Source of the DNA: Patescibacteria group bacterium | GTDB taxonomy: Bacteria > Patescibacteriota > UBA1384 > 2-12-FULL-50-11 | Reading direction: 5' to 3' | Assembly (NCBI GenBank): GCA_016861245.1 | Contig: BOKZ01000001.1 | Location: 188,347-252,346 of the forward strand | DNA length: 64,000 bases | Translations under genes and position numbers: made by a program | The notes under the pieces: generated by a model | Seen by the model: only the letters and a program-made list of their open reading frames with translations | What the model was told of the DNA's origin: nothing | Database searches by the model: none | In this document: positions 1 through 64,000 of the stretch, in pieces | How the letters are laid out: every line of letters starts with the position of its first letter | How positions within the stretch are numbered: position 1 is the stretch's first letter

Positions 1-90
1 AAACTTGTCATCGCATACTCCTAAGGGGCGATTTGATAGAAGTATCTTAGCTTACCCTAGATTAAAAATCACTATCCAGACCTTGCGCTA

Positions 91-501
91 CTATGACTCG
101 CTAGAAGGGACTTTCTTATAAGCAATAGTTAGAAGGATTGACGTAATAATCGCAAATGGAATCGGTAGGGTAGCCTCTAAGAATAAGACCCAATTAGGTG
201 GTGCACCGAGCGGAGGCCCACCGTCAAAAGCACCGTATAAAAACATAAACGATACCGGGAATGCCAGCGGTATAGTCAAAAACCAAGCCCAAAGTGACAA
301 CTTCCTTCTAAACCAAAACCCTCGCCCCAATAGATACAAACCAAAGGCGGTGATTATTCCCCCAATCATTACACTAATCCCGCCTACTTCGTAGTGGTTA
401 TAGAAAGATTGATATGAATAATACAGCACACAGAATCCGGCTAAGACACAAACTCCTGCCCAAATTCTCAGGAAAATTTGCCAGGGGTTCATATTATTCA
501 T
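91..501 (-). CDS. hypothetical polytopic membrane protein
   Basis: 136-aa ORF with several hydrophobic helices; no recognisable catalytic motif. Confidence 0.35.
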   Translation of the reverse strand: MNNMNPWQIFLRIWAGVCVLAGFCVLYYSYQSFYNHYEVGGISVMIGGIITAFGLYLLGRGFWFRRKLSLWAWFLTIPLAFPVSFMFLYGAFDGGPPLGAPPNWVLFLEATLPIPFAIITSILLTIAYKKVPSSES

Positions 502-556
502 AGTAACTCTTTTTTAACTGGCCTTAAATTGCTTAGCTAAGCGGTATTTAGAGATT

Positions 557-1012
557 TTATTTTTTACTTACATCCGGCAAGTAAATAATCTTTAACTCTT
601 CGGTATTGTTCCCAAAACCGTTGTCTGTGGTTACAAAATACTCACAATTTCTCTCAATCGCTGTAGCTAGATGGATGGCATCTGGCGGCTTTAGTCCATA
701 TTTAGCTCTGAGTTGAGCAGCTTTAAGGGCTATCGATCTATCAACGTTTACAACCGAAATAAGACCGCCGCCGTGGATAAAGTTTAGGTAGTCAGGCACT
801 CTACTCTGTGCTCCTACCTCATAGATTTTATTCAGCATTTCTGTAATTACGATCACCGATGCGTAAACAGTTGTTTTTGATTTTGGTATCTGGCGAAATA
901 GTTCCTGAGAAAGAGGAAAGTCATCATTCCCTTCCAAAGCGTAAATAAAAATTGGCGTATCAATCGAGATACGCCTGTTGTAAATTAGATCCGTGAGTTC
1001 TTTTGCGTCCAT
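557..1012 (-). CDS. vapC: PIN-domain ribonuclease toxin (VapC-like)
   Basis: Conserved acidic PIN positions (SIDT..., ITEML, DAIHLATA, FVTTDNGF); 28-nt overlap with upstream antitoxin ORF. Confidence 0.7.
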   Translation of the reverse strand: MDAKELTDLIYNRRISIDTPIFIYALEGNDDFPLSQELFRQIPKSKTTVYASVIVITEMLNKIYEVGAQSRVPDYLNFIHGGGLISVVNVDRSIALKAAQLRAKYGLKPPDAIHLATAIERNCEYFVTTDNGFGNNTEELKIIYLPDVSKK

Positions 1013-1236
1013 TGACCGCGTTCAGACCGTAAGTATCTAGCAACATTTATCTTCCCCCAGATGTCTTTCTGGGTTCCCAGATAAGAATCTGGCCACATTT
1101 TTTCTGGTGTTAGCAATATTGAACCATCTTCTATTTCCAGAACTTGTAATGTCTGACCTCTCTTAAGGTTTACGGCATCTCTAATACTCTTTGGAATTAC
1201 CACCTGGTATTTATCTGACACTTTTGTTTTATCCAT
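985..1236 (-). CDS. vapB: AbrB/SpoVT (MazE-like) antitoxin (VapB-like)
   Basis: N-terminal swapped-hairpin motif YQVVIPKSIRDAVNLKRGQTLQVLEIEDGSILLTP; overlaps the PIN gene. Confidence 0.7.
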   Translation of the reverse strand: MDKTKVSDKYQVVIPKSIRDAVNLKRGQTLQVLEIEDGSILLTPEKMWPDSYLGTQKDIWGKINVARYLRSERGQWTQKNSRI

Positions 1237-1283
1237 TTCTTACATTTTGAATAAACGTAAGAAATTGTCAATGTGCTTACATA

Positions 1284-1312
1284 TAAAAAAACGGTCTCGC
1301 GACCGCTTTTCT
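1284..1312 (-). terminator. rho-independent terminator downstream of groEL
   Basis: Hairpin cggtc-tcgc-gaccg flanked by A-run (1284-1290) and T-rich tract; reads as hairpin+U-run on minus strand. Confidence 0.5.
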
Positions 1313-1330
1313 ATTTTACTGAAATGTGGG

Positions 1331-2968
<1,638 letters not shown>

Positions 2969-3262
2969 TTATTTTTCGATAATGCCGATAATCTCGTCTT
3001 CACGAAGAATTTTGTATTCAAATCCGTCGGCTTTATAGTCTTTGCCACCCCAATTTTCAAACAAAACTCGGTCGCCCTTCTTAAGCTCGATAGCGACGCG
3101 TTTGCTAGTGGTAACATCGAGACGGCCTGGACCCACAGCCACAACTTCGCCTTCTTGCGGTTTCTCCTTGGCGGTATCTGGAATAATAATTCCAGATTTC
3201 AGCGTCTGCTCGGCGCTGACTAACTTAACAACAACTCTATCTGCTAGCGGACGTATATTCAT
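2969..3262 (-). CDS. groS: co-chaperonin GroES
   Basis: 97 aa; immediately upstream of groEL in the same orientation; mobile-loop and GroES core motifs. Confidence 0.95.
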   Translation of the reverse strand: MNIRPLADRVVVKLVSAEQTLKSGIIIPDTAKEKPQEGEVVAVGPGRLDVTTSKRVAIELKKGDRVLFENWGGKDYKADGFEYKILREDEIIGIIEK

Positions 3263-3301
3263 CGTTTACTCCTTTCGAATTGTTATTTATTTTCTAGGTT
3301 G

Positions 3302-3330
3302 ATTGTAAAGTGTACTTTACATAGAGTCAA
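3302..3330 (-). promoter_or_regulatory. sigma70-like promoter of groES-groEL (TTGACT-17-TACAAT on minus strand)
   Basis: rc of 3325-3330 = TTGACT, rc of 3302-3307 = TACAAT, 17-nt spacer; no CIRCE inverted repeat found. Confidence 0.5.
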
Positions 3331-3367
3331 TATTCGCATTAATAATGGCCCCAAACGGGGCCAGGAG

Positions 3368-3997
3368 TTACTTGAGAGCAACCTTGGTTGTGGCCAACGC
3401 ATCACGGAATACGAGCGCGTACGACGGGTGAAGAATTCGCGGAGCCAACGACGAGCCGCCGTCCATGTGCACCATCGCCTCAAAGCCCCACTGCTTAGCC
3501 AGTCGTAAACAGTCCCAACGATTCCCGCGCATCTTGACTCGAAAGTAGTAATTTCCTTTCGTCGCCCAGAATTGCCGCCAGAGCTTTTGCTCGGGAGCAG
3601 GCGGGATCGTCATGCCAGCTAACGCCCAATCCGGTGTGCCAGCAGCGAGACAGCTCGCGGCGTTTGGGTAGATCACAACTCTGCCGTTGCTGTAACCGGC
3701 CAGGACTTTGCGAGTTCCGCAATACGGACCGATCTTGCGGACACCGTTTTCGATCGTCAGGTCGACGCCGCAACGAAGCTTTCTGCCGTCGATCGTTCGT
3801 TCGCCGTAGAAACCGGCCACCGTCACGAAATCCGCGCCAGTTGCGGTTTGTACCCAGTTGGGGTACTTGCCACCGCGATAGTGGCGGACTTCGAGTCGGT
3901 CTTTAGTCATGTCGAATCGCTCTACCTCTAACGCGAAGCTAGCGGGGGAGACGAAAACCAGAAGCTGAATCAGCACGAGTTTGGATATTTGTTTCAT
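3368..3997 (-). CDS. secreted protein, phosphodiester-glycosidase-like (DUF2233/NAGPA-like)
   Basis: Start moved to MKQISKLVLIQLLVFVSPASFA (signal peptide) at 3997. HMDGGSS motif resembles the DGGGSS signature of phosphodiester glycosidases. Gene is visibly GC-richer than its flanks. GGCCCC-gttt-GGGGCC hairpin at 3347-3362 just downstream. Confidence 0.45.
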   Translation of the reverse strand: MKQISKLVLIQLLVFVSPASFALEVERFDMTKDRLEVRHYRGGKYPNWVQTATGADFVTVAGFYGERTIDGRKLRCGVDLTIENGVRKIGPYCGTRKVLAGYSNGRVVIYPNAASCLAAGTPDWALAGMTIPPAPEQKLWRQFWATKGNYYFRVKMRGNRWDCLRLAKQWGFEAMVHMDGGSSLAPRILHPSYALVFRDALATTKVALK

Positions 3998-4081
3998 GAG
4001 ATACGTCCTTGTATGTAGGGTGCGTATTGTTAACGCTACTGCATTTAAACCAAGGAGGAAAATTGTCAATACCTCTTTTGC

Positions 4082-4124
4082 GAGGGTAGGGGGACCTACT
4101 ATCGTAAGCGCTCCCCCTACCCTC
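4082..4124. repeat. perfect 13-bp inverted repeat (GAGGGTAGGGGGA / TCCCCCTACCCTC) with 17-nt loop
   Basis: Read directly; lies in the 316-bp spacer between the 3368..3997 gene and trpS. Confidence 0.8.
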
Positions 4125-4154
4125 AACCTCCCACCCCCTTGCACTCTTAGAGAC

Positions 4155-4191
4155 AAGAAACTTCGAGCCATGGGACAGCGAGAAGTTTCTT
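4155..4191. repeat. perfect 10-bp inverted repeat (AAGAAACTTC / GAAGTTTCTT) with 17-nt loop containing AUGG
   Basis: Read directly. Confidence 0.8.
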
Positions 4192-4230
4192 ACCACATCT
4201 CGCTAGAGAGCGTGCGGGGTATAGGGGTGT

Positions 4231-4271
4231 GGGGATCTAGGGACTGCTTCGCAATTAAGTCCCTGATCCCC
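4231..4271. repeat. 14-bp interrupted inverted repeat (GGGGATCtAGGGACT / AGTCCCTGATCCCC) with 12-nt loop
   Basis: Read directly; followed by acaatttt. Confidence 0.75.
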
Positions 4272-4313
4272 ACAATTTTAAATAAGTAGCTTAAACAGCT
4301 AGAATAGCTTCAA

Positions 4314-5285
4314 ATGAAACGACTGGTTAGCGGCTTACAACCAACGGGCTCACTGCACTTAGGCAACTACATCGGCGCGATCGCGCAATTTGTTGAGCTA
4401 CAACATCAATACGATTCGTTTTTTTTCGTCGCTGATTATCACTCGCTCACCGGCCGCCCAACTAAGAAAGAGTTAACTGCGAGTACTTACCACGTTCTAG
4501 CGATGTTAATTGCTTGCGGCGTTGACCCGCGCTCAGCGACGGTGTTTGTTCAGTCCCAGGTTCCAGAGCACACCGAGTTAAGTTGGATTTTTAGCAACTT
4601 CTGCTCGGTCGGGCAGCTGAAACGGATGACCCAATACAAAGAAAAGTCCGATCAGTACGGCCAGAACGTCGGCCTTTTCACCTATCCCGTCTTAATGGCC
4701 GCCGACGTGGCGCTCTATCAAGCTGAAGTGGTACCGGTCGGTGACGATCAAATTCAGCACCTAGAGCTCGCTCGTGAGATTATCCGCAGCGTCAACGCCC
4801 ACGCCGGCAACGTCTTTACCGAGCCGAAGCCGCTACTAACAAAAGGTTCACGAATTATGTCGCTCTCAGACCCAACCAAAAAGATGAGTAAAAGTCTTGC
4901 CGGTAGCGCTATCGGACTGCTCGACGACGAAGCGACGATTATTAGAAATATCAAGCGCGCCGTTACCGACTCCGATCCGAACTCCGCTAAGCCAAGTAAA
5001 GCACTGCAAAATTTATTCACGATTCTGGAAGTTGTCGCAGGACCCGAAGCCGTGAAAGATATGGAGGCGATGCGCAAAGACGGTAAACTGCGCTACAGCG
5101 AACTAAAGGAGCTACTTATCGAGGAGACACTGCACTTCTTAGAGCCGATTCAAAAGACCTACAGCTCGTTAATCAAAGATCCTAAAGCACTCGAATTAAT
5201 GGCGCTCAACGGCTCTAGGCGCGCCCGAACAATCGCCCAAGAAAACTTATCGATCGCCAAAAAAGCACTCGGTTTAGTTGGATAA
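4314..5285 (+). CDS. trpS: tryptophan--tRNA ligase
   Basis: Class I aaRS HIGH-type motif (GSLHLGNYIG) and KMSKS motif; TrpRS length and layout. Confidence 0.93.
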   Translation: MKRLVSGLQPTGSLHLGNYIGAIAQFVELQHQYDSFFFVADYHSLTGRPTKKELTASTYHVLAMLIACGVDPRSATVFVQSQVPEHTELSWIFSNFCSVGQLKRMTQYKEKSDQYGQNVGLFTYPVLMAADVALYQAEVVPVGDDQIQHLELAREIIRSVNAHAGNVFTEPKPLLTKGSRIMSLSDPTKKMSKSLAGSAIGLLDDEATIIRNIKRAVTDSDPNSAKPSKALQNLFTILEVVAGPEAVKDMEAMRKDGKLRYSELKELLIEETLHFLEPIQKTYSSLIKDPKALELMALNGSRRARTIAQENLSIAKKALGLVG

Positions 5286-5354
5286 TTAGCCGTTGATTTT
5301 CAGCCGGGATCGGATCAGGCTTTAAGCATCTAATGCGCCTGCTGGCGCAAGGAG

Positions 5355-5576
5355 GTGAAACATTTGGAAGCCAAACCATCACGAGTTCAGGGCGGCGATC
5401 AGTCAATAGAGCCTAGCCGCCTACTTTGCTTTTTTTGTAGGCGACAACAAAAATTGACGCCACTACGCGGAGCCTTGCAGCTTCGCAACTACACCGTAAC
5501 AGTAGACGGTACGACGTACGGAGTGTGCCCCGAGCATGAGAACGACTATCTGGCCTTGCAGAAACGACTATGTTAG
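5355..5576 (+). CDS. small zinc-ribbon-like protein (CxxC...CxxH)
   Basis: 73 aa; CFFC...GVCPEH. Start is GTG at 5355 directly abutting AAGGAGG, or more likely TTG at 5364 (9-nt spacing). Paralogous to the next ORF. Confidence 0.4.
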   Translation: MKHLEAKPSRVQGGDQSIEPSRLLCFFCRRQQKLTPLRGALQLRNYTVTVDGTTYGVCPEHENDYLALQKRLC

Positions 5577-5616
5577 GCCGCACCGCTAGCCGGGTTGGTA
5601 AGACCTGGCTAGATTA

Positions 5617-5645
5617 TTGAAATTTGGGCGATATTTTTTTATACT
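5617..5645 (+). promoter_or_regulatory. sigma70-like promoter TTGAAA-17-TATACT
   Basis: -35 at 5617-5622, -10 at 5640-5645; upstream of the second Zn-ribbon ORF (TTG start 5667 with GGAGGA RBS at 5656-5661). Confidence 0.45.
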
Positions 5646-5666
5646 ATTTGTTCTTGGAGGATTTTT

Positions 5667-5906
5667 TTGAACCTAGAAAGCCCAATCAGAATGAGTCACG
5701 CCCTGCCGACGGAGAAGCGACTGCCGGACGTCAGGATACCGGAAGGGGTAACTTTCATTCCCTTCTGCCGAGGGTGCGAACAACACAAGAATATGAGAGT
5801 GCGCGTCAACCAGCGAACCTGGAGTGAGGGGCGACGCGTCCGCCTAAGCGACGGCGTCTATCAAGGCGTCTGCACTCCATGCTGGAACTGCGGCGTTCGA
5901 TCCTAA
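5667..5906 (+). CDS. small zinc-ribbon-like protein (CxxC...CxxCxxC)
   Basis: 79 aa; FCRGC...GVCTPCWNC; same layout as the 5355 ORF (CxxC, about 30 aa, GVCxxC/H); TTG start. Confidence 0.4.
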   Translation: MNLESPIRMSHALPTEKRLPDVRIPEGVTFIPFCRGCEQHKNMRVRVNQRTWSEGRRVRLSDGVYQGVCTPCWNCGVRS

Positions 5907-5913
5907 CACCACA

Positions 5914-5938
5914 ACGGGCCTTCGGGCCTATTTTTTTT
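5914..5938. terminator. bidirectional rho-independent terminator
   Basis: GGCC-ttcg-GGCC hairpin (5917-5928) followed by T8 run; sits between convergent genes. Confidence 0.55.
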
Positions 5939-7283
5939 ATACGAGAAATTTCTTCAGCTCTTCCGTTTTAACGCGACAGAGTTCTTCGCTTCGTGCTTCA
6001 ACATTTAGACGAAGTAGCGGCTCGGTGTTGCTGGCACGCAAGTTAAAACGCCAGTCGTCAAAGCTAACAGATAGTCCGTCTGTTTTATCGAGCTCGCCTT
6101 TAGAATACGTTTTCTCAATCTCTTCGAGTTTTGCGCTGATATCGGTAACGGTGAAGTTAATCTCACCAGAAACAAAATACTTACTCCTAAGCGGTTCCAC
6201 GATTTGACTCATCGTTTTATTTGGATTTTCGGCAATGATATTTAACAGAATTAAAAAGGTTATTAGGCCGCTGTCGGCGTAGTAAAAATCTCGGTAATAA
6301 AAGTGTCCGCTCATCTCACCGGCAAACAGGGCATCTTCGCTTCGCATGCGGTTTTTAATAAACGTGTGACCGGCTTTATTAAGAATCGCTACACCGCCCG
6401 CCGCTTCGACAGTTTCGATCTGGGCCCAAATGTTGCGCGGGTCGTACAGTATTTTTTCGCCCGGATGTTTTTTCAACAAGTACTCTGCGATTAGCGCCGT
6501 CAGATGGCAACCCTCCACAAACACGCCGTTCTCGTCAGCCACATAAAAACGATCGCCGTCAGCGTCCCAAGCAATACCGATGTGCGATTTCGTCTCTCGG
6601 ATTAGCTCACTCGTTTCTTCTCTATTTTCTGGGACGAGCGGGTCCGGCCTGCCTTTGGGGAAAGTACCGTTTGGTTCGAAGTTAAGCTTAACGAATTCGA
6701 CTGTATCTAGACCTAGTCTCTCAAGTAGTTTTTCGGCGACAACGCCGCTCATGCCGAAGTTTGCGTTAGCAACAACCGTTAATTCTGGGATACTTTCGCA
6801 CTCGGCGAATTTACTTAAGAAATCCAAGAAATCTTCGGTAGTATCTTTTTCGTGGACGCTGCCCCTCTGTTCAGACGTAAAATCTTCGTCGCTGAACGCT
6901 AACTTTTTAATTTCTGGTAAGCCGTTCTCCGAAGATAGCGCCTCAACACCGGCCTTTATCATTTTCAAGCCGTTATATTCGGCAGGATTATGCGAAGCAG
7001 AAACCTGAATTCCGCCGTCGTAATGATAGTAACCAACGGCAAAGTAAAGCATTTCCGTTGGGACGACACCGATATCGACAACTTCGACTCCAGCCTCTGT
7101 TAGCCCTTCGATTACGGCCTTCTGCAGACTCTCGCCACTGACTCGAACGTCTCGACCAACCGCTACAACTTTTGGTTTGACGAATTCTGCGTATGCCTTA
7201 GCAATTCTCTTCACAGTTTTTTCGTCGATTTGATCTGGATAAGTGCCGCGGACGTCGTAGGCTTTGAAAATTGTTTCGTTCAT
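5937..7283 (-). CDS. phosphomannomutase/phosphoglucomutase (alpha-D-phosphohexomutase family)
   Basis: Active-site serine loop SASHNPAEYNGLK, GEMSGH sugar-binding motif, 448 aa. Confidence 0.88.
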   Translation of the reverse strand: MNETIFKAYDVRGTYPDQIDEKTVKRIAKAYAEFVKPKVVAVGRDVRVSGESLQKAVIEGLTEAGVEVVDIGVVPTEMLYFAVGYYHYDGGIQVSASHNPAEYNGLKMIKAGVEALSSENGLPEIKKLAFSDEDFTSEQRGSVHEKDTTEDFLDFLSKFAECESIPELTVVANANFGMSGVVAEKLLERLGLDTVEFVKLNFEPNGTFPKGRPDPLVPENREETSELIRETKSHIGIAWDADGDRFYVADENGVFVEGCHLTALIAEYLLKKHPGEKILYDPRNIWAQIETVEAAGGVAILNKAGHTFIKNRMRSEDALFAGEMSGHFYYRDFYYADSGLITFLILLNIIAENPNKTMSQIVEPLRSKYFVSGEINFTVTDISAKLEEIEKTYSKGELDKTDGLSVSFDDWRFNLRASNTEPLLRLNVEARSEELCRVKTEELKKFLV

Positions 7284-7319
7284 TGATCCGATGGTAGTAA
7301 TTTTTAGGGTAAAAGAAAA

Positions 7320-7356
7320 GCCGCCAACTCGCGAGGGTATGCGAGCGGCGGCCGGG
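7320..7356 (-). terminator. GC-rich hairpin terminator downstream of the 7374..7691 gene
   Basis: GCCGCCaaCTCGC-gagggtat-GCGAGcGGCGGC; on minus strand followed by ttttctttt. Confidence 0.45.
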
Positions 7357-7373
7357 GGAGGGAGGAGAGAAGA

Positions 7374-7691
7374 CTAGTTGTCGTAGGTCCACCAGGGGGT
7401 TCTGTCGGAAGAGGTTTGCGCTTGTTGCGGTTTTCGCGGCTGTTCGGCCGCTACCCTTGCCTGAACCTTTGGTCGGCCAGAATCGTACGAGCGCTTTGCG
7501 GCGCGGTAGCCTTCGTCTTGATTACGAATCTGCCCGCCGACGAGCTGTGTCGCCACCCTGTTCAGCACCACTGGGATGCTGGGGTTGTCGTAAGCGTAAA
7601 GTACTCTTAGTACCTTCCACTCCGTCTTGTTGAGCCATTCTGGCCGTTCGGTCAGACCGGCAAAGAACTCTTTTTCTTCCTGAAATGTCAT
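7374..7691 (-). CDS. hypothetical protein
   Basis: 105-aa ORF, no recognisable motif; flanked by its own terminator. Confidence 0.35.
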   Translation of the reverse strand: MTFQEEKEFFAGLTERPEWLNKTEWKVLRVLYAYDNPSIPVVLNRVATQLVGGQIRNQDEGYRAAKRSYDSGRPKVQARVAAEQPRKPQQAQTSSDRTPWWTYDN

Positions 7692-7765
7692 AGGTGCCTC
7701 CGTGCAGGATTGTGCACCCAGCCTATCAGAAATGCTCTAAAAAATCAACGGATTTATGACTAGTT

Positions 7766-9595
7766 TTACGGGGTTGGTGGCGGCGCTGGAAGCTCTTTAG
7801 TCCCAACTAAGAACCTGGCCGGCCAAGCTTTGTAGATAGATTTAAAAACTTGCTTATTGATCACCGCTCCAGCTCTTGAAACTGTATACGTTACAGTTGT
7901 TACCGCACCGTCGTGTGGCTTCTCGATCTGCTTTGTCTCACCGCGAAACAGAGTGTCGGTGTCGGCGTAAATCGGCTCGCCGGCCGGTGTAGTGCTCAGG
8001 ATTTGAGTATCGCTAATCGCTGAGCTCCGTCCGTCGCTCGTTCCCCAAAGCTCAAAGATTACTTTATTGCCTTCAACGCGTCCCTGAACCAAGATGTGTC
8101 CGGGCGTGTCGTTAAGAAATTTAAAGTCGGGTTTCGGTAAGTAAATCGTGGCATCGAGCCCGAGCGGCGGCTCGTAGTAACTAACGCGATACGAGTGGTT
8201 ACGTCGTTCGGTTACTTTGAGCCCAGCGTTTAATACCGACCTAAAGAGCGTCGTTGAGACTTGGCAAAGTCCGCCGCCGTACTCAGGGATCGTCCGGTTT
8301 TCTTTAATCACCAGCTCCGGCAAGAAGCCAGTTGAGGCGTCAACGGCGCCGAGCGAGTTCACAGTTGAAAACCCTGCCCCGGGCTTAATAAGCGCGCTTT
8401 GTAGTAGTTTAACGCCGTTAACGATGTTAAGTCGGCGATTCGTCGGCGAACCGGTGAAATCGGTAATACCCAAGCCGATTCGCTCCTTTATGCCAAGCGT
8501 AGCCAGATTTGCTTCGTTAATAATCGGCTGCTGCGGACCGGTAACCAACTCAGCGGTCGGTTTTTCCTCGGCTGAGTCGAGCGCCGAGAGGACACGTGCT
8601 GTTGACTCGGTAATATTAATAACGACTCCTTCTTTCGAAGCTTGAGCGATCGCTAGAACGCCGTTTCGGATAACTAGTTTTGGCTCCTGCGCCGGCTGAT
8701 CGACTTTAGCGGCAAGTTCTTCCAAGAACTTTTTTACTTGGTCTTGAGTGAAATCAGCAACCAGCGGATAGCGACCGTCAATTGATTCTGAGGCACCGAC
8801 AAATCCGATCATCTGGCGGATCTCTTTTGGCTGAAGTGTTTTCTTGGTCCCAAAATACGACAAGACTAATTGCTGTTTGGAGAGCTCCTCAACTTGAGCG
8901 TTAATCGTTGCTTCGTCTAATAGTACGACTCTCGGTGAGTCGACGACGGTGGTAACAGCGATCGTTGCGCCTTTAAACGACGTTAACGAACTAATTACTT
9001 CTTGCTTGAGAAGAAGTTTATCAACAACACTACCGACCTTCTCTTTTGTGTAAGTAACTTTTTCTCCATCGATCAGGCCGCTTGCGTTAACTGCCGGCTG
9101 ATCAACAGATTGCGCAACGATTTCAATAAACGACTCAAGCGCCTGCTCGTCGTAGCGTACAACCGGCTCAATTTGGTGGGTAATAAACGGCGCGCTAAGA
9201 TGCTGAACGAAACTTTGCCAGACGTCCTCGCCTCGACCGAAGCTATGGATTTTGTCAGTAGTCCCTTCAACGTCGACGTTCCAGTCTACTTCTTTTGGTA
9301 GTAATTCGTTAGCTGTCTCGCCGTGCGTTAAAACAATCTTTTGTTGATTTAAACTCTCACTTAGTTGTGAGACTTTTTGGTGAACTTGCTCGTAGGTTAG
9401 TCCGGCGAATTTCTGATCGCCGATCATTACTTTTGGATACACCTGTCCTAGAAACAGTAAGCTATAACCGAGGTATAGTAAGCCGATGGCAGCAGTGAAA
9501 AGTAACACTACCAACGAGCCTCTCTGAGGTTGGGGAAGCTTCTGTATATACGAACCTAGGCTCACGAGAGCTTTCGGCAATGGTGGTCGAGTCAT
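7766..9595 (-). CDS. VanW-family protein (N-terminal TM anchor plus VanW domain)
   Basis: Signature GGGLCQVSTTLFRSV (VanW GGG(V/L)CQVSTTL motif); N-terminal hydrophobic anchor. Confidence 0.8.
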   Translation of the reverse strand: MTRPPLPKALVSLGSYIQKLPQPQRGSLVVLLFTAAIGLLYLGYSLLFLGQVYPKVMIGDQKFAGLTYEQVHQKVSQLSESLNQQKIVLTHGETANELLPKEVDWNVDVEGTTDKIHSFGRGEDVWQSFVQHLSAPFITHQIEPVVRYDEQALESFIEIVAQSVDQPAVNASGLIDGEKVTYTKEKVGSVVDKLLLKQEVISSLTSFKGATIAVTTVVDSPRVVLLDEATINAQVEELSKQQLVLSYFGTKKTLQPKEIRQMIGFVGASESIDGRYPLVADFTQDQVKKFLEELAAKVDQPAQEPKLVIRNGVLAIAQASKEGVVINITESTARVLSALDSAEEKPTAELVTGPQQPIINEANLATLGIKERIGLGITDFTGSPTNRRLNIVNGVKLLQSALIKPGAGFSTVNSLGAVDASTGFLPELVIKENRTIPEYGGGLCQVSTTLFRSVLNAGLKVTERRNHSYRVSYYEPPLGLDATIYLPKPDFKFLNDTPGHILVQGRVEGNKVIFELWGTSDGRSSAISDTQILSTTPAGEPIYADTDTLFRGETKQIEKPHDGAVTTVTYTVSRAGAVINKQVFKSIYKAWPARFLVGTKELPAPPPTP

Positions 9596-9612
9596 CTCTT
9601 TTGCCCACCCTA

Positions 9613-9834
9613 CTACGTGCCAATTATTTCTTCAAGCAACGCTCGAGCTAAATTCTCTCGACGGACCTTCTCGTCTTTAGCAAAGTAAAACTCAGCCGTT
9701 AGAACATCTCCTTCTTTCGCATTCTCTGGCAGCTGGATTCTGGGAATCCGCAGCTCTTCGTCGTTATGTTTTAGCACGCCGGAACCGTTCTCAAAACGGT
9801 CGATCACCCAATGGATTGGCTTAAGCGGCGTCAT
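9613..9834 (-). CDS. small DUF3006-like protein
   Basis: 73 aa; VIDRFENGSGVLKHNDE...LPENAKEGDVL resembles the DUF3006 pattern. Confidence 0.35.
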   Translation of the reverse strand: MTPLKPIHWVIDRFENGSGVLKHNDEELRIPRIQLPENAKEGDVLTAEFYFAKDEKVRRENLARALLEEIIGT

Positions 9835-9894
9835 TGATCGCGGTGTTAGCCTGGCAGTCGTTGTGGTTTCTGACAGCCAGGCGATACATCGTAG

Positions 9895-11907
9895 TTAGCG
9901 GATAATAAGCGCAATAATTAAGATGGCGACGATATTCACGATCTTAATCATTGGGTTGATGGCTGGACCAGCCGTATCTTTGTACGGATCGCCAACTGTG
10001 TCGCCGGTGACCGAAGCTTTATGCGCTTCTGAGCCCTTACCGCCGTGGTTGCCTTCTTCGATGTACTTTTTGGCATTATCCCAAGCTGCGCCGCCGTTGG
10101 TCATTGAGAGCGCGACGAATAAGCCTGTAACAATGGTGCCGATTAGTAACCCGCCAAGCGCTGCTGGGCCAAGCAACCATCCAACTAGGATCGGGGCGAC
10201 GATCGGTAGAAGTGCTGGGATAATCATTTCCTTAAGCGCGGAACCAGTTACGATCGAGACTGCTCGGGCGTAGTCTGGCTTAACTTTACCTTCAAGAATA
10301 CCGCGTCGCTCTTTAAACTGACGACGAACCTCCGAGACTACGGCACCGGCTGCTCGACCGACTGCTTCCATCGACATAGCGGCAAAGAGGTACGGCAATA
10401 GACCGCCGATAAACAGCCCAACGATCACATACGGATCCGAAAGGCTGTACGCTACTTCCAATCCCTTAATCATGATCTCCTCGGTGTAGGAGGCAAACAA
10501 CACCAAGGCCGCTAAACCAGCTGAAGCGATGGCGTAACCTTTAGTTACGGCTTTTGTCGTATTACCGACAGCGTCGAGCTCGTCGGTCACAACTCGGACT
10601 TCGCTTGGCAAACCAGACATCTCGGCGATTCCGCCAGCGTTGTCGGTAATCGGACCGAACGCGTCGATCGCGACGATCACAGCAGTCAACGAGAGCATCG
10701 AGAAAGCAGCGATCGCAACACCGTAGAGGCCCGCTAATTCGTAAGCGCCGAGCGAGCCGGCAGCGATAACAAGAACGGGGAACATCGTGGAACGCATCGA
10801 AAGCGCAAGACCGGCGATAATATTAGTAGCGTGTCCAGTCTCGGACGAACGAGCGATGTGCTTAACTGGATTGAACTTCGTTGAAGTGTAGTACTCAGTA
10901 ATAACCATCATTAGCGCTGTGACAGCGATACCGATCACCGCTGTAGCGAACAATTTTAGCGTGTTTAAATCGGTCTGACCTTCGATTAACCACTTAGTAA
11001 TCGGGTAGAAACCGAGGATCGCCAATACGGCTGAGACCGCCAGACCGCGATACATCGCGCCCATAATTGTTGAACCTTCTTTATTACCAACGCGAACAAA
11101 CAGCATACCGATAATCGAGGCTAAGACCGAAGCCGCACCGAGCGCTAGCGGGAATAAGACGATATTAGCAACGTTCGGGAATAAAATAGAACCAAGCAGC
11201 ATCGCTGAAACAGCGGTAACAACGTATGTTTCAAATAGATCTGCAGCCATACCGGCACAGTCACCGACGTTATCACCGACGTTATCGGCGATAACGGCCG
11301 GGTTACGTGGGTCGTCTTCTGGAATACCGGCTTCAACTTTACCGACTAAATCGGCACCGACGTCAGCTGCCTTGGTATAGATACCGCCGCCGAGTCGAGC
11401 AAAAATCGAGATTAACGAGCCACCGAACGCTAAACCGACTAGCGCTGGGATATCTTTAGTAACCCAATAGAACACTGTGGTACCGAGCAGTCCGAGACCA
11501 GCAACCAATAGGCCAGTAACGGCGCCGCCGCGAAACGAGATATCCATCGCCGGGTGCAGCCCTTTTTTAGCAGCTTCAGCAGTTCGGACGTTGGCACGAA
11601 CAGAAATATTCATACCGATATAACCGGCAAAGGCCGAGAGTATCGCACCGATGAGAAAACCTGCCGCTAAAATCCAGTTAAGAAAGAGTCCGAGAGTAAT
11701 AAAAACAAAAAGCGCAACGATACCGATAGTTTTATACTGACGGTTAAGATATGCCTGTGCTCCCTGTTGAATTGCTTTGGCGATCTGAACCATTTTATCT
11801 GAGCCCTTCGGCTGCTTAGCGATCCATTTAGCTAACGCAAAACCGTATAAAACGGCAAGCAACCCAGAACCGGTCGCACTGTATAAGACGTACTGTTCGA
11901 TAGTCAT
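9895..11907 (-). CDS. hppA: membrane-bound proton/sodium-translocating pyrophosphatase
   Basis: [11 protein letters not shown] and [19 protein letters not shown] motifs; about 16 TM helices; GNTTKA (Lys) variant typical of K+-independent enzymes. Confidence 0.95.
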
Positions 11908-11983
11908 TCGTTTACACTCCTCTTCTCGTTTTTATCTGTGTTAGGCGTATTGTAACTGGTTTGGCTTCGAGAGACAAGATGCG

Positions 11984-13111
11984 TCAGTCCTGATGCAAGA
12001 CTTGCCTGTACACATCCTGCGTCATTTTTGCCATCTTTGCCCAAGAGAATTGTTTGAGCCGTTCTAATCCGCGACGCCTCAGCTCTTCGGCAAGTTTCGG
12101 CTGTAACAGTATTCGCTCGATCGCGTTAGCGATCTCCTGTGGTTTATGCGGGTTAATTAGTAAGCCGGCGGTGTCTACTACTTCCGGTAAGCTCGAGATG
12201 TTACTGGTAACGACCGGTACCCCTGAAGCAAACGCTTCGAGAATCATAATACCGAATCCCTCGTACCAACTCGGGTGAACGTACACAGAAGCGGCGCTGT
12301 ACATCGCAGCCAAATCTTCGTCGCTGATAAATCCGGGAGTAATAATATTAAGCCCAGCCGCTTGCTTGTCGTACACAAGCTGCGCCACCTCGGGGCTCTG
12401 ATGCGCCGGCTTACCGCAAATTACTAACGCCAGATTAGGGAACTTCGGTAACAGCGACTCGTAAGCCTCAATTAACGAGACAAGACCTTTATACTTCTCC
12501 CAACGACTCACGAATAACGCGTATCGATCAGGTAGATTATATTTTTGTTTAATCGCCTCGATCTCTTTCTGGGAGTGCAGTCTAAATTTCTTCTCACTAC
12601 CTTCTGGAGTGACAACAATATTTTCCGGCGAAAATTGGAGCATAGAAATAAGGTCTTGTTTGGTCGATTCGCTCGGAACGATAACCTTTTTAGCTCGTTT
12701 TGTATCGTTCATCACCAGTTTGTAGGCAGCCTTACGAATCGTCGAGCGCGTCTGAGCACCAGTTGGGAAGAGGTGCATAATCAGATCATGAATAGTAACG
12801 ACAAACGGTTTCCGGTAGAGAATCGGGTGGTTAAAGTGAGTGAAGTGTACTAAGTCAAAACGTTGCTCGTTAAGAATCTTTGGTAGCGCTTTTTGTTCGG
12901 CAACTGAGTAATGGGGGATATCAACCACCAGCGAACGGCAATTCGGCGCATCAAGCGTAAACTCTTTTTCATCGGCCGGCGTAATAATAACTGTGTACTC
13001 GTTTTCTTGATCGATCTTTAACAGCTCTGTTACCAAATTGCGTGCGTACCGACCGAGCCCGCCAGTTTCAGAGCGCCAAATTCGCGCGTCGATTCCGATT
13101 CTTTTACTCAT
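11984..13111 (-). CDS. glycosyltransferase family 4 (GT-B)
   Basis: EGFGIMILEAFASGVPVVTS nucleotide-sugar binding motif (E-x7-E). Confidence 0.85.
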   Translation of the reverse strand: MSKRIGIDARIWRSETGGLGRYARNLVTELLKIDQENEYTVIITPADEKEFTLDAPNCRSLVVDIPHYSVAEQKALPKILNEQRFDLVHFTHFNHPILYRKPFVVTIHDLIMHLFPTGAQTRSTIRKAAYKLVMNDTKRAKKVIVPSESTKQDLISMLQFSPENIVVTPEGSEKKFRLHSQKEIEAIKQKYNLPDRYALFVSRWEKYKGLVSLIEAYESLLPKFPNLALVICGKPAHQSPEVAQLVYDKQAAGLNIITPGFISDEDLAAMYSAASVYVHPSWYEGFGIMILEAFASGVPVVTSNISSLPEVVDTAGLLINPHKPQEIANAIERILLQPKLAEELRRRGLERLKQFSWAKMAKMTQDVYRQVLHQD

Positions 13112-14304
13112 TAGGTCGAATCATAGCGTCTGCCGCTGCTTTCGCAAATCTGCCACAGAGCTAACGCTAAAAAGAAGATAATCGAGAGATCGTTTTTAAA
13201 ATAGGTACTATCAAATAACCCATGGACCGCTATCGCTGCGACTGCCGCCAAAATCCCAACTCGTATTCGTGAGATATGCGACTCGACAATACCGGTAAAT
13301 AAAACGTGGAGCAGTAATAATACTAATCCGAGTAAGCCCAAAACGCCGGCGGAGAGCCACATCGACAAGTAAAGGTTGTGCGGGTGCAGGGCGTAGGCGC
13401 GAACGTCGCTTTGGTAATAGCTATCTGCGGCCAACTTTTTGTCTAGCTCGGTTTGAAATTGTCCCGGGCCGATCCCAGTTAGTGGTTCGTCAATCACTAC
13501 TTTTGTTGCTTCGCGCCAGATAAAAAGCCGTGCCTGATCACTAGTATTCTGTCGTGGTGCTGAGAGCGAAACAACCGCAACTGCCGCCAACAGGACTGCA
13601 GCCGTTACTAGCACTGCCTTAACACTACGACGCCATAATAAGCTGACTAAGCCAACTGTTAGTAGCGCAACCAAACCCGCTCGAGAGCCCGACAGGTAAA
13701 TCGCTGTTACAGCCGGCGCCGCCAATAAGACCACGACGATGATACTGCGAGTTCGGCTCCAAATATACGCAACACCTATGGCTAAAAGTGGAACAAGATA
13801 CATCGATACGTAGTTTGGCGATTCGAAGAAACCGAGCGCCCTACCCTGCTCGACGTACTGGTTTAAATCGCCCCCACTATTTTGGTGCGCGATCAGCGGC
13901 AGGTAGCCTGCCCACTGTAAAATAGTGTAAAGCGAGACTAGAAATACCGAAAAGATTATCGCCTGGAATAACCAGTGAGCAGACTTTTGGTCGAAAAGTT
14001 TCCAAGCACTCCAGCAAAACATCGCCGGGACGACAAACCAGCCTTTCAAAATTCCTAAGGCTGTGCGCGTATCGTCGGCGACCAGCGTGCCGATCGCGGC
14101 GCCGGATAATAACAACAAAGTGCCGATCACTAGTTGCGTTTTTAACGGCTTTGGCTGCTGCTCGCTAAACAGCGCGGCGACAAATCCTAGCACTATCAAG
14201 AGCTCAACGACATTAGTCGGCAACTCAAGAATCGAAAAACGGACGTAGTACAACGGTAATAGCGCGATCGCAACAACTAGTAGTAATCTTCCAAGCTTAG
14301 TCAT
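13111..14304 (-). CDS. O-antigen ligase/polymerase family membrane protein (Wzy_C)
   Basis: Polytopic; periplasmic-loop motif YALHPHNLYLSMWLSAGVLGLLG; 1-nt overlap with the upstream GT4. Confidence 0.6.
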   Translation of the reverse strand: MTKLGRLLLVVAIALLPLYYVRFSILELPTNVVELLIVLGFVAALFSEQQPKPLKTQLVIGTLLLLSGAAIGTLVADDTRTALGILKGWFVVPAMFCWSAWKLFDQKSAHWLFQAIIFSVFLVSLYTILQWAGYLPLIAHQNSGGDLNQYVEQGRALGFFESPNYVSMYLVPLLAIGVAYIWSRTRSIIVVVLLAAPAVTAIYLSGSRAGLVALLTVGLVSLLWRRSVKAVLVTAAVLLAAVAVVSLSAPRQNTSDQARLFIWREATKVVIDEPLTGIGPGQFQTELDKKLAADSYYQSDVRAYALHPHNLYLSMWLSAGVLGLLGLVLLLLHVLFTGIVESHISRIRVGILAAVAAIAVHGLFDSTYFKNDLSIIFFLALALWQICESSGRRYDST

Positions 14305-15492
14305 TTATTCCAGCATACGCTTTCGTTCTTGAGCGTTCACAGCCGAGGCTAAGAGCGCGAATAGGGTGATGGCGGTCGTTGGGTTATCGGCTAGCGGATG
14401 TAGAAAAAGCGAATTAACGGCAATCGCCACAAATACACTAAGAAGCGCGGTCGAGCCGCTTTGCGACAAGAGTCGAAGCGCCCCAACGATCGCAGCCAAT
14501 AAAGCAAACAGTCCAATTAAACCGATCTCGTGTAATACTTGAAAAAACCAGTTCTCAGGCACGAAGACTTGCTCGGTAACGAACGTCGACGGTCCAGCGG
14601 TCGTGACGCCGTGACCGAATAGTTTTACCGGCACACTGGCGCTAGCAAACTCGTTTATACTTCTTTGAAAAGCGCTAACGCGTTGATCGGTGTGACGACT
14701 ACTAACGAACGTTTGCTGCAGATCATCGGAGTAGCGAAACACTAACGGCAAGACTAACACTAAGCCGACAACCAGCGCCGCGCCAACCATTTTCCATCGA
14801 ATAAGGCTTCGACTCTGGTAAATAAGTACTACAAAACCAGCCAATAGACCGAGTAGGGCGCTTCTCGAAAACGTTCCGATCACCACCAGAGTGGCTGCCG
14901 CTAACCACCAACTGCCGATCTGGCGCTTGGCGTACAGCCAGAGACCCAAGCAGGCAACATACGTTCCTAGCTGGTTTGGCCCGATAAACGAGCCGTACAG
15001 CCGCGGCAAATCGCCGGCTAAATCTCGTTTCGCCAGTACCCAAAAATTGCTTTCAGCCCCAGCAAGCCAGAATACGCCTTGTGCTAGAGCGATAATCACG
15101 ACCAAATAAAATACTGTTTTTAATAGTTTCTTATTCACTTGCCACTGTGCGATCGAGCGAGCGATAAAATAAAAGACAATAAAACCAACGCCGTAACGCA
15201 AACCAATAACGTCGGTCCACCCTGTTGCCGGCGACCAGTACGAGCTGATTGCCGAGAGCGCTAACACCCCGAGCAGGAGCCAGTCAAACCAAAATAACTT
15301 ACGCTTGAGAAACAGTACTACTATGGCCAGTAGCGCTACTATTATTAGCAACTCGTACCAGTTCGTGAGTAAAAACACCGAGCGAGCCGAGGTCTCAAGC
15401 AACTCAAATGGTCGGATCCACAGGTACTGAAACGGTAAAATGAATAACGCTGCGCTAAGGATTAACCCGATAAAGCTGTAGTACCGATTCAT
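14305..15492 (-). CDS. O-antigen ligase/polymerase-like membrane protein (paralog)
   Basis: Polytopic; loop motif FQVLHEIGLIGLFALL; abuts the previous gene. Confidence 0.55.
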   Translation of the reverse strand: MNRYYSFIGLILSAALFILPFQYLWIRPFELLETSARSVFLLTNWYELLIIVALLAIVVLFLKRKLFWFDWLLLGVLALSAISSYWSPATGWTDVIGLRYGVGFIVFYFIARSIAQWQVNKKLLKTVFYLVVIIALAQGVFWLAGAESNFWVLAKRDLAGDLPRLYGSFIGPNQLGTYVACLGLWLYAKRQIGSWWLAAATLVVIGTFSRSALLGLLAGFVVLIYQSRSLIRWKMVGAALVVGLVLVLPLVFRYSDDLQQTFVSSRHTDQRVSAFQRSINEFASASVPVKLFGHGVTTAGPSTFVTEQVFVPENWFFQVLHEIGLIGLFALLAAIVGALRLLSQSGSTALLSVFVAIAVNSLFLHPLADNPTTAITLFALLASAVNAQERKRMLE

Positions 15493-16976
15493 TTAACACT
15501 AAAGATCTGGAAAACTCGCTGGAACGAACCTTTGAATGTTACTAGCAGTGCTAGGAAGAACACTCCGGCCACGGCTGTGAACGCGCCCAAGAGCCAACCG
15601 GCTTGCATCAGCTTGCCAGCGTCGGCGAACGTCTGCGGTTCGATTAACCCAAGCGGCAAGAAGTAAAGAATAATCCAGGTGGCCAGCGCCGCTAGTACCA
15701 CACGGCCGAGTACCGGCCAGTGGATAAAATCTTGGAAGTGTCGGCGACTGGCGCGAAGCGTATAAGCGAGTAGCACGACTTCCGTGATCACTGTTACGGT
15801 CGCCGCGCCGATGTACGAATATCTCGGAATGGCGTACAGGTTTAGGAGCACGTTCACGACAACCGCTAGTAAGTATCCGCGTACTAACACCCCTTGATCG
15901 CGACTTGCGATGATCGCTTGACTCAGAAGTGTTGTAATAAAGACAAAAACGATCGAGAGCATTAGTATTCGTAGCGGTGCGACCGAGAGTAAGAAGTCCG
16001 GCTGCGTTATGAAAACGATCGCCAGCGGCGCGAACGCCACTAGTGCAACAACGAGAAAGGCCGCAATAACAAACAGTATCGAACTAGATCGCTTTAAGAT
16101 CTGGCTAGCATCCTCACGTCGCCCCTCTAACATCACCGCGCTTAGTACTGGCAATAAGTTAGTAGCAAAAATCGACGGGATAACTAACACAACCTCAAGT
16201 AGTTTATAGGCGACGCCGTAGATACCGACGTCGGACTCGCTTTTGAAAAAAGTGAGCAGTAGCATATCGGTCTTGAAATGAACGAGTGCAAGCAAATTAA
16301 TTATCGCGATCGTGCCAAACTGCGGCAGTAGCCGACGCCAGAGCGAGAAGTCTAGTCGGAGCTTAATAGTTACTAAGCGCCGAACCAACAGGAAACTGAC
16401 ACCGAAAATTAAAATCTGGCCGAGCAGGTTTACGATTACCACCGACATCAGCCCGTAGCCCATTTTTAGCACCACGATCGTACCGATAGCGGTAAAAAGT
16501 TTGCCGATAGTTTCCGAGATAACAATTCGGTCTGCCAGTAGATTCGCCTGGAAAACGGTGGCGATAATCTGCGAGCAAAGCATCGAGAACGCGATAAAAA
16601 CGCCGATAATAATGCCTTGTTTGACGATCGCCAAGTACGGCAAGAACTGGTAGAGGATAAGAAAGAGAATTAAGGTAACCGCAAACAAAAGCAACCGAAA
16701 CGCTAAGGCGTTTCCGGCCAACTCGCCGGCCTCACGATGAGTTTTGCCGCTGATTTCTCTAACCAATAATGTGAACAAACCGAAATCCGCGGCCGAACCG
16801 ATAATCGAAACGTAGGTAAAGATAATCGTGTACTGTCCGTACCCGCGTAGCGCCGATCCTTCGACCAATAAGTGGTTAGCGATAAAGTTAACCGTTACCA
16901 GCGTGATCGCCAGACCAAGTAAGCGCCCAGCGATTTGAACGACGGTATTGTACGCGACTTTTGTGGCCAAACTCAT
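15489..16976 (-). CDS. polysaccharide biosynthesis flippase (MOP/Wzx-like)
   Basis: 495 aa, 12-14 TM helices, typical Wzx N-terminus; 4-nt overlap with the downstream ligase-like gene. Confidence 0.7.
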   Translation of the reverse strand: MSLATKVAYNTVVQIAGRLLGLAITLVTVNFIANHLLVEGSALRGYGQYTIIFTYVSIIGSAADFGLFTLLVREISGKTHREAGELAGNALAFRLLLFAVTLILFLILYQFLPYLAIVKQGIIIGVFIAFSMLCSQIIATVFQANLLADRIVISETIGKLFTAIGTIVVLKMGYGLMSVVIVNLLGQILIFGVSFLLVRRLVTIKLRLDFSLWRRLLPQFGTIAIINLLALVHFKTDMLLLTFFKSESDVGIYGVAYKLLEVVLVIPSIFATNLLPVLSAVMLEGRREDASQILKRSSSILFVIAAFLVVALVAFAPLAIVFITQPDFLLSVAPLRILMLSIVFVFITTLLSQAIIASRDQGVLVRGYLLAVVVNVLLNLYAIPRYSYIGAATVTVITEVVLLAYTLRASRRHFQDFIHWPVLGRVVLAALATWIILYFLPLGLIEPQTFADAGKLMQAGWLLGAFTAVAGVFFLALLVTFKGSFQRVFQIFSVK

Positions 16977-17021
16977 AATCTAGGCTAATTCTACCTATTT
17001 TGTCTGATATGCCAAAGAAAC

Positions 17022-17050
17022 CTTGATTAAGCTGCTATACTGTAATCAAG
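17022..17050. promoter_or_regulatory. 8-bp perfect inverted repeat CTTGATTA-N13-TAATCAAG in divergent promoter region
   Basis: Read directly; spacer contains TATACT; lies between the flippase operon (-) and the dockerin gene (+). Confidence 0.3.
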
Positions 17051-17136
17051 TAGGGGGATAACTGTCAGATACGATAAGGCTCCAAACAGAGAATAATAAC
17101 GGCTTTCGAAAGCTATTTTTCGTCGTTGTTGCAGCG

Positions 17137-18276
17137 ATGATGGTAACAGGACTCGGGCCGATTCCGAGCGCCAGGGCGATCGATACCAGTCTAACCAGCT
17201 ATCTCAACAATCAATATTACAACCAGCTAGCCCCTGACGGCGATTTTATTAACGTCAACGCGATGTCGGTTGCCGACATCCAAGGTTTCTTAGCTGGAAA
17301 AGGTAGCTACTTAGCAGTCGCGCCTTCGAGCCAGCTCGGTGACGGCGCCGCTGGCCGCTCAGCAGCCCAGATTATCTACGACGCTGCAAAGGGGTTGTAC
17401 GACGCTGCTGTTGGTTGCTCCGGTAGTATCTGTATCAACAGCACCACCGGCACTGTAAGTCCGAAAGCTATTCTTATTACCTTACAAAAAGAGCAGTCGC
17501 TCGTAACCAACGGCGCGCCGAGTCAGCGCGATCTCGACTGCGCGATGGGCTACGAGGGCGGCAACGGTTGTACTTGGATGTTTGAGAACCGACCGCAGTG
17601 GAAAGGCTTCTCAAATCAGGTCGGTTGGGCGGCGTGGAACCTTCGCTTGCACTACGAACGATCGGTTCGTCAGATCGAGCCGTACTACATGGGTAAGGTT
17701 GTAACGGTCACCGACTACGACGGCGCTCGTTCGGTTTATCTTTCTAATCACACGACCGCAGCGTTAATGCGTTACACCCCACACACGTACTACGGTAACT
17801 GGAATTTCTGGAAACTAGGCGTTGAGTGGTTCGGATTCGGCACCGGCGGGAGTTTTGGTGGTGGCGTTAACGATCTGTCCTCAGCTAGCGGACGAATGTA
17901 CGCATCGGGCAAGTACACCGTAAAAAGCTACAAGCAGACCGACGCTCGAGTGTATTTTGGTGATACGATTGTCGCCGAGTTAGGCTCCGGCTCTTGGGAA
18001 TATCAATTCGACCCGGGGATCGGGACTAACACTTACAATTTTACGTACAAACTCGCCGATGGCAGTACGCTCGGGGTTAAATCGATCACGATCGAAAAAC
18101 GCAAGAACGGCGACATCAACGGCGACGGCGGCGTTAACATCTTGGACTTGTCGCTGATCGGTGGGGCGTGGGGATATAAAACCAAAGACGACGACTGGAT
18201 GAATCTTAACCCCGAGGTTGATAACGAAGTAAATCTCTTGGATATCTCCATTTTCGCCAATTCCTGGGAAGGATAA
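17137..18276 (+). CDS. secreted protein with C-terminal dockerin-like tandem Ca-binding repeats
   Basis: C-terminus KNGDINGDGGVNILDLSLIGG ... NPEVDNEVNLLDISIFANSW is two type-I dockerin-like repeats. N-terminus uncertain: upstream in-frame codons encode a hydrophobic signal-like stretch but no ATG. Confidence 0.6.
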   Translation: MMVTGLGPIPSARAIDTSLTSYLNNQYYNQLAPDGDFINVNAMSVADIQGFLAGKGSYLAVAPSSQLGDGAAGRSAAQIIYDAAKGLYDAAVGCSGSICINSTTGTVSPKAILITLQKEQSLVTNGAPSQRDLDCAMGYEGGNGCTWMFENRPQWKGFSNQVGWAAWNLRLHYERSVRQIEPYYMGKVVTVTDYDGARSVYLSNHTTAALMRYTPHTYYGNWNFWKLGVEWFGFGTGGSFGGGVNDLSSASGRMYASGKYTVKSYKQTDARVYFGDTIVAELGSGSWEYQFDPGIGTNTYNFTYKLADGSTLGVKSITIEKRKNGDINGDGGVNILDLSLIGGAWGYKTKDDDWMNLNPEVDNEVNLLDISIFANSWEG

Positions 18277-18293
18277 TGAGGTAAGATAGAAGT

Positions 18294-19550
18294 ATGCTAC
18301 GTCGTTTTTTCCTTTCGCTTTCTATCGTTGTTGGAGTAATTCTTAACCTATTACCGCAAACAGCGCTCGCGGCCGGTAGTATCACGCCGAGCGGCGGCAC
18401 CAGTGTTCAGAACGGGCAGACGTTTACAATTACCGTGCGAGCGAGCGGCGCCACCTTCGATAGTTTGCAAGGCACAATCTCAGTGTCCGGGCCGGTCTCG
18501 ATCGTCTCGTTCTCAGCCGGCGGCGCCACCTGGCTACCAGGTAAGGCTCCAGCCAACAACACGCAGTTTGTTGGGATTGTCTCGCCAACTAGCAACCTAA
18601 CGGTGGCGACGATTAGACTTAAGGGAACCAAAGAAGGCTCGGGCTCGGTTTCTGTTAGCGGCGTCCGGTTAGCTAGATCTGGTGCGGAAGTCGGTAACTC
18701 GGGCGGCAGCACCAAATTTACAATTACACGGGCGCTGGTTGTACCGGGCGCGATCACCGTCAGCTCAGCAACCCACCCAGATCAAGCAATCGCTTACGAG
18801 GCAACTACGATTGATTTGAGTTGGGATAAACCTGCCGGCGTAACTGGTTTCTCTTACCTCTACGATGATATCGCCGATACGACACCGCCAACAACTGTAA
18901 CCTCAGCTGATACAACGAAGCGCTACGAGGGGGCCGCGATCGGTACACATTACTTTCACATTCGAGCACTAAACGCCGACGGCTGGGGACCGACGACCCA
19001 CTTTAAAATAACTATTAAGGAGCCGGACCCGAAAGTCGATGAGACGCTCGCTAAAACCACTCTTAGCTCAGTTCGCTTGGCAGATGTATACACAAATGAT
19101 GTCGAGAACGGCACTGTTGCTGGTGTGGTATTCGAAGGCACGACGGTTGCAGGATTTGCCGCCAACGTCACACTACTACCAATGCCACCGCTGCCAGCTG
19201 AGACGAAGCTAACGAGCGAAATCAGCACGGACGGTGCCTGGCGATTACAGGTTGACGCACCGATTCCAGCTGGGTTTTATACCGTTACCGCTCAGGGACA
19301 GAAAGAAAAAGTATTAACACCAGTGAGCGACAAGATGCGCATTCAAATTAGTGTTGCGGAAGGCGGCGCGATTCGTCTTATTACCAATGCCGATAAAGAA
19401 AAGCCGCCGAAAAATGACACCATCAAAGTTCTCGGCCTAACAGTTAAAAAGAAGACTCTACTTTGGACTGGTCTGGCGCTCGGAAATGTACTACTACTTG
19501 CTGGTGTCGCCTTCGGGACCTACTACTATCTGCGACGTAGGCTTCGCTAA
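18294..19550 (+). CDS. cell-surface protein: signal peptide, cohesin-like beta-sandwich, FN3-like domain, C-terminal TM anchor
   Basis: Signal peptide MLRRFFLSLSIVVGVILNLLPQTALA. N-terminal domain GQTFTITVRASGATFDSLQGTISVSGPVSIVSF resembles a cohesin. FN3-like segment (TIDLSWDKPAG...HYFHIRALNADGWGP). C-terminal hydrophobic helix plus RRRLR. Confidence 0.5.
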   Translation: MLRRFFLSLSIVVGVILNLLPQTALAAGSITPSGGTSVQNGQTFTITVRASGATFDSLQGTISVSGPVSIVSFSAGGATWLPGKAPANNTQFVGIVSPTSNLTVATIRLKGTKEGSGSVSVSGVRLARSGAEVGNSGGSTKFTITRALVVPGAITVSSATHPDQAIAYEATTIDLSWDKPAGVTGFSYLYDDIADTTPPTTVTSADTTKRYEGAAIGTHYFHIRALNADGWGPTTHFKITIKEPDPKVDETLAKTTLSSVRLADVYTNDVENGTVAGVVFEGTTVAGFAANVTLLPMPPLPAETKLTSEISTDGAWRLQVDAPIPAGFYTVTAQGQKEKVLTPVSDKMRIQISVAEGGAIRLITNADKEKPPKNDTIKVLGLTVKKKTLLWTGLALGNVLLLAGVAFGTYYYLRRRLR

Positions 19551-20566
19551 GCAACTTCTTTAGCGTACACGTTCTCGATAAACTTGATCGAGTTGATCGC
19601 GTCTTCCAGCTTTATTCCGTTTCCAGCACCTATCTCCTGATAAAGCGTTGGGTGGTTTGGGCACGAACCGGCGTGAGTTCCGTAAGAGTTCGGCTCGAGT
19701 GACTCGCCGTGGTTTGCAACGAGCTTCTCCCATTTTCTCGTAACTAGATCATTAGAGAACATTACCCTCTCAACTTGGTCAAGCGCTCGGCCACCTATCT
19801 TAATAAAACCCTCTGAGCCTAGCACGGCGATCGAGCACTCTAGGTTTGATGGCTCAGAAGCGATCGTTACTTCCAACGACCCCGACGCACCGTTTGGAAA
19901 TTGTAAAATCCCAAAAACGGTATCTTCAAATGTAACGTGCTTATGTTTGTTGTTAAAACTTGCCGAAGCTTTGACTGTTGGGACGCCGAATAGTAGCTGT
20001 ACGATGTCAAGATAATGAATACCCACTTCATAAAGAGTTCTACCACCAACATTAATATCGGCTCTCCATGACTCGAAGTAGCTCAACGGCCGCTGCCAGC
20101 GCTGGATCAGACTAACCGAACGAATATCACCAAATAACTTTTGGTCTAGTGCTTCCCTAACCATACTGACAGTTGGATTGTAGCGGACCTGTAGCACAGC
20201 ATACGCGTTACGTTGTAGCTTTTTAGCAACATTAGCTATCTCTTGTACTCGGGATTCTATAAAGTCGATCGGTTTTTCCACTAAGATATCGTAGCCAGCC
20301 TGAAGCGAGTCGATTGCCTGTTGATAGTGAAGGCTGTTTGGAGTCGCAATCGTAACCATAGTCATCTTCCCCTTCATCTTTTGCAACATTTCTTTGTAGT
20401 CGGTAAAGCCGGGAACTTGGTACTCTTTCGACCTATGCTCAGTCTTTTTTGGATCAATGTCGCATAGTGCCACTAGTTCAAAATGGTCGCTATTGGCATG
20501 AATGGCCTCAAGGTGACGATCAAATATCATTCCGCAACCGATAATGCCAACTTTGTATTTAGCCAT
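19547..20566 (-). CDS. Gfo/Idh/MocA-family NAD-dependent oxidoreductase (WbpB-like sugar 3-dehydrogenase candidate)
   Basis: N-terminal Rossmann MAKYKVGIIGCGMIFDRHLEAI; family-typical length. Confidence 0.85.
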   Translation of the reverse strand: MAKYKVGIIGCGMIFDRHLEAIHANSDHFELVALCDIDPKKTEHRSKEYQVPGFTDYKEMLQKMKGKMTMVTIATPNSLHYQQAIDSLQAGYDILVEKPIDFIESRVQEIANVAKKLQRNAYAVLQVRYNPTVSMVREALDQKLFGDIRSVSLIQRWQRPLSYFESWRADINVGGRTLYEVGIHYLDIVQLLFGVPTVKASASFNNKHKHVTFEDTVFGILQFPNGASGSLEVTIASEPSNLECSIAVLGSEGFIKIGGRALDQVERVMFSNDLVTRKWEKLVANHGESLEPNSYGTHAGSCPNHPTLYQEIGAGNGIKLEDAINSIKFIENVYAKEVA

Positions 20567-20568
20567 AG

Positions 20569-21675
20569 CTACTCCTTTGATAAATTAATAATTTCTTCTA
20601 CAACTTTTTGCCTATCTGTCTCTGACAGCAGAGGGTGAACCGGCAGCGACACAACTTCCTTGCAGAGCTTCTCCGCAACCGGAAAGTCACCTTCTCGGTG
20701 TCCCAAGCTCTTGAATTGTGGGAAGAGGTGAAGCGGCTTCGGATAGTATACGCCTACCATTATCTCTTTTGCCTTTAGTCGTTCGACAAACTGGTCTCGA
20801 TCTATCGGGAAGTCTTCGGTAATACGCAACGTGTATTGATGAAAAACATGAGTTCTATTTGGTGCAACCCTAGGGGTAATCAACCCTGGGATATTATTGA
20901 ATGATTTGGTATAGTAGGCGGCGTTTTCTTGTCTAGCTTTTGTGAACCGCTCTAGCTTCTTAAGTTGAGCGTTACCGATCGCAGACGCAAAATCTGTTGT
21001 CCGATAGTTATAGCCTAAATCTAAATACTCATAACGCTGACTCTCGGATTGCCCGTGATGTCTGAATTGTTTAGCCAGCTCAAATATTTTCTCACTATTA
21101 GTGGTAATCATCCCACCCTCACCAGTTGTGATGTTTTTCGTTGCGTACAAAGAAAAGCAACTAGCGTCACCAAATGAGCCAACTGGTCTGTCGTTATACG
21201 TTGCACCAATGGCCTGACAGGAGTCGAAAATCAATTTAAGAGAATGTTTTTTTGCGATTGATTCTAATTCTTGAACCTCAGATGGTTGACCGTATAGATC
21301 AACTGGCAGAAGCGCTTTTGTGTCTTCTCTAATTGCTTTATTAATTAGTTTTGTGTTGATACAGAAGGTTTCCTCGTCAACGTCAACAAATATTGGTTTT
21401 GCGCCTTGCATCAAAATTGCGTTTGCAGTGGCAACAAACGTAAATGGTGTCGTAATGACGCTGTCACCAGCGCTAACCCCAGCGGCATAGAGCGCCGCGT
21501 GTAGCGCTGTCGTACCGTTACTGGTTGCAACTGCGAACTTAGACCCGCACTGCTTGGCGAAGTTCTCTTCAAACTCTTTCGTAACTGGCCCTTGAGCAAT
21601 TATTCCGGATTTGAGTACAGCGACAACACCGTCAACCTCCTCGGCTTCGATAATTGGTTGAACAATTTTTATCAT
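20569..21675 (-). CDS. DegT/DnrJ/EryC1/StrS PLP-dependent sugar aminotransferase (WbpE-like)
   Basis: PLP-lysine region SFGDASCFSLYATKNITTGEGGMI; 2-nt gap to the oxidoreductase gene. Confidence 0.9.
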   Translation of the reverse strand: MIKIVQPIIEAEEVDGVVAVLKSGIIAQGPVTKEFEENFAKQCGSKFAVATSNGTTALHAALYAAGVSAGDSVITTPFTFVATANAILMQGAKPIFVDVDEETFCINTKLINKAIREDTKALLPVDLYGQPSEVQELESIAKKHSLKLIFDSCQAIGATYNDRPVGSFGDASCFSLYATKNITTGEGGMITTNSEKIFELAKQFRHHGQSESQRYEYLDLGYNYRTTDFASAIGNAQLKKLERFTKARQENAAYYTKSFNNIPGLITPRVAPNRTHVFHQYTLRITEDFPIDRDQFVERLKAKEIMVGVYYPKPLHLFPQFKSLGHREGDFPVAEKLCKEVVSLPVHPLLSETDRQKVVEEIINLSKE

Positions 21676-21766
21676 CCAATACGTTCATACCAATCATCCA
21701 CGCGCGAGTCAAAGCTTGAAAAAAATGTTTACAGGTTTATACTGCCACTGTTTGTACCTAGAAATT

Positions 21767-22858
21767 ATGAAAACTTACGACTTCATCGTCATTGGCGCAG
21801 GTGTAGTTGGTTGCGCTATCGCAAGAGAGCTCTCGAGTCACGGATCAGTACTGGTTCTAGAACGACGAGAGCGCCCGGGGATGGAAACGAGTCGGTATAA
21901 TAGCGGCGTCATCCACTCAGGCATCCATTTACCACCGAGCTTTCTCAAGGCACGGTTAGCGCGTGAGGGGAGCGCGCTAGTTCGAGAATTTTGTCAGCAA
22001 TTCAACGTCCCAAATCGAGAGGTTGGAATGCATATCGTCGTCACTGCGCAAGATTGCTTCACACAGGTAGGGCAGCTCAAACAATTCACCAAGCTACTAC
22101 AGCGCGCACGTGAACAAGACATTCGCATAGAAGTAAAAAGTGGCCGAGCGATACGTACCGTTGAACCATCTGTACGCTGCTTGCTCGGTGTCCACGTGCC
22201 AGGTGTTCGCATCATCGACCAGTGCGCCTTCCTGGCCGCCTTAATCGATGACATGGGAAATAGCAGCACAACTATAGACTGCTGTATGGAGGTAACTGCG
22301 ATCGAGCCGGTTAATTCAGGCTTAGTAGTTACTGCTGGCTCCTCGCGGTTCCGGGCGAGTCTCGTTATCAACGCCGCAGGTTTATACGCCGACCAAGTCG
22401 CTCGACTCGCTGATGTGCAATTCCAGCACTACTACTATCGTGGCGAATACTACGAAATCGAGCCATCGGCAGGAATTACGGCAAACGGTCTCGTCTATCC
22501 GCTCCCACCCAGGCACAGTAAGGGGCTTGGCATTCATCTCACACCCACAACCGATGGTCGAATCTTACTCGGGCCGAACACAAAACGCGTCTCAGGCCCC
22601 GACGACTACAGGTCGGACAAAACACCTCCAGAAAAGTTCCTTAGCGCGGTTCGGGCTTTCCTTCCGAGCCTAACAACTGCGGATATTTCTTGGGCGTTTT
22701 CAGGAATCCGACCGAAGACCACCGACGAATCGATCGAGAGCGATTTTGTCATCGAAAAACACCCGGAATTACCGCTAATAAACCTGATCGGGATCGAGTC
22801 CCCGGGTCTCACCGCGTCGCTGGCAGTTGGGAATTACGTTAGTCAACAACTTTCCTAG
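21767..22858 (+). CDS. FAD-dependent oxidoreductase (DAO family)
   Basis: Dinucleotide-binding motif at the N-terminus (MKTYDFIVIGAGVVGCAIA). Listed ORF starts at 21716, but the Rossmann motif favours ATG 21767. Confidence 0.75.
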   Translation: MKTYDFIVIGAGVVGCAIARELSSHGSVLVLERRERPGMETSRYNSGVIHSGIHLPPSFLKARLAREGSALVREFCQQFNVPNREVGMHIVVTAQDCFTQVGQLKQFTKLLQRAREQDIRIEVKSGRAIRTVEPSVRCLLGVHVPGVRIIDQCAFLAALIDDMGNSSTTIDCCMEVTAIEPVNSGLVVTAGSSRFRASLVINAAGLYADQVARLADVQFQHYYYRGEYYEIEPSAGITANGLVYPLPPRHSKGLGIHLTPTTDGRILLGPNTKRVSGPDDYRSDKTPPEKFLSAVRAFLPSLTTADISWAFSGIRPKTTDESIESDFVIEKHPELPLINLIGIESPGLTASLAVGNYVSQQLS

Positions 22859-24989
22859 GAGAAATCCTAGGACTTTTTAATAAACCGAATAATAGCAACG
22901 CGAGCGCTAAAGCCGAGAGAAGCATTCCGACTAAGTAGTAGTTTTGTGGTTGATAATAAATAGACAAGCTAACTGTTATAGTTCCATCTGGATTGCTGCG
23001 CACAGACCCCGGGGAACGACTCCGTATAAGCTCAGGATCAACTTCCCAGCGATTGCCAAAATCCTTGTAGATTGTGTGTGACTGCTCAAAAAAGCTTGGC
23101 TGCTTGAATTCCGGCCATGTTATTAGTCGATTACTGCTAGCACATTCAGTTATCTCCTGATTTACGCTAACAACTTCGCACGAAATTGCCGTACCCGAAC
23201 CAATCTTCCAACCATAGTGGAACGACTCTAAGAAATTTAGACTAAACTTTGTATAGTCACGGATAGTAACATCGACTCGATACAGTGTTTCGCTCTCCTT
23301 TACGAACATTAAAGTCGGCCCCGTTATCCTACTCTCCGCGCCAACGACTCTATAAATATTTGGAGAAACTTGGGCTAACCCATCAGGGTTAGCTTTAACA
23401 ACTTTAGCTATAAAGTCTTTATCGGTGTGAATTAGACTAACATCATTTCCATAAACCGCCGGGTCAGAAAATTTATCAAAGTTTGAGGCGTAAACACTTG
23501 ATAAATCAAGAATATAGCCAACATTCTTTTGTCGTAGTAGCTCAAGATCGTAGCGCTCCAAGAACTTTCGCTGCAACGAGTCTTGAAAGTCTATTGGAGA
23601 GACAGAATTCTGAATATAACCACTGCCAGAAAATATACTAAAACTATCCCAGCCACTATTGGAAAGCGGGGTGTTATTAATTACTCGTACTGGTTGATCA
23701 ATAAGTGAATATTGATTAAAAAACGGGTAAACCAAAACACGGCTACTATCCTCCTTTTGTTGCAGAAAATCTTCGTAGCTCTGGAGACTTGCTCTAGCGT
23801 CTGAAAAACTCACTTTCGGCAACCCCCGTAGGAATAGCGGGTAGCTAAGTGCTAGATAACTGAATAGTAGAATTGTTACAAGTGTACGACGGGTAGCCCA
23901 AAGTCCTACTATTGCTAATAGTAGGAATACGACTAGCAGCGGTGCTGCGTGACCAGCTTCTCGAAGCATTGGGTAGAAGTAGGAGATAACAGGTATAGGG
24001 ATTGAAGCGTAGTAACCGCTAGTAAGTATGACAAATGAGAAAAGGCCAATTAAAAAGTAAAGTACTATTTTTCTTTCAGTGTAAGTTCTCTTGAATACTC
24101 CCCAAATAACTAAAGTGAAGAATAAAATACCAAAGAGCGCTGATGGAGCACCAAAGAATTTATCGATAAAAGTAGCTGGAGAGAACCATAGAGTAAAAAT
24201 TCTTAAAAAATTCGTCCGACCTAAATCAGTGAATGAGTTTACGGCTGCATTTGACCGCAACGAATCAACGGAATTCGCCCCAAAGAGTATTGGGAGCAAC
24301 CAATAACAGTTAAGTAACAGCATTGCTCCGAAAGCAGATAGGATGATCTTTAAACGATCTCGGGTGTAGTTTAAAAACAACCAGATCAATAAAGTAAGTG
24401 GTGTAAAAATAAAAAATTGTATTTGTACTGTTGTCAGCCAAGCCAGAAGCATCAAACCAACTACTGTTCTCGTTGAGAAGACTTTTGTACTCAAGAGAAG
24501 ACTTACTAGCCATAAATAAGCTGAGTAGGAGAAGATATAACCCCAATGCCCTGCTAAAAACTTATAAAAAATTGCGGGATTAAAGATAAAGAGCAGGCTT
24601 ACAAGCACTGCAATCAAGCGCTGAGCCGGGAATAGTTTTGAAATTATTAGTCTCCCAGCAAGATAGATTGAAATAAAGAATAAAAGATGGATTACTATTT
24701 GCGTTAGCTCGGGGGTAACTGTTAATCGACTAATAAGATAGGTAAGTAATGGAAAAGGTGTAGAGCTGGCGTAACCAAGTGGCGCGCCCAGGCCAGCGTA
24801 CTGCCAGGCTGAGAGTTCCAGCTTTGGGAAAGTGGAGAAATGCCTAGAGAAATACGGAAAAGTTCCGTCCCAATTATTACCGATGCCACCCCAGGCAACT
24901 AATACGTATCCAATTAGTAAACTTGCGACGAAAATTAACTCAAGTACATTGTGGCGGACAGACAACCAGTTTTTAAGCTTAGTTATCAT
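22839..24989 (-). CDS. large polytopic membrane protein with C-terminal soluble domain (GT-C-like glycosyltransferase candidate)
   Basis: 716 aa; about 12 N-terminal TM helices then a roughly 300-aa hydrophilic domain; layout like ArnT/PMT/YfhO-type enzymes; no firm motif. Confidence 0.4.
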   Translation of the reverse strand: MITKLKNWLSVRHNVLELIFVASLLIGYVLVAWGGIGNNWDGTFPYFSRHFSTFPKLELSAWQYAGLGAPLGYASSTPFPLLTYLISRLTVTPELTQIVIHLLFFISIYLAGRLIISKLFPAQRLIAVLVSLLFIFNPAIFYKFLAGHWGYIFSYSAYLWLVSLLLSTKVFSTRTVVGLMLLAWLTTVQIQFFIFTPLTLLIWLFLNYTRDRLKIILSAFGAMLLLNCYWLLPILFGANSVDSLRSNAAVNSFTDLGRTNFLRIFTLWFSPATFIDKFFGAPSALFGILFFTLVIWGVFKRTYTERKIVLYFLIGLFSFVILTSGYYASIPIPVISYFYPMLREAGHAAPLLVVFLLLAIVGLWATRRTLVTILLFSYLALSYPLFLRGLPKVSFSDARASLQSYEDFLQQKEDSSRVLVYPFFNQYSLIDQPVRVINNTPLSNSGWDSFSIFSGSGYIQNSVSPIDFQDSLQRKFLERYDLELLRQKNVGYILDLSSVYASNFDKFSDPAVYGNDVSLIHTDKDFIAKVVKANPDGLAQVSPNIYRVVGAESRITGPTLMFVKESETLYRVDVTIRDYTKFSLNFLESFHYGWKIGSGTAISCEVVSVNQEITECASSNRLITWPEFKQPSFFEQSHTIYKDFGNRWEVDPELIRSRSPGSVRSNPDGTITVSLSIYYQPQNYYLVGMLLSALALALLLFGLLKSPRISPRKVVD

Positions 24990-25326
24990 CCGTTAAGCTG
25001 GATTCTGTTGTCATCTTAAACGAGTGATAGACATGCAGAACGATAGTAACTGCAAATAGAATGAATACAATTTTTGCTGCTTGTTCAGCTCGATCGGTCC
25101 TATTAATTGCCAGTAGCAGCGCTACACCGATTAAGCCCCAAACAGTCCCTAACGCAAACAATTTGGGCTGTGGCACTTCAACAACTAGCCAAACCAGGAA
25201 GACTAGCGCTACTACATCGCGTACTCTCCAGTTAAGATACATCGCCAAAAAGCCGAAAGCCCCGACAATAATATACGAACGATATCGAATAATATATGAA
25301 GTTATGTTTTTATATAAATCCGTCAT
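24979..25326 (-). CDS. small membrane protein
   Basis: 115 aa, three hydrophobic helices; overlaps both neighbours by a few nt (operon coupling). Confidence 0.35.
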   Translation of the reverse strand: MTDLYKNITSYIIRYRSYIIVGAFGFLAMYLNWRVRDVVALVFLVWLVVEVPQPKLFALGTVWGLIGVALLLAINRTDRAEQAAKIVFILFAVTIVLHVYHSFKMTTESSLTDDN

Positions 25327-26702
25327 TTCTTCAGTAGCTGTCCAGAGACCTTTAAAGACCGGAGACCAAAGTAAGGATAAGCTGTGTAACCCAACTCCTT
25401 GTTTGACACCCTAATATAAACGGTGTGAGAGTCATTATTATTGTCGGCTGAGCCAGAATACTGACCAGCGCCCAACTGCGAGTTCTCGTTAATGACGAAC
25501 CATTCTTGACCATCAAAGGACATCTCAAGCAGAACATCGTTGTACTCAGAGTAGAGACGACTAGCTTGCATCGAAGCTGATAGCACTGGCGACGACAATT
25601 CGCAAACAAAGGTAAAGGAAGCACCAATTGACTTGTTCATGATTAGCGACTTTTCTGAGTAGCTATACCTGGCAACAGCATCACCAGAAGTATCCAAGAT
25701 CATTAGACGATCCGTTGGCTCTCCGGAGGTGCTGCACGAGTATTGTTCTCGTGTTAAACTAATTTGATCAAGATATGTGCCTATAGAAATTAGTGACTGT
25801 TTAGGTCGGGATAGTCGCAACGAAACGCCCTCAATTGAATTCACAGTAGTACCATCGACTTTCACTCTAGAAGCCGCCAAGATACCGTTTATAAAAATGT
25901 GACTCATTCTGGTGGGACGAGACTGGGCTGGGGTAATAACAACGATATACTCCTGAGCGTTTTTAACTCTGCTAGCAAGTGGTAGATATATCCAACCATC
26001 TTTAATAGCACTCACACCAGTGAATTCGACTGTAGAAATGGCTTTCTCTGACGATAGTACCTCTAGTTTTTTTTCATAGAGACTTGCCTCATACCTCCCA
26101 CCGCCATTACCAATGTAGCCGCCTTTAACTGAGATAGATTGAAGCTTGTCAGTCTTGGGGGTAATAGAGAAAAAAACGGGAGAAAATATCGATACTTCTC
26201 TATCAACTTTTGGATCATTTTCAAGATAAACTTCTTGACTGTAAGGGCTGGCATAATCCGAGCTACCACCAGGAACATCTAGCCCAATCAGCCTGACTTG
26301 ATCGATAAATACTTTTGCACGGAGCTGGGGGTTTTTTTTGGCGACTACTATTGAGTCAACCGTTTTCCCATTTAGTTCGAAGTTCTTATAGAAGTATTGA
26401 GGTTCACCGGGGTGGACCGTAAAACTACCGATTAGCAGCGAGTCCGATCCAACAGTGTGAGTAATTAATTGCATCTCAACTAACTCAGTGCTCTCTGTTT
26501 TTGCAATAAAAGCAACTCGATATGAGCCATCACCAAGATTTGTATGGCTAATGATCTCAAGTGATGCGTTCGATTCTCCAAGTTCATAACTAAAGCTATT
26601 CTCTTTTATTTCTTCAAATGCGTTCGGACGTGCACCGAAAACGAGTAACAAAATGAAAAGCAGGGAAAGAAACCAGTACCGATTAGGTGTTAGTTGAAGC
26701 AT
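25323..26702 (-). CDS. secreted/anchored hypothetical protein
   Basis: Start reassigned to MLQLTPNRYWFLSLLFILLLVFGARP (ATG 26702) with a perfect AAGGAG RBS 6-7 nt upstream; beta-rich, no catalytic motif. Confidence 0.45.
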   Translation of the reverse strand: MLQLTPNRYWFLSLLFILLLVFGARPNAFEEIKENSFSYELGESNASLEIISHTNLGDGSYRVAFIAKTESTELVEMQLITHTVGSDSLLIGSFTVHPGEPQYFYKNFELNGKTVDSIVVAKKNPQLRAKVFIDQVRLIGLDVPGGSSDYASPYSQEVYLENDPKVDREVSIFSPVFFSITPKTDKLQSISVKGGYIGNGGGRYEASLYEKKLEVLSSEKAISTVEFTGVSAIKDGWIYLPLASRVKNAQEYIVVITPAQSRPTRMSHIFINGILAASRVKVDGTTVNSIEGVSLRLSRPKQSLISIGTYLDQISLTREQYSCSTSGEPTDRLMILDTSGDAVARYSYSEKSLIMNKSIGASFTFVCELSSPVLSASMQASRLYSEYNDVLLEMSFDGQEWFVINENSQLGAGQYSGSADNNNDSHTVYIRVSNKELGYTAYPYFGLRSLKVSGQLLKK

Positions 26703-28923
26703 AGCGACTCCTTCGATTATATCCGATCCACCAGATAACCATAAGCACGAATAGGAACCCAAACGAGATTATCTGACTGATTGCTGTCAGGATTTGTGGG
26801 TAAAAAGTAATCATAAATGAGTACTGTTCACCTGGTTTAAGACTGGGTTGGCTTATTAGCCAAGCACTTTCCTGTTTTCCCTCGACGGATGAGTTCAGCG
26901 AGCGAAGGCGAAGGCTAGAAGAAATACTTGTTGGGTTATAAAAACAATTTGAATTTCCAAATGAATCGGCACAATTCCCTGGCCTGATGAATAATCGATA
27001 GTTTTCTGAGACGGGTTCGTTCAGGGTAATACTAAGCGGTTGCTCTGTAGCAATAAACTCTCCACTCAATCGCCCTGGCGCGACTTCCCTAAAGGTGACA
27101 GAGTCACTCTCCGCACCGGTAATTTGTAAATAGTTTTGCTGCCAACCAGGTACTTCATAGACACTAATATCCCCAAACTCTTTAACTAACTTATAACCTT
27201 TACGTAATTCTTTATCTAAGCTTGTAACACTAGCTTCAGAAGCCGAAAAATAAACATCACTCAATTGAGTAAGCGGCCAGTTAATATCTTTGTGTAGCAA
27301 CACATATCGTACATTCGATCGTTTCAACTGTTCCATATTAAGGCTGGTAAACGGTTTGCCCGAGCTATCACTAGATTGTCCGGTAATAAAACGTTTGTCG
27401 GTCATTAGCATCAACGGATAAGTCCCCCAGTAACCGTCACTGCCAGATTGCCAGCGTAAAGAGGCTAGGCTTGTGTTTATAATCGGTAACGGTAAGACAA
27501 AAAAATGATCTGGCTGTTCGTTCAGCCAGGCGGCAAGCTGGGTATAGGAATCAGGTACTTTAACTTTTCTGGAGGGAATAACGTCGTTCCTGGCCGGAAA
27601 CACCTGATCCTTCCAAAATGGGGACGAATAAGTGAAAAGGTAAATGATGACTATTACCAGGACACCGCCAGTCTTAGCATATTTGGGCAACGTCGAGCTT
27701 GGGATTAATGAAACAACATAACCAAACAAAACTCCTACGGAGAGTAAGGTTAAAGGCATAAATCTTTGCCAAATTGACCTAAACACCTCACCGATCGCTG
27801 GAAGAGAATAGAAGTAGTTATTAATACTTTTCATTGGCGAGTAATCACCTAGAGTTAGCTGACCAAAAACCAGCAAAAGCACAAAGAAGAAGATTATATT
27901 TGGCGTGAGACGACGGCGTAGCATTAGCCAGCAAACCGTCGCAAATACGCTGACCCCGATAATTGAGGTGGCTGTGGCAGCGTATGTGCTAAACCATAAG
28001 TGATAGGGCTGACCACCAACTTTATCTCCCAAGAAATCTGGCCCAAGTAATTTAAAGTATTCAAGTGGGCGAGTAGAGTTAAACTTTAATAACGCTTCTG
28101 TAGTAATATCGCTGACAGCGCGACGCGACAACTCCCCGCCCACAAACAGTAGCTGTGGTAGTAGCCAAAAAAGATTAACAACAAGCCAAAAAACGCCCGT
28201 TAATCCGGTAAGAAGAAGAGCCCGATATCTTCGCTGTCTTGACTTCGTCCCAATTATCAAAAAGATGGCCAGATAAATGAATAAAACTCCCCAGGTAATT
28301 AGCATGAACGGCGGCGTAACATAGCTTGGAGTTAAAAGCAGTGACCAGGCTAGCGTAATAGTTACTGCGGACATAATAATTGGTTTGGTAGAGTGCAAGC
28401 GATTAATAAATAAGCCTAAAATTAATGGGAAGAAAGCGAAAAAAAACAGTATCCAAGAGAGCGCACTTAGCGCCACAACAGCGTAGACGTTTGTTGAATA
28501 GAGTAACCCAGAAACTACCGCTCCTGCTTTGGCCTTCTCCGGAAAGCACTGCCTAAATAAATAGTAAGTCGACAAACCGGCTCCGACGATAATCGTGTAG
28601 AGAAGGCACTTTTGGACAGCGGCAACCGACAAAACTAAGCCAATTTTTTGTAGAGCTAATAATAACAATCCAAACGGCAATAAAAAGGGGAACTTACTTG
28701 CATCCGGTGTACTCAACGCAATCTTCCCAGAAACTAGATGAAAATAGTCTGCCAAATAAACCTGTTGGTTAATGCCGAAAGAGGCGTCGTCACCCCAAAT
28801 GAATCCGTTAGCGGGGAACCAGGAAAATGCCACTAAACCTAATACTAGAAACACCAACCATGGCCTGGGAGAGATAAACGAGATTAAGCGACGAAATATA
28901 TTCCTACCAGCGCTTACCAGCAT
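26683..28923 (-). CDS. large polytopic membrane protein with C-terminal soluble domain (GT-C-like glycosyltransferase candidate)
   Basis: 746 aa; first extracytoplasmic loop carries WGDD (GT-C DD/DE-like motif); more than 12 TM helices then a roughly 330-aa domain. Confidence 0.45.
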   Translation of the reverse strand: MLVSAGRNIFRRLISFISPRPWLVFLVLGLVAFSWFPANGFIWGDDASFGINQQVYLADYFHLVSGKIALSTPDASKFPFLLPFGLLLLALQKIGLVLSVAAVQKCLLYTIIVGAGLSTYYLFRQCFPEKAKAGAVVSGLLYSTNVYAVVALSALSWILFFFAFFPLILGLFINRLHSTKPIIMSAVTITLAWSLLLTPSYVTPPFMLITWGVLFIYLAIFLIIGTKSRQRRYRALLLTGLTGVFWLVVNLFWLLPQLLFVGGELSRRAVSDITTEALLKFNSTRPLEYFKLLGPDFLGDKVGGQPYHLWFSTYAATATSIIGVSVFATVCWLMLRRRLTPNIIFFFVLLLVFGQLTLGDYSPMKSINNYFYSLPAIGEVFRSIWQRFMPLTLLSVGVLFGYVVSLIPSSTLPKYAKTGGVLVIVIIYLFTYSSPFWKDQVFPARNDVIPSRKVKVPDSYTQLAAWLNEQPDHFFVLPLPIINTSLASLRWQSGSDGYWGTYPLMLMTDKRFITGQSSDSSGKPFTSLNMEQLKRSNVRYVLLHKDINWPLTQLSDVYFSASEASVTSLDKELRKGYKLVKEFGDISVYEVPGWQQNYLQITGAESDSVTFREVAPGRLSGEFIATEQPLSITLNEPVSENYRLFIRPGNCADSFGNSNCFYNPTSISSSLRLRSLNSSVEGKQESAWLISQPSLKPGEQYSFMITFYPQILTAISQIISFGFLFVLMVIWWIGYNRRSRYASTNT

Positions 28924-30016
28924 ATGCCTTCATTTCACGAATAATATTCTGGCTTATGTCGGGTGCGTCGTAAGGGTTGCCAACTTCTACATATTTCTTC
29001 TGAAGCTCGTCGTAGTTATCCATAATATAATTCAGCTTGTCCTTAATTTCAGATTCATCACATTTTGCTAGAAAACTAACACCGTATTCAATTGGCTCTA
29101 GCCAAGCGGTATGGTCACGTAGAATTACACACGGCTTCTTGCTCCAGAATGCCTCTTTTTGTAGTCCACCTGAATCAGTAACAACGAGCTTAGAGTGCTC
29201 AACAAGCGCTACAATCTCTCGGTAGCTGAGTGAACGAATAAACTTAATATTTGAGCCGTCTTTTATAACATTTAGCTCGTCCATCCTTGCTTTCGTGCGC
29301 GGGTGGACTGGGAAGACAAATTGTAGATCCGGATAGTGCCCCACCGCACTAACTAGGGCTTGAAGTGACTCCTTAGTATCGACGTTCTTAGCGCGATGAG
29401 CCGTTAAAACAGCATACTCTCCCTCTTTAACATCAAACTCCTCTAAGATTTTCTTTTCCTCCGTCATATTTTTCGTACACCACTCATAAACTTCAAACAG
29501 TGGGTCGCCGACAAACTTAATATCACCAGCAACATGTTCTTTCTCAAGGTTCTTTGAAGAAATATCCGAAACCGTTAGCATTACATTTGAACAATGGTCT
29601 AGTAGCCGACGATTTATCTCTTCCGGCATATCCATCTCCCACTCGCGACAACCTGCCTCAATATGAGCCAACGGAATATTCATCTTTACAGCGGTAATAC
29701 CGGCTGCGAGTGAGGAGTTTGTATCTCCAAAGACTCCGACCATATCTGGTTTAAACTCTTCAAAATACTTCTCGAGCCTTAAGATAATATTAGCCGTCTG
29801 TTCGCCATGAGTTCCAGATCCAACGTTAAGATTAATGTCTGGCTCTGGCAAACCAAGGTCTTCAAAGAATATTTTATTCATTTCGTAATCGTAATGTTGG
29901 CCGGTATGAACTAACTTAAAATCGATATCGGGATCAGATTTAAAGGCAGGTATTAGCGTTGCCGAACGGATGATTTCTGGCCTTGTACCGATTATGTAGA
30001 CAATTTTTTTCTTCAT
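28904..30016 (-). CDS. wecB: UDP-N-acetylglucosamine 2-epimerase (non-hydrolysing)
   Basis: N-terminal KIVYIIGTRPEIIR (GTRPE motif); 370 aa. Confidence 0.9.
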   Translation of the reverse strand: MKKKIVYIIGTRPEIIRSATLIPAFKSDPDIDFKLVHTGQHYDYEMNKIFFEDLGLPEPDINLNVGSGTHGEQTANIILRLEKYFEEFKPDMVGVFGDTNSSLAAGITAVKMNIPLAHIEAGCREWEMDMPEEINRRLLDHCSNVMLTVSDISSKNLEKEHVAGDIKFVGDPLFEVYEWCTKNMTEEKKILEEFDVKEGEYAVLTAHRAKNVDTKESLQALVSAVGHYPDLQFVFPVHPRTKARMDELNVIKDGSNIKFIRSLSYREIVALVEHSKLVVTDSGGLQKEAFWSKKPCVILRDHTAWLEPIEYGVSFLAKCDESEIKDKLNYIMDNYDELQKKYVEVGNPYDAPDISQNIIREMKAYAGKRW

Positions 30017-31140
30017 TTATTTAATTTCTCCTTGATCCTAATCACGGTCTGCCGTAAATTTGCCTCACTGTAACGACTCCGTGCGTATTCTCTTGATGTA
30101 CTCCTCATACTATTTAACTGTTTTTCTTCTAGTGTGCAAAGGAACGAGGCGACTTCTTCAGGATTAAATGGATCTATAATCCACCCAATCTCTTTCGGTA
30201 CAAGATCTGAATCTATGGTAATCTTCTGCTTGATTTTTTCGGTTAACGCTGCGTATTTCGGAATAATAATTGGCGTACCACTCGCTAACGCCTCAACAGC
30301 TGGTAGGGTAAGGTAAGTCTCATCGGCGTATGACCATACCACATCAGCCTCACTAATTAAGGCGCTAATTTTCTCGCGATCACTTACGTAGCCGAAATAT
30401 TCGACCTGTTCATACATATCGGCTATTTTACTTAGTTGGTCTTGGAATTCCCCAACTCCAATAAATCTAAACTGTAAATCCGGGCGCTGCGTATCTGCCG
30501 CTATTCTTTCTGCCGCTTCAATGAGCGGTAAGCACATCTTATCGGAATCAAGTCGACCTACAAACTGGATAATAATCTTGCCGTCCGGTTTCGCTAGATC
30601 TTTCTCAAAAAAACGGTTTTCTGCGAAGTGCTCGTTGGTGACAATCCGCTCCCTGGGGATAAAGTCTAGCACATTCTCAACACTCCCTCGGGAGTTTACA
30701 ACCACCAAATCGACACCAGCACACCAAAATCTTAAGAAGGATGATTGCCACGCTACTTTCTTGGCAATATATCCGTGATACATAACAACCATTTTTCCCC
30801 CAAACAACCACCTAAACGGCAGGAGCATCAGCGCAATAGCAAAACCATTTGTAATCACCGCTTTGTTTCTTGAGAAGATACCAAATATGATGGCCAGCAA
30901 GAGCAGTGGCAAGTTCCAAAGCATTGAGATGAGAGCGCCAAGATTAGTGAGATAGCCCCATTTATCGTACCTAGGGAAAGGAATAGAGTAATACTTTATT
31001 TCTGGTTGGCGGTGGAATACCCCACCTAATCCAGCGCAAACAATTCGGTAGTCAGTTTGAAGTTGCTGCAGAATGCGCTCGATACAAATCCAACTACCAC
31101 CAGAGAATGCAGGCGTTACTACTAACAACTTACCCTTCAT
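30013..31140 (-). CDS. membrane-associated glycosyltransferase family 4
   Basis: C-terminal GT-B domain (FVGRLDSDKMCLPLIEAAERI); start moved to MKGKLLVV (31140) to avoid a 50-nt overlap with the upstream GT2. Confidence 0.75.
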   Translation of the reverse strand: MKGKLLVVTPAFSGGSWICIERILQQLQTDYRIVCAGLGGVFHRQPEIKYYSIPFPRYDKWGYLTNLGALISMLWNLPLLLLAIIFGIFSRNKAVITNGFAIALMLLPFRWLFGGKMVVMYHGYIAKKVAWQSSFLRFWCAGVDLVVVNSRGSVENVLDFIPRERIVTNEHFAENRFFEKDLAKPDGKIIIQFVGRLDSDKMCLPLIEAAERIAADTQRPDLQFRFIGVGEFQDQLSKIADMYEQVEYFGYVSDREKISALISEADVVWSYADETYLTLPAVEALASGTPIIIPKYAALTEKIKQKITIDSDLVPKEIGWIIDPFNPEEVASFLCTLEEKQLNSMRSTSREYARSRYSEANLRQTVIRIKEKLNK

Positions 31141-31966
31141 TCGTTGATAAATTGGAAAGGACAAGCCCAAGACCGCCAAATAAAAACTCGCAGGTTTTCA
31201 TGAAGAGCATGCCAAGCCCAACGATAGGATTTGCAAATAATTTTCCCGGTTTCGAGAAGAATAGTTTATATCGACCCAGAATTCCCGTTTGTTGGTTCAA
31301 CGAACTACTGCCTTTATTTTTTTGTGCGTATTTTGAGAACTTTTGCGCGTAGTAATACTTCTTTTTAATCGTCTTCCAAAGATTAATTTTACCCTCGTTA
31401 TGAAAAATATAGCTTTTAATACTAGCGATCTTTCCGGTTTTACCAGCGCGCTGAGAAAGGTCCCAATCTTCACCACTTATCAATTTTTCATCGTACCCAC
31501 CAAGTTGCTGATAAAGACTATGTCGAAAGAAGCGGGCGGCCTCCATCCAGCTCACGCCTACATAGAAACTGCGCTCCAGCTTTTTACACTGTGCCCAAAA
31601 GCCCTCGCCAAACGACTCTTCTGGGACTACAACAGCCGCAACATATGGCTTCCCTTCCATTGCTTCAACGCATTCCTGAACGACTGTTGCAGACAATTCC
31701 ATATCACTATCAATAATAAAAACGTATTCACCTCTTGCTTGAGATACGGCGTAGTTTCGTTGAGTGCTGCGCTCTGGACCTTTTTGGAAAAAGGTTACGC
31801 CAAGTTTTCGAGATATCTCAGGAGTCTTATCAGAAGAAAAGTTATCAACTACGATAACTTCAATATTCTTATATGTCTGATTTTTGACCGAAACTATACA
31901 GCGTTCAATGAACTTCTCAGAATTTTTAGTTGGGATAATTACCGATACTAGGACATCTTTCTTCAT
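31130..31966 (-). CDS. glycosyltransferase family 2
   Basis: VSVIIPTKNSEKFIERCIVSVKNQTYKNIEVIVVDNFSSDKT (GT-A motifs), DSD motif. Confidence 0.85.
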   Translation of the reverse strand: MKKDVLVSVIIPTKNSEKFIERCIVSVKNQTYKNIEVIVVDNFSSDKTPEISRKLGVTFFQKGPERSTQRNYAVSQARGEYVFIIDSDMELSATVVQECVEAMEGKPYVAAVVVPEESFGEGFWAQCKKLERSFYVGVSWMEAARFFRHSLYQQLGGYDEKLISGEDWDLSQRAGKTGKIASIKSYIFHNEGKINLWKTIKKKYYYAQKFSKYAQKNKGSSSLNQQTGILGRYKLFFSKPGKLFANPIVGLGMLFMKTCEFLFGGLGLVLSNLSTNEG

Positions 31967-33066
31967 TTGATAAACAGGATTTGCTTAAAACAATTGTAGC
32001 TGTTTTCAAAAGTAATTTCCTTGCTCCACTCCCACGCGGTGTTGCGTAGTCGTGAATATAGCGCCTTATCGTTATATAGAGCGATCACCTGCTCAGCCAG
32101 TGACGTCGGTGTATTGGAAACTGATACTAAACCAGTAACATTATTTTTCGTACTATCGCGTAGGCCATCTACATTATAGACAACAGCTGGCGTTCCTTGG
32201 CTATTTGCCTCAGTTACGATCAGACCCCAGCCTTCCTTGATTGATGTAACTAGAATAGCGTGAGACTGTTGCATAAGTTTTACTTTCTTATCAGAGCTGA
32301 CTCGACCAAGATATGTTACGTCTGAAGAGAATTGACTCTTTTTGATATAAGTCATACAGCGATTAAAATACCCTCCCTCGCCGGCACCAGCGATTATTAG
32401 TTTCAGTTCTGGGATTTTTGATCGCGCGTGCTCAAACGCCTTAATTTGATCAAGCGTACGTTTCATTGGTCTTATGGCGCCAAGAGAGAGTAGGGTGAAG
32501 TCATTAAATTTGGTCACTGACTTTAAACTCGCTACGGGTTCTAGCTCGATGCCGACTGGGACAATTGAAACATTTTCACCTTTAAAACCATATCTACAAA
32601 GATCGTTCTTGGTGCTCTCAGACACTACAATTGCCTTATTACTACTTAGGATCTTTAGGTAAAGAGGCTCTATTAAATAACCCAAAATGTTTAAAGGAAA
32701 AAACATTTGAAAGAACCAAACCTCACGAGCCAATTGATGGAAAAAAAGAGTACGTTTGCTCCTTAAACCATAAAACTGGGAAAAGAACGGGACGGTATTT
32801 ATTTCCTCAATCAGTAAATCTGGACTACCAAATTCCCCACGTTTAGCCGCCCTAAAGGCTTTCAAGTAAACTGAAAGTCTGCCGCCCGATCTAACTACCC
32901 GATATGGGCCTATCTCTCGATTGCCAGCATTTGGGTAAGATGCCGTAAATAGGGTAACATCATGTCCGTCTTTCGCTAACCTAGTTAAAAGCTGGTCCGT
33001 CACCACTTCTGCACCACCGGCCAACGGATGAAACTTGTCTTTCCAGCTCAGCCACAATATCTTCAT
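31963..33066 (-). CDS. glycosyltransferase family 4
   Basis: SIKEGWGLIVTEANSQGTPAVV (E-x7-E motif). Confidence 0.85.
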   Translation of the reverse strand: MKILWLSWKDKFHPLAGGAEVVTDQLLTRLAKDGHDVTLFTASYPNAGNREIGPYRVVRSGGRLSVYLKAFRAAKRGEFGSPDLLIEEINTVPFFSQFYGLRSKRTLFFHQLAREVWFFQMFFPLNILGYLIEPLYLKILSSNKAIVVSESTKNDLCRYGFKGENVSIVPVGIELEPVASLKSVTKFNDFTLLSLGAIRPMKRTLDQIKAFEHARSKIPELKLIIAGAGEGGYFNRCMTYIKKSQFSSDVTYLGRVSSDKKVKLMQQSHAILVTSIKEGWGLIVTEANSQGTPAVVYNVDGLRDSTKNNVTGLVSVSNTPTSLAEQVIALYNDKALYSRLRNTAWEWSKEITFENSYNCFKQILFIK

Positions 33067-33071
33067 GAAGC

Positions 33072-33809
33072 CTATTTAGTCGAACGGTAATAATTTAGGA
33101 TTCTCGCTCGATAAAAAATCGCCAATGTATCTGTTATCATTCGCTTAATGGTTTTGAAATTAATGCTCGATGCAGCGTTATTAAAATTTAACTCTACCGG
33201 CGCCTCAAAGATTCTTCTAAAACCAAATTGCTGAGCAATTACTAATAGTTCCAGATCGATTGCAAATTGCTTTACTAAAGCTTTTGGGAAAATGGTTTTG
33301 GCTACGTTTGCTTTAAAAAACTTAAGCCCGGCTTGGGTATCGGTAATGTTCAGCCCAAAGAGTAATCTAATTAGCAGCTGGTAGCATCGAGAATATATTC
33401 TCCTCAATGGCGGATAATGCACCTTCGAAGCTGGATGTCGTTTTGAGCCGATCACAATATCCGCATCGAATAACTCCATCAAACTAACATATTTATCGAA
33501 TTGCTCTGGGTTAAAGTCCCCGCCCGCATCAGTAAAAGTGATAATTTTCCCAACTGCCTGTTCAACTCCGTATTTAACAGCATATCCCTTGCCCTGATTT
33601 TTTTCGTAGTCAAGAACTCGGACGTGCGGTGAGTTAACCTTTCTTGCTTCTTCAGTAGTTTTGTCGGGTGAACCATCGACAACAACAAGTACTTCGTAGC
33701 TATATGGAAGTAAGTTGTGTACATCAACAATACGCTCAATGGTTTGTCGAACACTTTTTTCCTCTTTGTACGCCGGAATAACTATCGAGAGTTTTATTTG
33801 GTCTTTCAT
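33072..33809 (-). CDS. glycosyltransferase family 2 (polyprenyl-phosphate sugar transferase-like)
   Basis: LSIVIPAYKEEKSVRQTIERIV...VVVDGSPDKT; DAD motif. Confidence 0.85.
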   Translation of the reverse strand: MKDQIKLSIVIPAYKEEKSVRQTIERIVDVHNLLPYSYEVLVVVDGSPDKTTEEARKVNSPHVRVLDYEKNQGKGYAVKYGVEQAVGKIITFTDAGGDFNPEQFDKYVSLMELFDADIVIGSKRHPASKVHYPPLRRIYSRCYQLLIRLLFGLNITDTQAGLKFFKANVAKTIFPKALVKQFAIDLELLVIAQQFGFRRIFEAPVELNFNNAASSINFKTIKRMITDTLAIFYRARILNYYRSTK

Positions 33810-35086
33810 CGTTGAAATAACAAGCTTTTAAGCTGATTGCGTTTTAATATTAGGTAGTCTACAACCATCACACCCAGAAGTGCAATGAATCCCAAGCGTA
33901 ATTGATCTAGCAGTACCGCCACGTTCTGAGGAATTTTAAGACTAGTATAAGTTATGAGAATTAACCCAATTACTAACATCTCGGCAATAAACCAATAGCG
34001 TTGGATAGATAAGAAGTACTGGCTCATCAGGTTCACAAGGGACAATGATATTACTAGCACCGCAGAAATTGAAAGTAAGCTTGCTAGTTCTAGGTAATCG
34101 TTTCCATAAAGTACTCTGACAATCTCCCTATCAAACAACGCGTACAATACCAACAACACTCCCGAACCTATTAGAGTGATCAATATCGCCCCAAAAAGCG
34201 TTTGTACGTGTTTTTCACCGCGGCTTCTCTGTGCAGCAATCAAGGGAAACATGACAGATGTAATCGGTCCTGAGATATAGAATATTATTTTCGCCACTGT
34301 CGATACTGCTACATATTGTCCAGCAATTTCAGGTAGAAAGAATTTCTTTGCTAAAAGCACATCGATATTCATTAATAAGAGTAGGGCGAAGTTACTAGCA
34401 AGTGCGGGTAAGAAATATAGTAATACTTCCCGCTTCTGGGGGAAGTATTCTCCCTTACTTCGTACCGTAGTTTCTCCTTTTAGCATCCTTTTTAGCACTA
34501 CCCAACTCAGGGTAAGTGCACCAAGTGAACCAATAAAGATAGAGAATGTCGCTCCGGACAGACCCATTCCAACTTTAATAAAAATTACGGCGGCAATTAA
34601 CTTCACTAGATACTCAGTAATATTACTAACAGCTAACTGATCAAAACGCTGCGTTCCTTGTAAAACTCCTCGATTGACCGTGAGAACCAACGCAAGAACA
34701 ATTGAGCTAAGCGCTAACCCTAGTGCTTGCTGATTATTTATTGCGAAAAACTTTGAAGCATAAGGAATGGAGAATAGCGCAAGCATGGTAATAAGCACGG
34801 AGCCAAGAACCACCACTTTACTGAACTTCTGGTGAAAATATGAAATACCGGCGATATCTTTTTTAGCGAAGAGATTACTAACGAAATACATAGTCACTGT
34901 CAGTAGTCCACCACTAATAGCAGTGGTGAGCAAAAAATACGAATTAATGGCGCCTAGATCACCAAAATCGGCCGGACCAAGCATCCTCCCCATCACCGAG
35001 CTATAAACGTAGGAGAGTATCCCTCCAATTACTGTTCCAAATGTAATCACAGCGCTACCCTTCAGAAGTGCTGTTATCCTATTCAT
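33806..35086 (-). CDS. polysaccharide flippase (MOP/Wzx-like)
   Basis: Polytopic MOP-type protein; the listed ORF N-terminal extension (79 aa, non-hydrophobic) was trimmed to MNRITALLKG (ATG 35086). Confidence 0.7.
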   Translation of the reverse strand: MNRITALLKGSAVITFGTVIGGILSYVYSSVMGRMLGPADFGDLGAINSYFLLTTAISGGLLTVTMYFVSNLFAKKDIAGISYFHQKFSKVVVLGSVLITMLALFSIPYASKFFAINNQQALGLALSSIVLALVLTVNRGVLQGTQRFDQLAVSNITEYLVKLIAAVIFIKVGMGLSGATFSIFIGSLGALTLSWVVLKRMLKGETTVRSKGEYFPQKREVLLYFLPALASNFALLLLMNIDVLLAKKFFLPEIAGQYVAVSTVAKIIFYISGPITSVMFPLIAAQRSRGEKHVQTLFGAILITLIGSGVLLVLYALFDREIVRVLYGNDYLELASLLSISAVLVISLSLVNLMSQYFLSIQRYWFIAEMLVIGLILITYTSLKIPQNVAVLLDQLRLGFIALLGVMVVDYLILKRNQLKSLLFQR

Positions 35087-35121
35087 TACCTGTATTCTAG
35101 CGCAATAAACCTGATACGGAA

Positions 35122-35148
35122 ATAAAAAATCCCCGCCGAAGCGGGGAG
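35122..35148 (-). terminator. rho-independent terminator downstream of the acetyltransferase gene
   Basis: minus strand reads CTCCCCGC-ttcg-GCGGGG followed by ATTTTTTATTT. Confidence 0.6.
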
Positions 35149-35171
35149 CGATCACGGAGGTACCCCAGTGA

Positions 35172-35687
35172 TCAGGAAGTGAGCATGGGTTCCGCTGGCA
35201 GAGCCTTAGAGACCCAGAGCTCGCCGTCAGGAATATCCTTGACGACAAGTGTTCCAGCGCCAGTTCGCGCGCCTTCACCGATGGTGATGCCGCAACGAAC
35301 GACCGTTCCAGCGCCCAAGGCACAGTTTTTCTTCAGCAGCGTGTGCTCAAGCCACTCTTCCTTGGTTCTGGTGTCGATCGCGGTGGGGTTGCGGTCGTTT
35401 GTGAACGCGCAGTGCGGCCCGATGAACGCGCCGTCTTCGAGAACGATACCCTCGTACAACGAGTTTCCGTTCTGAACTTTGCAGTTGTCTCCGATGACGA
35501 CTCCGGGGCCGATGTAGCAACCCTGACCGATCACGCAATTGCGACCGATCTTAGCGCCAGGGCAGACGTGACTAAAATGCCAGATCTTGGTGCCCTCGCC
35601 AATCACGGATCCCTCGTCGACGTATGCCGACTCGTGGTAGAAATACCCTTCAGGGGTTTGGACGAGTTCTTGTGCTAGTTTTGACAT
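35172..35687 (-). CDS. left-handed beta-helix (hexapeptide) sugar N-acetyltransferase (WbpD/WlbB-like)
   Basis: Multiple [LIV]GxxxxI hexapeptide repeats; start at MSKLAQ (35687) with GGAGG RBS; gene is GC-rich relative to its surroundings. Confidence 0.85.
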   Translation of the reverse strand: MSKLAQELVQTPEGYFYHESAYVDEGSVIGEGTKIWHFSHVCPGAKIGRNCVIGQGCYIGPGVVIGDNCKVQNGNSLYEGIVLEDGAFIGPHCAFTNDRNPTAIDTRTKEEWLEHTLLKKNCALGAGTVVRCGITIGEGARTGAGTLVVKDIPDGELWVSKALPAEPMLTS

Positions 35688-35757
35688 GGTTCCTCCGTTA
35701 AGGTGCTTGGATATAATACGCAATTGTCAGAAATTGTAAAGACAATTGGAGATAATT

Positions 35758-36270
35758 TTATAGCCTAAGCAACCTATTCAATTTATCTGATACCGGCTCG
35801 TTGCGGTGAGGGTGATGGGGGAGGTGGTTAACCAGTAGTGTTACCACCGACTCGATTTTTGAAGCTGGGATCACAAACGAGAGCGTTGGACGGAAACCGA
35901 GCTGGTCTAAGTAAACGTGCGCTTGCCCGTTAATATCCGCTACCCAGAAGTTTTTAATCTGATGAAAGCCGATAAACTTATCGCCCCAGTAAACACCCTT
36001 CGACGTCACTTCAAGATTGCGTGATCCGGGCTTGAGACCGGCAAGCCGAAACACCGCCACGCCGATGGCGACAACGACGGCCGACATTAGGTAATCTTGC
36101 GATTGGATAGTTAAGAAAAGAAAACTAAGTAGTAGTACCCCTACGCCGATGTACCAGTAGTGGTTTTTTTCGTGGTAGACGAACTCTTTCGCCGCGAAAC
36201 TGTGGGCGGTGTGTTTTGAGCTCTTTTTGTGCTCTGAGCGCGGTTTCATCGTACTTTGATCGTACCACAT
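35758..36270 (-). CDS. hypothetical membrane protein (two TM helices then a small soluble domain)
   Basis: Start ambiguous (36270 or 36249); trimmed so it does not overlap the divergent phosphodiesterase start. Confidence 0.3.
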   Translation of the reverse strand: MWYDQSTMKPRSEHKKSSKHTAHSFAAKEFVYHEKNHYWYIGVGVLLLSFLFLTIQSQDYLMSAVVVAIGVAVFRLAGLKPGSRNLEVTSKGVYWGDKFIGFHQIKNFWVADINGQAHVYLDQLGFRPTLSFVIPASKIESVVTLLVNHLPHHPHRNEPVSDKLNRLLRL

Positions 36271-36304
36271 TGCCTTTCCAGGTGAGTTGGTAAACAATAT
36301 ATCT

Positions 36305-37330
36305 ATGCACTCGAACAAATTAAACAGGTTCTTCCTTTGGAGTATCGTCAGCTTAGCGCTTATAGCCCTCGGGCTTGGCAGCTATCTAAGTTGGACAATA
36401 TCGCAGCGGGAACCGGAGAGCGCTCAGACGCCGGTTGAGGAGCGAACGCCGCTACCAACCAAAGCTAGTCGGGTTGTAATTGTAAGCTGGGACGGCGCCA
36501 AACCCGTCGTTATGAAATCCTTAATTGACGAGGGCAAGCTGCCTACCTTTGCCAGCCTACAAGTCGGTAGCTACGTCGATTTCGACGCCCAGACCGTTGT
36601 ACCGAGTGTGACGCTACCGAGCCACACTTCGATGCTAACCGGCAGACCGATCTCGGAACACAAAATTACTTGGAACGACTACCAGCCAGAGCGCGGCTTC
36701 GTTAAAAGCGAAACTGTCTTTGAGCTAGCCAAAAAACAGGGGATCGGAACGGCGATGGTGGCAACCAAGGAAAAGTTTGCTCATTTAAACAAGCCAGAAA
36801 CTATCGACCACTATTTCCATGAGCGAGGAGACGCGGCTACCGCCACCAATCGAGCGCTCGAGATATTGGAAGACACCTCGGTTGGGCTGCTATTTCTTCA
36901 CTTCAAAGAACCGGACGCGGCGGGGCACGCCTACGGTTGGGGCGGCGGGTCGAAAGACGAGGCGTCGTCACAGCAGTACATGGCAGCTCTTCAGGAAGTT
37001 GATCGAGTAACAGGTTTACTACTGGCTCAACTAAAATCGGATGACTTATGGAACCAAACTGTGGTGATTATTACTTCTGATCACGGCGGGAAGGGTAAGA
37101 GTCATGGATCAGACAGCCCGGAAGATACGACCGTTCCTTGGGCAGCAACAGGCGGTGGGATTCAGCAGAAGTATCAATTTGCAAGCTCCGCTCTATCAGG
37201 AAGATCAATCTCGACGATGGACACGGCGGCAACCGCTCTTTCGCTTCTAGAAATACCGGTACCAACAGATTGGAGTGGGAAAAATCTACTTAGCAAAATC
37301 GAAGTACCGCTAGGTACTCCAACACAGTAA
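36305..37330 (+). CDS. alkaline-phosphatase-superfamily nucleotide pyrophosphatase/phosphodiesterase (type I)
   Basis: VIVSWDGAKP...TLPSHTSMLTG metal and nucleophile motifs, DHGG motif; N-terminal TM anchor. Start ATG 36305 preferred over TTG 36287. Confidence 0.75.
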   Translation: MHSNKLNRFFLWSIVSLALIALGLGSYLSWTISQREPESAQTPVEERTPLPTKASRVVIVSWDGAKPVVMKSLIDEGKLPTFASLQVGSYVDFDAQTVVPSVTLPSHTSMLTGRPISEHKITWNDYQPERGFVKSETVFELAKKQGIGTAMVATKEKFAHLNKPETIDHYFHERGDAATATNRALEILEDTSVGLLFLHFKEPDAAGHAYGWGGGSKDEASSQQYMAALQEVDRVTGLLLAQLKSDDLWNQTVVIITSDHGGKGKSHGSDSPEDTTVPWAATGGGIQQKYQFASSALSGRSISTMDTAATALSLLEIPVPTDWSGKNLLSKIEVPLGTPTQ

Positions 37331-37352
37331 GCAGGGAAACCTGCTTTTTTTA
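37331..37352 (+). terminator. rho-independent terminator
   Basis: GCAGG-gaaa-CCTGC followed by T7. Confidence 0.6.
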
Positions 37353-37396
37353 CTTGGTGAACCGAGATATAATACTCAGGTAATTCTTTACAATTT

Positions 37397-37488
37397 GGAG
37401 AGGTGCCAGAGTGGTCGAATGGAGCTCACTGCTAATGAGTTGTCTGTCGAAAGATGGACCCAGGGTTCGAATCCCTGCCTCTCCGCCA
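37397..37488 (+). tRNA. tRNA-Ser (anticodon GCT), type II with long variable arm, CCA encoded
   Basis: Manual fold: acceptor GGAGAGG/CCTCTCC, anticodon stem GCTCA/TGAGT, loop CUGCUAA, T-arm CAGGG-TTCGAAT-CCCTG. Perfect TATAAT at 37368-37373 upstream. Confidence 0.88.
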
Positions 37489-37524
37489 GAACTTATGACG
37501 AGGTAGGGATTTAGGGGACCGTCT

Positions 37525-37542
37525 TCCCTGCCTCTCCGCCAG
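37525..37542 (+). repeat. 18-bp direct repeat of the tRNA-Ser(GCT) 3' end (TCCCTGCCTCTCCGCCAG)
   Basis: Identical to 37471-37488 plus g; 36 bp downstream of the tRNA. Confidence 0.7.
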
Positions 37543-37548
37543 TTCTCT

Positions 37549-37574
37549 ACCTGCTTAGCGCAGGTATTTTTATT
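37549..37574 (+). terminator. rho-independent terminator
   Basis: ACCTGC-ttagc-GCAGGT then ATTTTTATT. Confidence 0.5.
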
Positions 37575-37602
37575 AGCTAGCGACAGAAGTACTATAGAGC
37601 TT

Positions 37603-37965
37603 ATGAATAACGAACGAGTTTATAAAATGGTGGTCGCCAAAGTATATCCGTTCTACGTAACTAAGGCCGAGAGAAAGGGGCGAGCGAAAAAGGAAGTCGA
37701 TCAGATTATCTGCTGGTTAACCGGATACAACCAAAAAGAGCTGGAAGCAAAGCTGGAACAGGGAACCGATTTTGAAAGTTTCTTCACTCAAGCTCCCAGG
37801 CCGAATCCTCTGCGCAGTCTCATAAGGGGCGTTATTTGCGGAGTTCGCGTAGAAGAGATTCAAGACCCAATTATGCGAGAAGTGCGATATCTCGACAAAC
37901 TCGTCGACGAGCTAGCTCATGGTAAGTCGATGGATAAAATCCTGCGAGCAGAACCCCAGAAATAG
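37603..37965 (+). CDS. DUF2200-like protein
   Basis: N-terminal [37 protein letters not shown] matches the DUF2200 consensus pattern. Confidence 0.45.
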
Positions 37966-37977
37966 CCCCTCAATCCC

Positions 37978-38006
37978 TTGACTTTTAACCAGTTATCTGG
38001 TATATT
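37978..38006 (+). promoter_or_regulatory. sigma70-like promoter TTGACT-17-TATATT
   Basis: -35 at 37978-37983, -10 at 38001-38006; AGGAG RBS before ATG 38058. Confidence 0.55.
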
Positions 38007-38057
38007 TCGGGCACAATTTCGCGTCCTAAAAAATGCGAAACGTACACAGGAGTTAAC

Positions 38058-38783
38058 ATGAAGATCGCTACGATTATCGTTCTCGCCATCTTGGCGAGCT
38101 TGGGCTTTGCCCAAAGTATCGACGACCTGGGCGGCGGCAACGCTCGCCCCACGACACCGCAAACGCGCGGGCCTATCAATTGGTCCGCCCCATTCGAACT
38201 CGCCTTGGGCGAAAACGGCTGGGAGATGTCCGGCGGGCCCTATTCCCGAGAAGTCCTCTTCGGCCTTGTGGCCGAGTTGGTGAACCAGGAGTGGGGCGGA
38301 CAAGTTGGTTCGAGTACGCTCGAACTACTCAACGAGGCCTCCCAGCGCGACGCGCTGTGGAACAACCGCTGGATTGCCGACTCTGCCAGACTGCGTGAGC
38401 GAACGCTCGAACCGAGCGAGTACGGCCTGGAGATCGCTACTGGCGGCTCCAACGGCGGCGGATCGCGCGGCATGAACCTCTCCTTAGGAGGAGTAAACAT
38501 CTCGCTCGAGTCGGGATCGGCCGAAGCGATCATCGTCGTCCATCTTAAGGATCTGGTAACAGGTCGGCGAGTGAAGACGTTCGTTGGTCGAGCCAAGTAC
38601 GGCTCCACCAACCTCGAGGGTCTGTCGGTTGATCGACTGTTTGCCGGCTTCAAAATCGGCAACCAGTTCCGGCTGGATCAATGGGATAACAATCCCGAGT
38701 TCCGGCGCGGAATGATCGCCACGGCCAGGGCTCTTGAGGACTTGCGCAAGAAGATGCGCGAGTTCAAATCCACTTCCCGGTAG
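38058..38783 (+). CDS. secreted hypothetical protein (GC-rich gene)
   Basis: Signal peptide MKIATIIVLAILASLGFAQS; about 60% GC by eye versus about 45-50% for neighbours; own promoter and terminator. Confidence 0.5.
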   Translation: MKIATIIVLAILASLGFAQSIDDLGGGNARPTTPQTRGPINWSAPFELALGENGWEMSGGPYSREVLFGLVAELVNQEWGGQVGSSTLELLNEASQRDALWNNRWIADSARLRERTLEPSEYGLEIATGGSNGGGSRGMNLSLGGVNISLESGSAEAIIVVHLKDLVTGRRVKTFVGRAKYGSTNLEGLSVDRLFAGFKIGNQFRLDQWDNNPEFRRGMIATARALEDLRKKMREFKSTSR

Positions 38784-38800
38784 GTTTCCTGCAGAAATGC

Positions 38801-38822
38801 AAAGGCCTACCGGCCTTTTTTT
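38801..38822 (+). terminator. rho-independent terminator
   Basis: GGCC-tacc-GGCC followed by T7. Confidence 0.6.
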
Positions 38823-38906
38823 ACCCTAAAAAATTGTTGACAACGGGGTTAACCTGTTGTTTACTTTACTTAATCTCAGTAGAGATCTGTACATTAGATT
38901 AATAAA

Positions 38907-38941
38907 ACAAAAAAGCCGCTTCTTCGGAGGCGGCTTTTTTG
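38907..38941. terminator. bidirectional terminator (A-run, 8-bp stem, T-run)
   Basis: aaaaaa-GCCGCTTC-ttcg-GAGGCGGC-tttttt. Confidence 0.55.
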
Positions 38942-39019
38942 TAACTGCGGAAGAGGTGAGATTACTCGCTCAGCTCGTACTTCTTACAGCCTGGTGGCTG
39001 TTCGCAGTCGAACTTTTCG

Positions 39020-39106
39020 CGGAAAGGGTGGGATTCGAACCCACGGAAGCCTTGCAGCCTCACCGCATTTCGAGTGCGGCGCACTAGTCCACTATGCGAC
39101 CTTTCC
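39020..39106 (-). tRNA. tRNA-Ser (anticodon CGA), type II
   Basis: Manual fold of the reverse complement: acceptor GGAAAGG/CCTTTCC, anticodon stem CCGCA/TGCGG, loop CUCGAAA, T-arm GTGGG-TTCGAAT-CCCAC; no encoded CCA. Confidence 0.85.
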
Positions 39107-39169
39107 GTACCTGGTTATTTTACCTTAAATTACAGCGTTCGTTGAGGGTATTTAGGCTACAATAAGCTA

Positions 39170-40747
39170 ATGGCGAGGGATTTGCGCTCAGTTGTACGGA
39201 GCTTCGATCGACAGCAAGAAGAAGAGCAGGTTGCGCTCTTTGCGTCGCAGAAGGGCTTGCCGTACGTTAACCTAGTAAATTACCCATTCGTCGGTGATGT
39301 CTTAAATATTATCCCCGAAGAGCAAGCGCTTCAGTATCGACTAGTGGCGTTTATGCGACTCGGTCAAACTGTGCGCGTTGCCACTCCGGATCCGTTCCAA
39401 CAAGGCTTAGCCGAGACGATGAACGAATTGGGCGCTAAAATCGGCATTACATTCGAGCCGTATATCTGCTCAAACACCTCGATCGCTTACGCGTTGTCTC
39501 GATATCCGTTACTGGTACAAAAGCCAAAACCAACTTCGATCCAACAATCGACAAAAGAAGAATTCGCTACTCAGATTACCGGCCTTAAAGATCTCCAGGC
39601 AGCGATCGGTCGGGTATCCACTAGTGAGTTATTAGATACGATCATCTCCGGTGCGGTTGCGCTTGAGGCGTCGGATATCCACTTCGAGCCGATGGAGTCT
39701 TCTGTCCACATCCGATTCCGTATCGACGGCCGATTACTACCGATAATCGAGATCCCTGAAAAGTCGTACCACGCGTTATCGTCCAGAATTAAAACTGCTG
39801 CCCATATTAAATTAGATATTAAGAAAGTCGCTCAGGACGGCCGAATGACGGTCAAGATCGGCGAGACTCCGATCGATATTCGAGTTAACGCCATTCCGAC
39901 AACGTTTGGCCAAACTATCGAGTTACGCCTCCTTGCTAACCACGAAATGCTCTCGATCGACCAGCTCGGTTTTGCGCCAGCAACGCTCCAGGCGATTATG
40001 CAGTCGATCGCCAAACCAGAAGGCCTTATTCTTTTTACTGGCCCAACCGGCTCGGGTAAGAGCACTAGTCTCTACTCCGTCTTACAGATATTAAACAAAC
40101 CCGATCGCAAAATTATCACCTTAGAAGATCCTGTTGAGTACCGGTTGGATGGGATCGAGCAGGTTCAGATCGAACCAGCAGGCGAGACGATTAGCGTTAG
40201 CCATAAAGGGAAGGACGGTCAGACCAACGAGCAGGTTAGCACCGGCGCCTTCGATTTTGCGCAAGCGCTTAGGGCAGCGCTGCGCCAAGATCCGGATATT
40301 ATTATGGTTGGAGAAATTCGCGATAAAGAGACCGCCGAGATCGCTGTGAACGCCGCGCTGACGGGGCACTTGGTCTTAAGCACGCTCCACACCAACAGCG
40401 CACCGGCTGCGTTTGCCCGTCTTATCCAAATGGGCGTGCCGAAATACCTACTTGCTGACGCAATTTCGCTGGTGGTAGCGCAACGACTTGTCCGTAAGCT
40501 CTGCCAGTACTGCAAGGGGACTGGCTGCGAGCAGTGCAACAACACAGGCTTTAAAGGTAGAATCTTGATCGCTGAGCACTATATCCCAGATCAACAGACA
40601 GTTGAGCTGATTAAACGAGAGGCGACGCTTGGCGAATTTGAGCAGCAATTTACTGCCGTAGGCAACAAGACGTTACTTCAAGATGGTTTGGAGAAAGTTT
40701 CTCAGGGGTTAACGACTGAAGCTGAGATTAGATCAGTAACAGAGTAA
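39170..40747 (+). CDS. GspE/PilB-family secretion/pilus assembly ATPase
   Basis: Walker A GPTGSGKST, Asp/His boxes, tetracysteine CQYC...CEQC motif, N-terminal T2SSE_N-like domain. Confidence 0.85.
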   Translation: MARDLRSVVRSFDRQQEEEQVALFASQKGLPYVNLVNYPFVGDVLNIIPEEQALQYRLVAFMRLGQTVRVATPDPFQQGLAETMNELGAKIGITFEPYICSNTSIAYALSRYPLLVQKPKPTSIQQSTKEEFATQITGLKDLQAAIGRVSTSELLDTIISGAVALEASDIHFEPMESSVHIRFRIDGRLLPIIEIPEKSYHALSSRIKTAAHIKLDIKKVAQDGRMTVKIGETPIDIRVNAIPTTFGQTIELRLLANHEMLSIDQLGFAPATLQAIMQSIAKPEGLILFTGPTGSGKSTSLYSVLQILNKPDRKIITLEDPVEYRLDGIEQVQIEPAGETISVSHKGKDGQTNEQVSTGAFDFAQALRAALRQDPDIIMVGEIRDKETAEIAVNAALTGHLVLSTLHTNSAPAAFARLIQMGVPKYLLADAISLVVAQRLVRKLCQYCKGTGCEQCNNTGFKGRILIAEHYIPDQQTVELIKREATLGEFEQQFTAVGNKTLLQDGLEKVSQGLTTEAEIRSVTE

Positions 40748-40758
40748 GTCTGACTACC

Positions 40759-40790
40759 AAAAAAGAGGGCCGAAGCCCTCTTTTCTTTTT
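40759..40790. terminator. bidirectional rho-independent terminator
   Basis: aaaaa-AGAGGGC-cgaa-GCCCTCT-tttctttttat between convergent genes. Confidence 0.65.
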
Positions 40791-40798
40791 ATACAATT

Positions 40799-41176
40799 TT
40801 AGCGTTCGCCCGTGAGGAATGTCCCAACGTAGCGCAGAACCAAGTAAGCAACGAGAATGATGATAATACCGATTAAGGCGTTAATAATCCCTTGGCGCGC
40901 GGTCTGGGCTTTACCGGCGTCACCGCCAGCGGTGATGTATTGGAAACCAGAGATAACTAAGTAAAAGAAGGCGACGATCGCAGCGATCGTTAGTACTAAA
41001 CCGATCACTTGACCGAGCAAGTTATTGAACCTGTTGCCAGCATCAGCTGCACTGGTTGGCTTAAACGGACGCAAAAAGTTAAAGTCTCCGAGCGTAAAGC
41101 CGCTGGTTTTGGCTGGGTCGCTGTTACCACCGAACTGTGCCTGCACCGTTGGTATTATGTATTCAGTTAGTTTCAT
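40799..41176 (-). CDS. VirB2/TrbC-like (T4SS-type) pilin family protein
   Basis: Two-helix hairpin with motif FQYITAGGDAGKAQTARQGIINALIGIIIIL; no type IV (class III) prepilin signal. Confidence 0.55.
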   Translation of the reverse strand: MKLTEYIIPTVQAQFGGNSDPAKTSGFTLGDFNFLRPFKPTSAADAGNRFNNLLGQVIGLVLTIAAIVAFFYLVISGFQYITAGGDAGKAQTARQGIINALIGIIIILVAYLVLRYVGTFLTGER

Positions 41177-41234
41177 TTATCCTCCCGTAATTAATCTACT
41201 CTTATTAAGAAATGAATTGTTCGCCTTGTCAAGG

Positions 41235-41603
41235 TTAGGCGTTTAAAACATTTTTTAGTAACTGCACGAGCAGATAGGAGAGCGTTGCGATAACTACACC
41301 TATCAGCGCGTACGTAATCGACTTCTTACCCTGTTCGACTTTTTTCTCATCCCCGAAAGCGGTCGTGTAAAGAAACGCCCCGTATAGCAAGTAAACAAAC
41401 GAGCCGATCGCTACGCCGAGCAGCAATAGACTCGTAAAATGGGTAATTGAGTCCGTAAGGCAGCTTGCCCCGGCGGTGCGAACCTTCTCTGGATCGGCAA
41501 TACACTCTGGAATAAGCCCGCCGCCAGTTAAAGCCGTGACACCGCTGCCGCTATCTTGCGCTGCCGCCGAACCGATCCCGAGTAGACTAAGAATTATTTT
41601 CAT
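41235..41603 (-). CDS. VirB2/TrbC-like pilin family protein (paralog)
   Basis: Signal peptide, two Cys, then FLYTTAFGDEKKVEQGKKSITYALIGVVIA core. Confidence 0.55.
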   Translation of the reverse strand: MKIILSLLGIGSAAAQDSGSGVTALTGGGLIPECIADPEKVRTAGASCLTDSITHFTSLLLLGVAIGSFVYLLYGAFLYTTAFGDEKKVEQGKKSITYALIGVVIATLSYLLVQLLKNVLNA

Positions 41604-42787
41604 GGCGCCTCCACTCTAATAACATATCTGGCTCCGGTTGAGGTCTTAATAATTACCTCGGCGGCTTCACCGCTTTGACCGTCTCCGGCGTAGCTAATAC
41701 CAAATAGTTGCGATTGTTGCCAGTTCTGGTCGTTGAAAGTAAATGTGTCTGGAGTAACAGTAACCGGTAGCTTGCCAGTTTTGGTAATCGTCACCGTCAC
41801 TTCTCCTGCCGGTGCGCTTAGCTGTAAGGCGAACTGTTCTGAGATCTGTGTGGTTAAGTCTCGAAGTAGAACGGTGCTTGGCGAGAAGTTGCTTGGATCA
41901 AAAACCAATATTGAGACACCGTTAGGATCGGCAGTAGCGCCAGAGGTAGCGGTGTTTTCGTTTGTAGTACTTGTGGAGTTATTATTATTGGCTGAATCAG
42001 GGATCTGAACTAGCGAGCCACGCTCGCCGATACCCGCAACGTAACGAACGGCAGCGAATGCTAGTAATGCAATGAGTATGCCAATAATCGCCCAGGTAAT
42101 ATTCTTTCGGGCTTTAGCCGTAACCGCCATATCGCCGCCAGATGTAATATATTGATAGCCGCTGTACATAATGCTAAAGAACGCACCAAGAGCGATTAGT
42201 ATAAGTAAGAGTTGGATCAACCTGTCAAACAGACCGCTTATTTCTAACTGCGAGAAACCCAGTCCCTTTAAGTCGTCAGTCGTAATGTTCTCAGCCAACT
42301 TTGTGGGATCACCGCCGCCTGAGCCGCCGGTGCCAGAACCGTTGTTATTACCGCTGCCGCCGTTATTTTCAGAACTACCTTCAACAGTAAATAGTATTTC
42401 TCGCGTCGATAAGCCGTTACCGGATATGATAATTCGCCCGCGTGCCCCGGGTTGGGCCGTCCCCTGGTACTCTAAAACAAGTCGACGACGGCGATTCCAG
42501 TCGTCTCGTGTAAAGGTTAAGTCGTTGCTGCCAGACCAGTAAAAAACGGCGGCGCCCTGGTGTCTGACTTCGAGCGTCACTGGGCTGCTCGGCGCCTCAG
42601 AGAGCGCGATATAAACCGGCCAACTCGATTGCCCAGCGTCTTTTGGCACCGTAAAACTACTTACCCCTTCTTCGCCGGTCGCTGCCTTAAAGATCCGGAT
42701 CGACGGCGCTGCCAACGCTTCGTGGGCAGGAAATTGGAGCGTAACTACACCAATAAGCGCAATGAGAGCGATAAGAATTTTTTTCAT
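41600..42787 (-). CDS. pilin-core protein fused to N- and C-terminal beta-rich extracellular domains
   Basis: Signal peptide; Ig-like domain; G/S/N linker; pilin core YQYITSGGDMAVTAKARKNITWAIIGILIA; S/T/N linker; C-terminal beta domain. 4-nt overlaps with both neighbours. Confidence 0.5.
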   Translation of the reverse strand: MKKILIALIALIGVVTLQFPAHEALAAPSIRIFKAATGEEGVSSFTVPKDAGQSSWPVYIALSEAPSSPVTLEVRHQGAAVFYWSGSNDLTFTRDDWNRRRRLVLEYQGTAQPGARGRIIISGNGLSTREILFTVEGSSENNGGSGNNNGSGTGGSGGGDPTKLAENITTDDLKGLGFSQLEISGLFDRLIQLLLILIALGAFFSIMYSGYQYITSGGDMAVTAKARKNITWAIIGILIALLAFAAVRYVAGIGERGSLVQIPDSANNNNSTSTTNENTATSGATADPNGVSILVFDPSNFSPSTVLLRDLTTQISEQFALQLSAPAGEVTVTITKTGKLPVTVTPDTFTFNDQNWQQSQLFGISYAGDGQSGEAAEVIIKTSTGARYVIRVEAP

Positions 42788-43080
42788 TGTAATCCTAGAA
42801 GCGGAATTAAAACTCGTATTAACAATAACAGCCCAAAACCAACAAGCGCTCCGACGATCATATCTTTGCCATCTTTAGCCTTACTCTCGTCACCGCCACT
42901 CGTTGCGTACTTGAATGCGCCGTAGACGATCATCAAAACGGCTAACGCCGCGGCGATATTTACTGCCAATTTAATTAGATCGAGAAAATACTCCTTAAAC
43001 GTAGTATACGTTCGCTTATCACCTGTTAACGGTACGTTGATCTCGTACGCTAGCGCCCGACTTACAAACCAGTCTAACAT
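42784..43080 (-). CDS. VirB2/TrbC-like pilin family protein (paralog)
   Basis: FKYATSGGDESKAKDGKDMIVGALVGFGLLLL core. Confidence 0.55.
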   Translation of the reverse strand: MLDWFVSRALAYEINVPLTGDKRTYTTFKEYFLDLIKLAVNIAAALAVLMIVYGAFKYATSGGDESKAKDGKDMIVGALVGFGLLLLIRVLIPLLGLQ

Positions 43081-44438
43081 TACGGTGTTACAAATATCTT
43101 GAAGCGCTCCGCCGCTGAGTCGGCGCTGTTTTGAGCGGTCTTCCCGAGTATTACAACTTGGCGGATCGCGTCTTGGAAGATCTCATCTGTCTGCTGCCAC
43201 TCAGGTTTTACAAATTGTTTTGCTGTTCTAAATTGAAGACGGACTAACTCCGCCGCTTCACTTGGCAGCTTGAGCGATGGCACAATAATTGTCGGGTTGT
43301 TGTATTTGGTCGCTGGTGGCTTATTAGTTTTTTCTGAGTATTTCTGCTGCACTAACTCGTTAGCCATGTATGATAGATAATTCCATGAGAGTTGCGGCTG
43401 CGTTGTTTCTGAGTTAACAATGAACGACCAAGTGGTGGCGTAATCAACTCGGTCTGTTTTTTCCTGTCGCTGGACCAACGGAACCACTCTAATCTCAAAG
43501 TTCGGATCTCGATTAAGTATGGTCTGTAACGTTGAGTAGTAGCCGATGAGGGCGCCTGTTTTTTGATTAACAAACGTATCGATCGGATTACCCATCGTAT
43601 CGTTCCAGGAGTAATTCGACTTATCGACTCTGGCAAAGCTGGTATAGAAATCTAGTACGTCGGTCGCCGGGAACTCGGCAACGCCGCCCTTAAATCTGGC
43701 CAAGTTAAAACCGACGTTCTTCTTGTCCTCGGTTAGAATAGCTACCTCGGCCTGAGTCATAAACGCTGTTAGCACGTCGCTTGGCGCGAACGTTGTGTCT
43801 ACTGTACCGAGTGCAATCGCGGAGCGCTGAATCGTTGCTTCCTTGCGCTGGCTAACTACTGCGCTCTGGCTTGATAGGTCGCTCCAAGTGGTTGGCGTAA
43901 CCCCGAGAGTCTTTTTTCCAGCCTCGTCAGCGGCGTTGGCGACGTTATTATAAAAATCTAAATTATAAAGCATCATCAGCGAGTCGGCTGTGAGCGGGAT
44001 ACCGTATAACTTATTCTCAAACACGTTTAGGTCCACCAGTGCTGGTTCGATTTTAGTTTTAGCTAGCGCGATCGGATCTTCCTCGGGGTTTGAGACCACT
44101 GCCGCCAAGCTTTTTGGTGCGTGCTTCGGAATCCAATCGTTTCGAACTAACCAAATATCAGGGCCGTCGCCGTCGGCGATGGCGTTAACTACACGCGCCT
44201 CGTACTCCTTGGCATCTTTGGCGTCGATAAACTCAAATTCCAAACCAACACCTGGGTTGGCGTCCGTAAAGTCTCTCGATATCTCCTGGTAAATCTTCTT
44301 TTCGTCAAACGGCGACCAGATTTTGAGCACTTTGTCTTTAGGCGCAGAGTCGCCGGCGCTCCGTACGAGAAAAATAATTAGCGCCGTTATAACAGCGGCT
44401 CCGATAAGACCAAGTAGTAATAAAACCCCTCGCTTCAT
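43080..44438 (-). CDS. extracellular solute-binding protein (ABC-type family 1-like) with N-terminal anchor
   Basis: N-terminal TM/signal, LKIWSPFDEKK...DGDGPDIWLVRNDWIP pattern typical of sugar SBPs; abuts the first pilin gene. Confidence 0.65.
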   Translation of the reverse strand: MKRGVLLLLGLIGAAVITALIIFLVRSAGDSAPKDKVLKIWSPFDEKKIYQEISRDFTDANPGVGLEFEFIDAKDAKEYEARVVNAIADGDGPDIWLVRNDWIPKHAPKSLAAVVSNPEEDPIALAKTKIEPALVDLNVFENKLYGIPLTADSLMMLYNLDFYNNVANAADEAGKKTLGVTPTTWSDLSSQSAVVSQRKEATIQRSAIALGTVDTTFAPSDVLTAFMTQAEVAILTEDKKNVGFNLARFKGGVAEFPATDVLDFYTSFARVDKSNYSWNDTMGNPIDTFVNQKTGALIGYYSTLQTILNRDPNFEIRVVPLVQRQEKTDRVDYATTWSFIVNSETTQPQLSWNYLSYMANELVQQKYSEKTNKPPATKYNNPTIIVPSLKLPSEAAELVRLQFRTAKQFVKPEWQQTDEIFQDAIRQVVILGKTAQNSADSAAERFKIFVTP

Positions 44439-44480
44439 ATACAGCTAGTGTAGAGCGAATACCGCTACTCGGCAACGGGA

Positions 44481-44864
44481 CTACCCAACCTGAACCTTAA
44501 GTACTCGGGTTTTGGTTTTCTCTTGTTTTGGAATCTTAATTGTGAGAATTCCGTTTCGAAGCGACGCCTCGGCTTTAGCTGCGTCTACAGATACTGGAAG
44601 GATGTAAGAGCGCATAAACGAGCCCCAGTAGCACTCTTGGACAAAATAGTTCTGGCGCTCAACGTCTGCCTCGTTACGACGCTGCCCCTTAATTGTTACA
44701 ACCTCATCAGTAATCGAGATCTCAAGATCTTCAATACTAACACCGGCGATTGGTGCCTTTAGTACAACGTTGTCCTCATCTTGATAGGCGTCGATCGCTA
44801 GCTGACCTTCTTCTGATTCGTCTTCGAGCCACTCCTCAGTAATGTGTTCTTCTTTACGTGCCAT
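44481..44864 (-). CDS. Hsp20/alpha-crystallin small heat-shock protein
   Basis: alpha-crystallin domain, GILTIKIPK C-terminal motif; start trimmed to MARKEE (44864). Confidence 0.85.
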   Translation of the reverse strand: MARKEEHITEEWLEDESEEGQLAIDAYQDEDNVVLKAPIAGVSIEDLEISITDEVVTIKGQRRNEADVERQNYFVQECYWGSFMRSYILPVSVDAAKAEASLRNGILTIKIPKQEKTKTRVLKVQVG

Positions 44865-44911
44865 TATAGATATATTATCCACTTGGGCGTACAAGTAAGT
44901 CAAGGAAAAAT

Positions 44912-45595
44912 ATGCTAAGAGCTCGTCAAAGTCGGTCGGTACTCGATTGGTTTAAGCGTTTACTATTTCCTGTTTATTGTCTGGGCTGTGGCTCCGAATC
45001 AGACTGGATCTGCCCACAGCGCCTGAAACAGCTGGAGATTATGAGTGATCGTCGCTGCGCGATATGTAAAAAGGCAGCGATCGGCGGGCTGTGCCCTAAG
45101 TGCCGGAAATTAACCCAACTAGACGGCGTTATCGCGCCGCTCGACTATCAGAACCCGTTAATAAAACAGGTGTTAAGTACTGCTAAGTACGACGGTGGGT
45201 GGGACGCTATTACCTGCCTGTCGGCTGCGCTGCACGAAGAGATAATCCGGCGACTACCAGAAGGTGATTGGTACTACGCTTATATTCCACAAACGAAACA
45301 ACGAAGCGCTAAGCGCGGGTATAACCAGTCGGAAATTTTTACTAAGCTACTTGCCAACGAGAGAATATTTCTGGGAATTAAGAAAATAAGAGAGACCGCT
45401 GCTCAGGCAACATTAACAAAGGCCGAACGCAGAACTAACTTGAAGAATGTGTTTAAGGTTGTTAATAAACCGCCTGAAGAGATCGTGCTTTGCGATGACG
45501 TTATTACCACTGGTAGTACTTTATCAGCCGTAGTAAGGCCGTTAAGAAAGGCGGGCGCAAAACGCATTTGGGCGATCACTCTGGCTCATGATTAA
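44912..45595 (+). CDS. comF: ComF-family phosphoribosyltransferase-domain protein
   Basis: N-terminal Zn-finger CLGCG...CAICKK...CPKC; C-terminal PRTase motif VLCDDVITTGSTL. Confidence 0.8.
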   Translation: MLRARQSRSVLDWFKRLLFPVYCLGCGSESDWICPQRLKQLEIMSDRRCAICKKAAIGGLCPKCRKLTQLDGVIAPLDYQNPLIKQVLSTAKYDGGWDAITCLSAALHEEIIRRLPEGDWYYAYIPQTKQRSAKRGYNQSEIFTKLLANERIFLGIKKIRETAAQATLTKAERRTNLKNVFKVVNKPPEEIVLCDDVITTGSTLSAVVRPLRKAGAKRIWAITLAHD

Positions 45596-45657
45596 CCTAA
45601 AAAGTAGTGACCCCACCCCTGATTTACGGTACAATACTCGAGTACCTTGCTCTTATT

Positions 45658-45744
45658 GGAGGCGTGGCTGAGTGGTTGAAAGCGACGGTCTTGAAAACCG
45701 TTGGGGGTGAAAGCTCCTCGTGGGTTCGAATCCTACCGCCTCCG
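45658..45744 (+). tRNA. tRNA-Ser (anticodon TGA), type II
   Basis: Manual fold: acceptor GGAGGCG/CGCCTCC, anticodon stem ACGGT/ACCGT, loop CUUGAAA, T-arm GTGGG-TTCGAAT-CCTAC; GTGACC-17-TACAAT upstream. Confidence 0.85.
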
Positions 45745-45763
45745 CGACGACAAAGTCATATTA

Positions 45764-45784
45764 GCGCTCGTAGCTCAGCGGATA
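45764..45784 (+). repeat. 21-nt copy of the tRNA-Arg 5' end (GCGCTCGTAGCTCAGCGGATA) without a tRNA body
   Basis: Identical to 45841-45861; what follows does not fold as a tRNA. Confidence 0.7.
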
Positions 45785-45840
45785 CTGCAAGTATTCGTTC
45801 CGCCCAAGCTACTAACGCATTCGTTCATTACTTCACTCAT

Positions 45841-45913
45841 GCGCTCGTAGCTCAGCGGATAGAGCGTCCGGTTGCGGTCCGGGAGGCCACAGGTTCGATT
45901 CCTGTCGAGCGCG
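45841..45913 (+). tRNA. tRNA-Arg, anticodon read as GCG (unusual; needs confirmation)
   Basis: Manual cloverleaf: acceptor GCGCTCG/CGAGCGC, D-stem GCTC/GAGC, anticodon stem TCCGG/CCGGG, loop UUGCGGU (G37), T-arm ACAGG-TTCGATT-CCTGT. Confidence 0.65.
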
Positions 45914-45922
45914 CTAAACAAT

Positions 45923-45947
45923 AAGCCCACTTCTGTGGGTTTTTTGT
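45923..45947 (+). terminator. rho-independent terminator after tRNA-Arg
   Basis: GCCCAC-ttct-GTGGGT followed by TTTTTG. Confidence 0.6.
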
Positions 45948-45980
45948 TTAATGTACTGGGCAGGAACTGAACACCTGGAA

Positions 45981-45998
45981 GATTCCTGTCGAGCGCGC
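45981..45998 (+). repeat. 18-bp direct repeat of the tRNA-Arg 3' end (GATTCCTGTCGAGCGCGC)
   Basis: Identical to 45897-45914; weaker similarity extends about 10 nt further 5'. Confidence 0.7.
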
Positions 45999-46001
45999 AA
46001 A

Positions 46002-46751
46002 TTACTTCTTTTTTGAACGAACTGTCACCGCCACTTTCGGCTTTGGAGCAACGAAGGTTTTCTGGATATAGAGCTGTTGGAGTAATTGGAACAGCGTTGA
46101 TGTTCCCCAATAGAGAGAGACGCCTGCCGGGAAGCTAAGCGCGAAGAAGTATGTCATTAACGGGAAGAGAAAGACAGACTGTTTCGAGATCATCACCATC
46201 GGATCTTTCGGATCGTTCGACACCGGTGGGTTTATCTTTTGCATATGGCGGGCTTGGAAGAATTGTAGGGCAGCGATTATTAATGGGAGGAAAATCCGAT
46301 CTGGTTTAGAGAGATCCAGGCCGAGGAAGTGAGTGTTTATAGTATCGAGATGCGGCGTAAACGAGTAGATAATGTCTGGTCGAATATCCTTCAAGCCGGC
46401 CACAAACACGTTGTAAAGGATAAGGATAACCGGCAATTGAATTAAGAGAGGTAAACAGCCCGCAAGCGGGTTCACGCCGTGCTCTTTGTAGTAGGCCATT
46501 AAAGCTTGGCTTTGCATCGCCCGGTCGTCTTTATACCGCTCTTGAATCTTCTTCAGCTCTGGCTGATGAACCCGCATTTGTAGCGGCGCGCGGATACCCT
46601 TAACTGAGGGTGCCCAAAGTAGAACTTTTACGACAATTGTTAGGAGAATTATCGCCCAACCGATACTGTGCCCCGGCACGAGCCAGGCGAAAAAGATGAG
46701 CAGGTTATATAACGGTTCGTATAGAATCGTCTTGAAGAACTCTTTAACCAT
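46002..46751 (-). CDS. yidC: membrane protein insertase YidC (short, Gram-positive/CPR-type)
   Basis: YidC/Oxa1 core (…LLIQLPVILILYNVF…); 249 aa. Confidence 0.85.
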   Translation of the reverse strand: MVKEFFKTILYEPLYNLLIFFAWLVPGHSIGWAIILLTIVVKVLLWAPSVKGIRAPLQMRVHQPELKKIQERYKDDRAMQSQALMAYYKEHGVNPLAGCLPLLIQLPVILILYNVFVAGLKDIRPDIIYSFTPHLDTINTHFLGLDLSKPDRIFLPLIIAALQFFQARHMQKINPPVSNDPKDPMVMISKQSVFLFPLMTYFFALSFPAGVSLYWGTSTLFQLLQQLYIQKTFVAPKPKVAVTVRSKKK

Positions 46752-46762
46752 ATGGTGGAATA

Positions 46763-47005
46763 TTACTTTTTCTCGGGTACGGGGTCAAATCCGCCCGGAT
46801 TAAACGGGTGACATCGCGACACGCGCTTCAATCCTAGCGCTAATCCTCGGTACGGCCCGTGGCGTTTTACCGCCTCTTTTGTGTACTCAGAGCAAGTTGG
46901 GTGGTGTCGACAAGCTCCTGATGGGAAGAAGATTCTTAATAGGCCATGATCCGGTGAAAGCGTCCGCTGATAAAGTTCGATTAACCAGACTACAGCGATC
47001 GCCAT
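46763..47005 (-). CDS. yidD: membrane protein insertion efficiency factor YidD
   Basis: CRHHPTCSEY...CHPFNPGGFDPVP signature. Confidence 0.85.
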   Translation of the reverse strand: MAIAVVWLIELYQRTLSPDHGLLRIFFPSGACRHHPTCSEYTKEAVKRHGPYRGLALGLKRVSRCHPFNPGGFDPVPEKK

Positions 47006-47319
47006 TGTTTAATAATTGGCTGAAAGTATCGATACGGGCTGGATGGATCGTCTGGTAGTCGAGTAATGGTTATTACAACGTCTTCACTAAGTGGTAGTTG
47101 TTGATAGGGCTCAAGGATCGCCAAAACGCTTCGTCGAATTTTATTACGAACAACCGCCTTTTTACTTACTTTTTTAGAAACAACTACTGCAAACCTAGGA
47201 ACTCCTAAAGAGTTGGTTAGTTGAGTAACACTAATCGATTCGTAGTTACGACGCTTTCCTTCTTTAAAGACGCGTAAAAAATCGGCCTGTTTTTTCAGGC
47301 GGTGCTGGCGTTTAAGCAT
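46990..47319 (-). CDS. rnpA: ribonuclease P protein component
   Basis: Basic RnpA fold motifs; position between rpmH and yidD. Confidence 0.85.
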   Translation of the reverse strand: MLKRQHRLKKQADFLRVFKEGKRRNYESISVTQLTNSLGVPRFAVVVSKKVSKKAVVRNKIRRSVLAILEPYQQLPLSEDVVITITRLPDDPSSPYRYFQPIIKQWRSL

Positions 47320-47329
47320 GGCGACACTA

Positions 47330-47449
47330 TCAAACCGCTAGACGAGCGCGCCCTTTGCGGCGGCGACGCTGGAGTACTACAACAGATCGACCACGAAAAC
47401 CGTGAACCTTATTGCGTTTGCGCTTATTTCCTTGATATGTCCGCTTCAT
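47330..47449 (-). CDS. rpmH: 50S ribosomal protein L34
   Basis: Not in the ORF track (39 aa). Translation [39 protein letters not shown] matches L34. Lies 10 nt upstream of rnpA. Confidence 0.8.
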
Positions 47450-47539
47450 TTAATCTTCGTTTGATTATTATTGTTCTGTAATTGTACTATTTCTCGAGAA
47501 GTAAAGCAACGATTAACTCCTATACTTCTGATTGACCCC

Positions 47540-47567
47540 TGTGGAAAACTCCTGTATTTTACCCACA
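47540..47567. promoter_or_regulatory. two DnaA-box-like 9-mers (TGTGGAAAA, TTACCCACA) just upstream of dnaA
   Basis: Each matches TTATCCACA/TGTGGATAA at 8 of 9 positions; opposite orientations; the second ends 1 nt before the dnaA ATG. Confidence 0.4.
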
Positions 47568-47568
47568 G

Positions 47569-48927
47569 ATGTCGAGTATTTTGTGGAAACAAGTTTTAGA
47601 CACCCTTGAGGCTACCACGAGCCGCCCGAACTTTATTACCTGGATTAAACCAACTGATCTACTTGAGTTAAAAAATAACTTGGCGCGCATCTCAATACCA
47701 AACCACTACGCTAAAAACTGGATCGAGAAGAACGCCACAAAACAACTTCTCTTGGCGCTACAGCAACACCACCCGGAGATCGAGAATATTGAGCTAGTTT
47801 TAGTAGAACCAGAGCCAAAAAAGGACTACGCCGAATTACCACTGCTTTCAAATCAAACAGAGGTGGAGCAATTTGAGACTGAAAACGTAGCTAAAAAAAA
47901 TGTGGAAGTACCTTCTTTCAACTCTCGGTATACATTTGAGAATTTTATTGTGGGCAATAACAATCGCCTCGCCTTCGCTGCCTCCCAAGCTGTGGCTGAG
48001 AAACTTGGTCAGGCGTATAACCCACTGTTTATCTACGGCGGTGTGGGGCTGGGTAAGACACATCTTATGCACGCCATCGGCAATAGGGTATTAGAGAGCT
48101 CCCCAAAAAAGAAAATCATCTACATTTCATGTGAGACTTTCACGGGAGAATTTATTAACGCCCTACAAACAAAGACCATCACCGAATTCAAGCGCAAGTA
48201 CCGGACCGCTGATGTGTTGTTAATCGACGATATTCAGTTTTTAGCCAACAAAGAGGGGACTCAAGAGGAGTTCTTTCACACATTTAATATCCTCCACCAA
48301 GCGAATCGTCAGATTGTCTTAACATCCGACCGCGTGCCAAAAGAAATGACTGAGCTAGAAGACCGCCTAATCTCAAGATTCGGTTGGGGAATGATAGCTG
48401 ATATCCAGTCGCCAAACTTCGAAACCCGTACTGCTATTTTGCAGTCGAAAGCGGAAGAAAAGGGCATTACTATTCCTCAGGAAGTATTAGAGTATATCGC
48501 TAATACTATCACTTCTAATGTCCGCGAACTTGAGGGGTCGTTAATTAAGCTTCATACCGCTTCGTTGGTTGAGGGTGAGGAGATTACAAAAGAGTTTGCC
48601 CAACGTGTTTTAAAAGACTTACTACAACAACCTAGTGGAGTGATTTCGAGTAAAAAGGTTTTGCGAGTTGTGGCTACGTATTTCAACTTAGAGGAGAGCG
48701 ATTTACTTGGTAATAAGAGAATTAAAGAGCTAGTCTACCCAAGACAGCTTATTATGTATTTTTTACGCGATAAACTCCGACAGTCGTTTCCACAAATTGG
48801 AGAAATATTAGGAGGAAAGGATCATACAACAATTATGTATGGGGTGACAAAGATTGAGAACCAAAAAAAGAAGGATCCTACTGTAGAAAAAGATATAAAA
48901 AATATACTAAACCTACTATATGAATAA
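47569..48927 (+). CDS. dnaA: chromosomal replication initiator protein DnaA
   Basis: AAA+ Walker A GGVGLGKTHLMHAIGN; sensor motifs; C-terminal DNA-binding domain. Confidence 0.95.
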   Translation: MSSILWKQVLDTLEATTSRPNFITWIKPTDLLELKNNLARISIPNHYAKNWIEKNATKQLLLALQQHHPEIENIELVLVEPEPKKDYAELPLLSNQTEVEQFETENVAKKNVEVPSFNSRYTFENFIVGNNNRLAFAASQAVAEKLGQAYNPLFIYGGVGLGKTHLMHAIGNRVLESSPKKKIIYISCETFTGEFINALQTKTITEFKRKYRTADVLLIDDIQFLANKEGTQEEFFHTFNILHQANRQIVLTSDRVPKEMTELEDRLISRFGWGMIADIQSPNFETRTAILQSKAEEKGITIPQEVLEYIANTITSNVRELEGSLIKLHTASLVEGEEITKEFAQRVLKDLLQQPSGVISSKKVLRVVATYFNLEESDLLGNKRIKELVYPRQLIMYFLRDKLRQSFPQIGEILGGKDHTTIMYGVTKIENQKKKDPTVEKDIKNILNLLYE

Positions 48928-48928
48928 T

Positions 48929-49168
48929 TGTGGATAAGATGTTAGTAAATATTGCCGAAACCAAACAAACATGGGATAACTGTCTTGAGATAACTGGTTT
49001 AGATTTCTATTCACAGACATTTCACAACTTTTCCACAATAACACCAATGTTTTCCACACTCGACAACCAAATAACTCCACAAACCCACAACACTTATAAT
49101 AATTACTTAGTCTCTTAACTACTTAACTAAAGAAATAAAAATAAACTCTCTCTCACTAAGAAATTAAT
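48929..49168. promoter_or_regulatory. predicted oriC: DnaA-box cluster plus AT-rich unwinding element between dnaA and dnaN
   Basis: Perfect TGTGGATAA at 48929-48937. TTTTCCACA at 49029-49037 and 49050-49058. CTCCACAA and ACCCACAA near 49074-49090. 49100-49168 is about 80% AT. Confidence 0.6.
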
Positions 49169-50251
49169 ATGAAATGTATTTGTGAAAAAGAAATTTTAAA
49201 AGAAGCAATTAATACCACGAGTCGATTAGTGAGTACTCGTTCAACCCTTCCAGTACTACAAGCGATCCTTATTACAACAGGGAAAAACAGCCTCATTCTA
49301 CGAACAACAGATCTTGAGCAAGCGCTGGAAGTGGAGATTCAATCCGAAATACAAGAAGGTGGTGCGGTCGCGGTTCCGGGTAAGATTATTACAGATTTTC
49401 TTCAGAATAATAACGACACTACCATTACTCTTGAGCTTGAAGACACTACTCTCGTAATTTCCTCTGCCAACCATAAAGCGAGGATTAAATCGTTCCCAGC
49501 CGAAGACTACCCAACCCCGCCGGTATTTACAGAAAAAACTTCCTTTAAACTACCGGCAAACTCACTTAAAAACGTTATTGAGCGCTGCGTTTTCGCCACA
49601 AGCCAAGACGATACTCGACCGATATTAACGGGGGTATTATTCCAGTTATCTAAAAATAAAATTACCGCCGTTGCAACAGACGGGTACCGATTAGCGATGC
49701 ATGAGTTGCCGCTCTCCCAAGAAGTTGAATCAGAATATATCTTTCCAAGAAGGGCGTTAGTTGAGTTGGCTAAACTTACTTCTGCTTCTGAGGTCACTTT
49801 TATTATTGGAGAAAACCAAGCTAGATTAGTAACGGGTAATACTGTATTAACAACACGTCTCCTAGATGGCGCTTTCCCGAACTATAAGGGGATATTACCT
49901 AAGAATCAGCGCGTTAAACTCCAACTTCGGTCGTCGGCTTTATTGCAAAATCTTCGGCTCGCCAGTATTTTTTCTCGGGACTCTGCCTATAGTACGAAAA
50001 TTGAGCTTCAAAAAGGAAGATTAATTATTAGCGCGGTTTCGGCCCAGGTAGGTGAAAGTAGTAACGAACTAACTATTAAGAGTACGGATGAGTTCTCTTT
50101 GTCTGTTAATGCACAGTATCTAATTGACGCACTCCAAGTAATTAATCAGGACATCACTCTTGGAGTAATCGATCAGAAGAGTCCAGTTGTTATTACGATT
50201 CCCGATGAGCCGTCGTATCTATATCTTGTGATGCCACTCAGGAATGAATAG
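49169..50251 (+). CDS. dnaN: DNA polymerase III beta sliding clamp
   Basis: 360 aa, three-domain beta-clamp pattern; position after dnaA. Confidence 0.88.
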   Translation: MKCICEKEILKEAINTTSRLVSTRSTLPVLQAILITTGKNSLILRTTDLEQALEVEIQSEIQEGGAVAVPGKIITDFLQNNNDTTITLELEDTTLVISSANHKARIKSFPAEDYPTPPVFTEKTSFKLPANSLKNVIERCVFATSQDDTRPILTGVLFQLSKNKITAVATDGYRLAMHELPLSQEVESEYIFPRRALVELAKLTSASEVTFIIGENQARLVTGNTVLTTRLLDGAFPNYKGILPKNQRVKLQLRSSALLQNLRLASIFSRDSAYSTKIELQKGRLIISAVSAQVGESSNELTIKSTDEFSLSVNAQYLIDALQVINQDITLGVIDQKSPVVITIPDEPSYLYLVMPLRNE

Positions 50252-51286
50252 ATGCTCACAACCCTATCGGTTAAAGATTTTCGAAGTTACGATAGCGCCA
50301 CTTTTTCTATCAAACCGCTAGTTATTATTACGGGACGTAACGGATCGGGAAAAACCACTTTAATTGAGGCGATTAGGGTATTATCGGTTGGGAAAAGCTT
50401 CCGTTCGAACCGGCTTGATGAAGTAATCCGGTTTAACCAGCCGTATCTACAAGTGACGGCAAATTGGAACGACGCCGAGTTAGATTTTTTCTACGGCACC
50501 CAGTTCACAGAGAATCCGATCAAGGAAAGAAGACTCCAAGTTAATAAGAAAGAAGATCAATATATCGATTATATCGGCCGTTTCCCATCGGTATTGTTTA
50601 TTCCAGAGCACCTAGAAATTATTTTAGGAGCGCCGTCAGAGCGCCGAAGATATTTTGACAGCGTTCTCTGGCAAGTTGATCGAGAATTTAGGCAGGCTCA
50701 CCTCGATTTACAACGCGTCTTAAAAGAAAGATCGGCGCTGTTATTTTTAATTAAAACAAAACGAGCCAAGATAGATGAACTCGAGCCATGGAGCGAGTTA
50801 TTAAGAGAAAAAACCGCGATAGTGCGCTCTGGTAGACAAAGATTCTCTGAGTATATCTCGCAAAAAATGGGTACCGATCTTCTCTATAGAGAAGATCTAA
50901 CGGTTACGGTAGTTAGTAAACCTGCTTTCACAGAAACTGAAGACTTAATTTTTCAAGAAATTGAAAGTGCGCAAAATCTGTTTGGGGCACATCGCGATGA
51001 AATCGAGATAGTATTTCAAGATCGTCCGGCGAGAAAATTCGCTTCTCGAGGACAGTCTAGAACGATTATTGCGGCTATTAAAGTAATCGAGGCACAGTTC
51101 TTGAAAGAGAACACAAATATAAAGCCCGTAATCTTATTAGATGATATTCTGTCTGAGCTTGATCAAACCAATACTGAGTTCGTGTTAAATAATTTCTCCA
51201 AAGATTTTCAAGTAATTGCCACGAGCGTCGAGCAAAGTAAGGAATTTAGTAATTATGAGGTTGTTGCAGTACAAAATGACGCTTGA
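50252..51286 (+). CDS. recF: DNA replication/repair protein RecF
   Basis: Walker A ITGRNGSGKTTLIEAI; SMC-like signature and Walker B (ILLDDILSELD). Confidence 0.9.
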   Translation: MLTTLSVKDFRSYDSATFSIKPLVIITGRNGSGKTTLIEAIRVLSVGKSFRSNRLDEVIRFNQPYLQVTANWNDAELDFFYGTQFTENPIKERRLQVNKKEDQYIDYIGRFPSVLFIPEHLEIILGAPSERRRYFDSVLWQVDREFRQAHLDLQRVLKERSALLFLIKTKRAKIDELEPWSELLREKTAIVRSGRQRFSEYISQKMGTDLLYREDLTVTVVSKPAFTETEDLIFQEIESAQNLFGAHRDEIEIVFQDRPARKFASRGQSRTIIAAIKVIEAQFLKENTNIKPVILLDDILSELDQTNTEFVLNNFSKDFQVIATSVEQSKEFSNYEVVAVQNDA

Positions 51287-51575
51287 ACGACTAAGTAATT
51301 TTTTAGGAAACGACTACCAAAAGAATTACCTGCAAAAAATATATCTAGCTCAAAAACTGCAAGAGCAGATTCAAAAAATCGTACCTGGTGAGTGCACGGT
51401 GATAATTAAGAGCCAGACGCTCGTAATAGAAGGGACGTCGTCAGTGTATTTACAGGCGCTAAAACTTCACCAGCGGGCTATATACGCTCAAATTAAGCGC
51501 ATTACGCCCGAACTCTACCGGACAGAGCGTCCAAAGTTACAGCTCCGACTAAAGCGATCTAATTATTCGTCGTGA
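51276..51575 (+). CDS. DUF721/DciA-like protein (putative helicase-loading factor)
   Basis: About 100 aa; overlaps the recF 3' end by 11 nt; pattern TVIIKSQTLVIEGTSSVYLQALKLHQRAIYAQIKRI resembles DUF721; start chosen at ATG 51276. Confidence 0.4.
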   Translation: MTLERLSNFLGNDYQKNYLQKIYLAQKLQEQIQKIVPGECTVIIKSQTLVIEGTSSVYLQALKLHQRAIYAQIKRITPELYRTERPKLQLRLKRSNYSS

Positions 51576-52161
51576 AATCAATAATAGTTGCTGGTATGGA
51601 ACTCGGGACTCCTCGCTCCTTTAACCAGTTCTTGGCGGCAGCCGCGACTATATCTCGCTCTTCTATATAGCTTTTTCCGTCTTTCGGGGTGGTAAAGCGA
51701 TGTTTCACTGAAACAGTAATCGCAGTAATTGACTCGTTATTATGGGTAGCTGAGATCAAGTAATCGATTGTTTCGTGCGGAAACAGCTCTAAATAGGGAA
51801 CTTTTTTAGAAGGGTCTCCTTGGTAGAGTTTAATAAAATCGTCTCCTGAGACCGGACGGAAGTAGAGCAATAACTTATTATCTTTCCCTCTTTCAACACT
51901 GTAGCTCACCGAAACAGGGGCTGAGCCGTTGCCCCAAGCTGTTACCGAGTAGCTTCCCGGTCTCACCCTAGTGCTATACGGTAACGAGCGACTATTTTTA
52001 TGAGAGTCTTTGCTAGTAGTTGCTACTAAACCGGTTTTTATTTGGCTACTTGGGTCTATGCCAATACTAAACGGTACTGTCCGGCTGTACCAAGTAATAA
52101 GCCAAACAAGTAGCCCAAGTGTCGCGATGCCCAAGACAATAATCACTTTTTTACTAATCAT
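51559..52161 (-). CDS. membrane-anchored hypothetical protein (T4SS-cluster associated)
   Basis: Start MISKKVIIVLGIATLGLLVWLI at 52161 with GGAGG RBS; ATGA overlap with the upstream gene stop. Confidence 0.4.
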   Translation of the reverse strand: MISKKVIIVLGIATLGLLVWLITWYSRTVPFSIGIDPSSQIKTGLVATTSKDSHKNSRSLPYSTRVRPGSYSVTAWGNGSAPVSVSYSVERGKDNKLLLYFRPVSGDDFIKLYQGDPSKKVPYLELFPHETIDYLISATHNNESITAITVSVKHRFTTPKDGKSYIEERDIVAAAAKNWLKERGVPSSIPATIIDFTTNN

Positions 52162-53423
52162 GGGTAGTTTACCTCCGTAGCGGCTGGCGGCTGTAAGCAA
52201 GGAATATGGCGCAAGAATTCGTACGGGTAATACCACGCGTCCCAATTGTACGTACCGCCGAGCGTTGGCCTATTATCGAGTCGTTTTGAGATACCAACAT
52301 GAAGGTGGTGAGCCTGCTCGCCGTTCGAGTTGCGTACGTAAACACCAACTTCCGCCAACTTATCACCCTTCTTTACCTGTTGTCCCTCTCTGACCGACGG
52401 CCGTTGCAAGTGGGTGTAGTACCAAAAGATATTATTTGTTTCTCTCACAGTTACTGACGTTGAGCTCTCCCCGTCACCGTCGTTATCGACCGAGACTTTT
52501 ACAACTTCGCCATCGCTGGCGCTAAAGACTCTAGTTCCAACAGGAGCCATTAAGTCGTAACCTTCGTGGCCGGCGTAGGTACCAGTTTTATAGGTACGCT
52601 TGCTAATTACATCACCCCAACCGCCGCGACCAGCGTTTCGGGCAGCCGATTCTTCCGCTACACAGGCATAATTACCCGTAGCCACACCAGCACCACCAGA
52701 AGACTCGCACTGTACCTGATTTTCGACTAACAACCTCACAATATTTAGCCTTTTGTAGTAAGGGTTGCCGTAAGAAGGATGTTTATACGACTCCTCCCAC
52801 CGTTTGCCGCTCTCGTCGTACTGCGTCCTCATAGCTGTAGCATAATTGTAAAACAGTCGAGTATTAATATTAGTTCCAGCTGGGCTGGCGTACATATCTT
52901 CGCCCTGCATCGCCCTTCGAACAGTTTTGTAAACACCCTCTAACTGCTTTTGCCAGCGCTCTTCAGTTGAGCCGCTCAAAACATCAGAACTAGCACCGCT
53001 GTCGTAATGCTTATAGCCAAAGGCTTTTTCTGGGTGCTTGAACTCCTGCTCACCCCACCAAATAGCGATTACGATAGCGGGGTTAATCCCCTCACTCTTA
53101 CCGCGCTCTAATATACTATTAATGTAATAGTCAAACTCTTTTGCGTCCGGCGTTTCCGAACGCATTTTGTTAATCTGGCTTAATCTGTAAGAATCTTTTT
53201 TTAAGATGGCGATCACTTCGCTAGGGTTAGCGCTAATCGAGGTGTCGCTAAAAGCGCTATCGGTTAGGAAACAACCATTACCCCCGAATGAGCCAGTCGG
53301 CTTATCAATCTTTGGTCCCAAGAATGTTGCTAAGAGGATAAACGGCATAATACTACCGACGATCAAGAGAATTGCGGCAAGCGCTACTATAACAATAACA
53401 ACGGCGTTGCCCCGGCGTTGCAT
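52158..53423 (-). CDS. secreted cell-wall hydrolase with C-terminal M23 (LytM) peptidase domain
   Basis: M23 motifs GYDLMAPVGTRVFSASDGEVVKV and AHHLHVGI (HxH); N-terminal TM anchor; start at 53423 forms a TAATG overlap with the giant gene. Confidence 0.65.
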   Translation of the reverse strand: MQRRGNAVVIVIVALAAILLIVGSIMPFILLATFLGPKIDKPTGSFGGNGCFLTDSAFSDTSISANPSEVIAILKKDSYRLSQINKMRSETPDAKEFDYYINSILERGKSEGINPAIVIAIWWGEQEFKHPEKAFGYKHYDSGASSDVLSGSTEERWQKQLEGVYKTVRRAMQGEDMYASPAGTNINTRLFYNYATAMRTQYDESGKRWEESYKHPSYGNPYYKRLNIVRLLVENQVQCESSGGAGVATGNYACVAEESAARNAGRGGWGDVISKRTYKTGTYAGHEGYDLMAPVGTRVFSASDGEVVKVSVDNDGDGESSTSVTVRETNNIFWYYTHLQRPSVREGQQVKKGDKLAEVGVYVRNSNGEQAHHLHVGISKRLDNRPTLGGTYNWDAWYYPYEFLRHIPCLQPPAATEVNYP

Positions 53424-56400
53424 TAGAAGAATCCCCCGAATGCGGCGTGAACCCAATCGGTGGTTTTTGTTGAACGCTGAGTGAAGCCAAGGCCGACGCG
53501 CGGGTTATTAGCTTCGCCTGGGCCAAAAACCTCAAGTGAGCGCGGGTAGAAGTACTCCGCGTTAGCTTGCCGGAAGGTAATAACCTGTACTGGCTTATTC
53601 GCACCTTGCTGTGATGCGCCGTAGTCCATGGTGGCTTCCAGAAGCTTCCCAGTAAAGTAGCGAGACCATGCCATCCAAAGTTTCGGGTCGTTCCCGTCTT
53701 TAAACGGTACGCCGTCGTCCCAGTCAAACGGATTCTCGCCCTCAGCCGGCGTGTCTTTAACCGGTTTATTTGGGTCGTTGTAGTAATCGCCGTAGTTGTA
53801 TTCCAGTTTGTCGTAATCTGGATCAAACTGGGCGTTAGCAAATCGATCTGGCGGCGGAATTGGGCAGAGATAGTCAACGCGGTACGTACCGAATAGGTAT
53901 ATCCCAGCAGCGATAATTAACCCTGCTGGTCCGAGTCCGGCTGCCATCGCGATCGCGCCGGCCACAGCGGCGTTTGTAAACCCAGGTGGCGCCTGGATGG
54001 CCTGGTCGATCGAGGCAAAGAACGCCTGGCAGGCTTCACATGCGTTTAAGGCGATGGTGATTGCCAGAACAGTCAGGTTTGCTTGCGCTTTTGCTAGGCT
54101 GGTCCGAGCGCTGTTAACCAGTGCGTCGCCGGTGCCCGTTAAGCCGGTCAGTGCTTGGACGGTTACGTTAATACCCTGAGCTGCGGCGTGAGCAGCGGTG
54201 AGCGCTCTTGAAGCGGTAATAATACCGTTAATTGCTTGATAAAGTTGGTAAACCGAACCAGCTGGTAGTCCGAGCGCTTTATCGGCCCATTGCGTAACTT
54301 TCCCGATAACAAAATCTCTTCCTAAGTCCGTAAGAGACGGGACGACGACGCGGCCGTCAATCACCAGACCCTTATTAAAGTCGAACCCATTTTGAGAGGC
54401 GTAGTAGATAGATTTAACAAATCCGCTCGGCAGTTCTTGGATCCCAAGGGTGTTAGAGAACCAGGAGTCTAGATAGTTCCACATCCCCTGATACTCGCTA
54501 GCAGTAAAGAAGTTGTCTCGGTTACTGTTTCTTACGAATTGGTAGAAAGTCTTTACGAAGTCACTCGTGAACGGACCGAGGCCGATATCAAGCCGGCTAA
54601 TGAAGGCCCCAACTATTCCGTCAACCTCACGTGAAGTTAACTCGCCTTTATATAACTTCTCGAGCATACCTATTTGGTAGCCTGGCACGAGCGCCGCTAA
54701 TTCTGGATCAAGGTAGGCAAAGACAGCGCTTGTTAGCATTGCCGCCCGCTCTTTATCTGAGCCGCTGAACATAACTCTTGAGAAATCAACGGGTACAAGA
54801 ATGCCGGCTTGACGGAGGAACGCGTCAGAGATTTTATATTTTGTGTTATCGCGTGCGGTTTGGGTTAATTCTTTTCGAGCGCTGTCCTGGTAGAGTTTTC
54901 GGGTCGATTCGGAAAGTTGCATAAACTCGTTAACTTCCATATTTGATCCAGTTTGCTCGTTGAAGAGCGCAACCGCCGCGGCGTTAATCGCATCGCTGTC
55001 GGCAAAGTTAAGTGCGCTTCGGAGCTCTTCGTACGAGAGCTTGCCCTCTTCTGGTAGATATTTATTAGCGAACTCGCTCCACATCGCCGAAGACCAGTGC
55101 TCTAAAGCTTGACGGTAATCACCGTCGATAAAGTTCTCGATGTCGTTGACGTACTCTATTGGAATTCCGGTCGCTTTTGCTAACTTCGCGATCAAACTTC
55201 GTTTCTCGAAATCATTTAAATCGCCGCTAAACGCCCGCGTGATCTGGTTGGCTAATGTCTTTAGCGCGTCTTCGTCGAAGCCGTCGAGTTTAAGCCCGAG
55301 CGCGCCGGCGAGCTGCTTTATCCCTTCGGCAATCAACAACTTAGTGCCGGTTTGTGTATCGCCGAGCGCAAACGCTAAGAACGTATCTCTAGTGAAATTA
55401 GCTTGTCGATCGAGAAACCGTCCCACGAGCGTCACACTGAAATTTAAGGCTTTCGCCCTATCTTCCAGGGGTGCGTTCTCCCAGTTACGAATTGTATCAA
55501 GCAGGAACTGCGCTTCCTGAGTTTTGATTCTAAGTGTTTCGTCAAGGTCGAAATAGTTCCAAATTTGGTCAACACCGATATTAATAAGATTCTCACCACC
55601 GGCTTTTTTAATTAGACTCTTAGTGTCGATCGCGCCGTTCACGAACTGCTCGGTCGTACCGATCGGGACACCAAGAATTAAGTCGGTGTACTCCCATTCT
55701 TCGTAATCGCTGCCAAAATACCGCTCCAGATCGTTACCAGAAAAACTGCCGGCGCTTGGCCGATCTTTCAGATAACCAGCAGGTAGCCCAAGGCGCTGCT
55801 CAACAATCGCTTGCCCGTAGTTTCCTTGAAGATCTCCTGTTAGCGGGATAGTGGTGCCCCGGTCTAAACCAAGTAGACTTGTGATCGAGTTGCCAAACAC
55901 CTCTTGCAGCGCGATTTCTAACTTCTTCTCACCCTTAATCACTTGGTAACCGGTACCTATGTTCCAGCCGATAATATTATCAGCTTGGGCGCCGCCGACT
56001 TTTTGCAAGACGCTTAAGCCATCACCCCTAACAACGGCTTGGACATCTTGCGCCGAAAGCTGGTTCTGTGGGTCGAGTTCAAGCTCCTTATTAATAAAGT
56101 TCGTTAGAACGCCGATTGACTTTGAGTTAAACTTGCCTCGAGTTAGATCGCGGGCGCTCGAAAAATCCAATCCTGTTTGTTCGGCGATAACGCTGGCGGC
56201 GATGTTATCCTTCAAATACCCAAGAGTTATCTCCTTGCCGGCTAGCAGGTCACGTACTACGCCGTTACCGATTGCCCGGTACTGACCCGGTATTCCTTTA
56301 ACAGCTGCTTCTCTGAGAAAGTTGTAGCCGTAGTCGCGTAGTTCTGTTAGTGCCGCCTGCTGTTTAGCTTTATCTTCAGCGAAAAGTTTAGCCAAAGAGG

Positions 56401-57712
56401 CGATCGGAACACTCCGATCGATCGGGGCGTTTTCGAGGGTGATAGGCGGCGTAGTTCTGGCTCTAGTTGCAGATTCTAACGCTTGGCGCTGTTGATCAGT
56501 TAGCCGAAAAGCGTCAGCTAAAACGTTGACGCCGGCCCAAATTAGCCCCTCTGTATCGTTTCGCTGGATTTTATCGATCGTACCGGTTATCACTCCGAAA
56601 GCCGCGTCTTTTTTCTCGAGAGCGCTAAAGACGCCTTTAACCGTTTCGATCTTGTTCATATCTTCGAGTGAGTGGGTGTCTAGAAAGAGCGTCGGTAGTC
56701 CGGTAGCGTTTTCGACTGTACGCTTACCGGCACTTTCCAGTATCTGTCGCCACCCACTTCCTCGGAGTGTTCCGGGCGGAACGCCGAGTAGCATCTCGAT
56801 ATTAGCGCGGGCGATCGCGATGCGAGTGTCTTGGTCGTTGTCAGCGATCGAGAAGCCTTCGGGTAGCCCAGGAATAATTTTGTGTAAATAGCTAGCACCG
56901 ATTGAGCGTATAAGTGAATCTGCTAACGGGTCGCTTGTAATCGAGCCACCGCCAAACTCCTTGAGTAGAATATTAGCGCCGACGTACAGTAAAACATCTT
57001 CCAACCGCAAGCCCTTACCGAACTCAGCGAGAAAATCCATCTCGCCAGATTCGTTTAACATCTGCATAATTCCGTCGGTACCGAGCGTACCGGCGATCTC
57101 AGTTAAGCTTGGTCCACGTGGCGTCGGGTTTCGAGCGATACCGTCACGGCTCTGCCAAGCCACTTTTATTGGCTTAGCGCGCTGAAAACGAGTTTTGTTA
57201 CCACCGAGATGCCGTCGCTCAACGAGTTTGCAGGTTATCTTACCGACTTCAGAGATATCGACCGCCTGGCCAGTGCTGTGCGCCGAGACAATTCCGACAT
57301 CTTCTTCGATCGCGTCGAGCGATTCTCGATCGTACTTACCACGTCCGTCGGTATCGTAATTTTTGAGTATCCGTTGGGCCTTAATGTACGGTAGCCCGGC
57401 ACCGCCGAACTCCTTTGGCTTAACGAGATAAATCAAGTAGTCGGTAACCCGAACGTCAACTCGACCCTCCTCGATCGCCGCTCGATCTTGTGGCGAGAGC
57501 TGAATCTTGTCTTCCGTATCGAAGATCCACTCAAGATCGAGAACTGAGTCGGCGTCGGCGGTAACCCCGGTTGGGGCGACGTCTTCTAGTGAGTCAAGTT
57601 CCTCTTCGCTTGGTTGCGCTTGTGCTAGTGCCGTGCTTGTAACAAGAATCGGCTGGAACCCAAGCGTTAAAGTAAGAATAGCGCCAATTAATAGTTTATA
57701 AGCCCCTACCAT
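53423..57712 (-). CDS. giant secreted protein (1429 aa), T4SS-associated; function unknown
   Basis: N-terminal signal peptide (…ALAQAQP); long largely alpha/coil body; hydrophobic helices near the C-terminus (AVAGAIAMAAGLGPAGLIIAAGIYLFG); 1-nt overlaps at both ends. Confidence 0.6.
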   Translation of the reverse strand: MVGAYKLLIGAILTLTLGFQPILVTSTALAQAQPSEEELDSLEDVAPTGVTADADSVLDLEWIFDTEDKIQLSPQDRAAIEEGRVDVRVTDYLIYLVKPKEFGGAGLPYIKAQRILKNYDTDGRGKYDRESLDAIEEDVGIVSAHSTGQAVDISEVGKITCKLVERRHLGGNKTRFQRAKPIKVAWQSRDGIARNPTPRGPSLTEIAGTLGTDGIMQMLNESGEMDFLAEFGKGLRLEDVLLYVGANILLKEFGGGSITSDPLADSLIRSIGASYLHKIIPGLPEGFSIADNDQDTRIAIARANIEMLLGVPPGTLRGSGWRQILESAGKRTVENATGLPTLFLDTHSLEDMNKIETVKGVFSALEKKDAAFGVITGTIDKIQRNDTEGLIWAGVNVLADAFRLTDQQRQALESATRARTTPPITLENAPIDRSVPIASLAKLFAEDKAKQQAALTELRDYGYNFLREAAVKGIPGQYRAIGNGVVRDLLAGKEITLGYLKDNIAASVIAEQTGLDFSSARDLTRGKFNSKSIGVLTNFINKELELDPQNQLSAQDVQAVVRGDGLSVLQKVGGAQADNIIGWNIGTGYQVIKGEKKLEIALQEVFGNSITSLLGLDRGTTIPLTGDLQGNYGQAIVEQRLGLPAGYLKDRPSAGSFSGNDLERYFGSDYEEWEYTDLILGVPIGTTEQFVNGAIDTKSLIKKAGGENLINIGVDQIWNYFDLDETLRIKTQEAQFLLDTIRNWENAPLEDRAKALNFSVTLVGRFLDRQANFTRDTFLAFALGDTQTGTKLLIAEGIKQLAGALGLKLDGFDEDALKTLANQITRAFSGDLNDFEKRSLIAKLAKATGIPIEYVNDIENFIDGDYRQALEHWSSAMWSEFANKYLPEEGKLSYEELRSALNFADSDAINAAAVALFNEQTGSNMEVNEFMQLSESTRKLYQDSARKELTQTARDNTKYKISDAFLRQAGILVPVDFSRVMFSGSDKERAAMLTSAVFAYLDPELAALVPGYQIGMLEKLYKGELTSREVDGIVGAFISRLDIGLGPFTSDFVKTFYQFVRNSNRDNFFTASEYQGMWNYLDSWFSNTLGIQELPSGFVKSIYYASQNGFDFNKGLVIDGRVVVPSLTDLGRDFVIGKVTQWADKALGLPAGSVYQLYQAINGIITASRALTAAHAAAQGINVTVQALTGLTGTGDALVNSARTSLAKAQANLTVLAITIALNACEACQAFFASIDQAIQAPPGFTNAAVAGAIAMAAGLGPAGLIIAAGIYLFGTYRVDYLCPIPPPDRFANAQFDPDYDKLEYNYGDYYNDPNKPVKDTPAEGENPFDWDDGVPFKDGNDPKLWMAWSRYFTGKLLEATMDYGASQQGANKPVQVITFRQANAEYFYPRSLEVFGPGEANNPRVGLGFTQRSTKTTDWVHAAFGGFF

Positions 57713-59025
57713 CAGTCTGCTCCGTACCTCTTGGCGCCGTTAAACTTATGAGTGGTTAGTGGTCGCTCTTTAATCGTTGTGGTCTGAGAGGACGAGTCGA
57801 TAATCTTACCGTTGCCGATATAGATTCCGACGTGGTCAAATAAGGCGCCAGCGTATCGTCGTTGGGCGCGACTACCGTTCCCAAACCAGACGATGTCCCC
57901 TGGCCGCATCACGCCCTCGTTGATCCGCTCGTTACTAGCAGTCTCAGCTCGGTCAATCACAAGTCTTAATACTTTATTGTTCCAAAGAGCGGTAGTGGTC
58001 CCGACAATTGCGTTTGGTACGCCAGATTCCCATAAAGTTGTGGACGAGAACGAGGCACAGGCTAGCTTATCTGGCGCACCAGTTATCCGACAGAAGTTAC
58101 CAGTAGGCTCGCCGACATGGGTTTTGGCGTTAGCTACGATCCATGTTCCAAACGGCAACGTGCCCTCGAACTCCAACATTTTTTTCTGCAAATCGTCGCG
58201 AATCTTCATCCGCTCAACTTTATTAGAGGTTTTAAGGAGAGAGTCTAAGATCGGTGTGAACTCTACGATCTTGGCATCAATTGCGGCGACTTTATTCGCG
58301 GAGTGCTTCTGAGCGTTGCCTTTAATCCGTTGATAGCGATCCTTCTCGTCCTCAACAACCTCTTTTACTGTTTTATCGTTTGCGATCTTATCGCCCGATA
58401 ACGCTGAGAGTAGTGTAGCCTGTTCTTGTTGCGAAACGCTGGTCGGATATCGCGCTGGTCCCTTGCCAGTGTCACCACTAAATGAGAAGAGGGCAACGAT
58501 AATGAGAACTATAATTATCACTAGCAGGATAATCCCAACCGCTAGCCACACATACGGATTTTTAGCGAGAAGCTGAGTTACTAGCTTTTTTATCGCTTGA
58601 CCGATCGCTTTACCTGCTTGTTTGGCGGCCTTTTTCGTTGCTTCGCCAGCGGCTCGAGCCGCTGCTCGGGCGCTTCGCTCACCCGCCTTTACCGGTTGTT
58701 GTTCAACTCTTTTGGCAGCGCTTTGTTCGGCATTTTTAGAGACGGTCTTTTGGGCGACTTGTCGGCCGGACTTTACCTCCTCGGCAATCTGCTGAGAACG
58801 CTCTAGTTCCTTCTGATGCAACTCCTGACGCTTAGTCGCCTCTATCGGGTCCGTTTTAGTTGGCGACTCAGTGCTGCGGCGCTGTCTAATCTCATCCCAG
58901 ACTTGTTGAAGATCAGGCTCGGATTCTTCTTGTTCATTAAGCTGTCCGACGAGCTCCTCTGGGGTATCGTCGAACTCCTCTTCTGGTGTTAGTGGTGGTG
59001 GTGTTTTTGGATCCCCTCCGGCCAT
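57712..59025 (-). CDS. bitopic cell-wall hydrolase with C-terminal NlpC/P60 domain (PrgK/VirB1-like role)
   Basis: Acidic and K/A-rich cytoplasmic N-terminus, one TM helix, C-terminal NlpC/P60 signature (…GAPDKLACASF…GDIVWFGNG…HVGIYIGNGKIID). Confidence 0.6.
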   Translation of the reverse strand: MAGGDPKTPPPLTPEEEFDDTPEELVGQLNEQEESEPDLQQVWDEIRQRRSTESPTKTDPIEATKRQELHQKELERSQQIAEEVKSGRQVAQKTVSKNAEQSAAKRVEQQPVKAGERSARAAARAAGEATKKAAKQAGKAIGQAIKKLVTQLLAKNPYVWLAVGIILLVIIIVLIIVALFSFSGDTGKGPARYPTSVSQQEQATLLSALSGDKIANDKTVKEVVEDEKDRYQRIKGNAQKHSANKVAAIDAKIVEFTPILDSLLKTSNKVERMKIRDDLQKKMLEFEGTLPFGTWIVANAKTHVGEPTGNFCRITGAPDKLACASFSSTTLWESGVPNAIVGTTTALWNNKVLRLVIDRAETASNERINEGVMRPGDIVWFGNGSRAQRRYAGALFDHVGIYIGNGKIIDSSSQTTTIKERPLTTHKFNGAKRYGAD

Positions 59026-59027
59026 TT

Positions 59028-61649
59028 TTACTCACTTATTCCGTAGAGCTCTAATAATTGCTTTGGATCGGTGGTGATAATCTGGTCTTCGGTGTACGAC
59101 GATACGATTTGAATGGCAGCGCGATTATTACCAGCGAAGAACAACCCCTGCCCAACCTCAGCTTCAGTCAAAAAGAACTTTTCGCCATCAGTAAGCTTGA
59201 AGGTCTCCGCAATTTTATCGATGGCGGAGGTAGATTGTCCAAGTAGTAGTTGCGTCGAAGAGTTGTTAACGACCGACCGACCGTAGTTGGAGCTCAAAAA
59301 ATCCTCAACGTCTTGGCTAATAACAGTTAAACCGAGGTAGTATTTACGCGCGCGTTTAGCGATCGCATTAACAAACTTCGCCGAATCTTCGTAGCGCATC
59401 ATAATCCAGCCCTCGTCTAGAATCATCATCCGTTTCTTGAGATCGCTTTTAACGCGGCTCCAGATGTAATTTAACGCCATATACATCGCGATCGGCCGCA
59501 GCTCCTCTTCCATATCCCGAATCGAGAAGACGGTGACTTTATTGTTCATATCGATATTAGTTTGGGCGTTGAAGAGACTGGCAAAGCTCCCGTCGGTGTA
59601 TTTAGCGAGCCGGTTCACGAGCGACTCGGTACCCGTCATATTTTGTAGGACTGTCGTAAGGTCGCTCAGTGTGGGGGGAGTATTTGAGTGGGTGGCGGCG
59701 TCGGTGGTGATGTCGCGAAGGGCGTACGTTTCGTAGAGCGCTTTATCCAGTAGGTTATCTTCCTCTGGGGATAGGCTTCCTGCCATTAGCGCGACCAGTC
59801 CATGAACTGACGTCACTGTGGCACGCAGGAGCTGCTCGCCGGTCTCGTCGCTTCCTTCTCGATACTTTGGCAGATCGAATGGGTTAATTTTTTGCTGCGA
59901 GTTGAGCGAGAGGTTAATGTAGGTGCCGCCGACAGCTTCTGCTAAAGATTTGTACTCATTTTCTGGGTCGATCACGATTACTTCAGAGCCAAGCATCAGC
60001 GATCTAATCGCTTCAAGCTTCACGGCGTACGATTTACCGGCACCGGATTTGGCGAAGACAACCTGATTAGCGTTCTCCATTTTGAAGCGGTCAAATAGTA
60101 CTAACGAGCTGTTATGGAGATTAATGCCGTACAGTACGCCGTCGTGGTGAGACAGCTCAGCTGAGGTAAACGGAAACGTTGTTGAGAGTGAAGCGGTGTC
60201 AAGATTTCGAACAACATCCAATTGGTCGTCGCCGAGCGGTAATGTCGAATTAAAGCCCTGCTCCATCTGTAGGAGCGCTTGTTTGGTGTAAATTAGCTGC
60301 CCACCTAGGATCGCCTCGAATTGCTTAGACATTTTATTTAGTTCGTCGATCGAGGTGGCGTACAAAGTGAAGTAAAGACTCATCTGGAAAAGCCGAGTCT
60401 CACCTTTTTGTAATGTGTCGCGAAGCTCTTCGATATCGCCGACGGCAGTCTCAAGTTCGGGATTTCTCACAAGTCCTTTTTCAGCTTCTATCTGTAAGCT
60501 CGACTGGAGCTGCGTAGTTTTTCGACGAAGTTGTCCGAGCAATACGTTCGTCTCGATCGGGTAAATAAACATACTAATGTCGAGCGTTGCGTCGTAGTTA
60601 ATAATCGGTGAAAGCCAGTTTGCCTGTAAGTATCGCGGGTACGTGTAGACAAACAGCGTTCGAACAAAGAAGCTGCCGAGCTGGATGTAGTTCGGTGTGA
60701 TATTCATACCGCCTGGTGCGATAATGTCTAACACACTAGCTACACCTTGACGTAACACCTCATCGGTACTCGTTGGGTCGCTATGCTTGACGCCCAACTT
60801 GCCGAATATCTCACTGACGGTGGTCTTTTTCATCGCCGACGGGTTGGCTAGTTCGATCTCCTCCTTAGTCGGAGCGTTTGCCGTTTTTTCTGGGTTTGGT
60901 GCCGCTTGCGCTTGTTGTAACTTAACGTCGGATTGCGGTGCGTTTTTGTTTGTCGCCTCTTCGAGCAACTTTTGGCCGTGCTCCAAGATTGGGGCTGTAA
61001 ACTGTTCGGGGTCTTTCAGATGCTGGGTATACGATTCTTCTGGGTTATAGGTGTTATAAAAGAGCTCAATAATCTCTTTAGTATCTAGCTCTTTAGTTGT
61101 AACGCCGAGCGAGTTTAAGCGACCGCTAATTGTGCGCGATCGCTCCTCGAGTATTTCTTTATAACCTTTAAATTCGTCGTCACTAATTGCAGTAACGCCG
61201 ACTTTCTTTCGTTTTAATACTTTGTCGATAAGCGTTTCGTTCTCGACAGCGCCTTTAGCGGTGTGACTGATAACGATGTAGATCGACTTCTCCATAATGT
61301 TAATCTGCTCACTCAGGGTTTTGACGAAATCTAAGTAGTCCTTAGCTTGCCTTTGGAGTAATTCATTAATCTCGCCGGCACTAGCGCGTTCGACTTTATC
61401 GATATACGCCGCTAAGTCGACTCGCCGCGACTGAACGACGATTTCTACGGGAAATTTCAGCGAATTTAAAAAACTTTGATACTGATAGATAGCCACTTCT
61501 TTCTCGTTCTCGCTTTTCAAATCGAAGTTAACTGGCACGGCTTTAATTACTTTTCGTAGGCGTCCGTCTTTGAGGATGATAATACCGTCTCGAATTCGTT
61601 CGATCTGCAAATACTTTTGTGTTGGAGCAACTAGTGGTTTTTTCGCCAT
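59028..61649 (-). CDS. VirB4/TrbE/PrgJ-family type IV secretion ATPase
   Basis: 873 aa; Walker A FAKSGAGKSYAVK, Walker B MMILDEGWIMM, typical VirB4 N-terminal domain. Confidence 0.85.
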   Translation of the reverse strand: MAKKPLVAPTQKYLQIERIRDGIIILKDGRLRKVIKAVPVNFDLKSENEKEVAIYQYQSFLNSLKFPVEIVVQSRRVDLAAYIDKVERASAGEINELLQRQAKDYLDFVKTLSEQINIMEKSIYIVISHTAKGAVENETLIDKVLKRKKVGVTAISDDEFKGYKEILEERSRTISGRLNSLGVTTKELDTKEIIELFYNTYNPEESYTQHLKDPEQFTAPILEHGQKLLEEATNKNAPQSDVKLQQAQAAPNPEKTANAPTKEEIELANPSAMKKTTVSEIFGKLGVKHSDPTSTDEVLRQGVASVLDIIAPGGMNITPNYIQLGSFFVRTLFVYTYPRYLQANWLSPIINYDATLDISMFIYPIETNVLLGQLRRKTTQLQSSLQIEAEKGLVRNPELETAVGDIEELRDTLQKGETRLFQMSLYFTLYATSIDELNKMSKQFEAILGGQLIYTKQALLQMEQGFNSTLPLGDDQLDVVRNLDTASLSTTFPFTSAELSHHDGVLYGINLHNSSLVLFDRFKMENANQVVFAKSGAGKSYAVKLEAIRSLMLGSEVIVIDPENEYKSLAEAVGGTYINLSLNSQQKINPFDLPKYREGSDETGEQLLRATVTSVHGLVALMAGSLSPEEDNLLDKALYETYALRDITTDAATHSNTPPTLSDLTTVLQNMTGTESLVNRLAKYTDGSFASLFNAQTNIDMNNKVTVFSIRDMEEELRPIAMYMALNYIWSRVKSDLKKRMMILDEGWIMMRYEDSAKFVNAIAKRARKYYLGLTVISQDVEDFLSSNYGRSVVNNSSTQLLLGQSTSAIDKIAETFKLTDGEKFFLTEAEVGQGLFFAGNNRAAIQIVSSYTEDQIITTDPKQLLELYGISE

Positions 61650-61651
61650 CG

Positions 61652-62068
61652 TTATTGTTTTGTCTCCGGATTATCTAAAACACTTGCTAGCTCGTTAACC
61701 CGAATCGGATCGAGTGTTTTCTTTGGTTGTTGCTCAGCTTTTTTAGTTTGTTTTAATGGCTGGGATTGTTGCGCCGGAGTGTAATGCTGCCAAACTCGAG
61801 CTCGAGGCTGAGACATGTAGCGAACCATCGCCATAAAGAAAACAGGGAACGGCCGATCTTGTATCTTTATAAACGCCATGCAAAAACTAAACACTCCGAT
61901 TGGGATGGCTAAAATCCAAAAGAGAAAAGAGAAGCCACTTAGAACTAATTTGCTAAATAAAATATAGATAATTAGTCCGCCAAAAAGTAAGTAGAAAAAT
62001 TGGCTCAAGGTTAACGGACCAATAATTCGGTCCTGCATATCTATATTCTGAGGAACTTTAAATTGCAT
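61652..62068 (-). CDS. PrgI/VirB3-like small membrane protein
   Basis: 138 aa, two TM helices, N-terminal VPQNIDMQDRIIGPLTLSQFFYLLFGG pattern; directly upstream of VirB4 with a 2-nt gap. Confidence 0.45.
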   Translation of the reverse strand: MQFKVPQNIDMQDRIIGPLTLSQFFYLLFGGLIIYILFSKLVLSGFSFLFWILAIPIGVFSFCMAFIKIQDRPFPVFFMAMVRYMSQPRARVWQHYTPAQQSQPLKQTKKAEQQPKKTLDPIRVNELASVLDNPETKQ

Positions 62069-62114
62069 TTCCCCCCATAGTTACAATCTACCGTATCAGT
62101 ATACTAGGCGCCAG

Positions 62115-62888
62115 CTAGCTACCGTACTGTTGTAAGTAGAGACCAGTTGCGGTGATTGCGGTTTCCTCGGAGACTTGTTTATTCTCTACCGCATCAAGCG
62201 CTTCAATAATGCGTTTTAGCCGAACTAAAAAGTTTAACTGTTCACCGAACATCTCAAATCGTTCGAGGGAGCCTGCTAAACCTAAGGATTCTAGCATCGC
62301 CACTAAACTATTTGGTATGGTGATATGGTTAAATGGCGGGTTATTGCCGTAGGCTGCTAACCCAGAAAAGAATTGTTCGATTCCACCGTAAAGAGCGAGG
62401 CGCTGCTCCTTTGTTGCCTGCTTTAGAGAGTTGTAGTAGGGAGCAACAAGCTCGAGGCTATTTTTGCGCTGGTAGTAGTTTGCGATGTTATCTTCCACCC
62501 TTTGATATAACGCTAGCTGCTCAAACACATTTTTTGTTATTGTGCTTTGTTTTAATTGACCGCCCGGCGCCACAATATTCGACTCTGTTGTTGGTATCGG
62601 CTGATCAATCCCAGTTCCGTATAAACTTCTAATAAATCCTTCCTGTTGTGTTCGATTAAGTTGTTCGCTGTTAAATAGATATTGTTCGCAAATAAACCTC
62701 CTACGCTCGGCCTGCTCATATCTAACTTGTGACAACGCGGACTCAAACAGCTCTTGTCTGATTTCGTCGCCAACCGAACCCAATAGCGTTTGGACCTGAG
62801 TAAAAATATCTCCGTCGCCGTAGTAAAGCAGCTGTTGGATTTGTAGGATAACCTGATCCTCGGTTTCGTTCCAAATTCGATCAGTCAT
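62115..62888 (-). CDS. hypothetical soluble protein (T4SS-cluster associated)
   Basis: 257 aa, no TM segment, no motif recognised; 8-nt overlap with the upstream ORF. Confidence 0.35.
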   Translation of the reverse strand: MTDRIWNETEDQVILQIQQLLYYGDGDIFTQVQTLLGSVGDEIRQELFESALSQVRYEQAERRRFICEQYLFNSEQLNRTQQEGFIRSLYGTGIDQPIPTTESNIVAPGGQLKQSTITKNVFEQLALYQRVEDNIANYYQRKNSLELVAPYYNSLKQATKEQRLALYGGIEQFFSGLAAYGNNPPFNHITIPNSLVAMLESLGLAGSLERFEMFGEQLNFLVRLKRIIEALDAVENKQVSEETAITATGLYLQQYGS

Positions 62889-63948
62889 CTTTCTTCGGAG
62901 TCTTTCCTAGATGTGAGGCTGGGGTGCCAGAAATTGAGTCGTGGGATAGTACGGCGTTTTTCATATCTTGTGTGGATAGCTTCTTATCCTTATCACCACT
63001 AAATAGTTTCGACTGGAATTCATCAAAATTATCAAACGTGTGTTCTTCGCCAGTTGTTCTGCTCTTAACAACGATTGGTTTCTCGCCATCTTTCATAATC
63101 ATGCTAGCGAGTTCCCGCAGTGCTTCTGGGCTTCGAGTGTCGCGCTGATTTTTGCCGATATCTTTTAGCGCTTGGATGTTTTTAATTAACGTGTTTTGGA
63201 ACTTTGCATCCATTCCAATTGTGTCGCTGTTAAAGAACTTCTTTTTAAGATTGGCGCGTTCAGTCTCGTTAAGATCCTTAAGGCCTTCGTTGATATCCTT
63301 AAGGATACTTTTAACGCTCCCATCGGCGAGCGTGTCCTCGTTCTGAGCTTTAATCCCTTCATTAAAGGCCTTGGCCTGCCGTTTCTCCTCAGCCTTCACC
63401 AGAGTCGAGAAGGTTTTATCGGTTTGATATTTCTGTACCATATCTTCGGCGCTCATGCCAGCCAAGTCGTCGTGACCGACCTTAAGCTTCTCTAGGTCTG
63501 CTAATAACTCGGAGTGGTAAGATTTCCAGAAAGTTAAATCGCCCTTTTCTTCATCGGTTCGTTCGGCCTCTGGTTTCTTCTCGATCTTGTCGATTTCTCC
63601 AGCGATATCGCCAGCCTCTCGAAGTTTACTAATAACGTCCTTGCGCCCCGTTGTGTAGATGCCAGTAACTTCACGCTCAGCGCTCTGTACTGCGTCAGCA
63701 AATGCTTTGTCTTTAGAACTTGCTGCCGCGAATTGCTCCATGAGTTTCTTGTTGTCATCGTTTTTAGTAAAGGCAACTCTTTTTCTATTCATCTCTATCT
63801 TTTCTCGAGCCTCTTCCAAGCCTTTGTTGTAGGCAGAGGATATTTGGCGCTCCGGCAGGGAACCGCCTCGGCGCTGCAGTCGGTCTAGGAAATTGGCAAG
63901 CTTGCCCTCCCCAGCCTTTGTGTTCGCCTTAGCTTGTTCGGCTGCCAA
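62881..63948 (-). CDS. highly charged (K/E/D-rich) hypothetical protein
   Basis: 355 aa, predicted coil-rich, no TM segment; the N-terminus may extend towards the window edge. Confidence 0.35.
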   Translation of the reverse strand: MAAEQAKANTKAGEGKLANFLDRLQRRGGSLPERQISSAYNKGLEEAREKIEMNRKRVAFTKNDDNKKLMEQFAAASSKDKAFADAVQSAEREVTGIYTTGRKDVISKLREAGDIAGEIDKIEKKPEAERTDEEKGDLTFWKSYHSELLADLEKLKVGHDDLAGMSAEDMVQKYQTDKTFSTLVKAEEKRQAKAFNEGIKAQNEDTLADGSVKSILKDINEGLKDLNETERANLKKKFFNSDTIGMDAKFQNTLIKNIQALKDIGKNQRDTRSPEALRELASMIMKDGEKPIVVKSRTTGEEHTFDNFDEFQSKLFSGDKDKKLSTQDMKNAVLSHDSISGTPASHLGKTPKKDD

Positions 63949-64000
63949 GTAGTTAGATAACTCCTCGCCGCGTTTGGTTGTGCGAGCGAATTTCCGATAA

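Follow-up and report, generated by a model that had tools for sequence, protein, structure and literature searches.

MITE-like palindromic elements of intergenic DNA are represented by Correia/NEMIS in Neisseria, ERIC in enterobacteria, and BOX and RUP in pneumococcus. REP sequences and their BIME clusters are acted on by RAYT (TnpA-REP) HUH transposases, and the hairpin loops of rolling-circle/HUH systems carry nick sites such as CTACTCT/AATAG in pT181 and TACTACG/AC in pMV158. The genomes of CPR/Patescibacteria are tiny and tightly packed, and to our knowledge hardly anything is known of the non-coding elements that they contain. Here, we describe a non-coding module in a Berkelbacteria (CPR) genome, located in a window of 64 kb, which is the whole stretch of DNA that was analyzed. 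The module is one discrete, self-complementary DNA unit made of three hairpins, and we tentatively favor its interpretation as a palindromic insertion resembling MITEs and BIMEs.

The module lies in a spacer of 316 bp (3998-4313) that separates two genes, both of which are its neighbors and not parts of it. On the minus strand, the ORF at 3368-3997, here called g209, encodes a 209-aa secreted-type protein with a predicted DUF2233/NAGPA fold. On the plus strand, trpS (4314-5285) encodes a tryptophan--tRNA ligase (PF00579) whose best named matches belong to Candidatus Berkelbacteria. The majority of ORF-to-ORF gaps in the window are shorter than 100 bp. An initial sequence-only reading had reported three long perfect inverted repeats in the 316-bp spacer and called their density exceptional, and both statements hold: the repeats lie at 4082-4124, 4155-4191, and 4228-4274, and they account for three of the eight perfect inverted repeats in the window that have an arm of at least 10 bp and a loop of 3-40. 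In 5000 dinucleotide shuffles of the spacer, such repeats occurred 0.011 times on average, and no shuffle (0/5000) contained two or more. The RNA fold of 3998-4330 has a z of -7.65 on the plus strand and -6.75 on the minus strand, and each hairpin folded alone as DNA gives a z between -4.1 and -6.5.

No strand is assigned to the hairpins, which are termed H1, H2, and H3. H1 (4082-4124) consists of the arms GAGGGTAGGGGGA (4082-4094) and TCCCCCTACCCTC (4112-4124), a 13-bp perfect stem with GTAG on both strands, closed by a 17-nt loop (CCTACTATCGTAAGCGC), exactly as first read. H2 (4155-4191) forms the center of the module; its arms AAGAAACTTC (4155-4164) and GAAGTTTCTT (4182-4191) make a 10-bp perfect stem, and its 17-nt loop (GAGCCATGGGACAGCGA) includes CCATGG and hence the AUGG that had been noted there. 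H3 (4228-4274) was initially described as a 14-bp interrupted stem; the interruption is real, a single bulged T, but the stem is 17 bp long, comprising 10 bp between TGTGGGGATC (4228-4237) and GATCCCCACA (4265-4274) and 7 bp in the inner pair AGGGACT/AGTCCCT, with a 12-nt loop (GCTTCGCAATTA). H3 is a diverged inverted paralogue of H1. Hairpins related to H1 also adjoin trpS in the related loci L135, L007, and L149, and among H1, H3, and the L007 hairpin about five stem positions differ, each time on both arms. The H3 loop motif GCTTCGCAA recurs in the L007 hairpin and in a relic of the module in L142. The starts of H1, H2, and H3 are spaced by exactly 73 and 73 bp, a period that results from the palindromic layout; the tRNA-like units at which it hinted were rejected, as ARAGORN and Rfam were negative. 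The module ends TTTTGCGAGGGTAGGGGGAC and, as reverse complement, TTGTGGGGATCAGGGAC resemble each other, which follows from the inverted paralogy of H1 and H3, and nhmmer matches the module to its own reverse complement, at only E~1e-3.

The boundaries of the module were set by aligning the window with L135, where it is inverted. They enclose approximately 4075-4276 (TTTTGCGAGGG...GATCCCCACAA, strand not assigned), about 200 bp of quasi-palindromic sequence. In L135, groEL/groES are 100% and g209 is 99.8% identical to the window, and the same 196-202 bp lies reversed beside the trpS promoter together with 1.5 kb of extra DNA. The module itself is 95.9% identical between the two, although the L135 flanks are 98-100% identical, and the promoter flank of L135 is 82% identical. 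The hairpins were moved as whole units, with no hybrid of H1 and H3. An imperfect 22-nt inverted repeat (73% complementary; left arm 4028-4049, right arm 4276-4297, no strand) has one arm in the g209 leader and the other in the trpS -35 region. Since these flanks are left behind by the module in L135, they probably relate to the promoters rather than marking the ends of the element, and a single long helix or closing stem between them was rejected as part of the unit.

Two orientations amid the same flanking genes, in strains that are almost identical, would also be expected of an inverton, a phase-variable segment flipped by a site-specific recombinase, and the module is indeed bordered by an 8-bp perfect inverted repeat (AAAATTGT/ACAATTTT) in addition to the 22-nt repeat, with contigs breaking at the module edge in three assemblies. 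We nevertheless consider an inverton improbable. The inverted copy is 4% different and comes with the 1.5 kb of extra DNA and the 82%-identical promoter flank, which mark it as a long-standing allele rather than a recent flip; the hairpins have moved whole, the segment holds no internal promoter, the nearby annotated flanks contain no invertase gene, and among the loci compared no one sample was represented by both orientations. The three assemblies (L006, L007, and L149) are independent and terminate within an H1-type hairpin upstream of trpS, which is compatible with repeats or with population heterogeneity at that point.

The same neighborhood occurs without the module in L014 (TrpS 76%), L142-144, L145, L150, and L151. 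When 4075-4276 is deleted from the window to reconstruct an empty site, about 30 nt remain between the TTGACA of g209 and the -10 box of trpS, and the corresponding distance in L142 is 35 nt. At another locus, flanked by the groEL terminator and a trmB-like gene, the distant relative L142 carries a partial copy of the module (nhmmer E=3.7e-10), and this copy is structurally decayed, with a fold z=-0.6. Apart from this relic, neither the 64-kb window nor about 260 kb of related loci yielded a second copy, with one copy per locus.

These comparative data are best fitted by a structured inserted element, one of the options offered at the outset. According to this tentative proposal, g209 and trpS would originally have been separated by a compact region of back-to-back promoters, into which the module would have been inserted. 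It would be a cassette whose history is its own: it occurs in both orientations, some relatives have it and others do not, and a decayed copy lies at another locus, which is how small palindromic mobile or recombining elements of the MITE, BIME-REP, or ERIC kind behave. The hairpins would then be the architecture of the element itself, H1 and H3 its hairpin-forming ends and H2 its center, and perfect complementarity of the arms may be kept by a trans-acting enzyme that recognizes hairpins or by template-switching self-correction of palindromes. We infer both the mobility of the module and the enzyme that would move it. Its presence would be tolerated because it lies upstream of both -35 boxes; the trpS mRNA does not include it.

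Several observations argue for insertion: the sharp boundaries and the inverted copy amid near-identical genes, a divergence of the module that is decoupled from its flanks in L011 and L135, presence or absence among relatives with an empty-site spacing of about 30 versus 35 nt, the decayed L142 copy at a different locus, TIR-like quasi-palindromic ends, and the contig ends of L006, L007, and L149 within the H1-type hairpin. The consensus scan found neither a sigma-70 promoter nor an intrinsic terminator inside the module, and the lack of these, of a conserved ORF, and of an Rfam match points the same way. Against insertion, neither the window nor the related loci hold a second intact copy; no direct repeat that could be a target-site duplication surrounds the module in either arrangement (flanks CCTC/TTTTAAAT in the window and GCAT/TTTTCTAA in L135); the ~18 kb of annotated sequence surrounding the locus revealed neither a transposase nor a recombinase; and the conserved tract matches the non-coding region, with loops and linkers conserved too.

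Searches beyond the relatives carried little information on copy number. The spacer has no blastn match in phages and plasmids, and scans of viral contigs gave nothing or a chance match within a coding region (L139). A scan of metagenome contigs for an H1-type stem with the start of its loop gave one match, to the GC-rich palindrome of a terminator on a contig that is unrelated. A scan of genome contigs for GGGTAGGGG-N10-30-CCCCTACCC found at least 120 loci, which are unrelated perfect palindromes of cyanobacteria, Chloroflexota, Streptomyces, and others; among the matches listed, none has the loops of the module and none belongs to Patescibacteria. Unrelated palindrome families of the form GGGTAGGGG...CCCCTACCC recur in Chamaesiphon and Chloroflexota. 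Literature searches found nothing relevant.

The module is also 95.9% identical to L011, where the flanking genes are only 78-87% identical and about 50% of third codon positions differ; H1 is 100% identical there. Across the entire intergenic region, conservation between the window and L011 is 88-100%. The limits of the strongly conserved tract are almost exactly those of the non-coding region; synonymous differences begin in trpS at codon 4 and in g209 at codon 3. Such limits suggest that a functional element is under purifying selection rather than that it was recently transferred. Conservation extends from the stems to the loops and linkers. Variable columns make up 3 of 78 in the stems and 16 of 125 elsewhere, and every stem change keeps pairing: in H2, L011 has one compensatory change from A-T to T-A, and in L135 one G-C pair has become G-T. 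Of the 39 hairpin pairs, 37 are invariant, one is compensatory, and one is a wobble (G-U on the plus strand). Covariation is not established, 100 of 500 shuffles doing equally well. An extended central helix around H2 was rejected, being broken by substitutions in L001, L011, and L135.

Such data bring a regulatory RNA into consideration, which was among the first suggestions and which we regard as possible but rather unlikely. It would be an independently functioning gene for a structured small RNA of about 200 nt with three stem-loops and conserved loops, for which orientation would be irrelevant. Conservation at the level of rRNA and tRNA (96% where synonymous sites are about 50% diverged), the avoidance of stems by substitutions with pairing always kept, the low folding z on the plus strand, the single copy found by nhmmer in the window and related loci, and loops conserved across paralogous hairpins all agree with an RNA. 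However, the module has no promoter or terminator and no room for either, because hairpins abut both of its boundaries, and from an external promoter the two arrangements would be transcribed on opposite strands. Furthermore, all stems are perfect in the Watson-Crick sense, a usual trait of DNA palindromes, substitutions disrupt the extended central helix, covariation is statistically empty, no Rfam family matches, and the L142 copy is not structured.

The alternative in which the sequence acts as DNA is similarly doubtful: an orientation-independent cis element, such as a binding platform, an insulator, or a supercoil/structure element, would be selected at two divergent promoters. The module lies exactly between the two -35 boxes, an H1/H3-type palindrome stands upstream of the trpS core promoter in every arrangement (the two are contiguous in the window, L135, and L007, whereas in L149 the palindrome lies about 50 nt farther away), the H1 half-sites are 30 bp apart from center to center, which is about three helical turns, and conservation against L011 extends over the whole intergenic region. 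In addition, the only two motifs of the G-quadruplex type, (G3+N1-7)x4, in the 64-kb window are both inside the module on opposite strands, compared with 0.07 per window in shuffles. The minus-strand motif GGGGGTGGGAGGTTGAGGGTAGGGGG (4113-4138) is mirrored about H2 by the plus-strand motif GGGGTATAGGGGTGTGGGGATCTAGGG (4216-4242), so that the two are placed symmetrically; they are kept in L135 and L142, but one G-tract of the latter is gone in L011. Stems whose loops measure 12-17 nt are unusual for operators and are poorly extruded as cruciforms, the arms of the paralogous hairpins co-vary and leave no fixed half-site sequence, close relatives express the same genes without the module, and no candidate binding protein was identified, all of which speak against a cis element.

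It is likewise conceivable, at low probability, that the module is a strongly selected, orientation-independent CPR element of a kind not yet described, either a new three-hairpin RNA of about 200 nt or a DNA structural element. In the latter form, the hairpins, together with the G-quadruplex motifs mirrored about H2 and a loop with CTACT that recalls the nick sites of HUH systems, would organize or insulate the back-to-back promoters or would mark a recombination hotspot, where genes such as that for the trypsin-like protease of L135 would be gained and lost.

The position of the trpS promoter bears on the suggestion that the hairpins are a structured leader of this gene. The sole consensus promoter that the scan places before trpS, TTTAAA-17-TAGAAT (4277-4305, plus strand), has its -10 box 8 nt before the ATG, and no Shine-Dalgarno sequence is present. 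TAGAAT stands at an equal distance from the ATG in L011, L135, L014, and L145. As the ATG follows the -10 box by only 8 nt, the mRNA is probably leaderless or nearly so, given the transcription start that we infer, and as this -10 box is conserved in relatives without hairpins, the hairpins sit upstream of the promoter. A trpS 5′ leader, whether a T-box riboswitch or a Trp-codon attenuator, is already contradicted, and we give it hardly any probability, even though the hairpins precede an aminoacyl-tRNA synthetase gene, AAUUUUAAAU comes after H3, and a 39-codon ORF that starts at the AUG of the H2 loop has its one UGG inside the 5′ arm of H3.

The further evidence on a leader is negative. Rfam searches of 2.4 kb and of 301 nt on both strands, the check that had been proposed, returned no T-box (RF00230) or Trp-leader match even at E<=10; at the gathering score the window contains no T-box; and at three scales Rfam gave nothing but miRNA-like and lncRNA noise. 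The T-box motif (..GGGTGGTACCGCG..) has no match with three or fewer mismatches inside 3998-4313, which confirms that the canonical motif is missing. Intact trpS genes are present both in L135, where the module is inverted, and in L014, which lacks it. The 39-codon ORF loses its start in L001 and its stop is not conserved; compared with L011 it shows two synonymous against six non-synonymous changes as well as a stop change, and its UGG is single, with no tandem Trp codons. No conserved ORF and no frame with a coding-like substitution pattern exists inside the module, and its six-frame translation matched none of 5.8 billion proteins; a leader peptide or small protein in the module was rejected. 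The trpS gene of this clade thus appears to be expressed from a promoter abutting the start codon, without a T-box or attenuator.

On the other side, the putative g209 5′ UTR and promoter region (3998-4074, minus strand) contains a -35-like TTGACA (4066-4061) and, 16 nt beyond it, TAAATG. L011, L135, and L142 retain the TTGACA, and 3998-4074 is 88-90% identical to L011. Extension of the g209 N-terminus to an ATG at 4171 was rejected because the frame upstream lacks conservation in L135 and because a signal peptide and a Shine-Dalgarno sequence (AAGGA) fit the start at 3997; the N-terminus is signal-peptide-like. Profiles of Pfam, NCBIfam, and the PDB sequence set gave no match to g209. Its AlphaFold model (pLDDT 74.6) matches 3ohg (Foldseek E=5.8e-5, TM 0.61) and the NAGPA structure 6pky_B (E=9.8e-4), which supports the first description as phosphodiester-glycosidase-like at the level of the predicted fold. 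The gene had also been called foreign, with a GC content of about 58%. Its GC is high, in the top 0.7% of 630-bp windows, but amounts to 56.3%, and the foreign origin does not survive comparison: homologues with 58% and 48% identity lie between groES and trpS in distant Berkelbacteria and are equally GC-enriched, and syntenic homologues were found in L142-L146. Recent horizontal origin was rejected on this synteny and common enrichment.

A 200-bp non-coding module that remains 96% identical while neighboring genes saturate at synonymous sites, and that flips, comes, and goes between strains, implies either that small palindromic mobile elements are active in reduced genomes of this kind or that it is a new functional RNA or DNA element.

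Compared with known systems, the module shares with T-box (RF00230) and Trp-operon attenuators only a structured sequence upstream of an aminoacyl-tRNA synthetase gene; unlike them, it has no covariance-model match, T-box motif, or conserved leader peptide, it lies upstream of the promoter, and neither its orientation nor its distance is fixed. Like the invertons fimS and hin, it is a short segment in both orientations between fixed flanks beside a promoter, but it lacks an internal promoter and a nearby recombinase, its flanking repeats are very short, and its two orientations are 4% diverged alleles and not interconverting states. The H1-type loops resemble HUH nick sites in presenting CTACT in a GC-rich stem (CCTACTATCG in the window, GCTACTTGCG in L007, GCTACTCTTG in L149), a likeness of 5-7 nt that may be due to chance and serves only as a lead; no Rep or relaxase gene was found, in contrast to those systems, and the context is chromosomal.

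With REP/BIME sequences, the module has in common GC-rich extragenic palindromes of alternating orientation, H1 and H3 being mutually inverted, and GTAG, which is present on both H1 arms and in the L007 and L149 hairpin stems, whereas H3 has CTAG instead. REPs have short loops and high copy numbers, while the loops of the module are 12-20 nt long and conserved in sequence, and no RAYT gene was found in the annotated flanks of the locus. MITE-like families comprise tens to hundreds of copies with target-site duplications and defined terminal inverted repeats, whereas for the module one intact copy per genome sample and one relic were seen, there is no duplication, and the "terminal repeats" are two diverged hairpins. 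In its other properties the module resembles them: at about 200 bp without coding capacity it falls within the usual MITE size (below ~500 bp), and, like these elements, it is a non-coding, intergenic sequence in the range of 100-250 bp that can fold into long hairpins, occurs in either orientation, is present or absent between close strains, and lies beside promoters, as such elements often do.

The closest proteins to the TrpS of the window are named as Candidatus Berkelbacteria or Patescibacteria. The trpS gene (4314-5285, plus strand) lies back to back with a gene for a 209-aa protein, here called g209 (3368-3997), which is followed by groES (2969-3262) and groEL (1331-2959), all three on the minus strand. 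Because g209 and trpS are divergent, both promoters must sit in the 316-bp spacer between them (3998-4313); a TTGACA -35-like box for g209 is found at 4066-4061 on the minus strand. Directly downstream of groEL lies a MazE-antitoxin/PIN-domain toxin pair (557-1236), which is missing in some strains, and the related loci L001-L003 carry other genes there. The 651-bp gap 3' of trpS (5286-5936) holds two small Cys-rich ORFs with CxxC-type motifs (5355-5576 and 5667-5906); conservation among close strains is lowest here (94.5% vs 98-99%), identity to the related locus L011 is 73%, and the small genes called in this place differ in relatives. The groES promoter, TTGACT-17-TACAAT (3302-3330, minus strand), encloses between its -35 and -10 boxes a perfect inverted repeat, TGTAAAGT-N2-ACTTTACA (3309-3326), and GATTGTAAAG-N4-CTTTACAT is kept upstream of groES in L011, L014, L150, and L151. 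The repeat is a candidate heat-shock operator that differs from the classical CIRCE sequence. In L009 a unique insertion of about 209 bp (L009 182-390, at about 3340 of the window) separates the groES promoter from the g209 terminator. It contains a -10-like TATAGT box as well as a clean intrinsic terminator, AACCGGCtattGCCGGTTTTTTT, matches nothing in Rfam, recurs in none of the related loci compared, and is a candidate strain-specific small-RNA gene.

The sequence-only reading regarded g209 as foreign. Its GC content is elevated (56.3% vs 47.1%), although less so than the 58% estimated by eye, but the excess is common to homologues in four lineages and is thus a family property that does not point to recent transfer. 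The gene is syntenic in relatives (58% identity in L142-144, where it is kept between groES and trpS, and 48% in L145/146) and, as judged from these comparisons, is ancestral at this position. Its proposed likeness to phosphodiester glycosidases is supported only at the level of the predicted fold, for which DUF2233 (3ohg) and the catalytic domain of NAGPA are matches; sequence profiles are silent. GC content peaks elsewhere in the window, at 37850-38300 (61% at most in 630-bp windows), where the sequence overlaps a 241-aa ORF (38058-38783) and is flanked by two tRNA-Ser genes.

The three inverted repeats reported in the spacer are real, as confirmed by repeat search, shuffles, and folding. 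H1 (arms 4082-4094/4112-4124) has a 13-bp perfect stem and a 17-nt loop, and H2 (4155-4164/4182-4191) has a 10-bp perfect stem whose 17-nt loop contains CCATGG and so the AUGG noted earlier. The third stem, H3 (4228-4237/4265-4274 plus an inner 7-bp helix), described as 14 bp and interrupted, is instead 17 bp with one bulged T and a 12-nt loop. These are three of the eight perfect inverted repeats of at least 10 bp in the whole 64 kb, while shuffled spacers contain a mean of 0.011 and never two. The spacer folds much better than shuffles on both strands (z = -7.65 and -6.75), as does each hairpin individually, DNA parameters included. H1 on the minus strand (TAGGGGGA-GCGCTTACGATAGTAGG-TCCCCCTA) and H3 on the plus strand (TAGGGACT-GCTTCGCAATTA-AGTCCCTGA) are diverged copies of one hairpin, and the whole module, a palindromic non-coding unit of about 200 bp centered on H2, matches its own reverse complement, a larger symmetry that accounts for the exact 73/73-bp hairpin spacing. 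The only two canonical G-quadruplex motifs in the window (0.07 expected from shuffles) both fall within the module, one per strand and mirrored about H2; one tract is missing in L011, so that the motifs may simply result from the G-rich stems.

A structured leader for trpS, such as a T-box or attenuator, was one earlier proposal, and we now regard it as hardly credible. The only consensus promoter before trpS, TTTAAA-17-TAGAAT (4277-4305), lies downstream of the hairpins, and the trpS ATG follows its -10 box by 8 nt without a Shine-Dalgarno sequence. TAGAAT stands at the same distance in hairpin-free relatives (L014, GGCTAGAATAACATCAAGATG; L145, GTTAGAATCTGATCAGATG), and trpS is therefore most likely leaderless, with a start position inferred from sequence and the hairpins upstream of its promoter. 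Rfam searches, including one of 301 nt with relaxed filters, matched no bacterial family, T-box and Trp-leader models included, and a sequence search of the spacer agreed with the earlier reading that the canonical T-box motif is not present. An ORF from the AUG in the H2 loop was rejected: its ATG is ATA in L001, most of its changes relative to L011 alter the amino acid, and its stop codon is not retained there. Elsewhere in the otherwise tightly packed window, 25415-26682 (1268 bp) and 51287-52157 (871 bp) have no ORF of at least 90 aa and no Rfam match.

The module is not universal at this locus. In L014 (TrpS 76%) groES adjoins trpS across a 126-bp spacer without it, the 133-bp spacer of L142-144 is hairpin-free, and it is also missing in L145/146, L150, and L151. 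With 4075-4276 deleted in silico, the g209 -35 box and the trpS -10 box would be about 30 nt apart, compared with 35 nt in L142, so the module has the appearance of a clean insertion between two closely spaced, divergent promoters. In L135, whose groEL and groES are 100% and g209 99.8% identical to those of the window, the common sequence, from TTTTGCGAGGG to GATCCCCACAA (window ~4075-4276), is inverted with respect to the genes on either side, with H1 abutting the trpS promoter. An inversion switch is nevertheless a very improbable reading; window and L135 have no hybrid H1/H3 hairpins, and the annotated flanks contain no recombinase or transposase. A target-site duplication is seen in neither arrangement. 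The module of L135 is further separated from the g209 promoter by 1.5 kb of additional DNA, consisting of a Zn-ribbon/trypsin-like protease gene (L135 1163-2134) and about 350 bp without a recognisable gene (808-1162), which marks the spacer as a hotspot where genes come and go; in L145 the corresponding position is occupied by a GH42-like gene. Upstream of trpS, L006 and L007 (TrpS 100%) and L149 (72%) have an H1-type hairpin, GGGGTAGGGG-CAGCGCTTCGCAAGTAGCAC-CCCCTACCCC, oriented as in L135, and all three are independent assemblies that stop within it (1-24, 1-40, and 1-32, respectively). Nine assemblies read through the three-hairpin module without break, and the three contig ends could reflect a repeated sequence, a heterogeneous population, or a fall in coverage.

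Conservation of the module is discordant with that of its surroundings. Between the window and L011, TrpS is 92% identical in amino acids, flanking genes are 78-87% identical in nucleotides, and the fraction of differing third codon positions is 0.50 in trpS and 0.46 in g209, and synonymous differences appear from the first few codons of either gene, whereas the module is 95.9% and H1 100% identical; the trpS promoter flank (97.4%) and g209 leader/promoter (88%) are the other non-coding parts. Relative to L135 the flanking genes are 98-100% identical, the module again 95.9%, and the trpS-proximal flank 82%. The three versions are about equidistant (8, 8, and 10 differences) and do not reflect how the hosts are related. 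Strong selection on the module, combined with an old or imported allele in L135, would explain this, as would movement of copies between lineages. Only 3 of 78 stem columns vary, with pairing kept in all, compared with 16 of 125 other columns; 37 of 39 pairs are invariant, which leaves a covariation test powerless (100 of 500 shuffles were as good). Among the paralogous hairpins H1, H3, and that of L007, about five stem positions differ, on both arms each time, so pairing is maintained, although palindrome self-correction at the DNA level would equally produce two-arm changes. This remarkable conservation, coincident with the non-coding tract, favours the two main rival readings. One is a so far undescribed ncRNA gene, to which we give a rather low probability: the module has no sigma-70-type promoter or intrinsic terminator, its hairpins reach both boundaries so that an internal or unconventional promoter would be needed, and a promoter in the flanks would read the module from opposite strands in the window and L135 arrangements. 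The other is an orientation-independent DNA regulatory or structural element, which we rate about the same.

Presence and absence, the inversion in L135, and a history of its own make an inserted element, also raised earlier, the best-supported reading. On this reading the module came to lie upstream of two promoters, with hairpins that would be its own architecture; it has no conserved reading frame. One further match to its profile was found in about 260 kb of Berkelbacteria DNA (L142 6604-6739, minus strand, E=3.7e-10), in the gap that separates the groEL terminator from the 3' end of a trmB-like gene. It keeps a core of about 65 nt, GCGTGC-GGGTA-AGGGGTGTGGGGA..TAGGG.CTGCTTCGCAA.TA, with the H3 outer stem unpartnered and no unusual structure (z = -0.57), and looks like a decayed copy. 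Stem-based pattern scans of two large sequence collections gave unrelated palindromes among the matches listed: perfect GGGTAGGGG...CCCCTACCC palindromes recur in several Chamaesiphon genomes (GGGTAGGGGCAATTCATGAATTGCCCCTACCC), Anaerolineales, and Dehalococcoidia (L015-L134). They appear to be REP-like repeat families carrying GTAG, with no relation to the module loops.

A small palindromic insertion of the MITE, BIME, or ERIC kind is thus the reading that we tentatively prefer. The module differs from a MITE in having no target-site duplication; for this reason, and because a second intact copy is not seen in the window, we do not file it as a MITE or REP. The CTACT common to H1-type loops resembles, as a lead only, the nick-site loops of rolling-circle replicons.

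Follow-up and report, generated by a model that had tools for sequence, protein, structure and literature searches.

Two adjacent genes of a Berkelbacteria-like member of Patescibacteria (candidate phyla radiation) raise the question of whether a protein ending in a dockerin and the membrane protein encoded directly behind it form a complex at the cell surface, and on which glycan such a complex would act. They had been read from the DNA as a cohesin-dockerin surface-display pair of the non-cellulosomal kind. The two open reading frames, ORF1 and ORF2, lie on the plus strand within the 64-kb stretch that was analysed (hereafter the window), separated by 17 nt (18277-18293), and their coordinates, strand and spacing were recovered exactly as originally given when re-read from the sequence (Table 1). 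Each belongs to a large, well-conserved family, whose members, where the source names the organism, come from Candidatus Berkelbacteria, from Patescibacteria or from a generically labelled relative. A second contig, JAJTYJ010000001.1, represents the same species (98-100% identity). The whole window holds one cohesin and one dockerin, and scanning the surroundings of the pair for promoters and terminators returned nothing exceeding shuffled expectation.

Table 1. Positions of the gene pair, its modules and the divergent glycan genes in the window
Feature	Position	Strand	Details
Glycan genes	11984..16976	-	GT4 glycosyltransferase, two Wzy_C-type proteins, Wzx/MOP-family flippase; Pfam; divergent from the pair
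Shine-Dalgarno-like AGGGGGA	17052..17058	+	upstream of the probable true ORF1 start; read from sequence
Probable ORF1 signal peptide	17062..17178	+	CTG 17062 to ...PSARA cleavage motif
ORF1	17137..18276	+	379 aa from first ATG; lysozyme-like domain, beta-sandwich module, dockerin
Lysozyme-like (GH73-like) alpha-domain	17179..17841	+	aa ~15-235
Beta-sandwich (Ig/FN3-like) module	17869..18102	+	aa ~245-322; immediately 5' of dockerin
Dockerin	18103..18273	+	aa 323-379; Ca loop 1 18112-18147, Ca loop 2 18202-18243
ORF2	18294..19550	+	418 aa; type I membrane protein bearing cohesin
ORF2 signal peptide	18294..18371	+	aa 1-26, cleavage ALA/A; sequence, hydropathy, helix 2-19 in model
Cohesin module	18372..18743	+	aa 27-150
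FN3 domain	18756..19022	+	aa ~155-243
Two further beta-sandwich stalk domains	19041..19448	+	aa ~250-385; AF2 secondary structure, pLDDT
C-terminal TM helix and cytoplasmic RRRLR tail	19458..19547	+	helix aa ~389-413

Dockerin, probable export and cargo of ORF1

Type I dockerins consist of two tandem segments of ~22 residues, in which an EF-hand-like 12-residue calcium loop is followed by a helix. At its C-terminal end ORF1 carries GDINGDGGVNILDLSLIGGAWG and then NLNPEVDNEVNLLDISIFANSWEG as dockerin repeats. The first loop, D326-I-N328-G-D330-G-G-V-N334-I-L-D337, places Asp or Asn at the canonical positions 1, 3, 5, 9 and 12, and the second, N356-L-N358-[P-E]-V-D362-N-E-V-N366-L-L-D369, keeps its Asp/Asn ligands (356, 358, 362, 366 and 369) but has a two-residue insertion (P359-E360) relative to the canonical 12-residue loop. 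An (L/I)S(L/I)(I/F) helix motif follows both loops, and the second loop is canonical both in solved dockerins and in remoter members of the family (DMNGDGIVDILD). Two textbook repeats had been announced for this protein; both are there, with the calcium-coordinating residues on which the claim depended, although only the first is canonical. The module is predicted to bind calcium, with the insertion in loop 2 as a caveat.

The window copy of ORF1 matches the Pfam model Dockerin_1 (PF00404), as had been proposed, at E 0.0035 and 17.9 bits, which is below the gathering threshold (GA) of 22.9; this is its sole family match of plausible extent. Syntenic relatives score 29-34 bits, and 50 of the 58 ORF1 family members match at E<=0.01 (best 1.3e-10). 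When searched against the PDB, the family profile retrieves the solved dockerins 2y3n_B (E 1.2e-5), 4fl4_A (2.7e-5), 2jnk (8e-4), which is the dockerin of C. perfringens NagH, and 5nrk_B (1.1e-3). Because so many members match and the profile finds solved dockerins, the Dockerin_1 match of ORF1 is not a chance one, and by its sequence the C-terminal module is a genuine dockerin.

If ORF1 started at its first ATG (17137) it would not be exported, as this start truncates the signal peptide, so that no more than MMVTGLGPIPSARA precedes the mature protein. A CTG at 17062, 25 in-frame codons further 5' and directly after AGGGGGA and a TAA, supplies the absent n- and h-regions: the translation from there, LSDTIRLQTENNNGFRKLFFVVVAA, can be aligned to the signal peptides of two homologues (P0122 and P0123), and a hydrophobic segment appears in the hydropathy profile only when this extension is included. 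The same-species contig (L002) also has CTG at the start position, and a relative with 93% identity (L044) has GTG at exactly the position of CTG 17062, with AGGAGG ahead of it. Translation of ORF1 therefore likely initiates at CTG 17062. No canonical start codon in this species keeps the ORF1 signal peptide intact.

The AlphaFold2 (AF2) model of ORF1 (pLDDT 92.3, pTM 0.89) is composed of an alpha-rich domain, a small beta-sandwich and the dockerin. The N-terminal domain has a lysozyme-like alpha+beta fold, whose best structural matches are the autolysins LytB and Acp and whose further matches include phage lysins, lytic transglycosylases and g-type lysozyme. Residues 1-240 have no sequence match in Pfam, NCBIfam or the PDB. 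ORF1 is predicted to be a glycan hydrolase, and a plausible candidate for its catalytic acid is E119, which is invariant in the family and lies at a helix end within the invariant motif LQKEQSL.

The N-terminal domain, stalk and anchor of ORF2

ORF2 begins with the signal peptide MLRRFFLSLSIVVGVILNLLPQTALA followed by AG, the cleavage site being judged by eye, and its AF2 model (pLDDT 89.6) continues with an N-terminal sandwich of ~125 aa, an FN3 domain, two more beta-sandwiches and a C-terminal helix. Sequence, hydropathy and model all agree with the signal peptide, C-terminal transmembrane helix and RRRLR tail originally described. The FN3-like domain announced behind the cohesin is also there (E 1.9e-5 to 4u3h FN3con; Pfam fn3 in 37 of 56 ORF2 family members), but the two sandwiches that separate it from the anchor (aa ~250-385) had been missed. 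In the model the N-terminal domain occupies the membrane-distal tip.

That domain had been proposed to be a cohesin-like sandwich of ~140 aa, a size that proved too large. Its modelled fold (aa 27-150) is a nine-stranded beta-jelly-roll that superposes on solved cohesins, as expected for the region of residues ~30-170. Standard sequence models do not report it. The Pfam Cohesin model (PF00963), named originally as a check, gives no match to the window ORF2 at E<=1; it is also absent from the 25 most-matched of the 54 families reported for 56 ORF2 family members; and NCBIfam and Pfam together return just sub-threshold Ig-like noise. No cohesin was found with the ORF2 family profile among PDB sequences. 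Matches of ORF2 to nanobody and VH frameworks, obtained with phmmer and with profile hmmsearch against the PDB, were dismissed as chance, arising from the signal peptide and a 'SGG.SVQ.G....ASG.TF' stretch. Comparison of the N-domain profile with one CipA cohesin sequence, 1aoh, by hhalign was not significant, nor were BLASTP and hhalign comparisons with individual cohesin domains of two Kerfeldbacteria/Parcubacteria-type loci, L041 and L042. A tblastn match of ORF2 to L041 is carried by FN3 and was discarded as cohesin similarity. An exhaustive phmmer search with the cohesin domain in 1.84 billion representatives gave only 39 matches, with no bridge to Pfam cohesins.

Homology was detected when families were compared. 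In each of L041, L042 and L046, a gene for a protein with signal peptide, cohesin, FN3 and transmembrane segment comes after a dockerin gene. At 27.6 bits, the N-domain of the L041 protein exceeds the Pfam Cohesin GA of 24.1, and PF00963 is reported in about half of the 64 members of its family; NCBI lists some members as 'cohesin domain-containing protein'. Aligned with the cohesin profile of this family by hhalign, the Berkelbacteria N-domain profile reaches a probability of 94.9% (E 4.3e-8, 108 columns), where a positive control of FN3 against FN3 gave 99.9% and cross-domain negatives gave 0.2-0.3%. Judged by modelled fold and by profile homology, the N-terminal domain of ORF2 is a cohesin, as had been suspected, highly divergent and cryptic to standard domain models.

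It might nevertheless be argued that ORF1 and ORF2 are envelope-operon neighbours that do not bind one another, the N-domain of ORF2 being a glycan- or host-binding beta-sandwich and the dockerin either binding another cohesin or stabilising ORF1 through calcium. The silence of Pfam on ORF2 would suit this reading, as would the use of jelly-roll sandwiches by carbohydrate-binding modules and the presence, in a related near-complete genome, of a distinct cluster that encodes a further dockerin protein and has three additional cohesin genes. We regard it as very improbable.

Conservation and co-variation of the pair

Synteny was examined in 42 loci from species-representative genomes, 40 of which encode an ORF2-type cohesin. 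Dockerins were sought in the window and in flanks of up to 8 kb. In 40/40 loci a dockerin HMM detects a co-directional dockerin ORF upstream of the gene for the cohesin, at a distance of ~50 nt or less in most and ~550 nt at most; tblastn with whole ORF1 recovers the upstream ORF in 37 of 39 loci. The upstream protein consists of lysozyme-like domain, beta-module and dockerin in 28 loci, lacks the beta-module in six and is cut by contig ends in two. The remaining four carry different cargo. In L010 two dockerin genes with Peptidase_C39_2 and He_PIG repeats, whose dockerins are mutually 65% identical, both precede a single cohesin gene; the cargo proteins of L031 and L040 are of ~1000 aa, and that of L027 is likewise different and unassigned. 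Since the cargo varies among loci in this way, the constant feature is the dockerin adjoining the cohesin, and the enzyme is the variable one. The dockerin-then-cohesin order is also that of the Kerfeldbacteria-type cassettes.

The genome CAZZBO01 has two pairs in which both modules have diverged (45% and 44% identity), and a second cassette on an 804-kb contig consists of a WxLIP_PGBD protein, one dockerin protein and three cohesin proteins. In a distant relative (P0267) a cohesin-FN3 ectodomain is fused to a PMT_2/GT-C glycosyltransferase. As at least one related genome has more cohesins elsewhere, the cohesin partner of ORF1 need not be exclusive.

Distances between modules were compared by Mantel tests on 37 loci, a procedure that overstates significance when the sequences share a phylogeny. 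The correlation between dockerin and cohesin distances is r 0.48, and that between cohesin distances and those of the rest of ORF2 is only r 0.26. The partial correlation between dockerin and cohesin is 0.41 when the rest of ORF2 is controlled for and 0.37 when the lysozyme domain is (p<=5e-4); controlling for the dockerin reduces that between lysozyme domain and cohesin to a non-significant 0.08. This co-variation is supportive of dockerin-cohesin pairing.

The original prediction placed the pair between two glycan clusters, and Pfam indeed identifies glycan genes on both sides. Sugar-modifying genes, for a GFO/IDH/MocA oxidoreductase and a DegT aminotransferase, lie 3' of the pair, opposite the divergent cluster listed in Table 1. 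The same types of envelope-glycan gene surround the pair in L001, L047 and many other loci; a complete Berkelbacteria genome of 768 kb and the 804-kb contig show these flanking types.

A proposed tethered hydrolase, its possible target and its relation to known systems

We consider it likely that ORF1 and ORF2 constitute a two-gene non-cellulosomal cohesin-dockerin module that keeps a wall hydrolase at the cell surface. ORF2 would be exported and held by its C-terminal transmembrane helix, leaving the RRRLR tail cytoplasmic, and would present one cohesin atop a stalk of three beta-sandwiches (FN3 and two Ig-like). ORF1 would be secreted through Sec, probably from CTG 17062, and its dockerin, preceded by the beta-module, would dock onto the ORF2 cohesin, in a presumably calcium-dependent manner. 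The lysozyme-like (GH73-like) domain would thereby be leashed at a fixed distance from the membrane. The surface-display reading made at the outset is upheld by the dockerin, cohesin-fold, topology and synteny evidence, and the profile homology, the FN3 domain, the lysozyme-like fold and the module co-variation are likewise directly supported. A cellulosome was rejected: there is one cohesin, the cargo is lysozyme-like and not a cellulase, and no CBM was found.

Non-cellulosomal cohesin-dockerin modules are already known, and some Patescibacteria cohesins are database-annotated. The closest complexes are those of C. perfringens toxins (NagJ/GH84C Coh-FN3, 2w1n; NanJ/GH33 cohesin, 2vo8; NagH dockerin, 2jnk/2ozn), in which cohesin and dockerin are parts of large secreted enzymes binding one another; in ORF2, by contrast, the cohesin is carried on a dedicated transmembrane-anchored stalk without an enzyme, is encoded in a conserved adjacent gene pair and is not reported by Pfam. 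The single-cohesin anchors OlpA (3ul4) and OlpC (4dh2) of C. thermocellum attach to the wall by SLH domains and serve cellulosomal cargo with a large dockerin repertoire, whereas ORF2 is anchored by a C-terminal transmembrane helix, its cargo is lysozyme-like and the relation is essentially one-to-one. The non-cellulosomal cohesin of Archaeoglobus fulgidus (2xdh) is archaeal. Among surface-tethered GH73 autolysins, LytB of S. pneumoniae (7pj3) and Acp of C. perfringens (5wqw) resemble the ORF1 domain structurally. These enzymes attach to the wall through repeat domains with affinity for its polymers, which in LytB are of the choline-binding type, whereas the proposed tether of ORF1 is a cohesin-dockerin lock, and sequence similarity to them is undetectable.

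The Kerfeldbacteria/Parcubacteria-type cassettes (L041, L042, L045 and L046) share the order of a dockerin protein followed by a cohesin-FN3-TM protein, and both domains are homologous to those of ORF2, FN3 at an hhalign probability of 99.9% and the cohesin at the profile level (94.9%). They differ in that their cohesins are Pfam-detectable and their dockerin proteins have Ig-like domains only, without an enzyme; they also include a WxLIP_PGBD-type protein (Pfam-annotated in L045) and, in L041, L042 and L046, a multi-TM CarboxypepD_reg protein that bears a second cohesin. Literature searches combining Berkelbacteria, CPR or Patescibacteria with dockerin or cohesin returned no description of the pair, of either cassette type or of any such system in Berkelbacteria or CPR. 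What distinguishes ORF1-ORF2 is a Pfam-unreported cohesin, a dedicated transmembrane-anchored stalk, a lysozyme-like cargo and a lineage-wide one-to-one pair.

As to the target, our rough estimates tentatively favour the cell's own wall or envelope glycan, the complex then acting as a tethered autolysin in remodelling or in the separation of cells; the wall of a host cell, where an epibiont makes contact, is a doubtful second, and the remainder falls to other targets. Three features speak for the self-directed hydrolase: its context is a housekeeping one, its conservation is near-universal, and it resembles LytB and Acp. The host-directed lysin is a serious alternative because cultivated Patescibacteria are epibionts (PMC10633639) and the cargo is swapped among loci. 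The same tethered complex would then be an offensive or contact device, breaching or gripping the wall of a host bacterium in epibiotic growth, its stalk displaying a lysin here and peptidases or adhesin-like proteins in relatives. The Berkelbacteria-like affiliation and the exposure of the cohesin at the tip fit such a device, as does the exchange of cargo for Peptidase_C39_2/Ig-repeat or ~1000-aa proteins, which a display platform predicts. In addition, the dockerin-domain protein SEML1_0315 of the saccharibacterium Southlakia is essential, and the authors of that work speculate that it targets host glycans (PMC10633639). However, the pair is near-universal in related loci, usually single per locus and set amid housekeeping envelope-glycan genes; the best structural matches, LytB and Acp, are self-directed autolysins; a stalk of three small domains may fall short beyond the cell's own wall; and no host-recognition domain is evident. 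On balance an offensive or contact device seems unlikely.

Turning from the self-directed, tethered hydrolase to the lineage at large, dockerin-then-cohesin cassettes might form a general envelope-assembly system of Patescibacteria, with many cohesins missed by standard models, which in Berkelbacteria would position the principal wall glycosidase and be required for division or for penetration of the host wall. This is a speculative extension that we hold to be rather improbable; if true, it would explain 'orphan' dockerin proteins such as Southlakia SEML1_0315. The ORF2 case is in itself a reason to seek cryptic cohesins beside unexplained dockerin proteins of other Patescibacteria. The pair is also a compact natural display module, and diverged paralogous pairs could be orthogonal. 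Non-cellulosomal cohesin-dockerin pairs are widely predicted and their function is rarely understood, and ORF1-ORF2 offers a clean, minimal one-to-one case, from which a testable hypothesis emerges of how ultra-small, genome-reduced bacteria may control or deploy their wall-cutting enzymes.

Ends of the dockerin and cohesin genes

The signal peptide of ORF1, the gene encoding the dockerin protein, is retained by no canonical start codon. The CTG of this reading frame is immediately preceded by a TAA and a Shine-Dalgarno-like GGGGGA run, and its position is occupied by a GTG in a 93%-identical relative. For P0121, the protein of the same species, gene callers choose the downstream ATG as the start, leading to a truncated signal peptide.

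At its 3′ end, the cohesin gene ORF2 shares 4 nt, including its stop codon, with the end of a GFO/IDH/MocA oxidoreductase gene, and no terminator-like site above background is found between the two genes. At the opposite end, nanobody or VH framework-1 sequences recurred as weak matches to the signal peptide and the following 'SGGTSVQNGQTFTITVRASGATF'. This likeness was discarded as a product of chance, but it could misdirect annotation.

Coordinates of features in the window and in loci of related Patescibacteria genomes
Feature	Location	Coordinates	Strand	Remark
ORF1 signal peptide	window	17062-17139		
Nanobody-like stretch of ORF2	window	18294-18470		aa 1-59; PDB searches
Overlap at ORF2 stop codon	window	19547-19550		
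GFO/IDH/MocA oxidoreductase gene	window	19547-20566	minus	convergent to ORF2
Three large ORFs	window	22839-28923	minus	
Low-G+C segment	window	24000-34000		
Secretion-like block of genes	window	53423-61649	minus	
Four-gene cassette	L041	2347-7820		
Four-gene cassette	L042	5574-11154		
Four-gene cassette	L046	4101-9539		
Locus on Ga0131077_10000003	L045	1965-7443		
Locus on Ga0131077_10000003	L047	3827-6350		
Split cohesin gene	L024	7968-9307		

Glycan and secretion-like regions of the window

The three large ORFs lying within the sugar-gene region encode products of 716, 479 and 746 aa, none of which has a Pfam match. The 716-aa product is polytopic in appearance, and all three may be uncharacterised membrane proteins of glycan assembly. 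Part of this glycan cluster displays a G+C content of 0.41-0.43, compared with about 0.50 around the cohesin-dockerin pair; this drop may indicate a glycan island that is variable or has been acquired. Further along the window, the secretion-like block encodes a TraG/VirB4-like P-loop ATPase of 873 aa, a 437-aa protein carrying an NlpC/P60 domain at its C-terminus and a 1429-aa protein without Pfam match. The block resembles a type IV secretion or conjugation-like module endowed with its own wall hydrolase.

Related cassettes and cohesin architectures

Kerfeldbacteria-type Patescibacteria carry a four-gene cassette, present at three loci. Two of its genes encode a surface protein with a signal peptide and a TM helix and a dockerin protein with Ig domains and without an enzyme. 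The other two encode cohesin proteins: one has the cohesin-FN3-TM arrangement, and in the other the cohesin-FN3 part is joined to a multi-TM region that contains CarboxypepD_reg domains. Resolvase and integrase genes adjoin the cassette in L046. The 803,959-bp contig Ga0131077_10000003, one near-complete genome, holds both L045 and L047, and combines an ORF2-type pair with a separate cluster that encodes one WxLIP_PGBD, one dockerin and three cohesin proteins; it is possible that these two systems cross-bind. The dockerin-protein gene of the pair in L047 has an Amidase_2 gene about 0.7 kb upstream.

The split cohesin gene of L024 consists of two overlapping ORFs, reflecting either a frameshift (pseudogene) or an assembly error. 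P0249, P0254, P0258 and P0270 are giant proteins of 2308-3648 aa, each with 12-16 repeats that match the ORF2 cohesin domain only in its first half (residues about 3-60). In P0267, a distant relative of 1042 aa, the single TM helix is replaced by a PMT_2 (GT-C glycosyltransferase) membrane domain, fused to the cohesin-FN3 ectodomain. Such a fusion links the cohesin anchor to the machinery of envelope glycosylation.

Follow-up and report, generated by a model that had tools for sequence, protein, structure and literature searches.

A surface-glycan locus in a Patescibacteria-type bacterium: a strain-exchanged 12.1-kb cassette, a probable diacetamido sugar and a predicted AftD-like GT-C pair

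The region described here serves surface-sugar biosynthesis in an ultra-small bacterium of CPR/Patescibacteria type and was analysed within a window of 64,000 nucleotides (the whole stretch of DNA under study). As a whole it is best explained, with a probability of roughly 0.6, as an O-antigen- or capsule-serotype-like surface-glycan locus that combines an exchanged 12.1-kb cassette, a diacetamido sugar and a pair of AftD-like GT-C glycosyltransferases. The organism is represented by metagenomes only, and the locus is read here from genes and models.

The cassette and its genes are as follows.

22815-34887, no strand: strain-variable cassette, 12.07 kb, in which homology to near-identical strains is lost (blastn)
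22839-24989, minus: M716, 'B-type' AftD-like GT-C-fold membrane glycosyltransferase, 716 aa (predicted structure)
24979-25326, minus: tm115, small conserved membrane protein, about four TM segments (TM scan)
25323-26702, minus: orf459, single-pass N-terminal anchor, then an all-beta ectodomain; conserved in position, hypervariable
26683-28923, minus: M746, 'A-type' AftD-like GT-C paralog, 746 aa (hhalign, alignment)
28904-30016, minus: non-hydrolysing UDP-sugar 2-epimerase (WecB), WbpI-like (TIGR00236, 299 bits, cutoff 210)
30013-31140, minus: GT4a, cytoplasmic chain-building glycosyltransferase (Pfam)
31130-31966, minus: GT2a, cytoplasmic chain-building glycosyltransferase (Pfam)
31963-33066, minus: GT4b, cytoplasmic chain-building glycosyltransferase (Pfam)
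33072-33809, minus: GT2b, polyprenyl-monophosphate sugar synthase-like GT2 of DPMS/GtrB/ArnC/PpgS-like type (PDB, NCBIfam)
33806-35086, minus: Wzx/MOP-family flippase, 426 aa (Pfam Polysacc_synt, 61 bits; gene call)

Blastn homology of strains L007 and L020 stops at 22815 and that of L023, L024 and L025 at 34887. Both breakpoints are abrupt, the left one (34887) falling about 200 nt inside the 5' end of Wzx, and the flanks are 93-96% identical in nucleotide sequence among the compared strains. The same site is occupied by three unrelated cassette types. Proteins of the flank are 98% identical between strains and those of the cassette 27-76% (56% for Wzx against the type 2/3 alleles); in clusters drawn at 90% identity, flank proteins have 7-25 members, M716 and orf459 one or two. 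The cassette is swapped wholesale between near-identical strains, like an O-antigen or capsule serotype. The two breakpoints, mapped against strains with near-identical flanks, set the exchanged unit at 12.1 kb and not the 16 kb that the original prediction assigned to a low-GC island; the low-GC block itself measures about 12 kb in 1-kb windows. No integrase, transposase or repeat boundary was found in the window, so the event is an allelic cassette replacement and not the arrival of a mobile island. Homologous recombination in the flanks would replace the 12.1-kb cassette as a block. Common to every cassette are a Wzx, a GT2 resembling polyprenyl-phosphate-sugar synthases and a module of four genes comprising a GT-C, a hypervariable ectodomain protein of about 500 aa, a 4-TM protein of about 115 aa and a second GT-C.

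The AT-richness noted earlier for this block is borne out by GC and GC3. GC lies at 0.39-0.43 between 23 and 35 kb and near 0.50 in the flanks (1-kb windows), with an abrupt step at either end, and 0.417 within 22815-34887 against 0.49 for the rest; GC3 ranges from 0.37 to 0.44 (mean 0.40) in the ten genes from M716 to Wzx and averages 0.53 in the 33 other genes (Mann-Whitney p=1.6e-5). The alternative cassettes are likewise AT-rich relative to their own flanks. Composition alone would not prove transfer, because the core genes dnaA-dnaN-recF (47.6-51.3 kb) are as AT-rich as the cassette block; together with the absence of integrase, transposase and flanking direct repeats, this is what would be expected of regional heterogeneity in a native locus that exchanges no genes. 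That explanation is largely refuted, and we find it barely credible, given three non-homologous or highly diverged cassettes in exactly the same interval, with abrupt breakpoints between flanks that are 93-96% identical.

Outside the exchanged cassette lie the conserved flank genes.

11984-13111, minus: GT4 (Pfam; conserved right flank)
13111-14304, minus: Wzy_C/O-antigen-ligase-family protein 1 (Pfam; conserved right flank)
14305-15492, minus: Wzy_C/O-antigen-ligase-family protein 2 (Pfam; conserved right flank)
15489-16976, minus: second Wzx (Pfam; conserved right flank)
17137-19550, plus: two conserved surface-protein genes, orf379 and orf418 (sequence features)
19547-20566, minus: Gfo/Idh/MocA oxidoreductase, WlbA/WbpB-like UDP-sugar 3-dehydrogenase (Pfam, PDB, IMG; conserved flank)
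20569-21675, minus: DegT/DnrJ/EryC1 PLP sugar aminotransferase (Pfam, 420 bits; conserved flank)
21767-22858, plus: DAO-family FAD oxidoreductase, L-2-hydroxyglutarate oxidase/glycerol-3-phosphate oxidase-like (Pfam DAO)
35130-35147, minus: intrinsic-terminator-like hairpin 3' of the acetyltransferase gene, 7-bp stem with 6 GC pairs and a T-run
35172-35687, minus: hexapeptide-repeat N-acetyltransferase, WlbB/WbpD-like (Pfam, PDB, IMG; conserved left flank)

All gene classes named in the original prediction were recovered by Pfam where it had placed them, and the terminator it gave to the acetyltransferase corresponds to the strong hairpin with T-run at 35147-35130. The 4-nt overlaps said to chain the genes occur at four junctions; the remaining neighbours share 11 or 20 nt or stand 2 or 5 nt apart. 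Horizontal acquisition holds for the cassette, unrelated versions of which occupy the site in strains with 93-96% identical flanks, but not for Gfo, DegT and the acetyltransferase, which were not acquired with it.

The glycan genes at 11984-16976 are 96% identical in nucleotide sequence in L020 and 95% in L007, and are syntenic in L004. Beside them, orf379 carries dockerin repeats at its C-terminus, and orf418 runs from a signal peptide through beta-rich Ig/cohesin-like domains to a TM anchor at its C-terminus; the Dockerin_1 and Big_7 matches of the pair are weak. Homologs of both adjoin the locus in L004, L007 and the Berkelbacteria genome L009, and the two proteins may serve the glycan system as acceptors or simply adjoin it. 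The DAO-family oxidoreductase at 21767-22858, which lies inside the originally reported interval and went unlisted there, has host-like GC (GC3 0.54) and forms the right-hand boundary of the conserved flank. Its best NCBIfam match is LhgO (219 bits, below the cutoff of 299), IMG names it 'glycerol-3-phosphate dehydrogenase', it is absent from L004 and L005, and it probably has no relation to the glycan pathway.

Of the four enzymes for the diacetamido sugar, three (Gfo, DegT and the acetyltransferase) reside in the conserved flanks, and the epimerase alone travels with the cassette. The best PDB matches of Gfo are 3Q2I and 3Q2K (139 and 131 bits, against 56 bits for WbpB, 3OA2), which have generic molecule names and which we take to be the C. 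violaceum and B. pertussis WlbA enzymes; its IMG name is the WbpB-type 'UDP-N-acetyl-2-amino-2-deoxyglucuronate dehydrogenase'. The acetyltransferase (GC 0.57, a separate transcription unit) best matches 3MQG (125 bits), presumably WlbB, followed by other 3-amino-sugar N-acetyltransferases, and is named in IMG as the WbpD-type 'UDP-2-acetamido-3-amino-2,3-dideoxy-glucuronate N-acetyltransferase'. In L007, Gfo and DegT are 98.8% and 98.9% identical in amino acids, and the acetyltransferase is 98% identical in strains with other cassettes. For the epimerase, 8SXV and related entries (Thermus UDP-2,3-diacetamido-2,3-dideoxy-glucuronic acid 2-epimerase, that is, UDP-GlcNAc3NAcA 2-epimerase) give about 250 bits, tied with 4NEQ, compared with 113-180 bits for ordinary WecB/MnaA enzymes (E. 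coli WecB, 145 bits). PDB matches, joined by IMG names for the first two, uphold the WlbA-, WlbB- and WbpI-type steps of the predicted enzyme set. By its sequence matches the aminotransferase is not specifically WbpE-like: many sugar aminotransferases in the PDB score 200-246 bits, with a perosamine synthase, an ArnB-like enzyme and QdtB above WbpE (199 bits), and the best NCBIfam match is PseC.

The three flank enzymes might instead make another amino sugar, either a dTDP-3-acetamido-3,6-dideoxyhexose (Qui3NAc or Fuc3NAc) or a 4-amino sugar, with WecB producing UDP-ManNAc and no 2,3-diacetamido sugar formed. The aminotransferase scores just given would suit such a product, as would the second-tier acetyltransferase matches to dTDP-3-amino-sugar acetyltransferases (7S43, 4MZU, QdtC) and a window without WbpA. 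We nonetheless judge it very unlikely: the window holds no RmlA, 4,6-dehydratase or 3,4-ketoisomerase, the closest solved relatives of Gfo and the acetyltransferase are presumably WlbA and WlbB, the epimerase sides with UDP-GlcNAc3NAcA 2-epimerase and not classical WecB, and a Berkelbacteria MAG has all four genes in one contiguous array (DegT-Gfo-acetyltransferase-GT4-WecB-GT-C-GT-C-512aa-115aa). For a diacetamido sugar, Gfo, DegT and the acetyltransferase would yield a UDP-2-acetamido-3-acetamido-2,3-dideoxy-hexose, as uronic acid or neutral sugar, which the cassette epimerase would turn into the manno form. Neither a WbpA-type UDP-GlcNAc 6-dehydrogenase nor an initiating phosphoglycosyltransferase was found among the scanned window ORFs, and the pathway is therefore incomplete within the window.

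The four cytoplasmic glycosyltransferases would assemble a lipid-linked oligosaccharide that Wzx flips. GT4a, GT2a and GT4b have only generic EPS/teichuronic matches in NCBIfam, and the closest PDB relatives of GT2a are chondroitin and heparosan synthases. GT2b may separately load polyprenyl phosphate with a single sugar. Its best PDB matches are 5MLZ (DPMS), 5EKP (GtrB) and ArnC, and its best NCBIfam match is PpgS (62 bits, far below the cutoff of 370), so that it is only distantly related to characterised polyprenyl-phosphate sugar synthases (56-62 bits); it has no membrane anchor. GT2b is kept in all three cassette types, with 76% amino acid identity to the type 2/3 alleles. The type-3 cassette, beside the same GT-C module, encodes a decaprenyl-phosphate phosphoribosyltransferase (260 bits, cutoff 234), together with a HAD phosphatase, an SDR and a flippase-like protein adjoining that module, a pathway that points to lipid-monophosphate sugar donors. 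Pathways of this type are the known donor route for AftD/Emb and three-component pentofuranose systems (PMC11127046).

The two membrane proteins of more than 700 aa, predicted to be GT-C-like, measure 716 and 746 aa, with WGDD at residues 43-46 of the larger. Neither reaches a Pfam or NCBIfam threshold, and no sequence profile detects GT-C in them. In predicted structure, however, GT-C enzymes are the only matches, with AftD at the top by both methods and giving the longest alignment (535 residues). In M716, about 11 TM segments at the N-terminus precede a beta-rich ectodomain, and a last TM lies at the C-terminus; among the invariant positions of its family are W40-D41 (first loop), NPAIFYKLLAGH, RExGH and NSGWDS. 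M746 aligns with the M716 family at 99.7% in hhalign (E=1.7e-25, 637 columns), and D46 in its first loop is invariant. The Asp directly after TM1, invariant in both families, sits in the structure where AftD has its essential K39/D41 (bioRxiv 10.1101/2019.12.22.885152). A precomputed match to PF11847 (GT-C_AftD) exists for the 698-aa giant at the A position of type 2, and some family members bear CBM_4_9 or LysM domains. On these models, M716 and M746 are paralogous AftD-like GT-C glycosyltransferases.

A second function is conceivable for this fold. As oligosaccharyltransferases or ligase-polymerases, the giants would transfer a Wzx-flipped polyprenyl-diphosphate oligosaccharide en bloc to surface proteins, such as the dockerin/cohesin-like neighbours, or to a wall polymer, and not single sugars from monophosphate donors. 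The cassette does have Wzx and four cytoplasmic glycosyltransferases but itself lacks a Wzy or ligase, orf379 and orf418 are kept as neighbours in three lineages, and NSGWDS, invariant in the B-type family at the start of the ectodomain, resembles the oligosaccharyltransferase motif WWDxG. Against this, AftD leads by both methods over 535 residues, a positional ortholog matches Pfam GT-C_AftD, the type-3 cassette encodes a pathway to a monophosphate pentofuranose donor, CBM_4_9 or LysM domains, which bind glycans, occur in relatives, and the conserved flank already supplies two Wzy_C/ligase-family genes; we therefore regard en bloc transfer as unlikely. As AftD-like enzymes, the two paralogs would move the GT2b-loaded sugar onto the glycan outside the membrane.

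Between the giants lie two unannotated genes that the original prediction had passed over, tm115 (24979-25326) and orf459 (25323-26702). The former has no match in Pfam, NCBIfam or PHROG, nor to GtrA, SMR or any other flippase family, and has homologs in the same position in L004, L005 and L007 (20-42 bits). It is a candidate lipid-linked-sugar flippase or module subunit, and this 115-aa 4-TM protein possibly flips the sugar made by GT2b. For orf459 no homolog was found beyond its own cluster, its positional equivalents score 8-29 bits, and an AF2 model from the single sequence is unusable (pLDDT 41). This hypervariable ectodomain protein is a candidate acceptor-binding or specificity subunit and may aid acceptor recognition.

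Four known systems frame the locus. O-antigen (rfb) and capsule (cps) loci of Proteobacteria and Firmicutes share with it a low-GC variable centre between conserved genes, the replacement of entire cassettes through recombination in the flanks, and Wzx, glycosyltransferase and sugar-nucleotide genes inside the variable block; here, in contrast, a CPR bacterium with a reduced genome is the host, the polymerase/ligase-type Wzy_C genes sit in the conserved flank and GT-C enzymes dominate the variable part. The Wbp/Wlb pathway to UDP-ManNAc3NAcA (P. aeruginosa WbpA/B/E/D/I; Bordetella WlbA-D) has homologs of the same 3-dehydrogenase, aminotransferase, 3-N-acetyltransferase and 2-epimerase, the dehydrogenase lying nearest 3Q2I/3Q2K, presumably of the Bordetella/Chromobacterium WlbA class, whereas the present window lacks WbpA and its genes are split by the variable cassette, 13.5 kb apart, with the epimerase alone inside. 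AftD, a mycobacterial GT-C arabinofuranosyltransferase (PF11847/DUF3367; PDB 6W98/6WBX) of about 1,400 aa, is roughly twice the length of the giants (716-746 aa) and 12-13% identical to them; the giants have no Pfam match, end in a single TM in place of three CBMs and a C-terminal ACP-binding helical bundle, come as paired A/B paralogs accompanied by two small partner genes, and occur in a CPR host and not in Actinobacteria, with pentofuranose donor genes absent from the window's cassette. Multi-component transmembrane glycosylation systems (GtrA-GtrB-Gtr*, CsbB-GtcA-YfhO, GT136 pentofuranose; PMC11127046, PMC8035078) likewise comprise a polyprenyl-phosphate sugar synthase-related GT2, a GT-C whose loop bears an acidic residue, and a small multi-TM protein, a Wzx-type flippase or both, placed beside a Wzx-dependent backbone pathway, with variation giving serotype-like diversity. 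The present module differs in that its small TM protein falls outside the GtrA/SMR families, its GT2b has no membrane anchor, and it always contains two GT-Cs and an extra single-pass ectodomain protein.

The ORF listing and profile searches recover the gene set of the original prediction, namely the sugar-nucleotide enzymes, two giant membrane proteins, GT4, GT2, GT4 and GT2 glycosyltransferases and a Wzx flippase. The locus reads as follows.

Genes of the glycan locus, with the source of each assignment.
19547-20566, minus: Gfo/Idh/MocA oxidoreductase (Gfo; ORF listing and profile searches)
20569-21675, minus: DegT aminotransferase (ORF listing and profile searches)
21767-22858, plus: DAO-family FAD oxidoreductase (DAO; missed previously)
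22839-24989, minus: M716, 716-aa membrane protein (ORF listing)
24979-25326, minus: tm115, 115-aa membrane protein between the giants (missed previously)
25323-26702, minus: orf459, 459-aa protein between the giants (missed previously)
26683-28923, minus: M746, 746-aa membrane protein (ORF listing)
28904-30016, minus: WecB (profile searches)
30013-33809, minus: GT4, GT2, GT4, GT2, in that order (profile searches)
33806-35086, minus: Wzx (profile searches)
35172-35687, minus: hexapeptide acetyltransferase (profile searches)

Genes had been described as chained by 4-nt overlaps, which holds at four gene junctions; elsewhere the overlaps are of 11 or 20 nt. The terminator assigned to the acetyltransferase corresponds to a strong terminator-like hairpin in the 85-nt gap between the Wzx and acetyltransferase genes. 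On two comparison contigs, otherwise 99-100% identical, M746 is called as a 724-aa protein starting 47 nt after WecB (L011 16831-19005 and L013 9316-11490). Because this call competes with the WecB-overlapping 746-aa call, the M746 start codon is uncertain by 22 residues.

The predicted AT-rich block is evident on calculation, with GC of 0.39-0.43 across 23-35 kb versus approximately 0.50 around it. GC3 is 0.37-0.44 across the ten-gene stretch M716-Wzx versus a mean of 0.53 in 33 others (p=1.6e-5), and the block edges are sharp (GC3 of 0.54 for DAO and 0.67 for the acetyltransferase gene). The core replication genes dnaA, dnaN and recF (47569-51286; GC 0.41, GC3 0.37-0.45) match the glycan cassette in AT-richness and have a GC well under that of their neighbors, so composition alone proves nothing. 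DnaA is kept at 90% identity or more across 8 sequence variants; the AT-richness of dnaA-dnaN-recF is thus probably not due to recent transfer.

Comparisons with near-identical strains delimit the exchanged unit. Contigs L007 and L020 are 95-96% identical to the window at the nucleotide level from the H+-pyrophosphatase side to position 22815, the point at which DAO and M716 converge with their 3' ends; similarity stops there. Contigs L023, L024 and L025 are 93-96% identical from 45.7 kb down to 34887; their divergence begins there, approximately 200 nt into wzx. This left junction was located via members of 90%-identity clusters; exact copies of three proteins (the acetyltransferase, orf170 and a DUF2200 protein) lead only to the same cassette, or to nothing. 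Between the acetyltransferase and DAO genes, three types of cassette occur within flanks that are 93-96% identical in nucleotide sequence.

Cassette types at the locus.
Type 1: the cassette of the window
Type 2: Wzx, GT2, WecB, GT2, PMT_2 GT-C, GT2, a 698-aa protein matching GT-C_AftD, and 499-, 117- and 702-aa proteins
Type 3, first part: Wzx, GT2, WecB, a 725-aa orphan, HAD phosphatase
Type 3, opposite-strand block: SDR epimerase, flippase-like protein, UbiA-family enzyme, 376-aa orphan
Type 3, last part: GT2, then 709-, 499-, 117- and 702-aa proteins

Between the window and types 2 and 3, amino-acid identity is 98-99% for the acetyltransferase, DegT and Gfo, 76% for GT2b (the last GT2 before Wzx), 56% for Wzx, 35% for M716, 33% for tm115 and 27-29% for WecB. 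At 90% identity, clusters of flank proteins have 7-25 members, spread over many long contigs, and the M716 and orf459 clusters hold 2 and 1, respectively. All cassette ORFs encode glycan-related or orphan membrane proteins, and the cassettes are AT-rich relative to their flanks in the window and in contigs L007 and L004. The cassette borders contain no integrase, transposase or repeat, and the nearest tRNA gene (Ser, 37397) lies 2.5 kb outside the breakpoint. The breakpoints, together with the lack of integrase, transposase and repeat, therefore indicate allelic replacement by recombination in the conserved flanks and not a mobile island. Of the horizontally acquired 16-kb island first proposed, exchange between strains stands, and the exchanged unit narrows to 22815-34887. 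WecB lies inside this unit; the three other diacetamido-sugar enzymes placed in the acquired locus (Gfo, DegT and the acetyltransferase) belong to the conserved flank. The left conserved flank carries three tRNA-Ser genes (GCT, CGA, TGA) and a tRNA-Arg gene within 9 kb (37397-37488, 39019-39106, 45658-45914), and the breakpoints coincide with none of these four.

With 260 bits against an NCBIfam cutoff of 234, the type-3 UbiA-family enzyme qualifies as a decaprenyl-phosphate phosphoribosyltransferase. The type-3 set, found in a sister strain, is a putative mycobacterial-style polyprenyl-phosphate-pentofuranose donor pathway in a CPR-type genome. Its donor genes lie at 15935-20463 of L025 and likewise in L024, L026 and L007 (822-4911); the phosphatase is of the HAD-IIIA class and the flippase-like protein of the LPG_synthase_TM family.

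The two giants, M716 and M746, match no Pfam, NCBIfam or PDB sequence, and Pfam yields nothing even at E<=10. A direct comparison of the two shows hardly any similarity (E=5e-5), whereas a profile-profile alignment of their families (hhalign) gives 99.7% probability and E=1.7e-25 over 637 columns, so that they are ancient full-length paralogs. They have the predicted build of the GT-C superfamily, with several N-terminal TM segments that form the conserved helical core, and an extracytoplasmic domain. The acidic first-loop residue of GT-C enzymes is also present: W40-D41 is invariant or nearly so in 10 M716-family sequences, D46 of the WGDD motif is invariant in 3 of 3 M746-family sequences, and the two aspartates, each a few residues after TM1, are aligned to each other by hhalign. 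The WGDD loop is unaffected by the choice of M746 start codon. The essential K39/D41 of mycobacterial AftD occupies the same position as this aspartate (bioRxiv 10.1101/2019.12.22.885152). A precomputed match to PF11847 (GT-C_AftD, DUF3367) exists for the 698-aa positional ortholog in type 2, and a distant family member (P0137) reaches E=1.4e-3, below threshold. The expectation of two GT-C-like proteins of more than 700 aa, one with a WGDD first loop, thus resolves to a divergent AftD-like pair of 716 and 746 aa, with WGDD in M746, inside a conserved four-gene module.

An exhaustive HMMER search (E<=1e-3) places 3,703 clusters at 50% identity in the M716 family; a word-indexed search, returning 3-10 clusters, greatly underestimates it. 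Proteins of the M716/M746 type are a large, essentially unannotated superfamily. Some M716-family members are approximately 1,220 aa long with CBM_4_9, and one carries LysM. In a subfamily of approximately 1,210-1,250 aa (P0042, P0047, P0048 and about 25 others), the M716 profile matches only the first ~560 positions, and extra C-terminal domains follow, among them CBM_4_9 in P0042. A Taylorbacteria contig (L010) encodes a long version of 1,193 aa.

Every related locus examined (L004, L005/L009, L007 and L020) encodes one A-type giant (as M746) and one B-type giant (as M716), a single-pass all-beta ectodomain protein of approximately 500 aa (as orf459) and a ~4-TM protein of approximately 110-117 aa (as tm115). 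The small TM proteins are clearly homologous across loci (20-42 bits), and the ectodomain proteins are barely recognizable to one another (8-29 bits). No homolog of orf459 occurs outside its own cluster among 5.8 billion sequences, and its single-sequence structure model is not interpretable (pLDDT 41). tm115 matches no flippase family in Pfam or NCBIfam. PHROGs return no match for the orphan genes, and a phage origin has no sign in its favor. Neither the profile libraries nor the literature searched describe this four-gene module or its CPR setting, and searches on 'DTUPAT' and on CPR surface-glycan loci found nothing specific.

GT2b is kept in all cassette types. Its nearest solved relatives, at low scores, are polyprenyl-monophosphate sugar synthases (DPMS 5MLZ, GtrB 5EKP, ArnC); its best curated match is PpgS. 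GT2b scores only 43-62 bits, far short of the cutoffs for equivalogs, and lacks a TM anchor. A lipid-monophosphate-linked sugar would be made in the cytoplasm and then flipped, and the GT-C enzymes would transfer it outside onto a glycan whose backbone the four cytoplasmic GTs would build and Wzx export. Use of a polyprenyl-phosphate-linked donor by the giants is suggested only by association, with GT2b and with the type-3 DPPR-synthase pathway. PMC8035078 speculates that, for GT-C enzymes without CBMs, a second protein may be needed to bind the acceptor. By position and topology only, orf459 fits such a role.

The main rival reading, less likely but plausible, would make the giants oligosaccharyltransferases acting on the Wzx-flipped oligosaccharide, with targets perhaps among the neighboring conserved dockerin and cohesin-like surface proteins. 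It draws on the fact that these proteins, orf379 and orf418, are conserved neighbors of the glycan locus; the mechanism with lipid-monophosphate donors draws on the retention of GT2b and the type-3 donor genes. The pair is encoded at 17137-19550. Two canonical dockerin repeats form the end of orf379; orf418 combines a signal peptide with Ig/cohesin-like beta domains and a C-terminal TM anchor that carries an RRRLR tail. Both adjoin such glycan loci in four lineages, Berkelbacteria among them, and could either act together in surface display, as cohesin and dockerin partners, or be targets of glycosylation.

Pmt1-Pmt2 and EmbA-EmbB are GT-C heteromers. A further and more novel reading, tentative and with a probability of roughly 0.3, is that the module constitutes an undescribed CPR extracytoplasmic machine in which the GT-C paralogs would be heteromeric, an orf459-type partner would set acceptor specificity, and module and donor genes would be exchanged for serotype-like variation. 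If so, this exchange would generate surface variation governing phage susceptibility or host attachment in ultra-small episymbionts.

The flank and cassette enzymes largely support the predicted diacetamido-sugar set. Gfo is closest in the PDB to 3Q2I (139 bits) and 3Q2K (131 bits), which we take to be WlbA, a UDP-GlcNAcA 3-dehydrogenase, from C. violaceum and B. pertussis, versus 56 bits to P. aeruginosa/Thermus WbpB; its best NCBIfam match, below cutoff, is UDP-GlcNAc 3-dehydrogenase. The acetyltransferase best matches 3MQG (125 bits), presumably WlbB, and then other 3-amino-sugar N-acetyltransferases. Independently, IMG names the two WbpB-type and WbpD-type. According to PMC10622841, which cites the work on them, these WlbA enzymes follow a sequential mechanism and do not use alpha-ketoglutarate. 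The epimerase passes the NCBIfam WecB cutoff and scores approximately 250 bits against the Thermus UDP-2,3-diacetamido-2,3-dideoxy-glucuronic acid 2-epimerase (UDP-GlcNAc3NAcA 2-epimerase), tied with M. jannaschii 4NEQ, versus 113-180 bits against classical WecB/MnaA; substrate specificity is not readable from its sequence. The aminotransferase is a certain DegT member but appears not specifically WbpE-like (WbpE 199 bits, with several 3-, 4- and other aminotransferases higher). DegT, Gfo, acetyltransferase, GT4 and WecB genes are contiguous in a Berkelbacteria MAG, which ties the DegT-Gfo-acetyltransferase-WecB set functionally. WbpA (UDP-GlcNAc 6-dehydrogenase, UDPG_MGDP_dh family) was not found among the window ORFs scanned, and the product is thus either a uronic acid or a neutral sugar.

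DAO (21767-22858, plus strand) directly adjoins the WlbA-like dehydrogenase and aminotransferase pair. Its nearest relatives are L-2-hydroxyglutarate oxidase, at a below-cutoff 219 bits, and type 2 glycerol-3-phosphate oxidase. That it recycles 2-hydroxyglutarate from a WbpB-type dehydrogenase is judged unlikely: P. aeruginosa WbpB makes D-2-HG (PMC8651671), the window Gfo is nearer 3Q2I/3Q2K, of the WlbA class that needs no alpha-ketoglutarate (PMC10622841), than WbpB, and DAO is absent from L004 and L005, lies on the opposite strand and has host-like GC.

The window is bacterial and lies near a replication origin; it also encodes GroEL, H+-pyrophosphatase and VanW, along with a type IV pilus ATPase, small pilins of the T4SS type and VirB4/TraG-like proteins. 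A 685-kb NCBI contig and several Logan contigs carry identical sequence. A second, conserved glycan set lies directly upstream (11984-16976: GT4, two Wzy_C-family proteins, Wzx). The type IV pilus ATPase and several small T4SS_pilin-family genes occupy 39170-45595, and a second block, at 53423-61649, encodes a VirB4/TraG-like ATPase and a 1,429-aa protein together with NlpC/P60 and an M23 peptidase. With these two blocks, the glycan locus is flanked by machinery for surface functions and uptake of a kind typical for CPR. The orphan proteins have relatives in Candidatus Berkelbacteria, in Candidatus Taylorbacteria and in an unclassified MAG, 'DTUPAT3', and the organism is probably of CPR/Patescibacteria type; the pattern-based scan of genome contigs, which found at least 4 loci, under-samples taxonomic spread. 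A 10-kb contig of 27.5% GC labelled as a Nanoarchaeota MAG (L008, JBBSYU010000127.1) encodes consecutive homologs of GT2b, GT4b, GT2a and M716 at 168-8009, 43%, 36%, 39% and 30% identical to the window, respectively, and is either a mis-binned CPR fragment or a cassette common to two domains.

The original observation and its interpretation were essentially correct. CPR/Patescibacteria are a large, mostly uncultured share of bacterial diversity, many of them host-attached, with poorly understood envelopes. Even at a genome size of approximately 0.7 Mb or more, a serotype-style, recombination-driven variable glycan site is kept, and a fold and likely chemistry can be assigned to a superfamily of ~3,700 clusters (50% identity) that is blank in profile libraries. 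The invariant aspartates, the donor-pathway association and the defined breakpoints offer concrete, testable targets for studying surface variation under pressure from phages or hosts.

No single principle here is new: glycan cassettes of low GC, decoration systems built on GT-C enzymes and the Wbp/Wlb pathway were known before. The window shares with the Wbp/Wlb UDP-ManNAc3NAcA pathway a WbpB/WlbA-like 3-dehydrogenase and a WbpD/WlbB-like 3-N-acetyltransferase but differs in having no WbpA among the ORFs scanned. Mycobacterial AftD has three CBMs and, at its C terminus, a four-helix bundle that binds ACP, whereas the M716 model has neither and shows just one beta-rich ectodomain and a lone TM helix at the end; CBM_4_9 is confined to the longer relatives. 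As candidate flippases of a three-component transmembrane glycosylation system, the window has Wzx and the ~4-TM tm115, which is conserved in the module and matches no flippase family in Pfam or NCBIfam. Unlike a mobile genomic island, the cassette has no integrase, transposase or tRNA-adjacent attachment repeats. With rfb/cps serotype loci the window shares differing cassettes at one site, conserved flanks and atypical GC among close strains.
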